DNA of 58,014 nt from an uncultured Ectothiorhodospiraceae bacterium. Its GTDB lineage: Bacteria > Pseudomonadota > Gammaproteobacteria > UBA9214. The notes under the pieces are model-generated. The model did no database searches and was not told the origin of the DNA. It saw only the letters and a list, made by a program, of their open reading frames with translations. The stretch is taken from positions 1 to 58,014 of the forward strand of contig CAMYJZ010000003.1 in assembly GCA_947258845.1 (NCBI GenBank). The letters are read 5' to 3'. Positions 1 to 58,014 of the stretch are shown piece after piece; position 1 is the stretch's first letter, and each line of letters begins with the position of its first letter. A program made the translations under genes and the position numbers.

Positions 1-129
1 GACCGGGGCCAGGGTGGCGAATTTCAGCTCATAGGTCTTTTCGGCCATGACCGGCAGGCTGACGGACAGGACGAGACAACACCCGATGCAGGTGATGATA
101 TTACGTACCCATCGCGAGTAACTGCGCAT
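1..129 (-). CDS. TRAP/TPAT substrate-binding protein (DctP/TatP-like), 5' part only, runs off window
   Basis: Hand translation from ATG 129: MRSYSRWVRNIITCIGCCLVLSVSLPVMAEKTYELKFATLAPV. This is a signal peptide followed by the K-x-ATLAP motif typical of DctP/TatP N-termini. The start overlaps the tatT stop (TGATG). Confidence 0.75.
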   Translation of the reverse strand, partial: MRSYSRWVRNIITCIGCCLVLSVSLPVMAEKTYELKFATLAPV

Positions 130-1013
130 CAAAACCAGTCATCCTCCGATTTAATCAGGATGCCGGCACGCTGCCTGGCAATGCTGTTTATTAACGCCAG
201 ATCCGGGTTGAGGTTAACGGGCGACTCCAGGATGCGCGTCAGGCGTGTGTGGAAGGCGTCCCGGTCCAGGCGTTGCCTGGCCAGGTATTCGGCGTAGAGC
301 AGGTCGACCAGTAGCAGTTGTTCCCGGTTGATTTCGTGGGCCCGCCTGAAGTGCTGCTCCGATCGCTCGAAGTCGCCGCCGAACAGGGGTGAACGGCCAC
401 CGTAATAGACACCGAAGAACAGGTGGGCCCCGCCATAATAGAAGGTCTCGTCAAGTTCGAGCACGCGGCGCATCAGGATCGCGGTACTGGAGAGCTCGGC
501 GATCCCGGCAGGGTTGTCACGGTTCAGGTTGATCCAGTTGCCCAGGCAGGAGGCGGACCAGAACAGCGCAGGCACGGCCGCCTTCCCGGCACCGGCGACC
601 GCGGCCTCGAGTTCATTCTCCGGACTTGCCTCGGGATCCAGCGACACCCCGGACTGTGCCAGGGCCAGGTGGGCGTGCTCGTAGCAGCGGCGATAAAGCT
701 GTTTTGCCCGTTCCCTGTCCTCGAGCTCGACAAAGCCGTAGGCATAGCCGTAGAAGCCCTCGGCCGCATACAGTCGCAGTGTCCGGTTGCCGGGGTCCTC
801 GACGAGCATGCCTTCCAGCAGCTTGAGATTGGCCGGTATGGCGGCCCTTGCCAGGTCCAGGTCGGTTTCCCGGTTCATGGCGACAACGCTGCTGTCGAGG
901 ATGGTCTGGGTGCCGCGTACCACCATGGTGCCCATGGAGCAGGCGGACAGCAACAGCAGTGGCAGCAGTGCGCCGCAGAGGCGTTGCAGGCGGTTGTTCG
1001 CGGGGAATCGCAT
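129..1013 (-). CDS. TRAP transporter TatT-component family lipoprotein (TPR-like)
   Basis: Lipobox LLLSAC; motifs ETDLDLARAAIPANLKLLEG, ELDETFYYGGAH and FGGD..RS..HF.RA; adjacent to a DctP-like gene. Start at 1013 or 1031. Confidence 0.8.
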   Translation of the reverse strand: MRFPANNRLQRLCGALLPLLLLSACSMGTMVVRGTQTILDSSVVAMNRETDLDLARAAIPANLKLLEGMLVEDPGNRTLRLYAAEGFYGYAYGFVELEDRERAKQLYRRCYEHAHLALAQSGVSLDPEASPENELEAAVAGAGKAAVPALFWSASCLGNWINLNRDNPAGIAELSSTAILMRRVLELDETFYYGGAHLFFGVYYGGRSPLFGGDFERSEQHFRRAHEINREQLLLVDLLYAEYLARQRLDRDAFHTRLTRILESPVNLNPDLALINSIARQRAGILIKSEDDWF

Positions 1014-1041
1014 GCCGTTTACTGAGTTCATTATGATTATC

Positions 1042-2184
<1,143 letters not shown>

Positions 2185-2529
2185 TCAGGGAAACAGTTGC
2201 GCATACTGATCATCTTTGAAGCCGACATAATGCCGTTTGTCGATCGCCAGCACGGGGCGCCTGATCAGGGTAGGGTGCTTCAGCATCAGGTCGAGGGCCG
2301 TGGCACGGTCGAGCCCGTCACGCTGCGTCGCCGGCAATTGCCGCCAGGTGGTGCTGCGGCGGTTGAGCAGGGCCTCCCAGCCGAGGTCTTCTACCCAGGG
2401 CATCAGCAGTTTTCTGCTGATGCCGTCGGTGCGGAAATCGTGGAACCGGTGCTCGATGTCATGGTCCGCAAGCCAGCGCCGCGCCTTCCGGACGGTGTCG
2501 CAGTTGTTGATGCCGTACAGCGTTACCAT
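2185..2529 (-). CDS. yffB: ArsC/Spx family reductase (YffB-like)
   Basis: YGINNCDTVRKARRWL, LLNRRSTTWR, HPTLIRRPVL; conserved position upstream of dapE. Confidence 0.9.
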   Translation of the reverse strand: MVTLYGINNCDTVRKARRWLADHDIEHRFHDFRTDGISRKLLMPWVEDLGWEALLNRRSTTWRQLPATQRDGLDRATALDLMLKHPTLIRRPVLAIDKRHYVGFKDDQYAQLFP

Positions 2530-2593
2530 GTATGGATAAACCCACATTATTCACCGCAGAGGCGCGGAGGGCGCAGAGTAAAAATCTAGTTAA

Positions 2594-2723
2594 AGAAGCA
2601 CTGTTTAATTCGAGTATCACGTCATAGCGAGCGTAGCGAAGCAATCTCCCAACAGTTATCTCAATGGTTTGTAGATTGCTTCGTCACTTTGTTTCTCGCA
2701 ATGACGAATTAATCAGGGTTTCC
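2594..2723. mobile_element. putative IS5-like MITE with TTAA target-site duplication
   Basis: TTAA at 2590-2593 and 2724-2727. Terminal IRs agaagcactgtttaattcg (2594-2612) and revcomp ggaaaccctgattaattcg (2705-2723) match at 15/19. No transposase. Confidence 0.6.
2620..2706. repeat. REP/RPE-like palindromic element (GTCATWGCGAG...CGAAGCAATCT type)
   Basis: Outer stem cgtcatagcgag (2620-2631)/ctcgcaatgacg (2695-2706), 11/12; inner perfect stem cgaagcaatct (2637-2647)/agattgcttcg (2673-2683). Confidence 0.8.
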
Positions 2724-2786
2724 TTAATCTTGCCGAGTTTTCATCAGTATTGCTCTGCGTTCTCCGCGCCTCCGCGGTGAGATTTC

Positions 2787-3608
2787 TTAAATATCCCGCA
2801 GCAATTCGTTGATGCCGACCTTGGAGCGGGTCTTTTCGTCCACGCGCTTGACGATGACGGCGCAGTAGAGGCTGTACTTGCCGTCCTTGGACGGCAGGTT
2901 GCCCGAGACCACGACCGAACCCGCCGGTACCCGCCCATAGAGGATCTCGTCGGTGGTGCGGTCGTAGATGCGCGTGCTCTGGCCGATATACACACCCATG
3001 GAGATTACCGAGCCTTCCTCGACAATCACGCCTTCAACCACTTCGGAGCGGGCGCCGATAAAACAATTGTCTTCGATAATGGTGGGACTGGCCTGTACCG
3101 GTTCGAGGACACCGCCGATTCCGACACCACCCGACAGGTGGACGTTCTTGCCGATCTGGGCACAGGAGCCCACCGTTGACCAGGTGTCCACCATGGTGCC
3201 GCTGTCGACGTAGGCGCCGATGTTGACATAGGAAGGCATAAGAATGGCACCCGGAGCAATGAAGGCACCCTTGCGCGCCGTGGCCGGCGGGACGACCCGC
3301 ACCCCGCCCTCGCGGAATTCGCGTGAGTTGGTGTCCGCGTACTTGGAAGGAACCTTGTCGTAGTAGTTGGTGAAGCCGCCCTTGATGAAGGCGTTGTCCT
3401 CGATGCGGAAGGACAGCAACACCGCCTTCTTGAGCCAGTCATTAACCACCCACTCGCCATCCTGCTTCTCTGCAACCCGGGCGACGCCGCGATCAAGCAG
3501 ATCGATGGCCTCCAGGGTGGCTTCCTTTACATGCGTCTCCACACTGCGCGGGGTAATGTCCGCGCGCCGTTCAAAGGCTTCCTCGATCGTGGCCTGAATG
3601 TCACTCAT
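2787..3608 (-). CDS. dapD: 2,3,4,5-tetrahydropyridine-2,6-dicarboxylate N-succinyltransferase
   Basis: [42 protein letters not shown]; 273 aa. Confidence 0.98.
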
Positions 3609-3662
3609 GCTGCGTTTGCTCCCTTAAGTCCAAGATTTCTGTCAGCTATTTATGATAACTGC

Positions 3663-4859
3663 CTACAGGCTGACAAGATACGATTTAATGCGCTGCGCGG
3701 CCTCTATGCAGTCTTCCAGCGGGGCGACCAGCGCCATGCGCACATGCCGGTTCCCCGGATTGATGCCGGCAGCCGTGCGTGACAGGTAACTGCCCGGCAG
3801 CACACTGACATTCTGTTGTTCCAGCAGGCCACGGGCGAATTCACAGTCATCGATGGGGGTGACCGGCCAGAGATAGAAGCCGGCCGGCGGTTGCTGCACA
3901 TCGAGGAGCGGCGCCAGGATCCCGAGCAGCGCCGAGAATTTCTCCCGGTAGAGTGCGCGGTTGGCGGCGACATGGGCCTCGTCCTCCCAGGCGCGGATGC
4001 TGGCGGCCTGGGTCGCCGGTGGCATGGCGCAGCCGTGGTAGGTGCGGTAGCGCAGGAACGCCTCGATCAGCCGGGCATCACCGGCCACGAAGCCGGAGCG
4101 CAGGCCGGGGGCATTGGAACGCTTCGAGAGACTGTGAAACACCATGCAGCGGCTGAAGTCAGTGCGACCCATGGCCGCGGCGGCCTGCAGCAGCCCGGGC
4201 GGGGCGGCGGACTCGTCCAGGTAGATTTCCGAGTAACATTCATCCGAGGCGATGGTAAAGTCATGCCGGTCGGCGAGCTGGATCAGTTTCTGCAGGGAAG
4301 CGATGTCCATGACCGCGCCGGTCGGGTTGGCGGGCGTGCAGATGTAGACCAGCTGGCAGCGCGACCAGACGGACTCGGGGATGCTGTCCAGGTCCGGCAG
4401 GTAGCCGCTGGCCGCCGTGGTGTTCATGAACACCGGTTCGGCGCCGGCCAGCAAAGCGGCCCCTTCGTAGATCTGGTAAAACGGGTTGGGCATCAGCACG
4501 AGCGGGTCCCTGGTCCGGTCCACCACGCATTGCGCGAATGCGAACAGGGCCTCGCGCGTGCCATTCACCGGGAGAATGTGACGCTCCGGATCAAGGCTGT
4601 CGCCGGGGAGCGCGAAGCGCCGGCTCAGCCAGGTCGCGATCGCGGTGCGCAGTGCAGGTATCCCGCGCGTAGCCGGGTAGTTGGACAGTCCGTGCAGGTG
4701 GGTGATGACCTCTTCCGTGATAAATCCGGGCGTGGGGTGTTTGGGTTCTCCGATGGACAGCGCGATGGGTTCCAGGTCCCCGGGTGCGGTGACACCGGCA
4801 TTCAGCCGGGCCAGGCGTTCGAACGGGTAGGGTTGCAGGCGTGACAGGTCGGGGTTCAT
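3663..4859 (-). CDS. dapC: succinyldiaminopimelate transaminase
   Basis: MNPDLSRLQPYPFE, SDECYSEIY, FHSLSKRSN (PLP Lys), YRTYHGCAM. Confidence 0.93.
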   Translation of the reverse strand: MNPDLSRLQPYPFERLARLNAGVTAPGDLEPIALSIGEPKHPTPGFITEEVITHLHGLSNYPATRGIPALRTAIATWLSRRFALPGDSLDPERHILPVNGTREALFAFAQCVVDRTRDPLVLMPNPFYQIYEGAALLAGAEPVFMNTTAASGYLPDLDSIPESVWSRCQLVYICTPANPTGAVMDIASLQKLIQLADRHDFTIASDECYSEIYLDESAAPPGLLQAAAAMGRTDFSRCMVFHSLSKRSNAPGLRSGFVAGDARLIEAFLRYRTYHGCAMPPATQAASIRAWEDEAHVAANRALYREKFSALLGILAPLLDVQQPPAGFYLWPVTPIDDCEFARGLLEQQNVSVLPGSYLSRTAAGINPGNRHVRMALVAPLEDCIEAAQRIKSYLVSL

Positions 4860-4969
4860 GCAGGTTCGGCTTCGTGGTTGATGGTATGTTTTCGGGAGTG
4901 ATATGAAACACGATGGTGGCGGGCAATATTCTGTCACTGCCTGTTTCCGTTGAAATTATACGGTATGCG

Positions 4970-5857
4970 ATGAACACGGCCAAACAACCACGTCCGCTGC
5001 TTCCGGTGATCAGCCTGCTGTTCACGGCGACCCTGTGGGGGATCGTCTGGTATCCCCTGCGCCTGCTCGAGGCGCAGGGCCTGGCCGGGCTCTGGAGCGC
5101 CGCGATCAGCTATGGCGCGGCCCTGGTGGTCTGTGTCTGGGTCTTCGGGCGGGAGCGGCGGGCACTGCAGGAGAATCTCCTTTATCTCGCCCTGATGGGG
5201 CTCGCGGCCGGCTGGTGCAATGTCGCCTTCATCATGGCGGTGCTGGACGGCACCGTGGTGCGCGTGCTGCTGCTGTTTTACCTGTCCCCCTTCTGGGCGG
5301 TCTGTCTCGGCTGGTTGATGCTGGGCGAGCGCCTGGATGGCAAGTCCTTGCTGGTCTTCGTCATCGCCATCAGCGGGGCTGTGGTCATGCTCTGGGACGA
5401 GACCATCGGCATGCCCTGGCCGCGCAACGAGGCCGACTGGCTGGCGGTTTCCTCCGGGTTCGCCTTTGCACTGAGCAATGTCTATGTACGCAAGATGCAC
5501 CACGTGGGTGTCTGGCTCAAGTCGGTCAGTAGCTGGTTGGGTGTGGTGCTGGTGGCCGTTGCCTGGATAGCGTTCAGCCATGCCGGGCTGCCGGCAATCG
5601 GCAGTGGTGTATTGCTCGCGGCCATCGCCCTGGGTCTGTTCGGATTCCTGGTCATGACCGTCGCCGTCCAGTACGGCGTCTCGCACATGCCGGTGCACCG
5701 TTCGGCCGTTATCCTGCTGTTCGAACTGGTCGTCGGTGCGGTTTCCGCGCTGCTGTTGACGGACGAGGTGGTGCTTGTCCGCGAATGGGTCGGTGGCATC
5801 ATGATCGTCACGGCGGCCTACCTGGCGGCGCACATCCATGCGAGTGATACGGCCTGA
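4970..5857 (+). CDS. DMT/EamA family transporter
   Basis: About 10 hydrophobic segments in two EamA-like halves; LLFYLSPFW and AVILLFELVVG motifs. Confidence 0.88.
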   Translation: MNTAKQPRPLLPVISLLFTATLWGIVWYPLRLLEAQGLAGLWSAAISYGAALVVCVWVFGRERRALQENLLYLALMGLAAGWCNVAFIMAVLDGTVVRVLLLFYLSPFWAVCLGWLMLGERLDGKSLLVFVIAISGAVVMLWDETIGMPWPRNEADWLAVSSGFAFALSNVYVRKMHHVGVWLKSVSSWLGVVLVAVAWIAFSHAGLPAIGSGVLLAAIALGLFGFLVMTVAVQYGVSHMPVHRSAVILLFELVVGAVSALLLTDEVVLVREWVGGIMIVTAAYLAAHIHASDTA

Positions 5858-6234
5858 TGGCGGGACTCGGCATACATCACGTCAGCGTACTGGTCAGTGA
5901 CACCCGGCGTGCACTGGAATTTTATCACGGCGTCCTGGGTTTGCCTCTGGAACTCAGTCGGCCGGATACGGGTTTCCCCGGGGCCTGGCTGCGCATCGGG
6001 CAGCAGCAGCTGCACCTGCTCGAGTTGCCGGAACCGCTGGCCGCCAGCCGGGCGACCGGCCATGGCGGTCGAGACCATCATTTCGCCATGCTGGTCAACG
6101 ACCTCGACGGCCTGCGCCAGGCACTGGAGGTGCATGGCATAGCGTACACAACGAGCCGCTCGGGGCGCCGCGCCCTGTTCTGCCGTGACCCTGACGGTAA
6201 TGCGGTGGAAATCGTCGAGCAGGAAGTGACTTAG
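5857..6234 (+). CDS. VOC/glyoxalase family protein
   Basis: IHHVSVLV, QLHLLE, DHHFA, FCRDPDGNAVE motifs. Confidence 0.9.
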   Translation: MAGLGIHHVSVLVSDTRRALEFYHGVLGLPLELSRPDTGFPGAWLRIGQQQLHLLELPEPLAASRATGHGGRDHHFAMLVNDLDGLRQALEVHGIAYTTSRSGRRALFCRDPDGNAVEIVEQEVT

Positions 6235-8945
6235 TGGAACAGGGGCAGTGACTCGCCCTGCTTGTTTTCGAGGTGCTTATGCAGTGCCTTTTCCAGGCAC
6301 TCGATCTGGCCGGCATCCTCGATGGGGCGGTTATGGCGATCGGTGATATAAAACACATCCTCGGCCCGTGATCCCAGGGTGATGATCTTTGCGTTCAGCA
6401 ACCTCACCTTGCATTCCATGAAGGCCTTGCCGACCTGCGACAGCAGGCCGGGGTGGTCCGTGGTGATCAGTTCCATGATAGTGCGGCTATCCGTCTCGTC
6501 GCGCTTGAGCTCGATGTGGGTCTGAATCTGGAAATGGCGGTACTCACGCGGCGTCCTGCGTGATACGTGCCATTCATCACGTCCGCCATTCCCGATTTCC
6601 CGGAGCAGGGCGCTGCGGATCTCGTCCACGCGCAGGTCATCGCCCGCCGGCTCGCCGGAGGCCTCGAGTACGTGGAAGGTGTTCAGTACATGGCCATCAC
6701 GGGTGGTGATGATGCCGGCATCGACCACATCCAGCCCCAGCTGGTCGAGTACCGCGGTGATCAGGGTGAACAAGTCGTCCGAGGCGCGGGCATAGATGAA
6801 TATCTCCGTGCTGCCGCGTTCGGTGATCGGTTGCAGGCTGACTATACAGGCGCTGTCATCCTTATGCCCGGCGAGCAGGCGGGTATGCCAGGCGACCTGG
6901 TCGGATGTGTGGCGCTGAAAATATTCCTCATCGAGGTTCTGCCACAGTTCATCGGGTTGCTCGACCGGTGGCTCGATAGTGGTTAGCAGCCGGCGTGCCT
7001 GCTGCTGCACTTGCTGGATATGCTCGGCCCGTTCCAGCGGGTCCCGCAGGCCGCGCTGCAGCGCGCGCCGGGTACTGTAGTAGAGCTGGCTGAGCAGGGT
7101 GCCTTTCCAGTTGTTCCACAGGTCCGGATTGGTGCCCCGGATATCGCACACGGTTAGCAGGTAGAGGTAATCGAGTCGCACCGGGTCCTCGACCTGGCGT
7201 GCAAAGCGGTTGATTACGACCGGGTCGCTGATGTCCTCGCGCTGCGCCACGGAGGACATCGTCAGGTGCCTGTCCACCAGCCAGGCGACCAGGCGTGTGT
7301 CGTAGCTGCTGAGGTGATGCCTGTGGCAGAATTCACGGGCATCCTCCGCGCCCTGCGTGGAGTGATCGCCGCCGCGACCCTTGGCGATATCATGGAAGAG
7401 GCCGGCCAGGTAAAGCACTTCGGGTTTCGGAAGGGTCTTGATAATACGGCTGCACAGGGGCAGTTCATCCGCGTACTCGGGTATGGTCAGGCGGCGCATG
7501 TTGCGTACCACGAACAGGATATGCTCGTCGACCGTGTAGGCATGAAACAGGTCGTACTGCATAAGCCCGGTGATCTTCTCGAATGCCGGTATGTAGGCCG
7601 CGAGTATCCCGTACATGTTCATTTGTCTCAGCACATGCGTAACACCTCTGGGCTGCTTCAGGATTTCCATGAACAGGCTTCTGGCGCGGATGTCATCGCG
7701 AAACTCGTCGTCGATCAGGTGACAGTGTTTACGGATGGCGCGGATGGTATCGGCGCGTATGCCCTTCAACTCAGGGTTTTGCTCGAGCAGCAGGAAGATC
7801 TCCAGCAGTGCGAAGGGGTAGTTCCGGAAAACATTTGCATCAACAATCTCCAGGTAGCCGTTTCGTGCCAGGAAACGCCTGTTGATCCGCTCGCTTTCAG
7901 CGCTGCCTTCCGGGAACAGGATCTCCTCCTGGAACAGCTGCAGCAGCATCTCGTTGAGGCGGCTCAGTTCCATGACGGTCCGGTAGTACTGCTTCATGAA
8001 GGCCTCGACGCCCAGGCTGTCCTCCTGGTCACGGTAGCCGAACTGTTCGGCCAGGGTCCGCTGGTAGTCGAACAGCAGGCGGTCCTCGCTGCGTCCGGTC
8101 AGGGTGTGCAGGGCAAACCTTATTTCCCAGATGAAATTCCGGCCTTCCACCAGGGTGTGAAACTCGTCCGCGGTCAAAAACCCGTGCTTGACGAGATCCT
8201 CGAGCAGTCCAGAGCCAAAGTGCCGGTTGGTTACCCAGGCGATCATCTGGATGTCACGCAGACCGCCGGGGCTTTCCTTGACGTTGGGCTCCAGTTTATA
8301 GGCGGTGTCGTGGTATTTGTGATGGCGCCTGATTTGCTCGGCGTGTTTTTCCTTGAAATAATCAGTGCTGTTCCAGATTCTTTCGGGGGCCACGCTGGCG
8401 TGCATTTCCCGGAACAGGTCCTCGTTACCGGTCAGCAGCCGGGCCTCCATCAGATTGGTGATGACGGTGATGTCGGCAAGTGACTGCTCGATGCATTCAT
8501 TGATGGTGCGTACACTGTGCCCTACCTCAAGGCCGATATCCCAGAGAAATATGAGCAGGAATTCCAGTTGCGAATTGAACTGCTCGTCGTGTGTTTCGGG
8601 CAGCAGGATCATGAGGTCGATATCCGAGCCGGGCATCAGTTCGCCACGTCCGTAGCCGCCCACGGCGATGAAGGCAGCGCTGCCGGCGTCGGCACCCATG
8701 AATCTGTCCCAGGCGCGCATCAGTACCTGGTCGACCAGCCAGGAGCGTGCCTCTATCAGGGTCGGGGCTCCGACCCCGTCTTCAAACCTGTTTTTCAGTG
8801 TGGCCTGGCTGTGTGCAAGGAACTGTTTGAATACCGGCAGCGGGGAGTCGGTGGTGGCGAGTTCGGCATCCAGCCCCGGCGTGCCGAACCAGGCTTCATA
8901 GCGTTCCGAGATGTTCACTGCGCTGACAGGACTAGATTTCGTCAC
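6231..8945 (-). CDS. glnD: [protein-PII] uridylyltransferase
   Basis: AVGGYGRGEL..SDIDL, EPNVKESPGGLRD, HD motif (LFHDIAKGRGGDHS), two C-terminal ACT domains; downstream of map. Confidence 0.96.
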   Translation of the reverse strand: MTKSSPVSAVNISERYEAWFGTPGLDAELATTDSPLPVFKQFLAHSQATLKNRFEDGVGAPTLIEARSWLVDQVLMRAWDRFMGADAGSAAFIAVGGYGRGELMPGSDIDLMILLPETHDEQFNSQLEFLLIFLWDIGLEVGHSVRTINECIEQSLADITVITNLMEARLLTGNEDLFREMHASVAPERIWNSTDYFKEKHAEQIRRHHKYHDTAYKLEPNVKESPGGLRDIQMIAWVTNRHFGSGLLEDLVKHGFLTADEFHTLVEGRNFIWEIRFALHTLTGRSEDRLLFDYQRTLAEQFGYRDQEDSLGVEAFMKQYYRTVMELSRLNEMLLQLFQEEILFPEGSAESERINRRFLARNGYLEIVDANVFRNYPFALLEIFLLLEQNPELKGIRADTIRAIRKHCHLIDDEFRDDIRARSLFMEILKQPRGVTHVLRQMNMYGILAAYIPAFEKITGLMQYDLFHAYTVDEHILFVVRNMRRLTIPEYADELPLCSRIIKTLPKPEVLYLAGLFHDIAKGRGGDHSTQGAEDAREFCHRHHLSSYDTRLVAWLVDRHLTMSSVAQREDISDPVVINRFARQVEDPVRLDYLYLLTVCDIRGTNPDLWNNWKGTLLSQLYYSTRRALQRGLRDPLERAEHIQQVQQQARRLLTTIEPPVEQPDELWQNLDEEYFQRHTSDQVAWHTRLLAGHKDDSACIVSLQPITERGSTEIFIYARASDDLFTLITAVLDQLGLDVVDAGIITTRDGHVLNTFHVLEASGEPAGDDLRVDEIRSALLREIGNGGRDEWHVSRRTPREYRHFQIQTHIELKRDETDSRTIMELITTDHPGLLSQVGKAFMECKVRLLNAKIITLGSRAEDVFYITDRHNRPIEDAGQIECLEKALHKHLENKQGESLPLFH

Positions 8946-9699
8946 CGGGCAGGCAGGTCAGTACCTCGCGCCCGGTTTCCGTGACAAGGAGGGTGTGTTC
9001 CCACTGGGCCGACAGGCTGTGGTCCTTGGTAACTACCGTCCAGCCATCGGGCAGCAGTTTGGTGTGGCGTTTGCCGGCGTTCACCATCGGCTCGATGGTG
9101 AAGGTCATGCCGGGCTCGAGTGTCATCCCGGTACCGGGTTTCCCGTAATGCAGGACCTGGGGATCCTCATGGAATTCGCGTCCGATGCCATGCCCACAGT
9201 ACTCGCGCACAATTGAGCAGTTGTTGGCCTCGGCGTGTGACTGGATGGCGTGGCCGATATCGCCCAGTCTGACCCCGGGCTTGACCATGTCAATGCCGAT
9301 GAGCAGGCATTCATGGCTGATACGTGCCAGGCGTTTGCTGGCTACCCCGGGTTCACCGACAAAAAATATCTTGCTGGTATCGCCGTGGAATCCGTCCTTG
9401 ATCACGGTGATGTCGATGTTCACCATGTCGCCTTTCTTGAGGGTCTTGGTGGAAGGGATCCCGTGGCAGACGACATGGTTGACGGAGGTGCAGATAGATT
9501 TCGGGAAGCCGCGGTAGTTCAGTGGGGCGGGAACCGCCCGCTGTTCGTTGACAATGTAGTCATGGCAGATCCGGTCGAGCTCCCCGGTGGTGATCCCCGG
9601 CCTGACATGGGGGGCAATCATGCGCAGCACCTCGCCGGCTAGGCGGCCGGCAAGCCGCATTTTTTCTATCTCGGGTGGTGTTTTGATGGTGACAGCCAT
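8932..9699 (-). CDS. map: methionine aminopeptidase type I
   Basis: CHGIP, DGFHGDTS, GHGIG..FHE, FTIEPM, SAQWEHT. Confidence 0.98.
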   Translation of the reverse strand: MAVTIKTPPEIEKMRLAGRLAGEVLRMIAPHVRPGITTGELDRICHDYIVNEQRAVPAPLNYRGFPKSICTSVNHVVCHGIPSTKTLKKGDMVNIDITVIKDGFHGDTSKIFFVGEPGVASKRLARISHECLLIGIDMVKPGVRLGDIGHAIQSHAEANNCSIVREYCGHGIGREFHEDPQVLHYGKPGTGMTLEPGMTFTIEPMVNAGKRHTKLLPDGWTVVTKDHSLSAQWEHTLLVTETGREVLTCLPGDEI

Positions 9700-9771
9700 A
9701 TAACTTACTGATTCCCCGGCGCCAATTCCAGGCGCGCGCTGTGTGCTGAGATTGCCGCTGGGGGGAGTGTA

Positions 9772-9787
9772 TGGTATAAAGGCGGGC
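9772..9787 (+). promoter_or_regulatory. rpsB extended -10 promoter with GC-rich discriminator
   Basis: TGGTATAAA followed by GGCGGGC, matching the known conserved gammaproteobacterial rpsB promoter layout. Confidence 0.7.
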
Positions 9788-9827
9788 TTGTTAAGCGGCC
9801 CATTCGGGGTTGCTTCGCAAAATTAAA

Positions 9828-9925
9828 TTCACACATGTGCCGGCACATGCAGCAGGGTGCCTGGCGGCCTTTGATTACGGCTGCCGGGTTGCTGTCATGG
9901 GGTACATGGAAGCCTAACCCGAAAT
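9828..9925 (+). ncRNA. rpsB 5' leader (t44 / S2 autoregulatory element)
   Basis: CACAC..., GGGTG and GGGGTACATGGAAGCCTAACC blocks between the promoter and rpsB resemble the t44 family; boundaries approximate. Confidence 0.65.
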
Positions 9926-9938
9926 TGGAGAAATATTG

Positions 9939-10892
9939 ATGGCAAATGTCACCATGCGCCAGATGCTTGAGGCTGGCGTGCACTTTGGTCACCAGACCCG
10001 TTACTGGAACCCGAAGATGGCCCCCTACATCTTCGGCGAGCGCGGCAAGATTCATATCGTCAACCTCGAAAAGACCCTTCCCCTTTTCAACGATGCAATG
10101 AACTACATCAGCAGCCTGGTAGCAAACGGCGGCACGATATTGTTTGTCGGCACCAAGCGGTCTGCTCAGAATCCTGTGCGCGAACAGGCCGAGCGTTGTG
10201 GAATGCCCTATGTCAATCACCGCTGGCTGGGTGGCATGCTGACCAACTACAAGACCGTGCGTCAGTCGATCAAGCGCCTCAAGGACCTCGAAGGCATGGA
10301 GGAGGATGGTTCCATCGCCAGGCTCAGCAAGAAAGAGGGCCTGATGTTGCAGCGCGAACAGGAAAAGCTCGAGCGCAGCCTGGGCGGTATCAAGAACATG
10401 AGCGGTATTCCCGATGCCATGTTCGTGGTCGATGTCGGCCACGAGAAAATTGCGATTAGCGAGGCTATCAAGCTGGGTATTCCCGTTGTCGGTGTCGTGG
10501 ACACCAACAATTCAATCGCCGGTGTCGACTATGTGATTCCCGGAAATGATGATGCAATACGTTCCATCAAGCTCTACGTTGAGGGCGCGGCAGACGCGGT
10601 TGAGACCGGTCGTCTTAGCGTCGCGAGAATTGCCACCGGGTCGGAAGACGAATTCGTGGAGCTGGATGATGGCGGGCGCACGGCACCGAAAAAGGCGACC
10701 CGGACGACACGCAAAAAGACCACCAGCAAGGTGACGGTAAAGAAAAAGGCCGCTGCCGGCGCACCGGTCGAAGCGGCTGCAGACGAGGCCCCTGCAGAGA
10801 AGCCTGCAGAGAAGCCTGCTGATGAGCCGGCGACCGACAGCGCGATAGCGGATGCGGCGGAAACCAGCAGCGAAGACAAGGGTGAAGCATAA
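9939..10892 (+). CDS. rpsB: 30S ribosomal protein S2 (long C-terminal tail)
   Basis: [37 protein letters not shown]. Confidence 0.98.
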
Positions 10893-10946
10893 ACAACCCT
10901 GCAGTGGTGTTCAGGGTACCCGGATTGATTGAGAGAGGTTAGGACT

Positions 10947-11834
10947 ATGGCAATTACAGCAGCGCAAGTGAAGGAACTGCGCGAGCGGACCGGCTCCGGC
11001 ATGATGGAGTGCAAGAAGGCACTGGTCGACGCCGGTGGTGATATGGATACAGCAATTGAAACGCTGCGCAAGACGGGGTTGGCGAAGGCCGACAAAAAGG
11101 CCGGCAGGATCGCCTCCGAGGGTCTGATCGCCATCGCGATTTCGGATGACGCCAGGACGGCAGCCGTTGTCGAGGTAAACTGCGAAACCGATTTTGTCGC
11201 CAAGAAGGAGGATTTCCAGGAATTCTCGCAGGCCATTGCACAATGCGTGCTGGCGAATGATCCGGCGGACATCGACGCCCTGCTGGCCATGCCCCTGCGT
11301 GACGGCGATGACACCAGCATTGAAATCGCGCGCAAGTCGCTGATTGCCTCGATCGGTGAAAACATCAACGTGCGCCGCTTTATCCGCCGCGCGGCAACGG
11401 CAGGGATGCTGGCACAATACCGGCATGGTGTACGGATCGGTGTGCTGGTCGAAATCCAGGGCGGTAATGATGAACTGGCGCGCGACATCGCCATGCACAT
11501 CGCTGCCAGCAAGCCCCTGTTCTGCTCTGCCGATGATGTCGACCAGGATGTACTGGACAAGGAGCGCGAGATCTTCACCGCCCAGGCCGAGGCCAGCGGC
11601 AAGCCGGCCAATATCATCGAAAAGATGGTCGATGGTCGCATCAGGAAGTTTCTCGGTGAAATTACCCTGCTGGGCCAGCCCTTCGTCAAGGACCCGGACC
11701 AGACCGTCGGCAAGCTGCTCGAGGCCGCCGGGGCCAGCGTGACCGGTTTTGACCGCATGGAACTGGGCGAGGGCATCGAGAAAAAGACAGAGAATTTCGC
11801 TGATGAAGTCATGGCGCAGGTCAAGGGCGGTTGA
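10947..11834 (+). CDS. tsf: elongation factor Ts
   Basis: [29 protein letters not shown]. Confidence 0.98.
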
Positions 11835-11889
11835 TGCGGGGCCACAGCCGATATGCCAGGGATCTTCAGTGCAGCTGAGAGCAACAATC

Positions 11890-11920
11890 AACGGGGTCGG
11901 TAGTCGACCCCGTTTTTTTT
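11890..11920 (+). terminator. Rho-independent terminator after tsf
   Basis: Stem aacggggtcg/cgaccccgtt with a 5-nt loop, running into a T tract. Confidence 0.85.
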
Positions 11921-12013
11921 GCATGGCATTGGGGGCGGAAAAGTAAGACAATGGCCCCGATTCCGCGAAGATTCATGAATATTCTATATATTGTTGACTT
12001 ATAAGGAAATATA

Positions 12014-12727
12014 GTGCGATATCAGCGTGTACTGTTGAAGCTCAGCGGCGAGGCCCTGATGGGTGCCCAGGATCACGGCATTGACCCGGAGGTGATCCAG
12101 CGCATTGCCGGCGAGGTTCACAAGGCCAGTTCGGGCGGCGTGCAGATTGGCCTGGTCATCGGCGGCGGCAATATCGTGCGCGGTGCCGGCATGGCCTCGC
12201 GCGGGATGGACCGGGTCACCGGCGACCACATGGGTATGCTGGCGACGGTGATCAATTCCCTGGCACTGCAGGACGCCCTGGAGAAGGCCGGCGCAGACTG
12301 CCGGGTGATGTCGGCCCTGAGAATAAACCAGGTGTGTGAGCCCTACATCCGCGGGCGAGCGATTCGTCACCTGGAAAAGGGGCGCGTGGTGCTTTTCGCC
12401 GCCGGTACGGGCAACCCGTTCTTTACCACGGATTCAGCTGCCAGCCTGCGCGCCATCGAGATCAATGCCGATATCATGCTCAAGGCCACCAAGGTCGATG
12501 GCATCTACTCGGCTGACCCGGTTACCAACAAGGATGCGACTCTGTATGACCGGCTGACTTTTGACGAGGCGCTAAAGCGGAAACTGGCGGTGATGGATGC
12601 CACGGCGCTGGTGCTGTGCAACGAACACAATATGCCGGTCCGGGTATTCAATATTTTCGAGCCAGGCCATCTGGGCAGGATTGTTGCAGGGGATCAAGTG
12701 GGGACCCTGGTAGAGCAGGAGAATTGA
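12014..12727 (+). CDS. pyrH: UMP kinase
   Basis: [24 protein letters not shown]. Confidence 0.98.
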
Positions 12728-12730
12728 AGA

Positions 12731-13288
12731 ATGATCGAAGACATCAAAAAGGACGCCAGTGAACGCATGGACAAGAGCATCGAGGCGCTGAAGCAATCGC
12801 TGAGCAAGGTACGCACAGGTCGGGCCCACCCCAGCCTGCTCGACCACCTGAGCGTCGATTATTACGGCAGCCAGGTGCCGATATCCCAGGTGGCCAATAT
12901 TTCAGTTGAGGATGCCCGCACCCTCACGGTGACGCCCTGGGAAAAACAGATGGTGCAGGTCATCGAGAAGGCAATTATCTCCTCCGATCTGGGCCTCAAC
13001 CCGGCAACCGCCGGAACTGTGATGCGCATACCGATGCCGGCCCTCACTGAGGAAAGCCGCCGTAACCTCGCCAAGGTGGTGCGTACCGATGGGGAGACCG
13101 CGAAAGTGGCGATTCGAAATATTCGTCGTGACGCCAACAGCGACTTCAAGGCCCTGCTCAAGGAAAAGGAGATCTCCGAGGACGAGGAGCACAAGGCACA
13201 GGATGATGTCCAGCGTATCACGGACAAACACGTGGCCGATGTCGACAAGATCGTGACACAAAAAGAAGCGGAGCTGATGGAGCTGTAG
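12731..13288 (+). CDS. frr: ribosome recycling factor
   Basis: [22 protein letters not shown]; 185 aa. Confidence 0.98.
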
Positions 13289-13319
13289 CCCGCAGCCACC
13301 GCTGTTAATCCCTATCGAA

Positions 13320-14069
13320 ATGACAAGTACCGAGAAATCCAGCCGCCTGCCGCAGCATATCGCCATCATCATGGATGGCAACGGCCGTTGGGCGCGGGCG
13401 CGCATGTTGCCGCGCTATGTCGGACACCGTGAGGGTGTGAAGGCAGTCAAGGCCATCGTCGAGGCCTGCCGTAACAAGGGCATCCGGGCGCTGACGCTGT
13501 TTGCCTTCAGCAGCGAGAACTGGCGGCGACCGCGCGATGAGGTCGGGCTGCTGATGGACCTGTTTATCCGCACCCTGAAAAAGGAGATCGAGGCCCTGCA
13601 CAGGAACGCTATCCGGGTGCGTTTTATCGGTGACCGTGATGCCTTCCCGGAGGGCCTGCGCGAACTTATGACTGAGGCCGAGGAAAAAACCCGTGCGAAC
13701 ACGGCAATGGACCTGGTGATTGCGGCGAACTACGGGGGGAAGTGGGATATCACCCGGGCATTGCAGGTCATTGCCCGGCGTGTTGCCGCCGGCGAGATAA
13801 AACCGGACGACATTACGCCGGATATGATTGGCGGGGAAATTGCCCTGGAGGATCTGCCCGAGCCCGACCTGTTTATCCGTACCGGCGGTGAGCAGCGCAT
13901 CAGTAATTTCCTGTTGTGGCAACTGGCCTATACGGAACTCTATTTTACCGATGTCCTGTGGCCGGCCTTCAATGAACACGCACTGGATGAGGCCTTGCAG
14001 TCCTTCGCCAGCCGGCAACGACGTTTTGGTCGCACCGGAGACCAGGTGGAGCAGTTGAAGGGTGCTTAA
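13320..14069 (+). CDS. uppS: undecaprenyl diphosphate synthase
   Basis: HIAIIMDGNGRWA, AFSSENWRRP, IRTGGEQRISNFLLWQ. Confidence 0.97.
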   Translation: MTSTEKSSRLPQHIAIIMDGNGRWARARMLPRYVGHREGVKAVKAIVEACRNKGIRALTLFAFSSENWRRPRDEVGLLMDLFIRTLKKEIEALHRNAIRVRFIGDRDAFPEGLRELMTEAEEKTRANTAMDLVIAANYGGKWDITRALQVIARRVAAGEIKPDDITPDMIGGEIALEDLPEPDLFIRTGGEQRISNFLLWQLAYTELYFTDVLWPAFNEHALDEALQSFASRQRRFGRTGDQVEQLKGA

Positions 14070-14880
14070 GGCGCGCCTGATCTCGGCCGCGATCATGATA
14101 CCGCTCGTTGTCGGCGGCATCCTGTTGCTCCCGACAGAGGGCGTGGCGCTGATACTGGCCCTGGTCATGGGCGTCGGCTTGTGGGAATGGGCCCGCATGG
14201 TGCCGCTGCAGTCTGTCCCTTCACGACTGCTTTACCCGGCCGCGGGCCTGTTGTTGATGTGGCTTGCCTGGCTGGCGCCGTTGGCAGTATTGATCGATAT
14301 CCTGCTGGTGGCGGCCCTGCTGTGGTGGCTGGGGGCGCTGTACTGGGTCAGCCGGGCACAGATCACAACAGAGTCAGGTGCCTTGCTGCGGGTCATGAAG
14401 TCTGTGATTGGCCTGCTGGTCATGCTGCCGGCCTGGGCGGCGCTGGTGATGCTGCACGGGCGGGAACAGGAGGGTCCCCTGTTGACCCTGTTTCTGCTGG
14501 TGCTCATCTGGCTTGCCGACAGTGGCGCCTATTTCGCGGGCCGTCGCTGGGGGCGCAGCAAACTGGCACCCGTGATCAGCCCGGGCAAGACCTGGCAGGG
14601 CGTCTACGGCGGTCTTGTCGCCAGTGGGCTGTTCGCACTGCTGGCCGGGTTGCTCTACAGCCAGTCGCCCAGATGGACGGCCGGGCTGGTGCTGGTCGCG
14701 CTGCTCACGGTGATGTTCTCCGTCGTCGGCGATCTGCTGGAGAGTCTGATGAAGCGCCAGTGCGGTATCAAGGACAGCAGTCATATCATTCCCGGCCATG
14801 GCGGGATACTCGACCGTATCGACAGCCTGACGGCCGCCGCACCGGTTTTCCTGCTGGGACTCAACTGGCTGGAACTTTGA
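14062..14880 (+). CDS. cdsA: phosphatidate cytidylyltransferase
   Basis: ISPGKTW, GDLLESLMKR..IKDS..IPGHGGILDRIDS. Confidence 0.97.
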   Translation: MLKARLISAAIMIPLVVGGILLLPTEGVALILALVMGVGLWEWARMVPLQSVPSRLLYPAAGLLLMWLAWLAPLAVLIDILLVAALLWWLGALYWVSRAQITTESGALLRVMKSVIGLLVMLPAWAALVMLHGREQEGPLLTLFLLVLIWLADSGAYFAGRRWGRSKLAPVISPGKTWQGVYGGLVASGLFALLAGLLYSQSPRWTAGLVLVALLTVMFSVVGDLLESLMKRQCGIKDSSHIIPGHGGILDRIDSLTAAAPVFLLGLNWLEL

Positions 14881-14935
14881 GCCGCAGGGCTTATCCCAGG
14901 TACTACAGCGGACATGATCTCAGGTACTGACAGCG

Positions 14936-16144
14936 ATGCATGACTCACAGCCGGCAGGCATAACCGTACTGGGTGCGACCGGCTCGATCGGGGTGAATAC
15001 CCTTGATGTCGTGTCCAGGTATCCCGGTCGCTTCAATGTCATAGCGCTGACGGGCAATACCGACGTCGAGGCCCTGGCCGGACAGTGTGAACGATTCCTG
15101 CCGCGCTATGCCGTCATGGCAGACCCGGATGCGGCCGAACGGCTGGCGGCGCTATTGCGTAACACCGCCCCGGATGTGCAGGTGCTGGGTGGCCGGGACG
15201 CGCTGGTGGAGGTGGCCGGCCTGCCCGCGGTCGACTTCGTGATGGCGGCCATTGTCGGGGCGGCCGGCCTGCTGCCCTGCCTGGAAGCAGCCAGGCGCGG
15301 CAAACGCGTTTTACTGGCGAACAAGGAGGCGCTGGTGATGTCCGGTGCCTTGTTCATGCAGGCCGTGCGTGACAATGATGCCGTGCTGCTGCCAATCGAC
15401 AGCGAGCACAATGCCATCCTCCAGTGTATGCCGGATAACTATACAGCCGGCCATGCACCGCGCGGTGTCCGCAAGATCATGCTGACGGCCTCCGGTGGTC
15501 CATTCAGGACTTTGCCGGTCAGCAAACTGGCCGGTGTTACCCCGGCGCAGGCCTGCGCACACCCCAACTGGGAAATGGGGCGCAAGATATCGGTTGATTC
15601 GGCCACCATGATGAACAAGGGCCTTGAGGTCATCGAGGCCGGCTGGTTGTTTGACTTGCCCCTGGAAAAGATCAAGGTGCTCATCCATCCCCAGAGTATT
15701 CTGCACTCGATGGTGGAATACGATGACGGTTCCGTGATCGCCCAGCTGGGTAATCCTGACATGCGCATTCCCATCACCCACGCCCTGGCGTGGCCGGAGC
15801 GGATCGACTCGGGCGCAGCGCAACTGGACCTGGCAGCGGTCGGTTCCCTGCAGTTCGAAGACCCGGACAGGGCGCACTTTCCCTGCCTGGAACTGGCCTG
15901 TCATGCCTGGCGGCAGGGAGGTACTGCACCGGCCATCCTGAATGCCGCCAATGAAGTGGCCGTGCAGGCCTTTCTCGACAAGCAGATCGCCTTTACCTCG
16001 ATCCCGCGGCTGATTGAACATGCCATGGAGCGCTGCACGGTACATGACGGAACATCGCTGCAGGTGATACTGGAGGACGATGCCGCGGCACGTCGCCAGG
16101 CGAGAGATTACATCGACTCGGACCGGATGCAGGCAAGCTCATGA
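14936..16144 (+). CDS. dxr: 1-deoxy-D-xylulose-5-phosphate reductoisomerase
   Basis: [34 protein letters not shown]. Confidence 0.98.
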
Positions 16145-17511
16145 ACGGTGTGCTGCTCTCGACAATCGCCTTCATTGTCGCGATTGGTGTCCTTGTTACG
16201 GTCCATGAATTCGGGCACTTCTGGGTGGCCAGGAGGCTCGGTGTGAAGGTCCTGCGGTTCTCGATCGGTTTCGGGAAACCCCTGTGGAGCGGCCGCTTCG
16301 GCACCGACGACACCGAGTTGGTGGTCGCGGCCATCCCGCTTGGCGGTTATGTCAAGATGCTGGATGAACGCGAGGGCGAGGTCGACGCGGCTGAACGGCA
16401 CCGGGCATTCAACCGCCAGGGCCTGTCCACCCGGATTGCGGTGGTAACGGCCGGCCCCTTGTTCAACTTCCTGTTCGCCATCGCGGCCTACTGGCTCATG
16501 TTTGTCAGCGGCGTTCCGGGACTGCGTCCGGTCATCGGCGAGTTGATCGAATCCTCTCCAGCCCAGCAGGCCGGCTTCATGCCGGGTGACGAGATCCGTC
16601 GCATCAAGGACAGGCCGACCAGCAGCTGGGAGACGGCGATCCTCGCCCTGTTGGATGCCGGACTGGACGAACAGGCCTCATTCGAGGTCGGGGTGCGGGA
16701 TCCGCAGGGCAGTGACCGGCTCGTACGGGTCAGACTGGACGGGTCCACCCGCCTGCTGGACAAGGGCGGGGTGCTGGAGAATTTCGGTATCAAGCCCTGG
16801 CGCCCGGTGTATCCCGCCACCATCGACCGGCTGCTTGCCGGCGGTTCGGGCGAGCAGGCCGGCCTGCTCGCCGGTGACCGGGTGGTGGCGGCGGACGGTG
16901 AGGTGATGAAGGACTGGAACCAGTGGGTTGACTATGTGCGGGCGCGGCCTGGCCGGACCATCGCGGTACAGGTTCAGCGCGGGGATGAGTTGCTGGACCT
17001 CGAACTGACGCCGCAGGCGGTCCAGGACAAGGGGGAAACAGTAGGCCGTATCGGCGCCTATGTGCGCCTTCCGGATGCCGATCAGCATGCTACAATGCGC
17101 GTCGTTGTCCGTTATGGACTGCTTGAGGCAGTCCCGGCCGCACTCGGAAAGACCTGGGAAATGTCGACACTGACTCTGAGGACGCTGTGGAAAATGGTCA
17201 GCGGCAAGGCCTCGGTCGAGAACCTCAGCGGGCCGATCAGTATTGCCCGTTATGCAGGCCAGTCGGCCGCCATCGGTCTGGCGGCCTTTCTGGGCTTTCT
17301 GGCCATTGTCAGTGTCAGCCTGGGTGTACTGAACCTGTTGCCGATCCCGATCCTTGATGGCGGACACCTGATGTATTACCTGATCGAGATGCTGAAGGGC
17401 AGCCCGGTGTCCGAGGCGGCCCAGATGTTCGGCCAGCGGGTTGGGATTGTCCTGTTGCTTTTGTTGATGTCACTGGCCTTTTACAACGACCTGGCAAGGT
17501 TATTTGAATAA
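16141..17511 (+). CDS. rseP: RIP metalloprotease RseP
   Basis: HEFGH zinc motif, two PDZ domains, [11 protein letters not shown]. Confidence 0.97.
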
Positions 17512-17544
17512 TATCGCTTACGAGCTGTCCACACGCAAACAACA

Positions 17545-19824
17545 ATGAAAATCATCTTCCACTCCCTGTTGTTGTTCCTGCTGCTCACCGGGACGGCCTA
17601 CGCATTCGAACCGTTCGTGGTCAGTGATGTGCGGGTGGAGGGTCTGCAGCGGATCTCGGCAGGCACGGTGTTCAACTACCTGCCGGTCAAGGTCGGCGAT
17701 ACCGTCGATACCGACGGCTCGGCGGCTGCCATCAGGGCCCTGTTCAAGACCGGCTTCTTTAATGATGCCTACCTGGAACGGGACGGGAATATCCTGGTCG
17801 TGCATGTCACGGAGCGTGCCGCGATCAGCAGCATCGAGATCAAGGGCAATCGTGACCTGGAGACCGAGGAACTGCTCACCGGCCTCAAGCAGATCGGGCT
17901 GGCCGAGGGCCGGGTTTTCGACCGTTCCCTGCTCGACAAGGTCGAGCAGGAATTGCAGCGCCAGTATTTCAGCCGTGGCAAGTACGCGGTCAGACTCGAC
18001 ACCACGGTGACCCCGCTGGAACGAAACCGCGTCGGCATCCTGATCGACATCTCGGAAGGGCAGGTTGCCAGGATCAAGCAGATCAATATCGTGGGGAACA
18101 GCCGCTACCCGGATGCAGAGCTGCTCGACGACTTCACCCTCAATACGCCCACCTTCTTTTCATTCATCACCAAGAGCGACCAGTATTCCAAGCAGAAGCT
18201 GGCGGCGGACCTGGAGATATTGCGCTCATTCTACCTCGATCGCGGTTACCTGAACTTCGATATCACCTCTACCCAGGTGTCCATCACGCCTGACAAGAAG
18301 GATATCTATATCACCGTCAATATCAGCGAAGGCGAGCAGTACAGCATCAGCGAGGTCACCCTGTCCGGAGACCTGGTGGTCGAGCCGGAGGAACTTTTTC
18401 CGCTGGTCAGAATCAATCCGAAAGACGTGTTCTCGCGCAAGCGGGTCACCGAGGCGGTGGACCGCATCAGTGCCAAGCTGGGCGATCACGGCTACGCCTT
18501 TGCCAATGTCAATACGGTCCCTGAGCTTGATGACGAGAATAACGAAGTGTCACTGGCCTTCTTTATCGACCCCGGCAAGCGGGTTTATGTGCGCCGCGTG
18601 AACGTGGAAGGCAATGTATCCACGCGCGACGAGGTTCTGCGCCGCGAGATGCGCCAGATGGAGGCCGGCTGGTTCTCCGCTGAAAAGGTGGAACGTTCGC
18701 GTGCCCGCCTGCAGCGGCTGGGCTACTTCGAGGACGTCAATGTCGAGACCCCCTCGGTGCCGGGGACCACGGACCAGGTCGATGTCAACTATTCGGTCGC
18801 CGAGACCTCCTCCGGCAGCATCACCGCCGGTCTCGGTTATTCACAGTCCTCGGGTCTACTGTTCAATGCGAGTGTCTCGCAGGACAATTTCCTCGGCAGC
18901 GGCAAGCGCGTCAGCTTTGCCTTCAACAACAGTGACATCAATACCGTATACAGTTTTTCCTATACCAATCCCTATTACACCATCGACGGCATCAGTCGTG
19001 GCTTCGGTTCGTATTACCGGGAGACCGATGCAGACGAGGCCAACCTCTCCGACTACACCACCGATTCATTCGGCGCCAACGTCAGCTTCGGAATTCCGAT
19101 AACCGAGTACGAACGGATCTATCTGAACACCGAGTACGAGAATATCGAGCTCAAGCCGACCATCGCCTCGCCCTCCGAGGTGTTCGACTTTATCGACCGG
19201 CACGGTGACAGCTACGACAATATCAAGCTCACCGGCAGTTGGAGTCACGACACCCGCAACAAGGCGATCTTCGCCGATCGCGGCGGCCTCATGCGGATCG
19301 CACTGGAGACCGCCATCCCGGGTTCGGGCCTCGAGTATTACAAGCTGAACTACCGGCAACAGCAATTCGTGCCACTGACCAGGAACCTGACCCTGTCGCT
19401 GAATGGCGAGCTGGGTTACGGGGAAGGATTCGGCGACCATGAGCAGTTGCCGTTTTTCGAGAACTTCTTTGCCGGCGGCGTGCGCTCGGTGCGCGGTTTC
19501 GAGGACAATACCCTGGGACCCCTGGATTCGAACGGCAACCCCATCGGCGGCAGCTTCCGGGTGGTGGGCAATGCCGAACTCATCTTCCCGGTGCCGTTTT
19601 TCGAGGATGCCAAGTCATTCAGGTTGAGTGCGTTTTTCGATATCGGTAATGTGTTCGAGGACTTCAAGGACTTCGATGCCGACGAATTGAGGTATTCTGT
19701 CGGCCTGGCAGGCCTGTGGCTCTCACCGTTGGGTCCGCTCTCGATCAGCCTGGGTTACCCCATCAATGACGAGGCGGATGACGAGGTGCAGAACTTCCAG
19801 TTTACGATCGGGACATTTTTCTGA
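17545..19824 (+). CDS. bamA: outer membrane protein assembly factor BamA
   Basis: Signal peptide, POTRA repeats, VRGF motif, C-terminal FQFTIGTFF. Confidence 0.97.
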   Translation: MKIIFHSLLLFLLLTGTAYAFEPFVVSDVRVEGLQRISAGTVFNYLPVKVGDTVDTDGSAAAIRALFKTGFFNDAYLERDGNILVVHVTERAAISSIEIKGNRDLETEELLTGLKQIGLAEGRVFDRSLLDKVEQELQRQYFSRGKYAVRLDTTVTPLERNRVGILIDISEGQVARIKQINIVGNSRYPDAELLDDFTLNTPTFFSFITKSDQYSKQKLAADLEILRSFYLDRGYLNFDITSTQVSITPDKKDIYITVNISEGEQYSISEVTLSGDLVVEPEELFPLVRINPKDVFSRKRVTEAVDRISAKLGDHGYAFANVNTVPELDDENNEVSLAFFIDPGKRVYVRRVNVEGNVSTRDEVLRREMRQMEAGWFSAEKVERSRARLQRLGYFEDVNVETPSVPGTTDQVDVNYSVAETSSGSITAGLGYSQSSGLLFNASVSQDNFLGSGKRVSFAFNNSDINTVYSFSYTNPYYTIDGISRGFGSYYRETDADEANLSDYTTDSFGANVSFGIPITEYERIYLNTEYENIELKPTIASPSEVFDFIDRHGDSYDNIKLTGSWSHDTRNKAIFADRGGLMRIALETAIPGSGLEYYKLNYRQQQFVPLTRNLTLSLNGELGYGEGFGDHEQLPFFENFFAGGVRSVRGFEDNTLGPLDSNGNPIGGSFRVVGNAELIFPVPFFEDAKSFRLSAFFDIGNVFEDFKDFDADELRYSVGLAGLWLSPLGPLSISLGYPINDEADDEVQNFQFTIGTFF

Positions 19825-19853
19825 TTTTTGGTTGGCGAACGTGGAGAACTATT

Positions 19854-20366
19854 TTGAATAGATACAGACCAGCATTAATGATGGCAGGCCTGCTTGCGGT
19901 GGCGGCGGTGTATTCCGGCAGCGTACAGGCGGAAATGAAAATCGGCTTTGTCGACACGGCAAAACTGATGGAGGCCGCACCCCAGGTCAAGGCCGCGAAC
20001 AGCAAGATCGAGGCCGAGTTCGGCCCGCGGGAGAAGGAACTGGTGGCGCTGCAGCGCGAGATACAGAACCTGGAGGACCGCCTGTCCCGGGATGGCACGG
20101 TCATGAGCGAGTCGGAACGCTCCAAGCTGGAGCGGCAGATTCTCGGCAAGCGACGTGATCTGAAGCGTGCCCAGGAGGAATTCCGTGACGATCTCAATAT
20201 CAGGCGCAACGAGGTGCTCACCAAGCTGCAGAAGGATATGTATGATGCCGTCGTGACCTTTGCCAAGGAACAGAACTTTGATCTGATCCTGAGCCAGGGC
20301 GTCGTCTATTCGAGCGACCGGATTGATATTACCGACAATATTGCGGCGAAGCTCAAGGGCAATTGA
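19854..20366 (+). CDS. skp: OmpH/Skp periplasmic chaperone
   Basis: Signal peptide, KIGFVD, coiled coil, IDITD; between bamA and lpxD. Confidence 0.93.
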   Translation: MNRYRPALMMAGLLAVAAVYSGSVQAEMKIGFVDTAKLMEAAPQVKAANSKIEAEFGPREKELVALQREIQNLEDRLSRDGTVMSESERSKLERQILGKRRDLKRAQEEFRDDLNIRRNEVLTKLQKDMYDAVVTFAKEQNFDLILSQGVVYSSDRIDITDNIAAKLKGN

Positions 20367-20395
20367 CCCCGCGGCCGCGATAGGGAAGCACCCGC

Positions 20396-21418
20396 ATGGG
20401 GCTGACACTCGGTGAACTGGCAGACCGCATTGGCGGTGAGCTGCAGGGTGATCCGGGCTGTGTGATCACTGGCGTGGCCACCCTGCAGCACGCCGGCCCA
20501 GGCAGCATCAGCTTTCTTGCCAATACCAGCTACAGGAAATACCTGCCGCAGACCGCGGCTTCGGCGGTCATAACCCGACCGGAGTTTGCCGCGGAGTGCC
20601 CCACGGCGACGATCGTCAGCACCAACCCCTATGTCGCCTATGCCAGGGCGGCCGCGCTGATCGTGCCGCCGGCGCCGCTTCGCCAGGGGAGGGACCCGAG
20701 TGCCAGTATTGGCAAGGACTGCTGCATCGATGCCTCCGCCTGGATCGGTCCGAACTGCATCATCGGGGACAATGTGCATATCGGGGCCGGCACCCAGCTG
20801 GCCGGCGGCTGTTTTATCGGCCGCGACAGCCGGGTCGGTAACGGGGGGTATCTCCACGCCAATGTCGTCATCTGCGACGGCGTGCGCATCGGCGAGCGGG
20901 TCATCATCCACCCCGGTGCCGTGATTGGCAGTGATGGTTTTGGTCTGGCGAACGAGAATGGCCAGTGGCTCAAGGTGCCGCAGCTCGGTGGCGTGCGCAT
21001 CGGCAACGATGTCGAGATCGGCGCCAATACCAGTATCGATCGCGGCGCCCTGGATGATACCGTGCTCGAGGACGGGGTCAAACTCGACAACCAGATCCAG
21101 GTTGCGCATAACGTGCATATCGGTGCCCATACAGCGATTGCCGGTTGCGTGGGCATCTCCGGCAGCGCCAGGATCGGGCGACATTGCATGATCGGCGGGG
21201 GTGCCGGGATCGTCGGTCACCTGGAAATCGGCGATCACGTGACAGTGACCGGCATGACCATGGTGACCAGGTCCATTACCGGTCCGGGGGTATATTCATC
21301 CGGCGTCCCGGCACAGGAGAATTCCGAGTGGAACAGGAACTATGCGCGTTTCAGAAAACTGGATCAGCTGGCGCGGCGGCTGCAGGCGCTTGAACGCAGG
21401 CTGGGCGCAAAGGACTGA
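20396..21418 (+). CDS. lpxD: UDP-3-O-(3-hydroxyacyl)glucosamine N-acyltransferase
   Basis: Hexapeptide repeats, [27 protein letters not shown]. Confidence 0.97.
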
Positions 21419-21462
21419 ATCCGGGTTATTGAACAACAGCTGACTGGACACCACCATGACTT

Positions 21463-21903
21463 ATGGACATTAACCAGATATTGCAGCATCTGCCACACCG
21501 TTATCCGTTCCTGCTGATTGACCGGGTGACGGAGTTCAATCCGGGCGAATCGCTAACCGGTATCAAGAACGTCACCTATAACGAGCCCTACTTCCAGGGC
21601 CATTTTCCGCAGCGCCCGGTCATGCCCGGTGTGCTCATTCTCGAGGCCATGGCACAGGCGACCGGCCTGCTGGCCTTCCGGACGCTCGAGCAGTCGGCCG
21701 TACGGGATACCCTCTATTTCCTGGTCGGCATGGACAAGGTGCGTTTCAAGCAACCCGTGGAACCGGGTGACCAGCTGGTGCTGAACGCCAAGCTGATGAA
21801 GACCAAACGCGGTATCTGGGTATTCGACTGTAACGCCAGGGTCGATGGCAAGCTGGTTGCCTCGGCAGAGATCATGTGCACCGAGAGGGACATCAACTCT
21901 TGA
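21463..21903 (+). CDS. fabZ: 3-hydroxyacyl-ACP dehydratase
   Basis: [31 protein letters not shown]. Confidence 0.98.
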
Positions 21904-22670
21904 TCGACCCGCGCGCGGTCATCGACCCTTCAGCCCGGCTGGCGGACGATGTCAGCGTCGGGGCATTCACCATCATCGGTCCTGATGTCGACATCGGTGC
22001 CGGCACCTGGATCGGTCCCCATGCCGTGATCAATGGTCCGACCCGCATCGGCAGGGACAACAGGATTTACCAGTTCGCCTCGGTCGGCGAGGCGCCCCAG
22101 GACAAGAAATACGCCGGCGAGGCGACCCGGCTCGAGATCGGTGACCGTAACCTGATACGCGAATTTGTCACCATCAACCGTGGCACGGTGCAGGATGCCG
22201 GCGTCACGCGTATCGGTGACGACAACTGGATCATGGCCTACGTGCATATCGCCCATGACTGCCGGGTCGGCAACCAGGTTATCTTCTCCAATAATGCCTC
22301 GCTTGCCGGCCACGTCCGGGTCGATGACTATGCGATTCTCGGCGGCTTCACCCTGGTACACCAGTTTTGCGCCATCGGTGCGCATGCATTCTGTGCCTTT
22401 GGGAGCGGTATCAAGAAGGATGTGCCGCCCTTCGTCATTGTCGATGGCAGCCCGGCGCGTCCCCGAGGCCTGAATGCCGAGGGCCTGAAACGCCGCGGCT
22501 TCACGGACCGGGCCCAGCAGGCACTGCGCCAGGCCTACAAGACCCTGTACCGGTCGAACCTTTCGCTGCAGGAGGCACTCGTCGAGCTGCAGGGAATGGC
22601 GCAGGAGCAGGAGGAGGTGGCGCAGCTGGTGTCTTTTATCGAGCAGCAGACACGGGGCATTGTCCGCTGA
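21900..22670 (+). CDS. lpxA: UDP-N-acetylglucosamine O-acyltransferase
   Basis: TTG start overlapping the fabZ stop; PQDKKY, HIAHDC, LAGHV, VHQF. Confidence 0.96.
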
Positions 22671-22768
22671 TGGATAGCGCTGCCTGGTCTGTTTCCCCGG
22701 ACCCGCAACGCCCGCCCGTGGCCCTGTCCGTGCCCCGGTTCGGCTAGGCAGCCGGTCGCCGTCTCGCA

Positions 22769-23929
22769 ATGGGCAACAATATCCATCCACTCCACGTTGG
22801 CATTGTTGCCGGGGAGGCCTCCGGTGACCTGCTGGGCGCGGGCCTGATCGAGGCGCTACACGAGCAGTTCCCGGATGCCCTGTTTGAGGGCGTCGGCGGG
22901 CCGCGGATGCAAGAGGCAGGGTGTTTCAGTCTCTACCCCATGGAACGACTGTCGGTGATGGGGATTGCCGAGGTCGTCCGGCACCTGCCCGGGCTGATAT
23001 CGATGCGCCGTGAGCTTGGCACACATTTTCTGAATAACCCCCCGGACATCTTCATCGGTGTCGATGCGCCCGATTTCAACCTCGCCCTGGAGCGCAGGCT
23101 CAAGCGCCGCGGGATCAGGACCTTGCACTATGTCAGTCCTTCTGTGTGGGCATGGCGCCAGTACCGGGTGCGCAAGATCGCCCGCAGCATCGACTGCATG
23201 TTGACCCTGTTCCCGTTTGAGGAACGCTTCTACCGCGAGCACAGGCTCCCGGTCCGTTGTGTTGGCCACCCGCTCGCGGACCTGCTGGCAGACGATATCG
23301 ATCAGGCGCAGGCCCGGCAGCACCTGGGGCTGGCAGATGACGGAGTGCTGGTCGCCCTGTTGCCCGGAAGCCGTGCCGATGAGGTCAAGCGCCTCGCAGG
23401 TCCGTTTATCGGTGCGGCGGCCTGGTGTCGGGAGCGCAGGCCGGACCTGGAATTTGTAGTACCCCTGGCGAACCATCGCTGTCGGGAACTGTTCGAGGAA
23501 GAACTCTCCAGGGCCCGCACGGCCATTCCCGTGACCCTGATAGAGGGCAGGTCACTTGAGGCGATGGCCGCTGCCGATGTCGCGCTGCTGGCCTCCGGAA
23601 CCGCGGCGCTCGAATGCATGCTGCTCAAGCGGCCGATGGTGGTGGCCTACCGCCTGTCATCCCTGACCTACCGGATCGCGAAACGGCTGATGAAGACGCC
23701 GTACTACTCGCTGCCCAATCTGCTGGCGGGACAAGCGGTGGTGAGGGAGGTGATCCAGGACGAGGTGAACGCCGGGAATCTCGGTCGCGAGTTAATGAGC
23801 TTGCTCGACAACCCCGGACATTCCGCCGAGATTCGTGAAACATTCTCGAAAATACACGACGATTTGCGTCGTGATGCAAACCGTGGCGCGGCACAGGCTG
23901 TACTTTCCCTGGTGGGCCAGCATGGATGA
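22769..23929 (+). CDS. lpxB: lipid-A-disaccharide synthase
   Basis: [26 protein letters not shown]. Confidence 0.97.
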
Positions 23930-24512
23930 GCTGTTCGATCGTGCTCACGGGCGGGTGGCCGGTGTCGATGAGGCCGGTCGCGGGCCGCTGGCGGGTCCGG
24001 TGATCGCGGCTGCGGTTATTCTTGATCCGGAACACCCCGTTGCCGGCCTGCGCGATTCCAAAAAACTGACGGAAACACGCCGTGCTGCCCTGTTCGATGA
24101 AATCACCGGGAACGCCCTGGCCTGGGCCGTGGGACGTGCCGAGGTCGAGGAGATCGACAGCATCAACATACTTCAGGCAACGCTGCTGGCCATGCGCCGC
24201 GCCGTCGAACAGCTGGTACCCGAGGCCGACGCAGTCCTGGTGGACGGCAACCAGTGTCCGCAACTGGCCTGCCCGGTGCAAGCGATCATCAAGGGTGACG
24301 ACAAGGTTGCGGCAATCAGCGCGGCCTCGATTATCGCCAAGGTATCGCGTGATCGCGAGATGCTGGAACTGGACAGCCTGTACCCGGGTTATGGCCTGGC
24401 CCGGCACAAGGGCTACCCCAGCAGGATGCATCTGGAGGCGTTGCAGAATCTGGGCGTGACGCCGATTCATCGGCGTTCCTATGCGCCGGTCAGGCGATTA
24501 CTGGAGGGTTGA
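23922..24512 (+). CDS. rnhB: ribonuclease HII
   Basis: [29 protein letters not shown]. Confidence 0.97.
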
Positions 24513-24538
24513 AACCGGGATTTGTCAGCAGGGGAGTG

Positions 24539-25642
24539 TCAGGCACAGGCCTGGACCCGGGCCGGCTCCGGCTGGTCGCCGCAGGTGGTGGACCGGTTAC
24601 GACCCGACATCTTGCTTTTATAAAGTGCGGTATCGGCCTTGTCCATGAGCGTCCCCGGGTGGCCGACGTTTTCGGGATAGCTGGCAATGCCGATACTGAC
24701 ACTGGCCGGAAGCCGGAAACCATCGATATTCAACGGGCGGGTTTCAATCAGTTCCATGATGCGTCCCGCGACCAGTTCCGCTCCCCTGGTATCGGTATGC
24801 GGCATGAGTATCACAAACTCATCACCGCCATAACGCGCGAGGATATCGGCCTCCCTGATCCCTTCCTTCATCAGGCGTGCAGCATGCCTGATCAGGGCAC
24901 TGCCGGTGTTATGTCCGTACTGGTCATTCACCGCCTTGAGCCTGTCGAGGTCGATCATGAGTATACTCAATGGGTATGAGTAACGTGCCGCACCTGCGAT
25001 TTCCTTTTCGAGGATTTCATTGAAGGCGCGCATGTTCGATATCCCGGTAAGGTCATCTGTCTGTGACAGCTCGGTGATCCTCTTCTTGGCATTGAGGATA
25101 TCCGATGCCAGAATGGACGTGACATAGGCCACCAGTAACAGTGGCGAAAACCTGGCCATGATGAAGGTGAATGTCTGGCCGGTAAAGATGTCCGTGGAGT
25201 GATGCTGGTAACCCATGAGCAGATAGCAGCAGGCAATCAGGCCAACCTCGAGTATGGTCATGATCTTGCCCAGCGTGATGGCGCAGGCAATGATCGCTAT
25301 CAGATACAGGTTCTGCAGCGGGCTTTCGATGCCACCGGTCTGCATTACCGCCAGGGTGATGAATGTAATCATTGCCCAGGTCTCGATTGCCAGTTTCCAC
25401 GGGGTGTCCTTTATAGGTGCACCGATGTAGCGCAACAGCAGCACGAATACGCCATACGTGCTCATGACCGCGATCAGGGTATCGGGTGCGTCGATGGTGC
25501 GGGTGGGAATGAAGAAATACACCATGACGATGATGAGCATGAGCCATTGCAGTTCCGCCATGCTCCGGGAGAAGCTCTTGAGTTCATTGTCCTTGCAGAG
25601 TTCGGAGCAATGCAGCATTTTGGCCGGATTTTTGATTGGCAT
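24539..25642 (-). CDS. membrane-anchored diguanylate cyclase (GGDEF)
   Basis: Hydrophobic N-terminal domain; TDDLTG, intact I-site READ and ARYGGDEF. Start uncertain (25642 or 25618). Confidence 0.92.
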   Translation of the reverse strand: MPIKNPAKMLHCSELCKDNELKSFSRSMAELQWLMLIIVMVYFFIPTRTIDAPDTLIAVMSTYGVFVLLLRYIGAPIKDTPWKLAIETWAMITFITLAVMQTGGIESPLQNLYLIAIIACAITLGKIMTILEVGLIACCYLLMGYQHHSTDIFTGQTFTFIMARFSPLLLVAYVTSILASDILNAKKRITELSQTDDLTGISNMRAFNEILEKEIAGAARYSYPLSILMIDLDRLKAVNDQYGHNTGSALIRHAARLMKEGIREADILARYGGDEFVILMPHTDTRGAELVAGRIMELIETRPLNIDGFRLPASVSIGIASYPENVGHPGTLMDKADTALYKSKMSGRNRSTTCGDQPEPARVQACA

Positions 25643-25886
25643 CGGTCTGATTACAGAGACAGGGGACATACCTGTATCGGCCGCTTGCCGCCTCACTTTA
25701 ACCGCCACCAGGAAACCTCAGTGGCTGGAACCGGCCGTGGGACATGCGCTGGACTCCCGGCCAGGACCTGCAATGATCACGGTAAATAATATTATAAATA
25801 ACATAACGATATATAATATTTATAAAAAATTAATTAATTACTTTAAGGGCTTGAATAGCGACCGCTAAAGCACCACACTTTTTCCC

Positions 25887-28800
25887 ATGCAACCCGGCTT
25901 CGTTCATCTCCACGTCCACACCGAGTATTCACTGGTGAACGGTACCGTGCGCGTGCCACGACTGGCCCGGTCAGTGGCGGGCATGGGAATGCCGGCAGTG
26001 GCGGTAACCGACCAGAGCAACCTGTTTTCCATGGTCAAGTTCTACCGGGCCGCCATGGCGGCCGGTATCAAACCCGTGGTGGGCGTGGACCTGTGGGTGG
26101 CGGACGGCCCCGGAACGGGGCAGCCGACGCGCGTGGTCCTGCTGTGCAAACAGCATGAGGGTTACCTGAACCTGACAGAACTGGTTTCGCGCAGCTACAC
26201 CGAGGGCCAGCACCGCGGGCACCCGGTACTCGAGAAGTCCTGGCTGGATGGTCATAGTGACGGGCTGATTGCCCTGTCTGCCGGGCGTGCGGGCGATATC
26301 GGCCAGGCCCTGCTGGCGAACAAGCCCGACCGGGCGCATCGCTTGCTGGATGGCTGGCGCGCCCTGTTTCCAGACAGCTTCTATCTGGAATTGCAGCGTA
26401 CCGGCCGCCCGGGAGAAGAGGACTATCTGCACCGTGCAGTGGCCCTGGCCGCCGAGACCGGTGTGCCGGTGGTCGCGACCAATGATGTGCACTTCATAGC
26501 ATCCACCGATTACGGTGCCCATGAGGCACGTGTCTGCATCAACGAGGGGCGCACACTGAATGACCCGCGCCGCTCGCGTGAATTCACCGACCAGCAGTAC
26601 CTGCGCACGCCGGAAGAGATGCAGGAACTGTTCAGCGATATCCCCGAGGCGCTCGTGAACAGCGTGGAGATCGCGCGGCGCTGCAACCTGGAACTGGATC
26701 TCGGTCGCAATTTCCTGCCTGATTTTCCCGTGCCCGGGGGACTGACCATCGATGACTACTTCCGCCGCCTGGCCAGGGAAGGGCTGGAACAGCGCCTGGG
26801 GGAGATCGTCACCGCGGAGACACCCGACCCGGATGCCCTCAAGCAGGAATACCTGCAACGCCTCGAGTCCGAGATCGATGTCATTGTCGAGATGGGCTTC
26901 CCGGGTTATTTCCTGATCGTGTCCGACTTCATCAGGTGGGCCAAGGACAACGGCGTCCCGGTCGGCCCAGGGCGCGGCTCGGGTGCCGGTTCCCTGGTGG
27001 CCTATGCCTTGCTGATTACCGATCTTGACCCGATCAGGTATGACCTGCTGTTCGAGCGTTTTCTGAATCCCGAACGCGTGTCCATGCCGGATTTCGATGT
27101 CGACTTCTGCATGGACGGTCGCGACCGGGTCATCGATTATGTAGCGGAACGCTACGGCCGTGACCGGGTCTCGCAGATCATCACCTACGGTTCCATGGCG
27201 GCCAAGGCCGTGGTGCGTGATGTTGGCCGCGTCCTCGGTCATCCCTACGGTTTTGTCGACCGGATTGCCAAGCTGATCCCCTTCGAAATCGGCATTACCC
27301 TGGACAAGGCGCTGGACCAGGAGGCCGCGCTGCAGGAGCTCTATGATGGCGACGAGGACGTCAGGGCGGTGATTGACCTGGCGAGGTCGCTGGAAGGCCT
27401 GGCGCGTAACGCGGGCAAGCATGCCGGCGGCGTGGTGATCGCTCCCTCGCGGCTGACCGACTTCACTCCCCTGTACTGTGAGCAGGGCAGCGACGCGGTG
27501 GTCAGCCAGTTCGACAAGGATGACGTGGAGGCCGTGGGGCTGGTCAAGTTCGACTTTCTCGGCCTGCGCACCCTGACGATCATCGACCGCGCGCTGAAGA
27601 CCATCAATGCGGCACGCGCCGCAAGCGCTGAGCCGCCAGTGGAGATCAGCCGCATCCCGCTGGGCGACCAGGCCAGCTTCGATCTGCTCAAGGCCTGCGC
27701 CACGACCGCGATCTTCCAGCTCGAATCCTCCGGTATGAAAGACCTGATCCGGCGTCTGCAGCCGGATAGTTTCGAGGACATCGTGGCGCTGGTGGCGCTG
27801 TTCCGTCCAGGGCCCCTGCAGTCCGGCATGGTGGATGATTTCATCAAGCGCAAGCACGGTGCAATGGTCAGTTATCCGCACCCTGACCTGGAGCCCATAC
27901 TCAAGCCGACCTACGGGATTATTCTCTACCAGGAACAGGTGATGCAGATCGCCCAGGTGCTTGCCGGCTACTCGCTGGGCGGGGCCGACCTGCTGCGGCG
28001 CGCCATGGGCAAGAAAAAACCCGAGGAGATGGCCAAGCAGCGTGCCATCTTTCTCAAGGGCGCCCTGGCACGGGGCGTCGATGAAAAGGTCGCCACCCAT
28101 ATCTTCGATCTCATGGAGAAATTCGCCGGCTACGGTTTCAACAAGAGCCATTCCGCCGCCTATGCCCTGATCTCCTACCAGACGGCCTGGCTGAAGGCCC
28201 ATTACCCGGCCGCGTTCATGGCCGCCGTGCTGTCGGCGGACATGGACAACACCGACAAGATTGTCCTGCTGGTCGCCGAGTGCCGGGACATGAAACTGAA
28301 AGTCGTGCCCCCGGACGTGAATACCTCCGATTACCATTTCACCGCACAGTCCGACGACACCATCGTTTACGGGCTGGGCGCGATCAAGGGCGTGGGGCAG
28401 GCAGCGATTGAGGTCATGCTGGACGAGCGCCGTGAACGGGGTGATTTTGCCGATCTCTACAACCTGTGCCAGCGGGTCAACCCGCGCAAGATCAACCGCC
28501 GCGTGATGGAGGCCCTGATCCGGGCCGGTGCGCTGGACCCCATGGGTGACAGCCGCGCCACGCAGATGGCCAATCTGCCGCAGGCCCTGAAACTGGCCGA
28601 ACAGACCACCCGCAACCAGGACACGGGCCAGGACGACCTGTTTGGTGAGGCCGCCGAGGTGAGCTGTGCGCCGCACGACAGGCAGGTGCTGCCGGAATGG
28701 GATGATGAACACAAACTGCTGGGCGAGAAGGAAACCCTGGGTCTGTATCTGACCGGCCATCCGATCACGCGCTACCAGGCGGAACTGGGCCGGATCACCA

Positions 28801-29387
28801 GCGGCAGGCTGGCGGCGCTGGCAGCCTCCGGGGCCGACGCCCCGGGCATGACGACGGTGCGTGGTGACGGGAGTGAACGCTCCGTGATCATCGCCGGACT
28901 GGTAATGTCCATGCGCACCCGGCGGACCCAGCGCGGCAGCAAGATCGCCTTCCTGACACTGGATGATGACAGTGCCCGTATGGAGGTGCGCGTGTTTTCC
29001 GAGGTCTTTGACAGACACCAGGCGCTGATCGGCAAGGACAAGGTCCTGGTCATCAAGGGTACGCTGGGCGTGGATGACTATTCGGGCGGCAACCAGGTTA
29101 CCGCCCAGGAAATCCTTGATATCAATCAGGCGCGCGAGATCCATGCGCGGCGGCTGGTGGTCGGAGTCGATGCAGGGCAGGCGGGTAACGGTTTCATGCA
29201 TACACTCGCGGATATCCTCAAACCGTTCCGGGAAGGCCAGTGCCGGGTCTGCATCGATTATCTCGGCGGCGGTGCCGAGGCGCGTCTTGCGCTGGGGGAT
29301 GAGTGGACAGTGCATCCCACCGATGAGCTGCTGCACCGCCTGCAGGAACTGGCCGGCAACGAGCGCGTGCTGGTCGAATACAGCTGA
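25887..29387 (+). CDS. dnaE: DNA polymerase III alpha subunit
   Basis: PHP N-terminus, GPGRGSGAGS, SMPDFDVDF, KFDFLGL, GFNKSHS; 1166 aa. Confidence 0.98.
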   Translation: MQPGFVHLHVHTEYSLVNGTVRVPRLARSVAGMGMPAVAVTDQSNLFSMVKFYRAAMAAGIKPVVGVDLWVADGPGTGQPTRVVLLCKQHEGYLNLTELVSRSYTEGQHRGHPVLEKSWLDGHSDGLIALSAGRAGDIGQALLANKPDRAHRLLDGWRALFPDSFYLELQRTGRPGEEDYLHRAVALAAETGVPVVATNDVHFIASTDYGAHEARVCINEGRTLNDPRRSREFTDQQYLRTPEEMQELFSDIPEALVNSVEIARRCNLELDLGRNFLPDFPVPGGLTIDDYFRRLAREGLEQRLGEIVTAETPDPDALKQEYLQRLESEIDVIVEMGFPGYFLIVSDFIRWAKDNGVPVGPGRGSGAGSLVAYALLITDLDPIRYDLLFERFLNPERVSMPDFDVDFCMDGRDRVIDYVAERYGRDRVSQIITYGSMAAKAVVRDVGRVLGHPYGFVDRIAKLIPFEIGITLDKALDQEAALQELYDGDEDVRAVIDLARSLEGLARNAGKHAGGVVIAPSRLTDFTPLYCEQGSDAVVSQFDKDDVEAVGLVKFDFLGLRTLTIIDRALKTINAARAASAEPPVEISRIPLGDQASFDLLKACATTAIFQLESSGMKDLIRRLQPDSFEDIVALVALFRPGPLQSGMVDDFIKRKHGAMVSYPHPDLEPILKPTYGIILYQEQVMQIAQVLAGYSLGGADLLRRAMGKKKPEEMAKQRAIFLKGALARGVDEKVATHIFDLMEKFAGYGFNKSHSAAYALISYQTAWLKAHYPAAFMAAVLSADMDNTDKIVLLVAECRDMKLKVVPPDVNTSDYHFTAQSDDTIVYGLGAIKGVGQAAIEVMLDERRERGDFADLYNLCQRVNPRKINRRVMEALIRAGALDPMGDSRATQMANLPQALKLAEQTTRNQDTGQDDLFGEAAEVSCAPHDRQVLPEWDDEHKLLGEKETLGLYLTGHPITRYQAELGRITSGRLAALAASGADAPGMTTVRGDGSERSVIIAGLVMSMRTRRTQRGSKIAFLTLDDDSARMEVRVFSEVFDRHQALIGKDKVLVIKGTLGVDDYSGGNQVTAQEILDINQAREIHARRLVVGVDAGQAGNGFMHTLADILKPFREGQCRVCIDYLGGGAEARLALGDEWTVHPTDELLHRLQELAGNERVLVEYS

Positions 29388-29449
29388 CTTGTTTCAATAC
29401 GGTGTAGACGGTACCTTTGTCGACAGGATGTTAACGGCTGGGAAATGAC

Positions 29450-30409
29450 ATGAATCTGAATTTTCTCGAGTTCGAGCAACCCATTGCCGAACTGGAAGCA
29501 AAGATCGATGAGTTGACCTATATCGGCGATGACGCGGATGTCAACATCAATGACGAGGTCGCCAAGCTCAAGGCAAAAAGCAAGACGCTGACAGAGTCGA
29601 TCTTTTCCGGCCTGACGCCCTGGCAGATCTCCCAGCTGGCGCGCCATCCCCAGCGTCCCTACACCATGGACTACCTCATCCGGGTATTCACCGATTTCCA
29701 GGAGTTGCACGGTGACCGCTGTTTTGCCGATGACCACGCCATTATCGGTGGTGTCGCCCGCCTGGAGGGTACCCCGGTGATGGTTATCGGCCAGCAAAAA
29801 GGGCGTGACACCAAGGAGAAACTGCAGCGCAATTTCGGCATGCCGCGTCCCGAGGGTTACCGCAAGGCGCTGCGCCTGATGCACATGGCGGAGCGCTTCA
29901 AGCTGCCGATCCTGACATTTATCGATACCCCGGGCGCCTATCCCGGTATCGGCGCCGAGGAGCGTGGCCAGAGCGAGGCCATCGCCAGGAATCTGTATGT
30001 GATGTCAGGGTTGAGAACACCGATTATCTGCACGGTCATCGGTGAAGGCGGGTCTGGTGGCGCACTGGCCATCGGTGTCGGTGACCGGTCACTGATGCTT
30101 CAGTACAGCACCTATTCGGTGATTTCCCCGGAGGGTTGTGCCTCCATTCTCTGGAAAAGTGCCGAAAAGGCAGAGGAAGCCGCCGAGGCGCTGGGGATTA
30201 CCTCGGCCCGTCTGCTGGAACTTGGCCTGGTAGACCGCATTATCAAGGAACCGCTGGGCGGTGCCCACCGTGATGTGGATGCCATTGCAGAAAATATCAG
30301 GCAGGCACTGATCGACGAGCTGGGCAAGCTGACGACGGCTTCCATCGATGAGCTGCTGGAAAGCCGCTACCAGCGCCTGATGGCCTATGGTGAGTTCACC
30401 GAACGCTGA
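29450..30409 (+). CDS. accA: acetyl-CoA carboxylase carboxyltransferase alpha
   Basis: [27 protein letters not shown]. Confidence 0.98.
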
Positions 30410-30455
30410 TCTTTACCCGCCTGTAGACCGATAGTCAGCGGTCGACCCCTAGCCC

Positions 30456-31796
30456 ATGCCGTTTTCACCCGCCCACCTCCAGCAGCAACTGCTCGACTGT
30501 CCTGGTAGCGCGACATGCTGGGTTGCCTACAGTGGCGGTGTGGATTCCCATGTACTGCTGCACGCCCTGGTTTCAGTCAGGACGTCACTCGGCTGCCAAA
30601 TCGGCGCCGTGCATGTCAATCACGGTCTGCATGAGGATGCCGCTGAATGGGAAGGGCACTGCCGGGAGGTCTGCAAGGGCCTGGCGGTGCCGTTTGTCTC
30701 CCTGCGGGTCGATGCCCGCCATGCTGCCGGGGAAAGCCCCGAGGCAGCAGCGCGCGCAGCACGTTATGCCGCCCTGCAGGACTGGCTGGATCCGGGGGAC
30801 TGCCTGTTGACGGCGCAGCACCAGGATGACCAGGCCGAGACCCTGCTGCTGCAGTTATTGCGCGGTAGCGGGGTCAAGGGCCTGGCCGCGATGCCGACAG
30901 TGGCCGATTTCGGTGCCGGTCAGCTGCGGCGCCCCCTGCTGGACTGCGCGCGCCAGGCCCTGCTGGCCTATGCCCGGGAAAAAGACCTCGACTGGATCGA
31001 CGACCCGAGCAACCAGGACACCGGCCTGGATCGTAATTTCCTGCGTCATCACATTGTCCCGGAACTGCGTGAGCGCTGGCCGGCGCTGTCCGCCACCCTG
31101 GCGCGGAGTGCGCGGCATTGTGCGGAGGCAGCCAGGGCGCTGACGCAGCTGGCGGAGCAGGACCTTGCTGCCGTGGCCGGGGAGACACCGCGGGGGCTGC
31201 GGGTCTCCGGGCTGCAGCGGCTTTCCATGGAGCGTCGCCGCAATGCCCTGCGGCACTGGTGCATGGGCCAGTGCGGCTCAATCCCCTCGACTGCCGTTAT
31301 TGAACGGATGCTCACGGATGTGCTGGCGAGTCGTGTCGACGCCGAGCCCTGCGTCCGCTGGGGTGACCATGAATTGCGGCGTTACCGTGACCAGGTCTAT
31401 CTGCTCGGGCAACGGCCGGAAGCCCTGCCCGCCGGGGTGCTCGACTGGAAACTGACCCGGCCACTGGTATTGCCGGGGGACGGCGGCACCCTGAGTGTGA
31501 CCATGGAGCCCGGGGGCGGTATTCGTGCCGCGGCCGTTACCGGCAATCTGCTGCAAGTCGGCTTTCGCCACGGCGGCGAGCGCTGCCGCCCGGGCGGACG
31601 CCGGCACCACCATGCACTCAAGAAGCTGTTTCAGGAACACGGGGTGCCACCCTGGGAACGGCCGCGTATTCCGCTGATCTTTATTGACAATGAACTGGCC
31701 GCGGTCGCGGGGCTGTGGGTCTGTGAACCCTTCTGTGCCGGGTCGGGTGAGACGGGGCTGGCGATTCACTGGGACAGAACGCCTGCGCAAGCCTGA
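30456..31796 (+). CDS. tilS: tRNA(Ile)-lysidine synthase
   Basis: SGGVDS PP-loop, HQDDQAET, DPSN...RNFLR, PPWER. Confidence 0.96.
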   Translation: MPFSPAHLQQQLLDCPGSATCWVAYSGGVDSHVLLHALVSVRTSLGCQIGAVHVNHGLHEDAAEWEGHCREVCKGLAVPFVSLRVDARHAAGESPEAAARAARYAALQDWLDPGDCLLTAQHQDDQAETLLLQLLRGSGVKGLAAMPTVADFGAGQLRRPLLDCARQALLAYAREKDLDWIDDPSNQDTGLDRNFLRHHIVPELRERWPALSATLARSARHCAEAARALTQLAEQDLAAVAGETPRGLRVSGLQRLSMERRRNALRHWCMGQCGSIPSTAVIERMLTDVLASRVDAEPCVRWGDHELRRYRDQVYLLGQRPEALPAGVLDWKLTRPLVLPGDGGTLSVTMEPGGGIRAAAVTGNLLQVGFRHGGERCRPGGRRHHHALKKLFQEHGVPPWERPRIPLIFIDNELAAVAGLWVCEPFCAGSGETGLAIHWDRTPAQA

Positions 31797-31805
31797 AATA
31801 ATTGA

Positions 31806-33551
<1,746 letters not shown>

Positions 33552-33599
33552 GGCCCGGCCCGGCACCCCCGGAACGGATCAAACCTGGAATCAAGCCCA

Positions 33600-34439
33600 A
33601 TGGAACTCTGTGGATTCAATGCCGGTATTGACCAGCCGTTCTTTCTGATCGCCGGTCCCTGCGTTATCGAGAGCGAGGCGCTTGCCATCGACACCGCAGG
33701 ACAGCTGAAGGATATTACTGCGGCGCTCGGCGTGCCGTTCATCTACAAGTCCTCCTATGACAAGGCCAACCGCTCCTCCTACATGAGCTTCCGTGGTCCC
33801 GGCGTCGAGGAGGGCCTGCGGATCCTGCAGCAGGTCAGGGAGCAGGTCGGCGTGCCGGTGCTGACGGATGTGCATGAGGACTCGCCGCTCGACGAGGTCG
33901 CGGCGGTTGTCGACGTGCTGCAGACGCCGGCCTTTCTGTGCCGGCAGACGAATTTCATCCAGAATGTCGCGCGCCAGGGCAAGCCGGTGAATATCAAGAA
34001 GGGCCAGTTCCTGTCGCCCTGGGATATGAAGAACGTGGCCGACAAGGCGCTGGCGACCGGTAACAACCGGATCATGGTGTGCGAGCGCGGCGCATCCTTC
34101 GGTTACAACAACCTGGTCTCCGACATGCGTTCGCTTGCGGTCATGCGTAACTGCGGTGTGCCGGTGGTCTTCGACGCGACTCACTCGGTCCAGTTGCCGG
34201 GGGGGCAGGGCGATCGCTCCGGCGGTCAGCGCGAGTTCGTGCCGGTGCTGGCGCGGGCGGCCGTTGCCAGCGGGGTAGCCGGCCTGTTCATGGAGACCCA
34301 CCCCGATCCGGACCAGGCCCTGAGTGACGGACCCAATGCCTGGCCCCTGCAGCGCATGCGCGAATTGCTGGAGACCCTGCAGGCCATCGACGCGGCGGTC
34401 AAGGCGCGACCCTTCCCGGAGACCGATTTGATGGCGTAG
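33600..34439 (+). CDS. kdsA: KDO 8-phosphate synthase
   Basis: [26 protein letters not shown]. Confidence 0.97.
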
Positions 34440-34521
34440 CCGGGCAGCGTTCGCAACGGCCCGGTCGAGGCTGATAAGTATTCGAGATAAAAACCTTAAT
34501 TTATTGAATAATGGAGTTTAA

Positions 34522-35811
<1,290 letters not shown>

Positions 35812-35864
35812 TGATGTCATGGACGGACGCTTTGGGTTGAGACCTGCCTGTACCCGGCCCTGCC

Positions 35865-36134
35865 ATGAAGAACCTGATTATTGTCCTGCTGATATTGCTG
35901 GGTTTCCTGCTATACCGTCTGTGGCTGGGTGAGGGTGGCCTGCTGGATGTCTGGGAAATGCACCGGGAGGTCGAGGAGCAGCGCCAGGAGAACGTCCGTC
36001 TGCGCGAACGCAACGCGGCGCTGAATGCCGAGGTGCTCGATCTGAAGCAGGGTCTCCAGGCCATCGAAGAGCGTGCCCGGGAGGACCTGGGTATGGTCAA
36101 GGAAGGCGAGACCTTCTACCAGGTCGTCGAATGA
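35865..36134 (+). CDS. ftsB: cell division protein FtsB
   Basis: TM helix, LW.GEGG, coiled coil, IEERAREDLGM. Confidence 0.95.
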   Translation: MKNLIIVLLILLGFLLYRLWLGEGGLLDVWEMHREVEEQRQENVRLRERNAALNAEVLDLKQGLQAIEERAREDLGMVKEGETFYQVVE

Positions 36135-36164
36135 GCCTGGCCACACACACCCGGGTCACCGGCG

Positions 36165-36896
36165 GTGCCTGACAAGCGGCTTGCTGACCTGGCCAGCCCG
36201 CGCTACTGGGGCGTGGTACCGGCTGCCGGCAGCGGCAGCCGTATGGGCAGCGACATCCCCAAGCAGTACCTGCCCCTGGCCGGGCGCAGCGTCATCGAAC
36301 ACACCCTGGATACCCTGTTCGCCTGTACCCGCCTGGCCGGGGTGGTGCTGGCGGTGTCGGCGGATGACAGCCGCTGGGCGGAAATCCGTCCCCGTTATGC
36401 CGACAGCATGCTGCAGTGCGTAACCGGTGGGGCTGAACGCGGCCACTCTGTGCTTATGGCGCTACGTCACCTGGCAGGCCACGCCGATCCCGCTGACTGG
36501 GTGCTGGTGCACGATGCCGCGCGCCCCTGTGTGCGTCTTGCCGATATAGAGACGCTGATCGCGGCCCTGCAGAAAGAGGCCGACGGTGGCTTGCTGGGGG
36601 TGCCGGTCTCCGACACAATGAAGCGGGTGGACCGTGACGGCCGGATCAGCGCCACCGTCGAGCGCGAGGCGCTGTGGCACGCGCAGACACCGCAGATGTT
36701 TCGCCTTGGCCCGTTGCTGGCGGCTTTGGAGCAGGCACTGGAAGAGGGCGTCGCGGTCACCGACGAGGCCTCGGCCATGGAACGCGCGGGTTACCGGCCG
36801 CGCATGATCGAGGGACACGCCGATAATATCAAGATCACCGTACCGGCCCACCTGGCGCTGGCCGAGTTCTACCTGCAGGAGCGCAGTCGCACATGA
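36165..36896 (+). CDS. ispD: 2-C-methyl-D-erythritol 4-phosphate cytidylyltransferase
   Basis: [24 protein letters not shown]. Confidence 0.96.
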
Positions 36897-37363
36897 GGAT
36901 CGGACAGGGCATCGATGCACACGCATTCCGGCCGGGTGGCAGGCTGGTGCTGGGCGGTGTGCAGATACCGCACGAGCTGGGCCTGGAGGCGCATTCGGAC
37001 GGTGATGTGGTCCTGCATGCCTTGTGTGACGCCCTGCTGGGTGCCGCGGCTCTCGGTGATATCGGGCGCCACTTCCCGCCGGACGATCCGGCCTACGCGG
37101 GCATCGACAGCCGGATACTGCTGCGCAAGGTGGTCGAACTGGTCGGTCGGGAGAGTCTGCAGATCGGTAATGCCGATATCACCGTGGTGGCACAGGCGCC
37201 GCGGCTCGCTCCCTACATCGATGCGATGCGCGCGCACATCGCCGATGACCTGCAGCTGGATAGTTCACGCATCAATATCAAGGCGACCACCACCGAGCAC
37301 ATGGGCTTTACCGGACGCGGCGAGGGCATTGCCGCCTTTGCGGTCATACTGCTCGAAGGGTGA
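36893..37363 (+). CDS. ispF: 2-C-methyl-D-erythritol 2,4-cyclodiphosphate synthase
   Basis: [21 protein letters not shown]. Confidence 0.97.
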
Positions 37364-38424
37364 GTTCAGTCGCTGCACAGTCCCCGGACCGTTCCCTGGA
37401 GACGGCCATTCTCGCCCTGCCCACCGCCTGGGGAGAGCCTCCCGCCAGCGGTCGCCGGCGCGTCAGCCCGGAGGATTTCCAGGTCACGGAGATACCGCTG
37501 CTGGAGCCCGCCGGCGAGGGCGAGCATGTATGGCTGTATATTCGCAAGCGCGAGGAAAATACCGACCAGGTCGCCCGGCAGCTGGCGCGCTGTGCCGGTG
37601 TGCGTGCCCGCGATGTCAGCTATGCCGGTCTCAAGGACCGTAATGCCGTAACCGGGCAATGGTTCTCGGTGCACCTGCCCGGCAGGCAGGAACCGGACTG
37701 GGGTATGCTGGAAACCGATCGGGTCACCCTGCTGCGGCATGCGCGTCACAATCGCAAGCTGCGCCGCGGTGCACTCCGGGGCAATGCCTTCCGCATCGTG
37801 CTGAGGGATGTCAGCGGTGACACCTGCGAGCTGCAGCGCCGGCTGGAAACCGTGGCCCGTTGCGGAGTGCCGAACTATTTCGGGGAGCAGCGATTCGGAC
37901 GTGCCGGCAGCAACCTGCGCACGGCCGACCGGTTGTTCGGGCAGCCGGCCCTGCGCCTGTCCCGGCATCAGCGCGGGCTGGTGCTGTCCGCGGCCCGCGC
38001 CTACCTCTTCAACCAGGTGTTGGCTCACCGGGTCCGTGATAGCAGCTGGAACCGGGTGATGCCCGGCGATGCCCTGCAACTGGCTGGCAGTCACAGCTTC
38101 TTTATTGCCACCGCCAACGATGCGGAGCTGCAGGCGCGTGCCGCGGCAATGGACCTGCACCCGACGGGCCCCCTGTGGGGCAGGGGTGACAGCCCGGTGA
38201 GTGATGCGTGCAGGCAGCTGGAGGTGCAGTGCCTGGCATCCTGCGGGTCATGGCAGCAGGGCCTGGCCGCGGCGGGTCTCAGGCAGGAACGCCGCGCCCT
38301 GCGTCTTGTGGTCGGGGACCTGCAGTGGTCGGGGCCGACACCGGACAGCCTGCTGCTGGAATTCAGCTTGCCGGCGGGCTGTTATGCAACCAGCGTGTTG
38401 CGCGAGCTGGTTGCAGGGGAATGA
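37360..38424 (+). CDS. truD: tRNA pseudouridine(13) synthase
   Basis: [32 protein letters not shown]. Confidence 0.96.
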
Positions 38425-38433
38425 GCACGCAGG

Positions 38434-38979
38434 TCAGCGGCGGCTGCGCAGCAGGACATGCACTGCGCCGGTGCCGCCATGCTCCGGTCGGGTTGAACTG
38501 AAGGCCAGTACGTCCGGATGCTGGCGCAGCCAGCTGTTCAGGCTGTTCTTGAGCACCGGGGCCTGTTCCCGGGAACCGTAGCCCTTGCCGTGGATGATGC
38601 GCACACAGCGGATGTTATGGTCACGCGAGCGGGAGATAAAACGAATGATCTCCTGTTGCGCAATCGCGAGCGTCATGCCGTGCATGTCGAGTTCGGCCCC
38701 TACCGGGAGCTGGCCGCGACGCAGGCGCTGCAACAGGCGCAGCTGCAGACCGGGGCGCGCAAAGTAGAGCGTATCGGAGGCACTGACCGGTTCGCCCCGG
38801 GACCCGTCGGAAAACCCCGGGTCGCCGAGCTGCCCGCTGTCGTTCCGGTCCGTGCGTGGCCGTGGCGCGGGCGGCCGCCTGTGCGGTGCTGCGGTGTCAC
38901 TGCCCAGCTTTCTGACCGGGCCGATACTGCGGCGGAACAGGTCGATGTCTTCCCTGGAAGGCTTCTTGGTTGTGGACAT
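38434..38979 (-). CDS. Smr/MutS2 domain protein
   Basis: LDMHG, IIHGKG, HGGTGA motifs. Confidence 0.92.
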   Translation of the reverse strand: MSTTKKPSREDIDLFRRSIGPVRKLGSDTAAPHRRPPAPRPRTDRNDSGQLGDPGFSDGSRGEPVSASDTLYFARPGLQLRLLQRLRRGQLPVGAELDMHGMTLAIAQQEIIRFISRSRDHNIRCVRIIHGKGYGSREQAPVLKNSLNSWLRQHPDVLAFSSTRPEHGGTGAVHVLLRSRR

Positions 38980-39134
38980 GCTGGATGCGGGTTCAGGTTT
39001 TCAACTGTTGAACGGAACGTTCCGACACCGTAGCAGATCCCTGCCGGCATGCAAGCCGCTATAATCGCCGCTTTGTGTTCCACGCCGGCTTTATATTACG
39101 ATGCAGTCAGTCCACGCGAGGCGGTTTTTCAGCA

Positions 39135-39881
39135 ATGCATATCCTTATCAGCAACGATGACGGCTACCAGTCGGCCGGTATCCGTATCCTGGCCGACACC
39201 CTGAGCGAGATCGCCACCATCACCGTGGTGGCCCCTGACCGTGACCGGAGTGGCGCCAGCAATTCACTGACGCTGGACAGCCCGATACGTGCACGCCAGG
39301 CAGAAAACGGTTACACCTATGTGGACGGCACGCCGACCGATTGCGTGCACCTGGCCATTACCGGCTTGCTGGACGAGGAGCCGGACATGGTAGTTGCGGG
39401 TATCAATGCGGGTGCCAACCTGGGTGACGACGTGCTTTATTCGGGTACAGTCGCCGCCGCCATGGAAGGGCGGTTCCTCGGCCTCCCGGCCATCGCCGTC
39501 TCGCTGGTCTCGGAACGCCCCACGCATTTCGAAACCGCTGCCCGCGTTACCCTGGACCTGGTGCGGCGTCTGCTGTCCAACACCTTGCCAGCTGATACAA
39601 TTCTCAACTTGAACGTGCCGGACCTGCCGCTGGAGGAACTCGCCGGTATGCAGGCGACCCGGCTCGGGCACCGGCACAAGTCCGAGGCGGTGGTGCGGAT
39701 GCAAGACCCCCGGGGTCGTCCCGTCTACTGGGTGGGGCCCGCCGGTTCCGAACAGGATGCCGGTCCGGGCACGGACTTTCATGCGGTTCGGACCGGTCAT
39801 GTCTCGGTGACACCGCTGGATGTCGACCTGACACGCTACAAGGCACTGGAAGAGGTGAGTAGCTGGCTTGCAGACGGTTAG
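39135..39881 (+). CDS. surE: 5'/3'-nucleotidase SurE
   Basis: [23 protein letters not shown]. Confidence 0.97.
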
Positions 39882-39973
39882 ACACAATCACCTTGCCGGT
39901 ATCAGGCAGTTATTCAAGCGGGAAGTAGGTTTTCCTGTAGTCTGGACACCCGCATAATGAAGAGCGCCCTGAA

Positions 39974-40630
39974 TTGAATTCGATAAAACAAGGCATCGGG
40001 ATGACGTCCCAGCGAACACGTGATCGGCTGGTGACGCGCCTGCACGATGAGGGTATTCGCAACCAGGATGTCCTCGATGCGATAAGAAACACTCCCCGGC
40101 ATCTGTTTGTGGACGAGGCACTGGCCAGCCGGGCCTACGAGGACACGGCCCTTCCGATCGGCTACAACCAGACCATTTCCCAGCCCTACATCGTGGCCGC
40201 CATGACGGAACTGCTGATCGCGGATTCTCCCGGCAAGGTCCTGGAGGTCGGTACCGGTTCCGGCTACCAGGCCGCGGTCCTGTCAGGCCTGGTGGACAAG
40301 ATCTACACCGTTGAACGGATCGAGCCCCTGCTGACCCTGGCGCGCCAGCGGTTCCGGCAGCTCGGCCTGAGGAATATCCGCGCGGCCCACAGCGATGGCA
40401 CGGTCGGGTGGCCGGACTTTGCACCCTATGATGCCATTATCGTGACCGCCGGATCCGAGAACATTCCCGATGCCTTGTTGCACCAACTGGCCCCGAACGG
40501 GCGCCTGATCATCCCGCTTGGCCGGCGTGACCGGCAACGGCTGACCATGATCACCTCAAGGGATGATGTGTTCGAGCAGGAGGAGCTGGACCCGGTAACC
40601 TTCGTGCCCTTGTTGAAGGGCCAGGCCTGA
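39974..40630 (+). CDS. pcm: protein-L-isoaspartate O-methyltransferase
   Basis: [27 protein letters not shown]. Confidence 0.96.
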
Positions 40631-41208
40631 TGCCGCTTTTCGTATCGCTTTACGATCGCTGCATGGCCCTGGCGCGGCATAGGTATGCCGCTCGCTACCT
40701 TGCCGGCCTGAGCTTCGCGGAATCGTCCTTCTTCCCGGTTCCGCCGGATATCATGCTGGCGCCCATGAGCATGGCCCGGCCGGATCGCGCCATGGTCTAC
40801 GCACTCCTGACCACGCTGGCCTCGGTGCTGGGCGGCCTGTTCGGATACCTGCTGGGTTATTTTGCCTTCGACCTCATCGAACCCTGGGTGCGCAAGGCAG
40901 CTTACTGGGACGACTATATGCATGTCCGCAGCTGGTTCGACACCTGGGGCTTCTGGGCCATTCTCGTCGCGGGCTTCTCGCCAATACCCTACAAGGTCTT
41001 CACCATCGCGGCAGGTACGCTTTTCATGAATATACCGCTGTTCGTCGCGGGGTCGGTGATCGGCCGGGGCGGGCGTTTCTTTCTGGTTGCAGGCTTGCTT
41101 GCCTGGGGCGGGCCAAGGATGGAGCAGGCGCTGCGTACCTATGTTGAACGCATCGGCTGGTTTCTGGTCATAGCAGCTGTGATTGCCTACCTGTATCTTC
41201 GTGGCTGA
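40630..41208 (+). CDS. yqaA: YqaA/DedA family membrane protein
   Basis: SFAESSFFPVPPD, FSPIPYKVFT. Confidence 0.9.
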   Translation: MPLFVSLYDRCMALARHRYAARYLAGLSFAESSFFPVPPDIMLAPMSMARPDRAMVYALLTTLASVLGGLFGYLLGYFAFDLIEPWVRKAAYWDDYMHVRSWFDTWGFWAILVAGFSPIPYKVFTIAAGTLFMNIPLFVAGSVIGRGGRFFLVAGLLAWGGPRMEQALRTYVERIGWFLVIAAVIAYLYLRG

Positions 41209-42011
41209 TGTCTGTGGTGCAGCGTTTGTTCTCTTTTGGTCTGCTGTGCTTGTCGATCGCGGCTTGCAGTTCGCAGCCCATCAACGCGCCGGTTGGAACA
41301 CGCGGGACACAGGGAACTGAAAAACCGGCCCCGGTAACAAGGCAGCCTGCCAGATCGGCACGGGGCCATTACACTGTACGGCGCGGCGACACCCTGTACT
41401 CAATCGCCTGGCAACACGGGCTGAGTTACCGCGAACTTGCCTCGCTGAACGGTATTGCTTACCCCTATACCATCTTTGCCGGTCAGCAGCTGCGCGTGCG
41501 TCCGGGCCCCCTGGTGGTGCCGCCATCCAAACCTGCGGTAGCAAAACCCGGGCCGGTTGCAAGGCCCTCGCCGACACCGGTGCCGACGCCGCAGCCGGCA
41601 CCGCCTGCACAAGCCACAGAACAGCCGTTGCCAGCGGTTGTCAGCAACTGGATCTGGCCGGCACAGGGCAAGGTGTTGCGCGGGTTTCAGCCGGACTCCC
41701 CCGGCAAAAAGGGCGTCGATATCGGTGGTCGGCACGGGCAGTCGGTCATGGCCGCGGCAGACGGCAAGGTAGTCTATAGCGGGAGTGGACTTGTCGGGTA
41801 TGGTCGCCTTATCATCATCAAGCACAGTGACAGTTTGCTGAGTGCCTACGGTCATAACAGCAAATTACTCGTCAAGGAAGGTGAACGGGTCAAGGCGGGA
41901 CAGCTTATTGCCAGGATGGGCAGTAGCGGAACCGTTGGTACCCGCCTGTACTTCGAGATACGCAAGGATGGCAAGCCGGTTAATCCCTTGCGCTTTCTCC
42001 CGAAGGGCTGA
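41208..42011 (+). CDS. nlpD: LysM + M23 lipoprotein NlpD
   Basis: Lipobox IAAC, LysM domain, Pro-rich linker, degenerate M23 domain; upstream of rpoS. Confidence 0.93.
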   Translation: MSVVQRLFSFGLLCLSIAACSSQPINAPVGTRGTQGTEKPAPVTRQPARSARGHYTVRRGDTLYSIAWQHGLSYRELASLNGIAYPYTIFAGQQLRVRPGPLVVPPSKPAVAKPGPVARPSPTPVPTPQPAPPAQATEQPLPAVVSNWIWPAQGKVLRGFQPDSPGKKGVDIGGRHGQSVMAAADGKVVYSGSGLVGYGRLIIIKHSDSLLSAYGHNSKLLVKEGERVKAGQLIARMGSSGTVGTRLYFEIRKDGKPVNPLRFLPKG

Positions 42012-42089
42012 CAGACATCCCCTTGTCTGGTGCGTGTGTCATGGCCGGTTCAACCGGGCACCGGGTCAGATACACCGGCGGAGTGGGTA

Positions 42090-43046
42090 GTGGCTAAACG
42101 ACGCAAGGATTCTGGCGGAAAGGACCAGCCTTCTACCCGGGGAGGTGAGTCCGCGGGTGCCGATGCCAGTCCAGACAAGAAGCCCGGCCACGGCAAGGGC
42201 TTCCCGTCACCCGCAGATCACGACCCGACGCGACTCTATCTCAGCGAGATCGGCGCCTCTCCGCTGTTGACGGCGGAAGAAGAGGTGTTCTACTCGCGCA
42301 AGGCCCAGCGGGGCGATGAAAGCGCGCGTCAGCGCATGATCGAGAGTAACCTGAGGCTGGTCGTCAAGATCGCCCGGCGTTACATGAACCGCGGCCTGGC
42401 CTTCCTCGATCTCATCGAGGAAGGCAACCTGGGGCTAATACGGGCGGTGGAGAAATTCGACCCCGAGAGGGGATTTCGTTTTTCGACCTATGCGACCTGG
42501 TGGATCCGGCAGACCATAGAGCGTGCCATCATGAACCAGACGCGCACCATTCGTCTGCCCATCCATGTGGTCAAGGAGATCAATGTCTACCTGAGGGTGG
42601 CGCGCAAGCTGACGCAGGAGCTTGACCACGAACCGAGTGCAGATGAGATTGCCAGCCTGCTGGACAAGCCGCTCGAGGAGGTGCAGCGCATGCTGGGGCT
42701 GAACGAACGTACGGCATCGACCGACACCAGTATCATGAATGAGCCCGGCAAAACCCTGCTGGACACCCTGGTTGACGACAGCTCGCCGGATCCGACCGAG
42801 GCCCTGCAGGAAGATGATATACACGAAAACCTGGAGGAATGGCTGGGGCAGTTGAATGACAAGCAGCGCGAGGTGGTGGAACGCCGCTTCGGCCTGCACG
42901 GTTATTCGGTTTCCACCCTGGAGGAGGTCGGGCGCGAAATCGGGGTTACCCGTGAGCGGGTTCGCCAGATCCAGATGGATGCCCTGAAACGGCTGAAAAG
43001 GATACTCGAGAGCGAGGGTTTCTCGGTCGATGCCCTGCTGAAATAG
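42090..43046 (+). CDS. rpoS: RNA polymerase sigma factor RpoS
   Basis: [34 protein letters not shown]; follows nlpD. GTG start inferred from a GGAG RBS. Confidence 0.95.
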
Positions 43047-43058
43047 CCGGCCAGCGGT

Positions 43059-43427
43059 CTACGCCATCAACAGGGCTGCCACGACCCGGCGTTCTTCCGA
43101 CATCAGGATGTTGAAGGTGCGGCATGCCGCTGCCGTGTCCATGGCCTCCACCCCGATGCCCTGTGTCAGGAACCCGGCCGTGTAGTCAGGGGGCGGGAAG
43201 CGTGCTGTGGTGCCGGTGCCGAGGACGATGATCTCGGGCTCGAGGCCGGCCAGCCGGGTCATATGGTGTTCCTCGAGGCCGGCAAAGCTGTCCGGCAACC
43301 AGTCGAGAATGATCCTGTCCGGTGTCACAATCACGCTGGAGACGATGACCTGTTCGTTGACCGTGATCTGGCCACGGGCATAGGCAGTGATGCTGTTGCC
43401 TGCGAAGCTGTCCTGGGCGAAACGCAT
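43059..43427 (-). CDS. Mth938-like domain protein
   Basis: PEIIVLGTG, GVEAMDTAAACRTFNIL. Confidence 0.9.
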   Translation of the reverse strand: MRFAQDSFAGNSITAYARGQITVNEQVIVSSVIVTPDRIILDWLPDSFAGLEEHHMTRLAGLEPEIIVLGTGTTARFPPPDYTAGFLTQGIGVEAMDTAAACRTFNILMSEERRVVAALLMA

Positions 43428-43608
43428 GCCTGTTACGATACTGGGCCCGCTGTTAGTGAACAAGCCGTTTTGATGGCCGCCATAATGCGGGATGCAGGCG
43501 CTGCCGGGCGTGCAGACCCCTTGTTTCCCATGACGCTTTTCAGTAACGTTAGCGCTCTCGGCGTGTTGCCGGAACAGCTTCAAAATCAAAAGACTACAGG
43601 TTGCCCCC

Positions 43609-44814
43609 TTGATCGAGGAATTCTCCCGGATAAAACGTCTGCCACCGTATGTCTTCAACATTGTCAATGAGTTGAAGGCGACAGCGCGTGCGCGCGGCGA
43701 CGATATCATTGATTTCGGCATGGGAAATCCCGACCAGCCCACGCCTCCGCATATCGTGGACAAGCTGGTCGAAGCGGCACAGCGCGGCGATACCCACCGC
43801 TATTCGCTTTCCAGGGGCATCCCGCGACTGCGCAAGGCGATCTGTGACTGGTACGGTCGGCGCTACGATGTCGATCTCGACTATGAGCGCCATGCCATTG
43901 TCACCATCGGTTCCAAGGAAGGGCTGGCACACCTGGCGCTGGCCACCATGGGTCCGGGTGATGCCGTGCTGGTGCCGAACCCGGCCTATCCCATCCATCC
44001 CTATGGCTTTGCCATCGCCGGGGCGGACATCCGCCATGTGCCATTGCGCCCGGGCGTCGATTTCTTTGCCGAACTGGAGAAGGCCATCAAGGACTCCTGG
44101 CCACGACCCAAGATGCTGATCCTCAACTTTCCCGGCAACCCGACCACCCAGTGTGTCGACCTGGAGTTCTTCGAGAAGGTGGTCGACATCGCGCGGGAAA
44201 ACGAGATCTGGGTGGTGCAGGACCTGGCCTATGCCGACCTGGTGTACGACGGCTACAAGGCCCCCTCCATCCTGCAGGTGGATGGCGCCATGGATGTCGC
44301 GGTCGAGTTCTTCTCGCTGTCCAAGAGCTATAACATGCCGGGCTGGCGGGTCGGCTTCATGTGCGGCAACGAGACCCTGGTGGCGGCACTGTCACGCATC
44401 AAGTCCTACCTGGACTACGGTATGTTCACGCCCATCCAGGTCGCGGCGATCACTGCGCTGGACGGTCCGCAGGACTGCGTCCGCGAGATCGCTGAAAATT
44501 ACCGAGGCCGTCGCAATGTCCTGTGCGAGGGTCTGAATTCCATAGGCTGGCCCGTGGAGAAACCCCGGGCGACCATGTTCGTGTGGGCGCCGATTCCGGA
44601 GCCGTACCGGGAAATGGGCTCGCTCGAGTTTTCCAAGAAGCTGCTGGTGGAGGCCAGGGTGGCCGTGTCGCCGGGGATTGGCTTCGGTTCGTACGGTGAT
44701 GATCACGTGCGATTCAGTCTTATCGAGAACAAACACCGCACCCGTCAGGCCATTCGCGGGATCCGCGATATGTTCCGCAAGGACCTCGGCCTGGCGCACG
44801 CCTCAGGAGGGTAG
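43609..44814 (+). CDS. alaC: alanine transaminase AlaC
   Basis: [29 protein letters not shown]. Confidence 0.92.
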
Positions 44815-44819
44815 ATCAG

Positions 44820-46136
44820 TTGAATCCGGTAAATGTTGGCCTGCTGGGTCTGGGCACTGTGGGCGGGGGTACCTTTAACGTGCTCAACCGCAATGCCGAG
44901 GAAATTGTGCGTCGTGCCGGGCGCGGGATTCGAATTACCCAGGCTGCGGCACGCGCCTATGATCCGGCGGCGCTGCCCGGGATCGAGTCGATTGCCGTCT
45001 CAGATGATGCCTTTGCCGTGGTGGACAGCCCGGATATCGACATCATTATCGAACTGATCGGCGGTTACGAGCCGGCGCGTGAACTGGTGCTCAGGGCCAT
45101 CGCTAACGGCAAGCATGTGGTCACGGCCAACAAGGCACTGATCGCCCTGCACGGCAACGAGATCTTCGCGGCGGCCCAGGAGAAGGGTGTCATGGTGGCC
45201 TTCGAGGCCGCGGTCGCCGGCGGCATCCCGATCATCAAGGCGCTGCGCGAGGGCCTGGCGGCAAACAAGATCGAGTGGCTGACCGGGATCATCAACGGCA
45301 CCGGCAACTTCATCCTGACCGAGATGCGCGACAAGGGCCGCGATTTCGTCGACGTGCTCAAAGAGGCCCAGCATCTGGGTTATGCCGAGGCCGATCCGAG
45401 CTTTGATATCGAGGGTATCGATGCGGCCCACAAGCTGACCATTCTGGCCTCGATCGCTTTCGGTATCCCGCTGCAGTTCGACAAGGTCTACACCGAGGGC
45501 ATCAGTCATATCACCCGCGAGGATGTCGGCTATGCCGCCGAGTTCGGCTACCGCATCAAGCACCTCGGTTTCACCCGGCGTACTGCCAGGGGTATCGAGT
45601 TGCGGGTGCATCCCACGCTGATACCCGAGCGCCGCCTGATCGCCAACGTCGATGGTGTGATGAACGCGGTGCTGGTGAAGGGTGATGCCGTGGGGCCGAC
45701 GCTGTATTACGGTGCGGGTGCGGGATCGGAACCAACGGCATCCGCCGTGGTGGCCGACGTGATCGACGTGGTGCGCACCCTGACGGCCGACCCCGGAAAC
45801 CGCGTGCCGCACCTGGCGTTCCAGCCGCATGCCCTGTCAGATGTACCGATCCTGTCCATGGATGAGGTGGTGACCGCGTACTACCTGCGCCTGCTGGCAA
45901 CCGACAAGCCCGGCGTGCTATCGGAGGTGACCAGCATCCTGGGTCGGCTCGCCATCAGTATCGAGGCGATTCTCCAGAAGGAGCCATCGGCCGGGGTAGC
46001 CGAGGTGCCGATTATCATCCTGACCCATTCCGTCCAGGAACGGCAGATGAATGATGCCATCCGGCAGATCGAGGCCCTGGACAGCATTCATGGTGCGGTC
46101 ACCCGTATCCGCCTGGAACACCTCGACTGCGACTGA
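44820..46136 (+). CDS. hom: homoserine dehydrogenase
   Basis: GLGTVGGG, FEAAVAGGIP, GYAEADP, C-terminal ACT domain. Confidence 0.97.
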   Translation: MNPVNVGLLGLGTVGGGTFNVLNRNAEEIVRRAGRGIRITQAAARAYDPAALPGIESIAVSDDAFAVVDSPDIDIIIELIGGYEPARELVLRAIANGKHVVTANKALIALHGNEIFAAAQEKGVMVAFEAAVAGGIPIIKALREGLAANKIEWLTGIINGTGNFILTEMRDKGRDFVDVLKEAQHLGYAEADPSFDIEGIDAAHKLTILASIAFGIPLQFDKVYTEGISHITREDVGYAAEFGYRIKHLGFTRRTARGIELRVHPTLIPERRLIANVDGVMNAVLVKGDAVGPTLYYGAGAGSEPTASAVVADVIDVVRTLTADPGNRVPHLAFQPHALSDVPILSMDEVVTAYYLRLLATDKPGVLSEVTSILGRLAISIEAILQKEPSAGVAEVPIIILTHSVQERQMNDAIRQIEALDSIHGAVTRIRLEHLDCD

Positions 46137-46183
46137 TTACTCTTTCTTTATCTTACGCGCTGCAGGTCAGCGAGGAATAACGC

Positions 46184-47329
46184 ATGCCTACCGGATCCCG
46201 TTACACAGGATTGATCGAACACTACCGTGACCGCCTGCCGGTCTCTGCCGGCACCCGGATAATCAGCCTGGGTGAGGGCAATACACCGCTGGTGCGGCTG
46301 GAAAACATCCCGCGCGAAATTGGCAAGGATGTGGAACTGTATGTGAAGTATGAGGGCCTCAACCCGACCGGTTCCTTCAAGGACCGCGGTATGACCATGG
46401 CGGTGACCCGGGCGGTTGAAGAGGGTAGCCGTGCCGTGTTGTGTGCCTCCACGGGCAACACGTCGGCGGCCGCCGCGGCCTACGCCGCACGGGCCGGCAT
46501 TACCGCCTTCGTCATCATACCCGAGGGCAAGATCGCCCTTGGCAAGCTGGCGCAGGCCATGATCCACGGTGCCGTGGTGTTGCAGATCCAGGGCAATTTC
46601 GATGACGGCATGCGACTGGTCAAGGAGGTTGCCACCGAGGCGCCGGTCACCATTGTCAATTCCATCAACCCCTACCGTCTGCAGGGCCAGAAGACCGCCG
46701 CCTTCGAGATCGTCGACGAACTCGGGCGTGCGCCGGACTACCACTGCCTGCCGGTGGGCAACGCCGGCAATATCACGGCCCACTGGATCGGCTATTGTGA
46801 ATATGCCCATCACGGTGACGGCGAGGTCACGACTGCGTGTGCCTATTGCGAAGGCTCATCCTGTGCCTACGGCGGGCGGGGCGTGACCGACACCCGCCCG
46901 GTCATGGTCGGCTACCAGGCCGCCGGTTCGGCCCCGTTCATGCGCGGCGCCATGGTGGATCACCCGGAAACGGTTGCCACGGCCATCCGCATCGGCCACC
47001 CGCAGTCCTGGGACATGGCCTGGAAGGTCCGGGAGGAGTCCGGCGGCTGGTTCGATGAGTGTACCGACGAGGAGATACTGGCGGCGCAGAAGCTGCTGAC
47101 CTCAAGCGAGGGAATCTTCTGTGAACCGGCCTCGGCGACCTCAATCGCGGGTGCCCTGCGCGATATCAAGGCCGGCAGGATCCCGGAAGGCAGCACCGTG
47201 GTTTGCACCCTGACCGGTCACGGTCTCAAGGACCCGGACACGGCCATCAAGCAGTGCGAGGGCGCCATGCGAACCGTCGACGCCGAACTCGGTGCCGTCA
47301 AGGACGCCATCCTGAAACACCTGGGGTGA
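46184..47329 (+). CDS. thrC: threonine synthase
   Basis: [33 protein letters not shown]. Confidence 0.96.
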
Positions 47330-47342
47330 CTTTAGTCGCTGC

Positions 47343-47539
47343 TTCATCGCCGAGACGCCGGGGTCGCAATTTCGAAAAAACAAAAAAATTATTCACCGCA
47401 GAGACGCAAAGGACGCAGAGAAAAGAAATAATTATTTCGAAAACATCGAATATTATTACCCTGCATATGCACGACATGCTTTGTCAACCAAATACTTTAT
47501 TTAAGTTTTTCTCTGCGTCCTTTGCGCCTCTGCGGTGAA
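47343..47539. repeat. CGCAGAG-triplet inverted-repeat element, copy 2 (plus degenerate orphan arm)
   Basis: Left arm 47392-47420 and right arm 47511-47539 are complementary at 28/29, around a 90-bp AT-rich spacer. Degenerate arm at 47343-47370. Confidence 0.9.
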
Positions 47540-47608
47540 ACAGGTTTTCCCTGTTCGCAATTCAGCGTGCCATTGACCAAATCTGTGTGATTTTAGCGAT
47601 CAACTATT

Positions 47609-48655
47609 TTGTCTGACTCGGTGAACAAGCTGGTGCTGGTGGTGCCGGGTCTGTGCGGTCCGGCCGGTGCAGACCCGTTTACCGGTCTTCCCGATGGCCC
47701 CCCGCAGGCGCTAGAGAAACTCCTGGCGCGCGCCCGGGTGAAATCCGGCCTGGCCCGGGATCTGGATGCCTGCGTGGGTGATTTCTTCGGGCTGTCCGCC
47801 GGGGCGGCGGGTACGCTGCCGGTGGCGCCACTGACCTGGCTGGCCGATACCGGCACTCCGGGCGCGGGCTATCTCATGCGTATCGATCCGGTGCATCTGC
47901 GCGCGGACCAGTCCAGCCTGCGCCTGTATGACAGCCATGCCTTCTCCATCGAGCCCGGCGAGGCGCAGGAACTGGCAGCGGCCTTCAACGACCTGTACCG
48001 GGACCGCGGCTGGCAACTGGAGGCAGTGATGCCGACGCGCTGGTATCTCGCGCTTGCCGATCCTCCCGTGCTGGAGACCCGCTCACCGGCGGATTGCGCC
48101 GGACGGGATATCAATGAGTTGTTGCCGGGCGGCGCAGACCGCCGTGAATGGCATGCCCTGCTGAACGAGGTCCAGATGCTGTTTCACGCTCACCCGGTCA
48201 ACACGGCGCGCGAGCGGCGCGGCGAGCCGGCCATCAACAGCATCTGGCCGTGGGGCGGGGGTGTGCTGCCCGCCGAAGTCGAGACATCGCTCGCGAGTGT
48301 GATTGCCGACCAGCCCCTGGTGATGGGACTGGCGCAACTGGCCGGTATTCCCCGGCGTGACCTGCCGGCGGAGGCGGTCGAGCTGGCAGCTGAGCTTGGT
48401 GACGGTACCCATCTCGTTGTCATCGATGCCCTGGCCACAGCTGCCCATTATGCCGATGCCGAGGCCTGGGCCGCGGGACTGCTGCAGCTCGAGACCGCCT
48501 GGTTCAGGCCCCTGCTGGAGATGGTCGGCGCCGGTCGCGTCGGGCAACTCGATCTCTGTCCTGTCAACGGCAGGTGCTACCGCGTCAGCCGCCGCCTGCT
48601 GCGGCGCTTCTGGGTTCGCCCGCGCCGTCTCGCGCAGCGTTGTCTCAATGGCTAG
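47609..48655 (+). CDS. RpfE-type / phosphoglycerate-mutase-like hypothetical protein
   Basis: DPVHLRAD, LLNEVQMLFH.HPVN..R, NSIWPWGGG; upstream of recJ. Confidence 0.75.
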   Translation: MSDSVNKLVLVVPGLCGPAGADPFTGLPDGPPQALEKLLARARVKSGLARDLDACVGDFFGLSAGAAGTLPVAPLTWLADTGTPGAGYLMRIDPVHLRADQSSLRLYDSHAFSIEPGEAQELAAAFNDLYRDRGWQLEAVMPTRWYLALADPPVLETRSPADCAGRDINELLPGGADRREWHALLNEVQMLFHAHPVNTARERRGEPAINSIWPWGGGVLPAEVETSLASVIADQPLVMGLAQLAGIPRRDLPAEAVELAAELGDGTHLVVIDALATAAHYADAEAWAAGLLQLETAWFRPLLEMVGAGRVGQLDLCPVNGRCYRVSRRLLRRFWVRPRRLAQRCLNG

Positions 48656-50369
48656 GCAGATCGTGCGGCGCGAGTCCGGCGGTGCAGCGGTCGACTGGCC
48701 GGAAACCGTGCCGCCCCTGCTGCGGCGCGTGTATGCAGCGCGTGCTGTCGAATCCGCCAATGAGCTGGATTATGCACTGGCGAACCTCGAACAACCGGGG
48801 CTGCTCGGGGGGCTCGATGCGGCCATTGACCTGCTGGAGGAGGCCCTGCGCAAGCAACAGCGCATTGTCGTGATCGGTGACTTCGACGCCGACGGGGCGA
48901 CCAGCACGGCGCTGTGTTTGCGCGCCTTGCGCGCCATGGGGGCCCGGGATCTGCACTACCTGGTGCCGAATCGCTTCGAATTCGGCTACGGCCTGACCCC
49001 CGAGATCGTGGCCGTGGCTGCCGGGCTGCACCCGGACCTGATCGTGACCGTGGACAACGGCATCTCCAGTATCGCCGGTGTCGAGGCCGCCAGGCAACAG
49101 GGGATCCGCGTACTGATCACCGATCACCACCTGCCGGGGAGCGTGCTGCCACCGGCGGATGCCATCGTCAATCCGAACAGTCCGGGCGATGAATTCCCCA
49201 GCAAGAACCTGGCCGGTGTCGGTGTCGCCTTCTACGTCATGCTGGCGCTGCGGACCCGTCTGCGCCAGCGTGGCTGGTTCGGGCAGCAGGGAATCCAGGA
49301 ACCCAATCTCGGCCGCCTGCTGGACCTGGTGGCGCTGGGGACCGTGGCGGATGTGGTGCCGCTGGATCGCAACAACCGCATCCTGGTGCAACACGGTATC
49401 CAGCGTATCCGCTCCGGGCAGTGTGTCCCGGGTATCCGCGCCCTGCTGGCGGTGGGCCGGCGCGATGCCGCGCGCACCGTTTCCACCGACCTCGCGTTTG
49501 CCGTCGGCCCGCGCCTCAATGCCGCCGGGCGCCTGGAGGACATGTCGCTGGGGATCGAATGCCTGCTGACCGACAGCGAGGCAGGCGCCCGTGAAATGGC
49601 GACCCGGCTGGATGCCCTCAACCGCGACCGCAAGGAAATCGAGTCCGACATGCAAACCCGTGCCCTGCAGTCTATCCAGGAACTGCACCTGGATGTGCAG
49701 GGGCTGCCGACCGGTCTGTGCCTGTTCGATCCCGGCTGGCACCAGGGCGTGATCGGGATCCTGGCGGCACGCATCAAGGAGCAGTTCCATCGACCGGTGA
49801 TCGCGTTTGCGCGGGTCGGTGACGGTGAATTGAAGGGCTCGGCACGCTCGATTCCGGGATTTCATGTCCGCGATGCCCTCGATGCCGTGGCCGCGCATCA
49901 CCCGGAACTCATCACCCGCTTCGGCGGCCATGCCATGGCGGCCGGGCTGACGCTGGACGAGGCGCACTACCCGGCCTTTGCCGCGGCCTTCGATACCGAG
50001 GCATCACGCCTGCTGTCCGGGGCAGACCTGAACCACACCATCCACAGCGATGGTGAACTGCAGTCGGAGGAATTCTCCCTGGAGACCGCGCAAGTCCTGC
50101 GCGAGGCCGGACCCTGGGGGCAGGGTTTTCCTGCACCGGTGTTTGACGGTCGCTTCAGGCTGATCAGTCAGCGGGTAGTGGGTGAGCGTCACCTGAAACT
50201 GGTGCTGGCACCGCTCGACGGGGGAGGGCAGATCGACGCCATCGCCTTCAACACCGGCGCCCTGCCGGGATCATGCCGGGAGGTTATGGCGGCTTATCAA
50301 CTCGATGTCAATGAATACCGCGGCATGTTGAGTGCCCAGCTGGTGGTGGAGTACATCGAGGCCGTTTGA
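48648..50369 (+). CDS. recJ: ssDNA exonuclease RecJ
   Basis: GDFDADG, TVDNG, TDHH, GGHAMAAG. Confidence 0.97.
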   Translation: MARQIVRRESGGAAVDWPETVPPLLRRVYAARAVESANELDYALANLEQPGLLGGLDAAIDLLEEALRKQQRIVVIGDFDADGATSTALCLRALRAMGARDLHYLVPNRFEFGYGLTPEIVAVAAGLHPDLIVTVDNGISSIAGVEAARQQGIRVLITDHHLPGSVLPPADAIVNPNSPGDEFPSKNLAGVGVAFYVMLALRTRLRQRGWFGQQGIQEPNLGRLLDLVALGTVADVVPLDRNNRILVQHGIQRIRSGQCVPGIRALLAVGRRDAARTVSTDLAFAVGPRLNAAGRLEDMSLGIECLLTDSEAGAREMATRLDALNRDRKEIESDMQTRALQSIQELHLDVQGLPTGLCLFDPGWHQGVIGILAARIKEQFHRPVIAFARVGDGELKGSARSIPGFHVRDALDAVAAHHPELITRFGGHAMAAGLTLDEAHYPAFAAAFDTEASRLLSGADLNHTIHSDGELQSEEFSLETAQVLREAGPWGQGFPAPVFDGRFRLISQRVVGERHLKLVLAPLDGGGQIDAIAFNTGALPGSCREVMAAYQLDVNEYRGMLSAQLVVEYIEAV

Positions 50370-50481
50370 AGGGGATATTCGCGTTCACGCCAGGGGTCGG
50401 CGGGTTGGCCGCAGTAGTTTCCGAGGGCCATCAGGGGTATGATGTCGCGCTGCAAATTCTTCTGCCTTACAGTGAGTTAAC

Positions 50482-51580
50482 ATGCCAGATCTGAATCCCA
50501 TACGGACATTGATCAAAGACCTCGACGGGCGTGCCGCTGCCCTCAGGGGGTATCTTTGACCTCGATACCAAGAGTGAGCGTCTGACCGAGGTCGTTCGCG
50601 AACTGGAAGATCCCGCCATCTGGGACAACCCGGAACGCGCCCAGGAACTGGGGCGTGAGCGGGCGCGCCTGGAAGAGGTCGTGCTGACGCTGGGCACCAT
50701 GGCGCAGTCCCTGCAGGACGCCGCGGAGCTGCTGGAGATCGCGGCTGAGGAGGATGATGTGGCCAGCGTGGAGGAGATCGCGGCCGATGTCGCCAGACTG
50801 GAGGCTGAGATTGCACAGCTGGAGTTCCGCCGCATGTTCTCCGGGGAGATGGATGAGGCCAATGCCTTCCTCGATATCCAGTCCGGTTCCGGTGGCACCG
50901 AGGCCCAGGACTGGGCCGAGATGCTGCTGCGCATGTTCCTGCGCTGGGGCGAGCGCCACGGCTTCAAGGCCGAGCTGATCGAGGTGTCTGCGGGTGAAGT
51001 GGCCGGTATCAAGAGCGCCACGGTCAGGTTCGAGGGTGACTATGCCTTCGGCTGGCTGCGCACCGAGACCGGTGTCCACCGGCTGGTGAGGAAATCGCCG
51101 TTCGATTCCGGCAACCGCCGTCACACCTCGTTTGCCGCGGTGTTCGTATCGCCGGAGATCGCGGATGATTTCGAAATCGACATCAATCCGGCAGATCTGC
51201 GCATCGACGTCTACCGCGCCAGTGGTGCGGGCGGCCAGCACGTCAACCGCACGGAGTCGGCGGTGCGCATCACCCATGCCCCCAGCGGTATCGTGGTGCA
51301 GTGCCAGAACGACCGTTCCCAGCACAAGAACAAGGCCACCGCGATGAAGCAGCTCAAGTCCAAGCTCTATGAGCTGGAGATGCAGAAGCGCAGCGTGGAC
51401 CAGCAGGCCCTGGAGGAGACCAAGTCGGACATCGGCTGGGGCAGCCAGATCCGCTCCTACGTGCTGGACCAGTCACGTATCAAGGACCTGCGTACGGGTG
51501 TCGAGGTGGGCAATACCCAGGCGGTGCTTGACGGTGACCTCGACCAGTTCATCGAGGCCAGCCTGAAGAGCGGCCTGTAG
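50482..51580 (+). CDS. prfB: peptide chain release factor 2 (programmed +1 frameshift)
   Basis: ATG 50482, 25 codons to CTT-TGA-C (50554-50560), then continues in +1 frame; SPF and GGQ motifs. Confidence 0.97.
50545..50560 (+). promoter_or_regulatory. prfB frameshift signal
   Basis: AGGGGG TAT CTT TGA C: internal SD plus slippery stop. Confidence 0.95.
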
Positions 51581-51601
51581 CATGCAGTTGATCCGTGAAG
51601 A

Positions 51602-51782
51602 TCAACCGCAAAGACGCAAGGCGCGCAAAGAAATCATTAACAATAAACTCACCGCCGAGTCGCAGAGGGCGCTGAGAATAAAGACAATATATATCAGTAC
51701 TCTATTGTTTTCCTCTGCGTCCTCCGTGTCTCTGCGGTAATATTTTTTGTTTGCTTTGCGTACCTTGCGCCTTTGCGGTGAA
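51602..51782. repeat. CGCARAG-triplet inverted-repeat element, copy 3 (two nested pairs)
   Basis: Outer arms 51602-51630 and 51754-51782; inner arms 51648-51676 and 51713-51741. Confidence 0.9.
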
Positions 51783-51818
51783 CGCATATATATGTAGAGT
51801 CGGGAAAACAGACAGACC

Positions 51819-53306
51819 ATGACAGACCAGGACGAACATGCCCTTATAGCCCAGCGACGCGCCAAGCTGAATGCCCTGCGCGAGGCCGGCAATGCCTTCC
51901 CCAATGATTTTCGCCGTGATGCCATTGCCGGTGAGCTGCATGCCGAATACGATGACAGGGACAACGAGGCCCTGGAGGCCAGCCCGATCCGCGTCAAGGT
52001 GGCCGGGCGACTCATGGCCAAGCGTGTGATGGGCAAGGCCAGCTTTGCCCAGCTACAGGACATGTCCGGGCGTATCCAGCTGTTCCTGCAGCGCGATTCC
52101 CTGGCGGAAGGCGTCTACAAGGATTTCAAGACCTGGGACATCGGTGATATCGTCGGTGCCGAAGGGGTGCTGTTCAAGACCAGGACCGGCGAGTTGTCGG
52201 TGCGCACCGAGACGGTCCGGTTGCTGACCAAGTCGCTACGGCCCCTGCCGGAGAAGTTTCACGGCCTGGCTGACCAGGAGACCCGCTACCGGCAGCGCTA
52301 CGTGGACCTCATCATGAACGAGGTCTCGCGCAACACCTTCCGGATGCGCAGTCGCATCGTGCAGTACATTCGTCGCTACCTGAATGAACGTGACTACCTC
52401 GAGGTGGAGACCCCGATGATGCAGGCCATTCCGGGTGGTGCCACGGCGCGGCCGTTTTCCACCTACCACCACGCCCTGGACATGGACCTGTTCCTGCGCA
52501 TCGCCCCGGAGCTGTACCTCAAGCGCCTGGTGGTCGGCGGCTATGAACGGGTCTACGAGATCAACCGCAATTTCCGTAACGAGGGCCTGTCGACGCGCCA
52601 CAACCCCGAGTTCACCATGCTGGAGTTCTACCAGGCCTATGCCGATTACAATGACCTGATGGACCTCACCGAGGACCTGCTGGTCAGCATGGCAGCGGAC
52701 CTGCTGGGCACCACCACGATCGAGTGCCAGGGGGAGCAGTACGATTTCGGCCGGCCGTTCCGGCGCATGACCGTGCGTGATTCCATCCTGCATTTCAATC
52801 CGGACATCGCGGCAGCCGACATCGACGACCTCGACAGGGCGCACGGGCTTGCCGGACGGCTCGGCATTCCGCTGAAGGACAGCTTCGGCCTGGGCAAGGT
52901 GCAGATCGAGATCTTCGAGAAGACCGTGGAAGGCCGGCTGACCGACCCCACCTTTATTACCGCCTATCCGACCGAGGTGTCGCCGCTGGCACGACGCAGT
53001 GACGCGGACCCGTTTGTCACCGACCGCTTCGAGTTTTTCGTCGGCGGGCGCGAGATCGCCAACGGGTTTTCCGAGCTCAACGATGCCGAGGACCAGGCAG
53101 AGCGCTTCCGGATGCAGGTGGCGGAGAAGGAGGCCGGCGACATGGAGGCCATGCACTTCGACGCCGACTATATCCGCGCCCTGGAGCACGGGATGCCGCC
53201 GACGGCGGGCGAGGGCATCGGCATCGACCGGCTGGTAATGCTGTTTACCGATTCGCCCTCGATCCGGGATGTGCTGCTGTTTCCGCACCTGCGCCCGGAG
53301 GCGTAG
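51819..53306 (+). CDS. lysS: lysine--tRNA ligase
   Basis: [31 protein letters not shown]. Confidence 0.98.
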
Positions 53307-53386
53307 GTTCCGGTATCCGCTATTCCTTGCGACGATGCCGGTTGAAAAAAACCGGCAGAGGCGCCTGTAAATCGGCCTTTGCGGCC

Positions 53387-54949
53387 TCAGGTGCCCTGTG
53401 CGCCGCCGACGAAGAGCTGGAGGCGCTGACCGGGTTGCAGGTATTTTCCTTTCGGGAGGGTGTTCCAGGCCCTGAGCTCGCCGATGCTGACCCTGAATCT
53501 TCTCGATATCAGGAACAGCGAGTCGCCCTTGCGCACGGTGTAGCTGAACGGGCGGGGCACCGCGTCATCCTGGTGGATGACGAGTACCTGCCCGGGCCTG
53601 AGATAGGCATCGGGGTCCAGGTCATTCCACAGGGCCAGATTGCGCACGCTGACCCCATTGCGCCGCGCAATCGTCCAGAGTGAGTCTCCCTTGCGGACAC
53701 GATGGCGGGTCTCATCCGCAATCCTGTCGCTTTCCAAAGCCGTGTCCGGCGCTGGACGGCTGACCGGTTTCCGTGCCGCCACCGGTACCAGCAGGTGGCG
53801 GCCGGCGCGGATGGTGTTGCTGTGCAGGCTGTTGCTGGCGCGCAGGACCGGGACCGTGGTGTCGTAACGGCGGGCGATATGGCCGAGTGTGTCACCAGGC
53901 TGGATCTTGTGACGCACCCATTTCATGCGCTCCGAGGCCGGTAGCGTCGCCAGGTTCTGCTCGAAGACGGCTATCTTCTCCTGCGGGAGGGCCAGTTGGT
54001 GGGGTCCTTCCGGGTGGGTGGCCCAGCGTTGAAACCCGGGATTCAGCTGCTGCAGCTCCCCAATCTCCATGCCCGCGAGTTCGGCGGCGACCTCGAGATT
54101 GATCTGGCCCGGTAGTTCGATGAGCGTGAAGCGGGGTTCCTGGTCGAGCGGGATCAGCTGCACCCCGTAGTCCTCCGGCGCCGCGACAATGCTGCTGATG
54201 GCCAGTAGCCTGGGTATGTAGGACGTGGTCTCGCGCGGGAGTTTGAGGGACCAGAAATCGACAGGTTTGCCGGCCTGGTGGTTTTTCCTGATGGCCTTGC
54301 GGACTGTCTTGCCACCGGCGTTGTAAGCGGCCAGTGCCAGTAACCAGTCACCTCTGAACTCCTGGTGCAGTTGGTCCAGGTGGTCCAGTGCGGCCCGGGT
54401 GGAGGCCACCACGTCACGGCGGCCGTCATACCACCAGTCCTGTTTCAGGCCGTAGTGCCTTCCCGTGCGCGGAATGAATTGCCAGAGCCCGGCCGCCTGT
54501 TCCGAGGAACGGGCCTTTGGATTGAAGCTGCTCTCGACAAACGGCAGCAGGGCGATTTCGGTGGGGAAGCCGCGCTTGTCCACTTCATAGTAGATGTAGG
54601 CCAGGTAGGGCTCGCCACGCTCGAATGAGCGCTCGATGTCGCGGGTGTTAGCAGCATAACGGCGGATATGGCGTTCCACCGACGCCCTGTCCTTGTCGGG
54701 CAGTCTGAAACCGCTGCGGATCCGGTCCCAGGTATCGATCGGGGCTGCCACTACAGGCTGCCGGGCCGGTTCATCCTGTGGCAATTCCGGAGAGTCGACC
54801 GATGGGGCACCCCCGGCCGACTGATCTGCCCCGCTGCTGACATCGGGCGGCGCCGGGATCTCCGGACGGGACCTGGCGCTGTCCAGTGATGCGCAACCCG
54901 TCATCAGCAGGATGATGAGGCACGGCCAAATAGAATGGCGAATACTCAT
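53387..54949 (-). CDS. mltD: membrane-bound lytic murein transglycosylase D (SLT + 3 LysM)
   Basis: Lipobox LMTGC, LPFVESSF, AGLWQF, AAYNAG, three LysM repeats. Confidence 0.93.
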   Translation of the reverse strand: MSIRHSIWPCLIILLMTGCASLDSARSRPEIPAPPDVSSGADQSAGGAPSVDSPELPQDEPARQPVVAAPIDTWDRIRSGFRLPDKDRASVERHIRRYAANTRDIERSFERGEPYLAYIYYEVDKRGFPTEIALLPFVESSFNPKARSSEQAAGLWQFIPRTGRHYGLKQDWWYDGRRDVVASTRAALDHLDQLHQEFRGDWLLALAAYNAGGKTVRKAIRKNHQAGKPVDFWSLKLPRETTSYIPRLLAISSIVAAPEDYGVQLIPLDQEPRFTLIELPGQINLEVAAELAGMEIGELQQLNPGFQRWATHPEGPHQLALPQEKIAVFEQNLATLPASERMKWVRHKIQPGDTLGHIARRYDTTVPVLRASNSLHSNTIRAGRHLLVPVAARKPVSRPAPDTALESDRIADETRHRVRKGDSLWTIARRNGVSVRNLALWNDLDPDAYLRPGQVLVIHQDDAVPRPFSYTVRKGDSLFLISRRFRVSIGELRAWNTLPKGKYLQPGQRLQLFVGGAQGT

Positions 54950-55138
54950 TGATCAAGTATGAACATTCGGGTCGATCCTTGTAAGTGCAAGACTGTGAAG
55001 CAGTTCACTGTCAGGGCAGAACGGAATCCATTCAGCCCAGCGGTATGCTGACAGGCCCTCCGGTCAAGGTCAATATCCGCGAGGACGGCCGCTATCAGGG
55101 CGGCATCCGGCCGTCGGATGGGGTATGATTTTGCGGTA

Positions 55139-55903
55139 ATGAATACGGCTTCGTCAGTATCCCAGCGCGCCTTGTCCCTGCGCCGGTGGTATCGGCGCCC
55201 CCTGGGGCGTCTGCTGGTCGACGTCGAGTTATCCGCTCTGGCGGATCAGCTCCCCAATATCTTCGGCTACCATCTGTTGGTGGTCGACCCCCCCTGGGAT
55301 GACTGTACCCTGAGCGCCAGCCGGATCCCGCACCACGTGGTGCAACGCACCCAATCTGATCCGCTGACAGACGCGGGATTGATCGGGGACAGCGAGTCAT
55401 GGCCGGTGATGACCGATACCGTGGATGCCATTATCCTGCCTCATACCCTCGAGATGACCCCGGACCCGCATCAGGTCCTGCGCGAGGCCGACCGCAGTCT
55501 GATCCCCGATGGTCACCTGGTGATACTGGGTTTCAATCCGCGCAGTTTCTGGGGGGTGCGACGGGTTCTGTCACGCCGCTCGCGGGGAATGCCCTGGGCA
55601 GCCAGGTTCCACAGTATGCACCGTATCAAGGACTGGCTCAGCCTGCTGGGATTCGACACCCTGGAGAGTCGTTTCCTGTTCCATCGACTGCCCGTGCAGA
55701 ACACACGCCTGCTGGAGAAGCTCCAGTTTCTCGAGCCCCGCACAGCGCACGGCAGGATGCTGCTGGCCGGATCCTACATCCTGGTCGCCAGGAAACGCAC
55801 CGTGATCATGACGGCAATCAAGGCCGGGCACGCCGCCTCGCGGCAGCTGTTCCCGGTAGGCATCCCGAGTTCCAGCCAGAGGAATCTGCGGCGTGCCGGC
55901 TGA
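55139..55903 (+). CDS. SAM-dependent methyltransferase (YafS-like)
   Basis: [34 protein letters not shown]; upstream of rnhA. Alternative start at 55118. Confidence 0.88.
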
Positions 55904-56348
55904 AACGGAGATCTACACCGATGGTGCCTGCCGCGGCAATCCGGGTCCGGGTGGCTGGGGTGCGGTGCTGCGTTACCAGGGCCATGAGAAGACCCTCTAT
56001 GGGGCCGAGGCGATGACCACCAACAACCGCATGGAGCTCATGGCCGCGATCCGGGCGCTGGAAAGCCTGAAGCGTCAGTGCCGGGTGCGGCTGACGACGG
56101 ATTCGCAGTACGTGCAGAAAGGGATTACCGAATGGCTGCCCAACTGGAAGAAACGCGGCTGGAAGACCGCCGCCAGGAAACCGGTGAAAAACGCCGATCT
56201 GTGGCAGCGCCTGGATGCGGCCATCACGGGGCATGAGATCATGTGGGAGTGGGTGCGGGGCCACAGCGGGCACCCGGAAAACGAACAGGCGGATGCACTG
56301 GCCAACCAGGCCATCGACGAACTAATGATGATGACCGAAAGTGAATGA
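55893..56348 (+). CDS. rnhA: ribonuclease HI
   Basis: [33 protein letters not shown]. Confidence 0.98.
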
Positions 56349-56529
56349 TTTACCGCAAAGACGCAAAGAAGTAAAAGAAGTAAATAATTATCACCGCAGA
56401 GACGCCGAGGACGCGGAGAACAACATTCTTAGAAATAAACCATACCCTGATATGTCGATTGCATAGGCATGAATTTGTTTTATTCTTTGGCATTCTTTCG
56501 CTCGGCGTTCTCTGCGCCTCTGCGGTGAA
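56349..56529. repeat. CGCAGAG-triplet inverted-repeat element, copy 4 (plus orphan CGCAAAG-type arm)
   Basis: Orphan arm 56349-56368; paired arms 56390-56418 and 56501-56529 around an 82-bp AT-rich spacer. Confidence 0.9.
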
Positions 56530-56555
56530 TCTTTTGGGTTAAATCTGGAACTACT

Positions 56556-57269
56556 ATGCGACAGATCGTGCTGGATACGGAAACCACCGGGCTGGAGCCC
56601 TCCGACGGGCACCGGATTATCGAAATCGGCTGTGTCGAGCTGGTGAACCGGCGCATTACCGGCAACACCTATCACCAGTATATCCAGCCGGATCGCGAAA
56701 TCGATGCCGGCGCCATGGAGGTGCATGGCATCACTCACGAGTTCCTGGAAGACAAGCCCCGTTTCTGCGACATTGCAGACGAATTTATCGAGTTTATTCG
56801 CGGGGCCGAGCTGATCATCCACAACGCCCCGTTTGATGTCGGATTCATCAATCATGAATTCACCCTGCTGGGGAACGGCACAGGCAGCGTAGCGGACCAT
56901 TGCAGCATCGTGGATACACTGGCGATGGCGCGCCGTCAGCACCCCGGGCAACGCAATAACCTGGATGCGCTCTGCCGGCGCTACGAAATAGACAACTCAC
57001 AGCGCGAGCTGCACGGTGCCCTGCTCGATGCCGAGATCCTGGCCGATGTCTACCTGACCATGACCGGCGGGCAGGCCAGCCTGTCACTGGACAGTCGCAG
57101 CGACCCGCACGGCGGGCAGGGCCAGGCCATACGGCGCCTCCCGGCGGACCGTACGCCACTGCGGGTCATTGCCGCCAGCGAGAATGAGCAGCGCGCCCAC
57201 CTGGCCCGCCTGGAGGCCATCGAGAAGGCCTGTGCGGGCCCCAGTGTCTGGCGCCAGCTAGACGAGTAG
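56556..57269 (+). CDS. dnaQ: DNA polymerase III epsilon subunit
   Basis: LDTETTG, HNAPFD, HGALLDAEILA. Confidence 0.98.
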   Translation: MRQIVLDTETTGLEPSDGHRIIEIGCVELVNRRITGNTYHQYIQPDREIDAGAMEVHGITHEFLEDKPRFCDIADEFIEFIRGAELIIHNAPFDVGFINHEFTLLGNGTGSVADHCSIVDTLAMARRQHPGQRNNLDALCRRYEIDNSQRELHGALLDAEILADVYLTMTGGQASLSLDSRSDPHGGQGQAIRRLPADRTPLRVIAASENEQRAHLARLEAIEKACAGPSVWRQLDE

Positions 57270-57419
57270 CCAGGCAGCCAGGCAGGCGGCTCAGAACGCA
57301 GCCGGTGATGGGGATCCGGAAGGTATCGGCATTGATTCACAAGTGGGTAAGGATGCTCGCGGCATAACCCGGCAGGATCACCGGTGATCACTTGAGGTGG
57401 TCGAAGAAGGATCAGCGCG

Positions 57420-57835
57420 ACCCCGGCGGCAGAAGACGTCGTAGGCACAGGGGTCGGTCGGCTCGACCATCGCCGCGTCACCCAGGTCGTCCATCTTGTC
57501 GGGATCCAGACGCGGCTTGCGCTGGCTCTTCTTCATGCAATAGCCGAAGAACTTCAGGTAGGCCGGGCCCGTCATCATGCCCGGGAAGGGGGACAGGTGC
57601 AGGAAGTTGTGGAAGCTGACCAGGCCCTCCTGCCGGACCATGAGGGTGGTAATGTCGCCGCAGGGCGAGAAGGCGCGGCCGGCGTTGGCGGCGACCACCA
57701 CATTGATTCAGCCCAAGCCGATAAAGCGCTTGTCATCCTTGCCGACCGCGAGGATGACCGCACACATGACCAGTGCCGTGCTGAGATTGTCCAGGATCGG
57801 TGACAGGAAAAAAGGCCGGCCAGATCAGCGCGGCG
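57420..57835 (-). pseudogene. nhaD: NhaD Na+/H+ antiporter remnant
   Basis: Hand translation FLSPILDNLSTALVMCAV...FIGLG*INVVVAANAGRAFSPCGDITTLMV...SFHNFLHL..GMMTG..YLKFFGY. In-frame TGA at 57710-57708, frameshift in a T run near 57810; no N- or C-terminus. Confidence 0.8.
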
Positions 57836-58014
57836 TGCTTGGAAAAATTCACCGGATACACTATTCTACTCACGATCCATTGTGATGAACCAGTATTGCG
57901 CTGGTATCGAAAAACAACGGTAAACCCGGACACCTGCCAAGTGAAACATATAATCAGTCTTGCCGCTTTTCTGTATATCCTGTGGTTCGGGCTTTCGGGG
58001 CATAGCGAGCCGCT

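Follow-up and report, generated by a model that had tools for sequence, protein, structure and literature searches.

Heptamer-array hairpins dispersed through the genome of an uncultured Ectothiorhodospiraceae bacterium, and their probable link to a GxxExxY nuclease-fold cassette

Four intergenic loci in the window, i.e. the whole stretch of 58,014 nt that was analysed, carry 12 copies of a short repeat arm, arranged as five inverted pairs and two orphans. Each arm is composed of CACC followed by a heptamer in triplicate at spacings of 8 and 9 nt, and it is only the pair of arms that is inverted. Two arm subtypes could be distinguished, with three copies of either CGCAAAG or CGCNGAG, and nesting of subtypes is frequent. 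The features are as follows.

2550..2578, + strand: site 1 left arm, CGCNGAG type (pattern match and inverted repeat), between dapD and an ArsC/yffB-like gene, both genes on the - strand
2579..2752, no strand: site 1 interior, 174 nt; nested in it, at about 2620-2703, is an inverted repeat from another family
2753..2781, - strand: site 1 right arm, its end 5 nt from the dapD stop codon
47343..47371, + strand: site 2 degenerate orphan arm, 14 nt past the thrC stop codon; G001 and G004 retain the same arm
47392..47420, + strand: site 2 left arm, with G-A-G as its hybrid heptamer pattern (pattern match and inverted repeat)
47421..47510, no strand: site 2 interior, 90 nt, AT-rich, orthologous to the interior in G004 (69% identity)
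47511..47539, - strand: site 2 right arm, G-A-G (pattern match and inverted repeat)
51602..51630, + strand: site 3 (prfB / lysS) outer left arm, CGCAAAG type (relaxed pattern)
51648..51676, + strand: site 3 inner left arm, CGCNGAG type (pattern match)
51677..51712, no strand: site 3 inner interior, 36 nt, between the inner arms
51713..51741, - strand: site 3 inner right arm (pattern match)
51754..51782, - strand: site 3 outer right arm (pattern match)
56349..56377, + strand: site 4 (rnhA / dnaQ) degenerate orphan arm, CGCAAAG type, starting directly past the rnhA stop codon
56390..56418, + strand: site 4 left arm, CGCNGAG type (pattern match and inverted repeat)
56419..56500, no strand: site 4 interior, 82 nt, 95% identical to that of G002
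56501..56529, - strand: site 4 right arm, its end 26 nt before the dnaQ start codon

A scan of the window with CACC plus three heptamers, allowing at most 3 mismatches, gave 10 matches against 0.01 expected from 100 shuffles. Nine of these are arms of the original prediction; the tenth (42240-42266, 3 mismatches) is within a gene and was left outside the family. The outer left arm at 51604 was recovered with a slightly relaxed pattern and the degenerate orphan arms (47343-47371 and 56349-56377) were recognised by eye, so that the predicted 12 arms at four loci are all accounted for. In a repeat search the window pairs appear as inverted repeats of 28–47 nt with 74–88% complementarity. The predicted names of the flanking genes hold for dapD, the ArsC/YffB-family gene, thrC, prfB, lysS, rnhA and dnaQ, and fail for the gene after thrC, which was rejected as rpfE-like since it has only weak matches of apgM/alkaline-phosphatase type. 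No ORF or GxxExxY HMM signal could be identified in the window interiors, and the window loci are therefore gene-less. At the Rfam gathering threshold the window yields only t44, and a composite locus searched at E up to 1 gives rows at chance level only. A CRISPR-like array was rejected, as the repeats are inverted pairs at dispersed loci and none of the three window interiors tested has a phage match.

The dispersed REP-like family that had been predicted from the window is indeed found genome-wide. In the 2.35 Mb genome (G000) 250 arms with at most 3 mismatches are distributed over 115 loci; at no more than 1 mismatch the genome scan retains 199 arms, compared to 0 for a reversed control pattern. 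The arms form 79 pairs with a modal spacer of 80–105 nt, and the inner spacers average 36% GC against 54.7% in 825 element-free intergenic regions, which bears out their AT-rich character. Loci with clean flanks (n=82) lie between co-oriented genes in 54 cases, convergent genes in 18 and divergent genes in 10. Since all intergenic regions divide into 1215 co-oriented, 290 convergent and 296 divergent, the co-oriented context equals the genomic background, and the suggestion that placement between co-oriented housekeeping genes is special was not upheld. The flanks of the arms are AT-rich, and 142 of 158 arms have T at position 0; neither a target-site duplication nor a fixed direct repeat was found in these flanks. 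The REP-associated tyrosine transposase RAYT (Y1_Tnp, PF01797) gave 0 matches in G000, an assembly that is 93.9% complete, while control genomes do match.

The claim that the spacers share no sequence is valid within the window, but not for the genome as a whole, where 27 of 65 interiors match elsewhere, mostly through nested repeats. The other 38 interiors have no counterpart elsewhere in the genome, and of the 36 simple CGCNGAG-type interiors only 4 are similar to another one, which is unlike a family recently copied as a unit. A subfamily of nine loci has a common interior of about 110 nt with 70–82% identity, pointing to copying as a unit in this case. Within the window, the first ~23 nt of the site 2 interior recur at another locus, and the nested repeat at ~2620-2703 is the sole part of the site 1 interior with matches on other contigs in G002 and G004.

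Among genomes of one family the copy number ranges from 0 to 290, with a patchy spread. At prfB/lysS the nested pair is present in G000 and G002, only the outer pair in G001, and the site is empty in G004 and G005. No target-site duplication was resolved in the filled/empty comparison of G000 with G001 at this locus, the single comparison of this kind. Other sites (rnhA/dnaQ, C6:6350 and dapD/yffB) are occupied in every genome compared, with differing arm types and interiors; at rnhA/dnaQ, for instance, G001 and G004 have other arm types and unrelated interiors. The dapD/yffB site is filled in 6 of 6 genomes from three genera, which is as compatible with long residence and internal turnover as with repeated insertion. 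Orthologous sites gain, lose, nest and replace elements, and from presence/absence and nesting at such sites we infer that the hairpins are probably mobile. Neither an excision product nor a transposition intermediate was observed. Arms are better conserved than interiors (91% versus 75% identity between G000 and G001, 85% versus 69% between G000 and G004), and against G002 interiors are 89.8% identical compared to 78.2% at codon position 3.

The original prediction placed a partner enzyme outside the window and named GxxExxY genes as candidates, and both points are supported. GxxExxY / PDDEXK_3 genes of other phyla are bordered by arms of the identical 27-nt pattern. Examples are Algoriphagus (L031) and a Thermomicrobiales MAG (L076), where arm pairs enclose ORFs that match TIGR04256 and PF13366 at 1e-43 to 1e-44. 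In two genomes of the same genus (G001, G004) and in genus g4 (G014, G020), the same arms enclose the gene, which occupies the interval from the ribF stop to the ileS start. This gene cassette starts 2–4 nt past the upstream stop codon, and the stop of the gene abuts the right arm. In G000, the end of contig C78 holds the final 22 codons of a GxxExxY gene, followed by the right arm and ileS, and ribF forms the end of contig C5. A family search of the G000 assembly gave no GxxExxY match; in a six-frame HMM scan the 3' fragment at the contig break is the sole signal (E 1.9e-6), and no trace of the gene was detected in any G000 interior with filters off and E up to 10.

The gene is 63–71% identical across phyla. 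Across 31 sequences there is no variation at residues D68, E78 and K80 or at the motif glutamate E28. A structure model (pLDDT 94.7) has structural matches that are all PD-(D/E)xK nucleases, with Z up to 7.8. Judged by its conserved residues and modelled fold, the enzyme looks active. The fold matches are generic and say nothing on the substrate. GxxExxY loci were sampled from 13 other families of the class, and 12 of the 13 loci have flanking heptamer arrays in inverted orientation. The heptamer around the gene varies by lineage, and in G142 and G034 it equals that of the dispersed arms of the same genome. TIGR02436 (four-helix-bundle) genes in the class also have short-unit inverted arms of the same design with other unit sequences, which points to gene-specific arms.

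Co-occurrence was assessed in 200 other families of the class, represented by one genome each. Arms and gene were both found in 15 genomes, arms only in 13, the gene only in 11, and neither in 161 (odds ratio 17, Fisher p 9e-9). Of the 13 genomes with at least 10 arms, 6 are without GxxExxY. Among closed or near-closed genomes, G042 has 53 arms (at most 1 mismatch) in about 27 short loci, with no gene-sized pair, and neither GxxExxY nor TIGR02436 was found in it; GxxExxY is also absent from G137 (16 arms) and G188 (32 arms). Closed genomes with hairpins but without the gene are a point against nuclease-driven spread. The same arms occur in many phyla, in an archaeal MAG and in viral contigs, and short 'empty' pairs with loops of 11–50 nt are present in many phyla. 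The gene lies within the flank of 0 of 103 arm loci on viral contigs and 7 of 128 on genome contigs.

We consider it probable that the hairpins are non-autonomous elements derived from a GxxExxY nuclease cassette, and that the nuclease spreads them or keeps them uniform in the way that RAYTs do for REPINs. The cassette consists of a gene for a protein of ~125 aa with a PD-(D/E)xK nuclease fold (GxxExxY, TIGR04256 / PF13366) between two inverted arms. This lineage retains one or a few gene copies at the fixed ribF/ileS place, while gene-less arm pairs would have multiplied to more than 100 intergenic loci. The nuclease may recognise the heptamer arrays and may cut at the arms; it would probably act as a dimer, either on the arm pair with its two-fold symmetry or on a hairpin/cruciform formed by the arms. 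Repair or re-insertion would then copy arm pairs into AT-rich intergenic DNA, preferably beside or inside existing elements, which would give nesting, replacement of the interior at a persistent site, and hybrid arms. Against this explanation, paired arms hardly co-vary outside the subtype-defining positions, so the hairpin itself is not visibly under selection.

A role at the RNA level is an unlikely alternative, in which arm pairs transcribed as part of operons fold into long stems that are cleaved, e.g. by RNase III, or that serve to stabilise or insulate the transcripts, and the nuclease gene is a passenger using the stem for release from host transcripts. The elements do fold strongly as RNA (z -5.3 to -13.2), and they fill gaps inside operon-like gene strings with median distances of 36 nt to the stop codon and 43 nt to the start codon. 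The tight fit of the gene cassette between upstream stop codon and right arm, the high identity of interiors relative to codon position 3, and the published Coxiella IVS as a stem-bounded, ORF-bearing element excised by RNase III (PMC4990558) are in line with such a role. Both strands fold equally well, however, and the differences between arms do not favour G-U over A-C pairs when read in the transcribed sense (76 versus 65, p 0.40, 53 pairs). A simple scan revealed no intrinsic-terminator tail or promoter-like site within the elements, which also occur between convergent (18) and divergent (10) genes, and non-specific cutting of double-strand RNA leaves the same heptamers across phyla unexplained. 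Fixed conserved positions and variable positions without co-variation would suit sites bound by a host protein, either a global regulator or a nucleoid protein, i.e. static regulatory DNA, a reading that we regard as rather improbable. The better conservation of arms than of interiors, the persistence of sites across genera, and the IHF/HU-type reading given to paired sites in a Geobacter metallireducens study (PMC2700814) speak for it. It is difficult to reconcile with the variation in copy number within one family, with presence/absence and nesting at orthologous sites, with neighbouring genes that have no common theme, and with the occurrence of the same arms across many phyla as well as in an archaeal MAG and on viral contigs. 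The tight linkage of arms to one small nuclease gene argues against it as well, and if the binder were GxxExxY itself, this explanation would merge with the nuclease-driven one.

Alternatively, an enzyme different from GxxExxY could generate or mobilise the hairpins, whose loops the nuclease gene would merely favour as a safe landing place. Arms-only genomes, closed ones included, and viral-contig arms without the gene nearby agree with this, but 12 of the 13 sampled GxxExxY genes are inside arms of this design, the arms of TIGR02436 genes indicate gene specificity, and no RAYT was found; we judge it very unlikely. Least likely of all, each hairpin would represent an independent insertion of the full cassette from which the gene was later deleted, gene-less elements never having multiplied alone. 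The short 'empty' pairs in many phyla, and a gene flanked by exactly these arms, would be expected in that case. The absence of any gene trace in G000 interiors, the 115 loci against one detectable gene, the non-coding interior common to nine loci, and the nesting of the inner prfB/lysS element within an outer element that G001 has by itself all oppose it.

The nuclease-driven explanation resembles, by analogy, the logic of the REPIN/RAYT system (Bertels and Rainey 2011, PMC3116915; PMC3337134), a repeat-plus-enzyme system in which REP doublets form hairpins together with REP-associated tyrosine transposases, with a different enzyme superfamily and repeat design. As far as described in the sections consulted, both have two inverted conserved ends around a less conserved spacer for which length is more important than sequence, predicted hairpins dispersed extragenically by the hundred as singlets and ordered clusters, and a repeat-flanked, vertically inherited partner gene in one or a few copies. 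In contrast, the partner here is a ~125-aa PD-(D/E)xK-fold protein instead of an HUH/Y1 transposase, the arm is a direct array of three heptamers instead of an imperfect palindrome, and most interiors are mutually unrelated. Furthermore, arms and gene are found across phyla, whereas REPIN-RAYT pairs are described, in the text available to us, as lineage-bound. MITEs share terminal inverted repeats, small size, lack of genes, high copy number and a relationship to a gene-bearing element with the same ends, but no target-site duplication was found in the flanks of the present elements, their interiors are mostly unique, and the sole gene-bearing form encodes a PD-(D/E)xK-fold protein and no known transposase.

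A related repeat type is that of G. metallireducens (Aklujkar et al. 2009, PMC2700814), where, according to main text and legend, 21 paired sites, located on opposite strands and with variable separation, have three tandem repeats each, with a consensus that is the reverse complement of a CACGGAG-type unit, and were read as IHF/HU-type "regulator binding sites". These class-2 sites likewise have three tandem 8–9-nt repeats in opposite-strand pairs with dozens of intergenic copies, and the CACGGAG-type unit is one of the heptamer variants around GxxExxY genes; the unit differs from CGCAGAG/CGCAAAG, and the same main text and legend name no associated gene and no mobility. The 23S rRNA IVS with S23p of Coxiella burnetii (PMC4990558, seen in part) is comparable as a stem-bounded selfish insert of ~0.4–0.5 kb with one small ORF, horizontally acquired and then vertically kept, and relatives of its ORF family (TIGR02436) are boxed by arms of the present design. 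The present elements differ in lying between protein genes and not in rRNA, in having another ORF family, and in being mostly ORF-less. TAACTGA heptamer repeats of Beggiatoaceae and Cyanobacteria (PMC4679880, seen in part) are also scattered intergenic arrays of a conserved heptamer with an apparently horizontal distribution, but they are direct, located just upstream of start codons, almost never in inverted pairs, and have no linked nuclease gene in the account consulted.

In our literature search no paper was found that links such repeats to a GxxExxY gene. The pairing of heptamer hairpins with this gene thus appears to be undescribed, although a related repeat type has been known since 2009 in G. 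metallireducens. More tentatively, and as a possibility that we do not favour at present, GxxExxY proteins and heptamer-array hairpins may represent a second, RAYT-independent class of repeat-plus-enzyme systems across most bacterial phyla, in which a tiny PD-(D/E)xK nuclease recognises the phased heptamers, keeps hairpins uniform, replaces their interiors and seeds copies by break-induced copying from one element to another and not by classical transposition. As the interiors are better conserved than synonymous sites in the comparison with G002, the AT-rich interiors may be cargo with a function of their own, e.g. small RNAs released from the stem.

The four loci of the window were read directly, and their arms have the design that had been predicted: TT/CACC followed by three CGC-N-R-AG heptamers, 8 and 9 nt apart, in inverted pairs with AT-rich sequence between them. 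At up to three mismatches the arm pattern gave ten matches in the window; 100 shuffles that preserve dinucleotides give an expectation of 0.01. Nine of these are arms of the original prediction, and with an outer left arm and two decayed orphans they make up its total of 12; the tenth was discarded as noise. Individual features of the window are:

2620-2703: second inverted-repeat family, inside the interior of the dapD/yffB element, with arms of the GTCAT-GCGAG ... GAAGCAATC kind
9812-9918, + strand: t44 RNA (RF00127), 68 bits against a gathering score of 44
42240: three-mismatch match to the arm pattern, inside a gene (noise)
47343: decayed orphan arm
51604: outer left arm
56349: decayed orphan arm

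The genes beside the loci are dapD, a gene of the ArsC/YffB family, thrC, prfB, lysS, rnhA and dnaQ, as named before; the rpfE-like assignment after thrC did not hold. No Rfam family matched the window elements at the gathering threshold.

The predicted dispersal was borne out by a scan of the whole assembly (G000; 2.35 Mb, 160 contigs, 60.6% GC, 93.9% complete), in which the window is contig C3. A slightly relaxed pattern identified 250 arms (144 exact, and 72, 22 and 12 with one, two and three mismatches, respectively), grouped into 115 loci, 35 of them with a single arm; at up to one mismatch, 199 arms were found versus none for a reversed control pattern. Two arm subtypes could be distinguished, all-CGCAAAG ('A') and CGCNGAG ('G'), and the commonest layouts number 25 loci (simple G pair), 9 (G pair around an A pair) and 7 (G-A-g). 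Paired arms differ from each other by a mean of 3.75 mismatches per 27 nt. Hybrid arms (e.g. of G-A-G pattern) occur in 18 of 79 pairs and could be recombinants of the two subtypes. Heptamer number can grow by slippage: one arm is enlarged to 8 copies at C7:14650-14710, and one to about 10 in a genome of another genus (G005, L148).

The original prediction had stressed a position between co-oriented genes, just behind a stop codon, but genome-wide there is no such preference beyond background. By our own crude gene calls, 54 loci lie between co-oriented, 18 between convergent and 10 between divergent genes, compared with 1215, 290 and 296 for all intergenic regions, and the nearest stop codon lies at a median distance of 36 nt, the nearest start codon at 43 nt. 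The loci simply occupy intergenic gaps. An arm is found no more than 200 nt away from 20 of the 320 contig ends, so the assembly breaks at these repeats.

A conserved module, about 45 nt long (about 100 nt in some copies), splits some two to three dozen arms directly behind their first bases; it holds two small hairpins and is sometimes mirrored in both arms. Examples outside the window are C6:14736-14800 (L153:9737-9800), C4:53786, C7:14487 and C61:1333, with others in G018 (L147) and G004 (L158). Two other repeat classes also have the module in their arms, and it is present in other genera; it may be an arm-targeting mini-insertion or an alternative long form of the arm.

The 65 innermost spacers range from 36 to 400 nt (mode 80-105 nt) with a mean GC content of 36%. 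The interiors of simple G pairs have 33% GC, versus 54.7% for 825 element-free intergenic regions. The claim that interiors are unrelated to each other stands in part: 38 of the 65 are unique in the genome, while 27 match elsewhere, mostly via further nested repeat kinds. The nine loci of one A-type subfamily have an interior of about 110 nt in common (70-82% identity), and some elements at least have therefore been copied as whole units. No ORF of note was found in the interiors, and a search for captured phage DNA with the three window interiors longer than 36 nt gave no match.

Several of the loci were compared with orthologous sites in three genomes of the same genus (G001, G002, G004) and two of other genera (G005, G014), and elements have been gained, lost, nested and replaced at such sites. 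Between prfB and lysS, G000 and G002 carry an A pair with a nested G pair, G001 has the A pair alone with a 28-nt loop, and G004 and G005 have no element, only GC-rich spacers of 98 and 83 nt. At the thrC site an orthologous element is present in G000 and G004, with arms that differ at positions 1, 8 and 16, alike on both arms; G001 has a larger composite. One element is common to G000 and G002 between rnhA and dnaQ; at this site the pair is A-type in G001 and G-type in G004, and both of these have unrelated interiors. Similarly, a G element at C6:6350 is common to G000, G001 and G002, and is replaced in G004 by an A pair with a different interior. The dapD/yffB site is occupied in all six genomes of the three genera, with varying arm types and interiors.

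Arms of orthologous elements are better conserved than interiors, at 91% versus 75% identity between G000 and G001 and 85% versus 69% between G000 and G004. In syntenic alignments with G002, counting only positions within long alignments, identity is 91.3% for arms (n=412), 89.8% for interiors (n=450), 78.2% for codon position 3 and 83.6% for other intergenic DNA; interiors reach 60-66% with G001 and G004. The regions compared were 46000-57600 and 1700-3700 of the window and G000:C6:5000-20000. The high interior identity to G002 may stem from constraint on the interiors or from a recent exchange across lineages, or else codon position 3 may be saturated. No target-site duplication was discernible at the elements; the extra sequences of G002 relative to the window, inspected for one, are other repeat kinds. 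The repeat at 2620-2703 is the sole part of the dapD/yffB element matching other contigs of G002 and G004, at 83-89%. At two sites with CGC-type elements in G000 (C6:14682 and C6:18946), the orthologous stretches of G004 (L167, L169) carry repeats of CCCTC/GAGGG-type units, which resemble the 'class 4' pentanucleotide sites in the available text of a Geobacter paper (PMC2700814).

The suggested partner, a GxxExxY gene, was found inside the arms. A search with the exact arm pattern, one genome per species, returned at least 128 stretches from Myxococcota, Chloroflexota, Acidobacteriota, Planctomycetota, Verrucomicrobiota, Bacteroidota, Chlamydiota, Nitrospinota, a Methanoperedens MAG and others. 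An ORF of 124-125 residues sits between the paired arms in an Algoriphagus genome and a Thermomicrobiales MAG, and matches TIGR04256 (GxxExxY) and PF13366 (PDDEXK_3) at 1e-43 to 1e-44. The window loci carry no gene and belong to the family of arms that encloses such genes.

The gene is present in 12 of 41 relatives, and the lineage retains it at a conserved locus. Both G001 and G004 and, in another genus, G014 and G020 have it in the gap from the ribF stop to the ileS start, with the left arm beginning 2-4 nt past the upstream stop codon and the gene's own stop abutting the right arm; it adjoins ileS in G005 and G024 too. In four relatives (G008, G015, G016, G018) a copy flanked by variant arms is located upstream of xthA. 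The repeat kind of window 2620-2703 also occurs just upstream of the gene in G008 (L150). G004 has two ribF/ileS-type loci with the cassette (L141 on C40, L158 on C6), one nearly identical to that of G001 (L142, C15), which could reflect strain mixture, bin contamination or a real duplication.

The first family search of the G000 assembly gave no match for GxxExxY. This absence appears to be an assembly artefact, since contig C5 ends with ribF, and C78 ends in the last 22 codons of the gene, followed by the right arm and ileS. The C78 fragment is the only match in a six-frame HMM scan with filters off, and the hairpin interiors are therefore not decayed genes. No match for the RAYT/Y1 transposase domain PF01797 was found in the assembly; the four-helix-bundle family TIGR02436 gave no match either.

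At least 8000 homologues of the GxxExxY protein are present in the protein collection, and identity holds up across phyla: compared with the protein of a same-genus relative, those of Desulfobacterales, a Halobacteria MAG and Kallotenue show 63-71%. The alignment of 31 sequences has as invariant positions D68, E78 and K80 (the D-ExK triad), E28 (the motif glutamate), H19, H89, Q92 and Y96, together with an NFN motif. Some database entries extend into translated arms. The AlphaFold model is confident (pLDDT 94.7); Foldseek gave no match to it below E 0.001, and a sequence search found no solved structure of a relative. A wide structural search returned only PD-(D/E)xK nucleases (Z 5-7.8; Cas4 SSO0001, BpuSI, CinB, BglII, NucS, Hjc and an XisH-like protein), and these matches to the model assign a fold, not a function. 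The paper that lists PF13366 assigns it no function and records multiple transfers of the family (PMC3424549).

The link between arms and gene extends to other families. When one genome was taken from each of 200 further families of the class, a general arm pattern matched in 28 genomes (reversed control, none) and GxxExxY exceeded the cut-off in 26. Arms and gene co-occur across families: both are present in 15 genomes, arms only in 13, the gene only in 11 and neither in 161 (odds ratio 17, Fisher p 9e-9). The arms of several gene-only genomes were missed by the pattern because their spacing or last base differs. In 12 of 13 gene loci, from 13 families, the gene is visibly boxed by inverted heptamer arrays; the two arms of the 13th (G121) point the same way. 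The heptamer varies by lineage (CGCAGAG, CGCAAAG, CGCGGAG, CACAGAG, CACGGAG, CACGAAG, CACAGAT, CGCAGAT, CACGGAA), and in G142 and G034 the arms at the gene match the dispersed arms of the same genome. Arm loci are gene-less for the most part: the gene lies within the flank of 7 of 128 genome-contig arm loci among the matches listed, and within 600 nt of none of 103 arm stretches in putative viral contigs (IMG/VR, L190-L269). Several IMG/VR contigs carry 3-5 exact arms each.

We propose that the nuclease would recognise the heptamer arrays and would drive copying or homogenisation of the elements. This REPIN/RAYT-like reading seems to us the probable one, and the original prediction of a dispersed REP-like family with a GxxExxY partner is supported in its main points. 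The main doubts include the mostly unique interiors and closed genomes with arms only: G042 has 53 arms (at most one mismatch) in about 27 short hairpin loci with no gene-sized pair, and neither GxxExxY nor TIGR02436 was found in it. GxxExxY was likewise not found in G137 and G188, and 6 of 13 genomes with at least 10 arms are without it. Such genomes would fit an enzyme other than GxxExxY, which we consider very improbable. In three arms-only genomes (G101, G188, G197; L184-L187) inverted arms of the same design but with other short units are found at TIGR02436 genes, suggesting that every small gene family has its own arms. TIGR02436 is known from intervening sequences of 23S rRNA. In G188 the cassette directly follows the rpsI stop and precedes a tRNA gene.

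A role at the RNA level is unlikely. Both strands of the elements fold strongly (z -5.3 to -13.2). Differences between paired arms, read in the transcribed sense, give G-U 76 and A-C 65 times (p 0.40, 53 pairs), and this lack of bias gives no sign of selection on an RNA stem. Arms covary only at the three subtype positions (identity 0.73-0.77 versus 0.53-0.56 for shuffled partners) and hardly at all elsewhere; per heptamer, a weak test on 18 mixed pairs gave 35 of 54 versus 31 expected (P 0.036). The fixed arm positions look like a recognition code and not like one half of a helix. That the elements are host regulator sites, as put forward for Geobacter, is decidedly unlikely. A simple scan found no promoter-like site in the elements and just two trivial small stems, within right arms, which argues against a promoter or terminator role. 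Least probable is that the loci are independently decayed cassettes: the HMM scan ruled out interiors as gene remnants.

REP-type repeats rank with the most abundant non-coding features found in bacterial genomes; RAYTs are to our knowledge the only enzyme class so far tied to them. REPINs and RAYTs are the closest system in logic; as outlined in the available text, a REPIN consists of two inverted units around a spacer that is less conserved and matters by its length, and the single-copy RAYT is flanked by the repeat (PMC3116915). The heptamer-arm family differs from it both in the enzyme (no PF01797) and in the repeat unit. The repeat type itself has been noticed before, since the available text of Aklujkar et al. 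(2009, PMC2700814) describes 21 paired opposite-strand sites of three tandem repeats each in Geobacter metallireducens, with a consensus that is the reverse complement of the CACGGAG-type unit, and reads them as sites for unidentified global regulators. Our literature search found no paper connecting arm-type repeats with GxxExxY.

What is added here is a much smaller nuclease-fold protein and a different repeat design, tied by position and co-occurrence. What makes the lineage useful as a case is the excess of gene-less copies over the gene, about 100 to 1, and the visible part of all intergenic DNA that they account for. Should the link prove functional, PF13366 would gain a role, the 'global regulator sites' of Geobacter and the contig breaks of such MAGs at arms would be explained, and a sequence-specific mini-nuclease and its site would become available for biochemical study.
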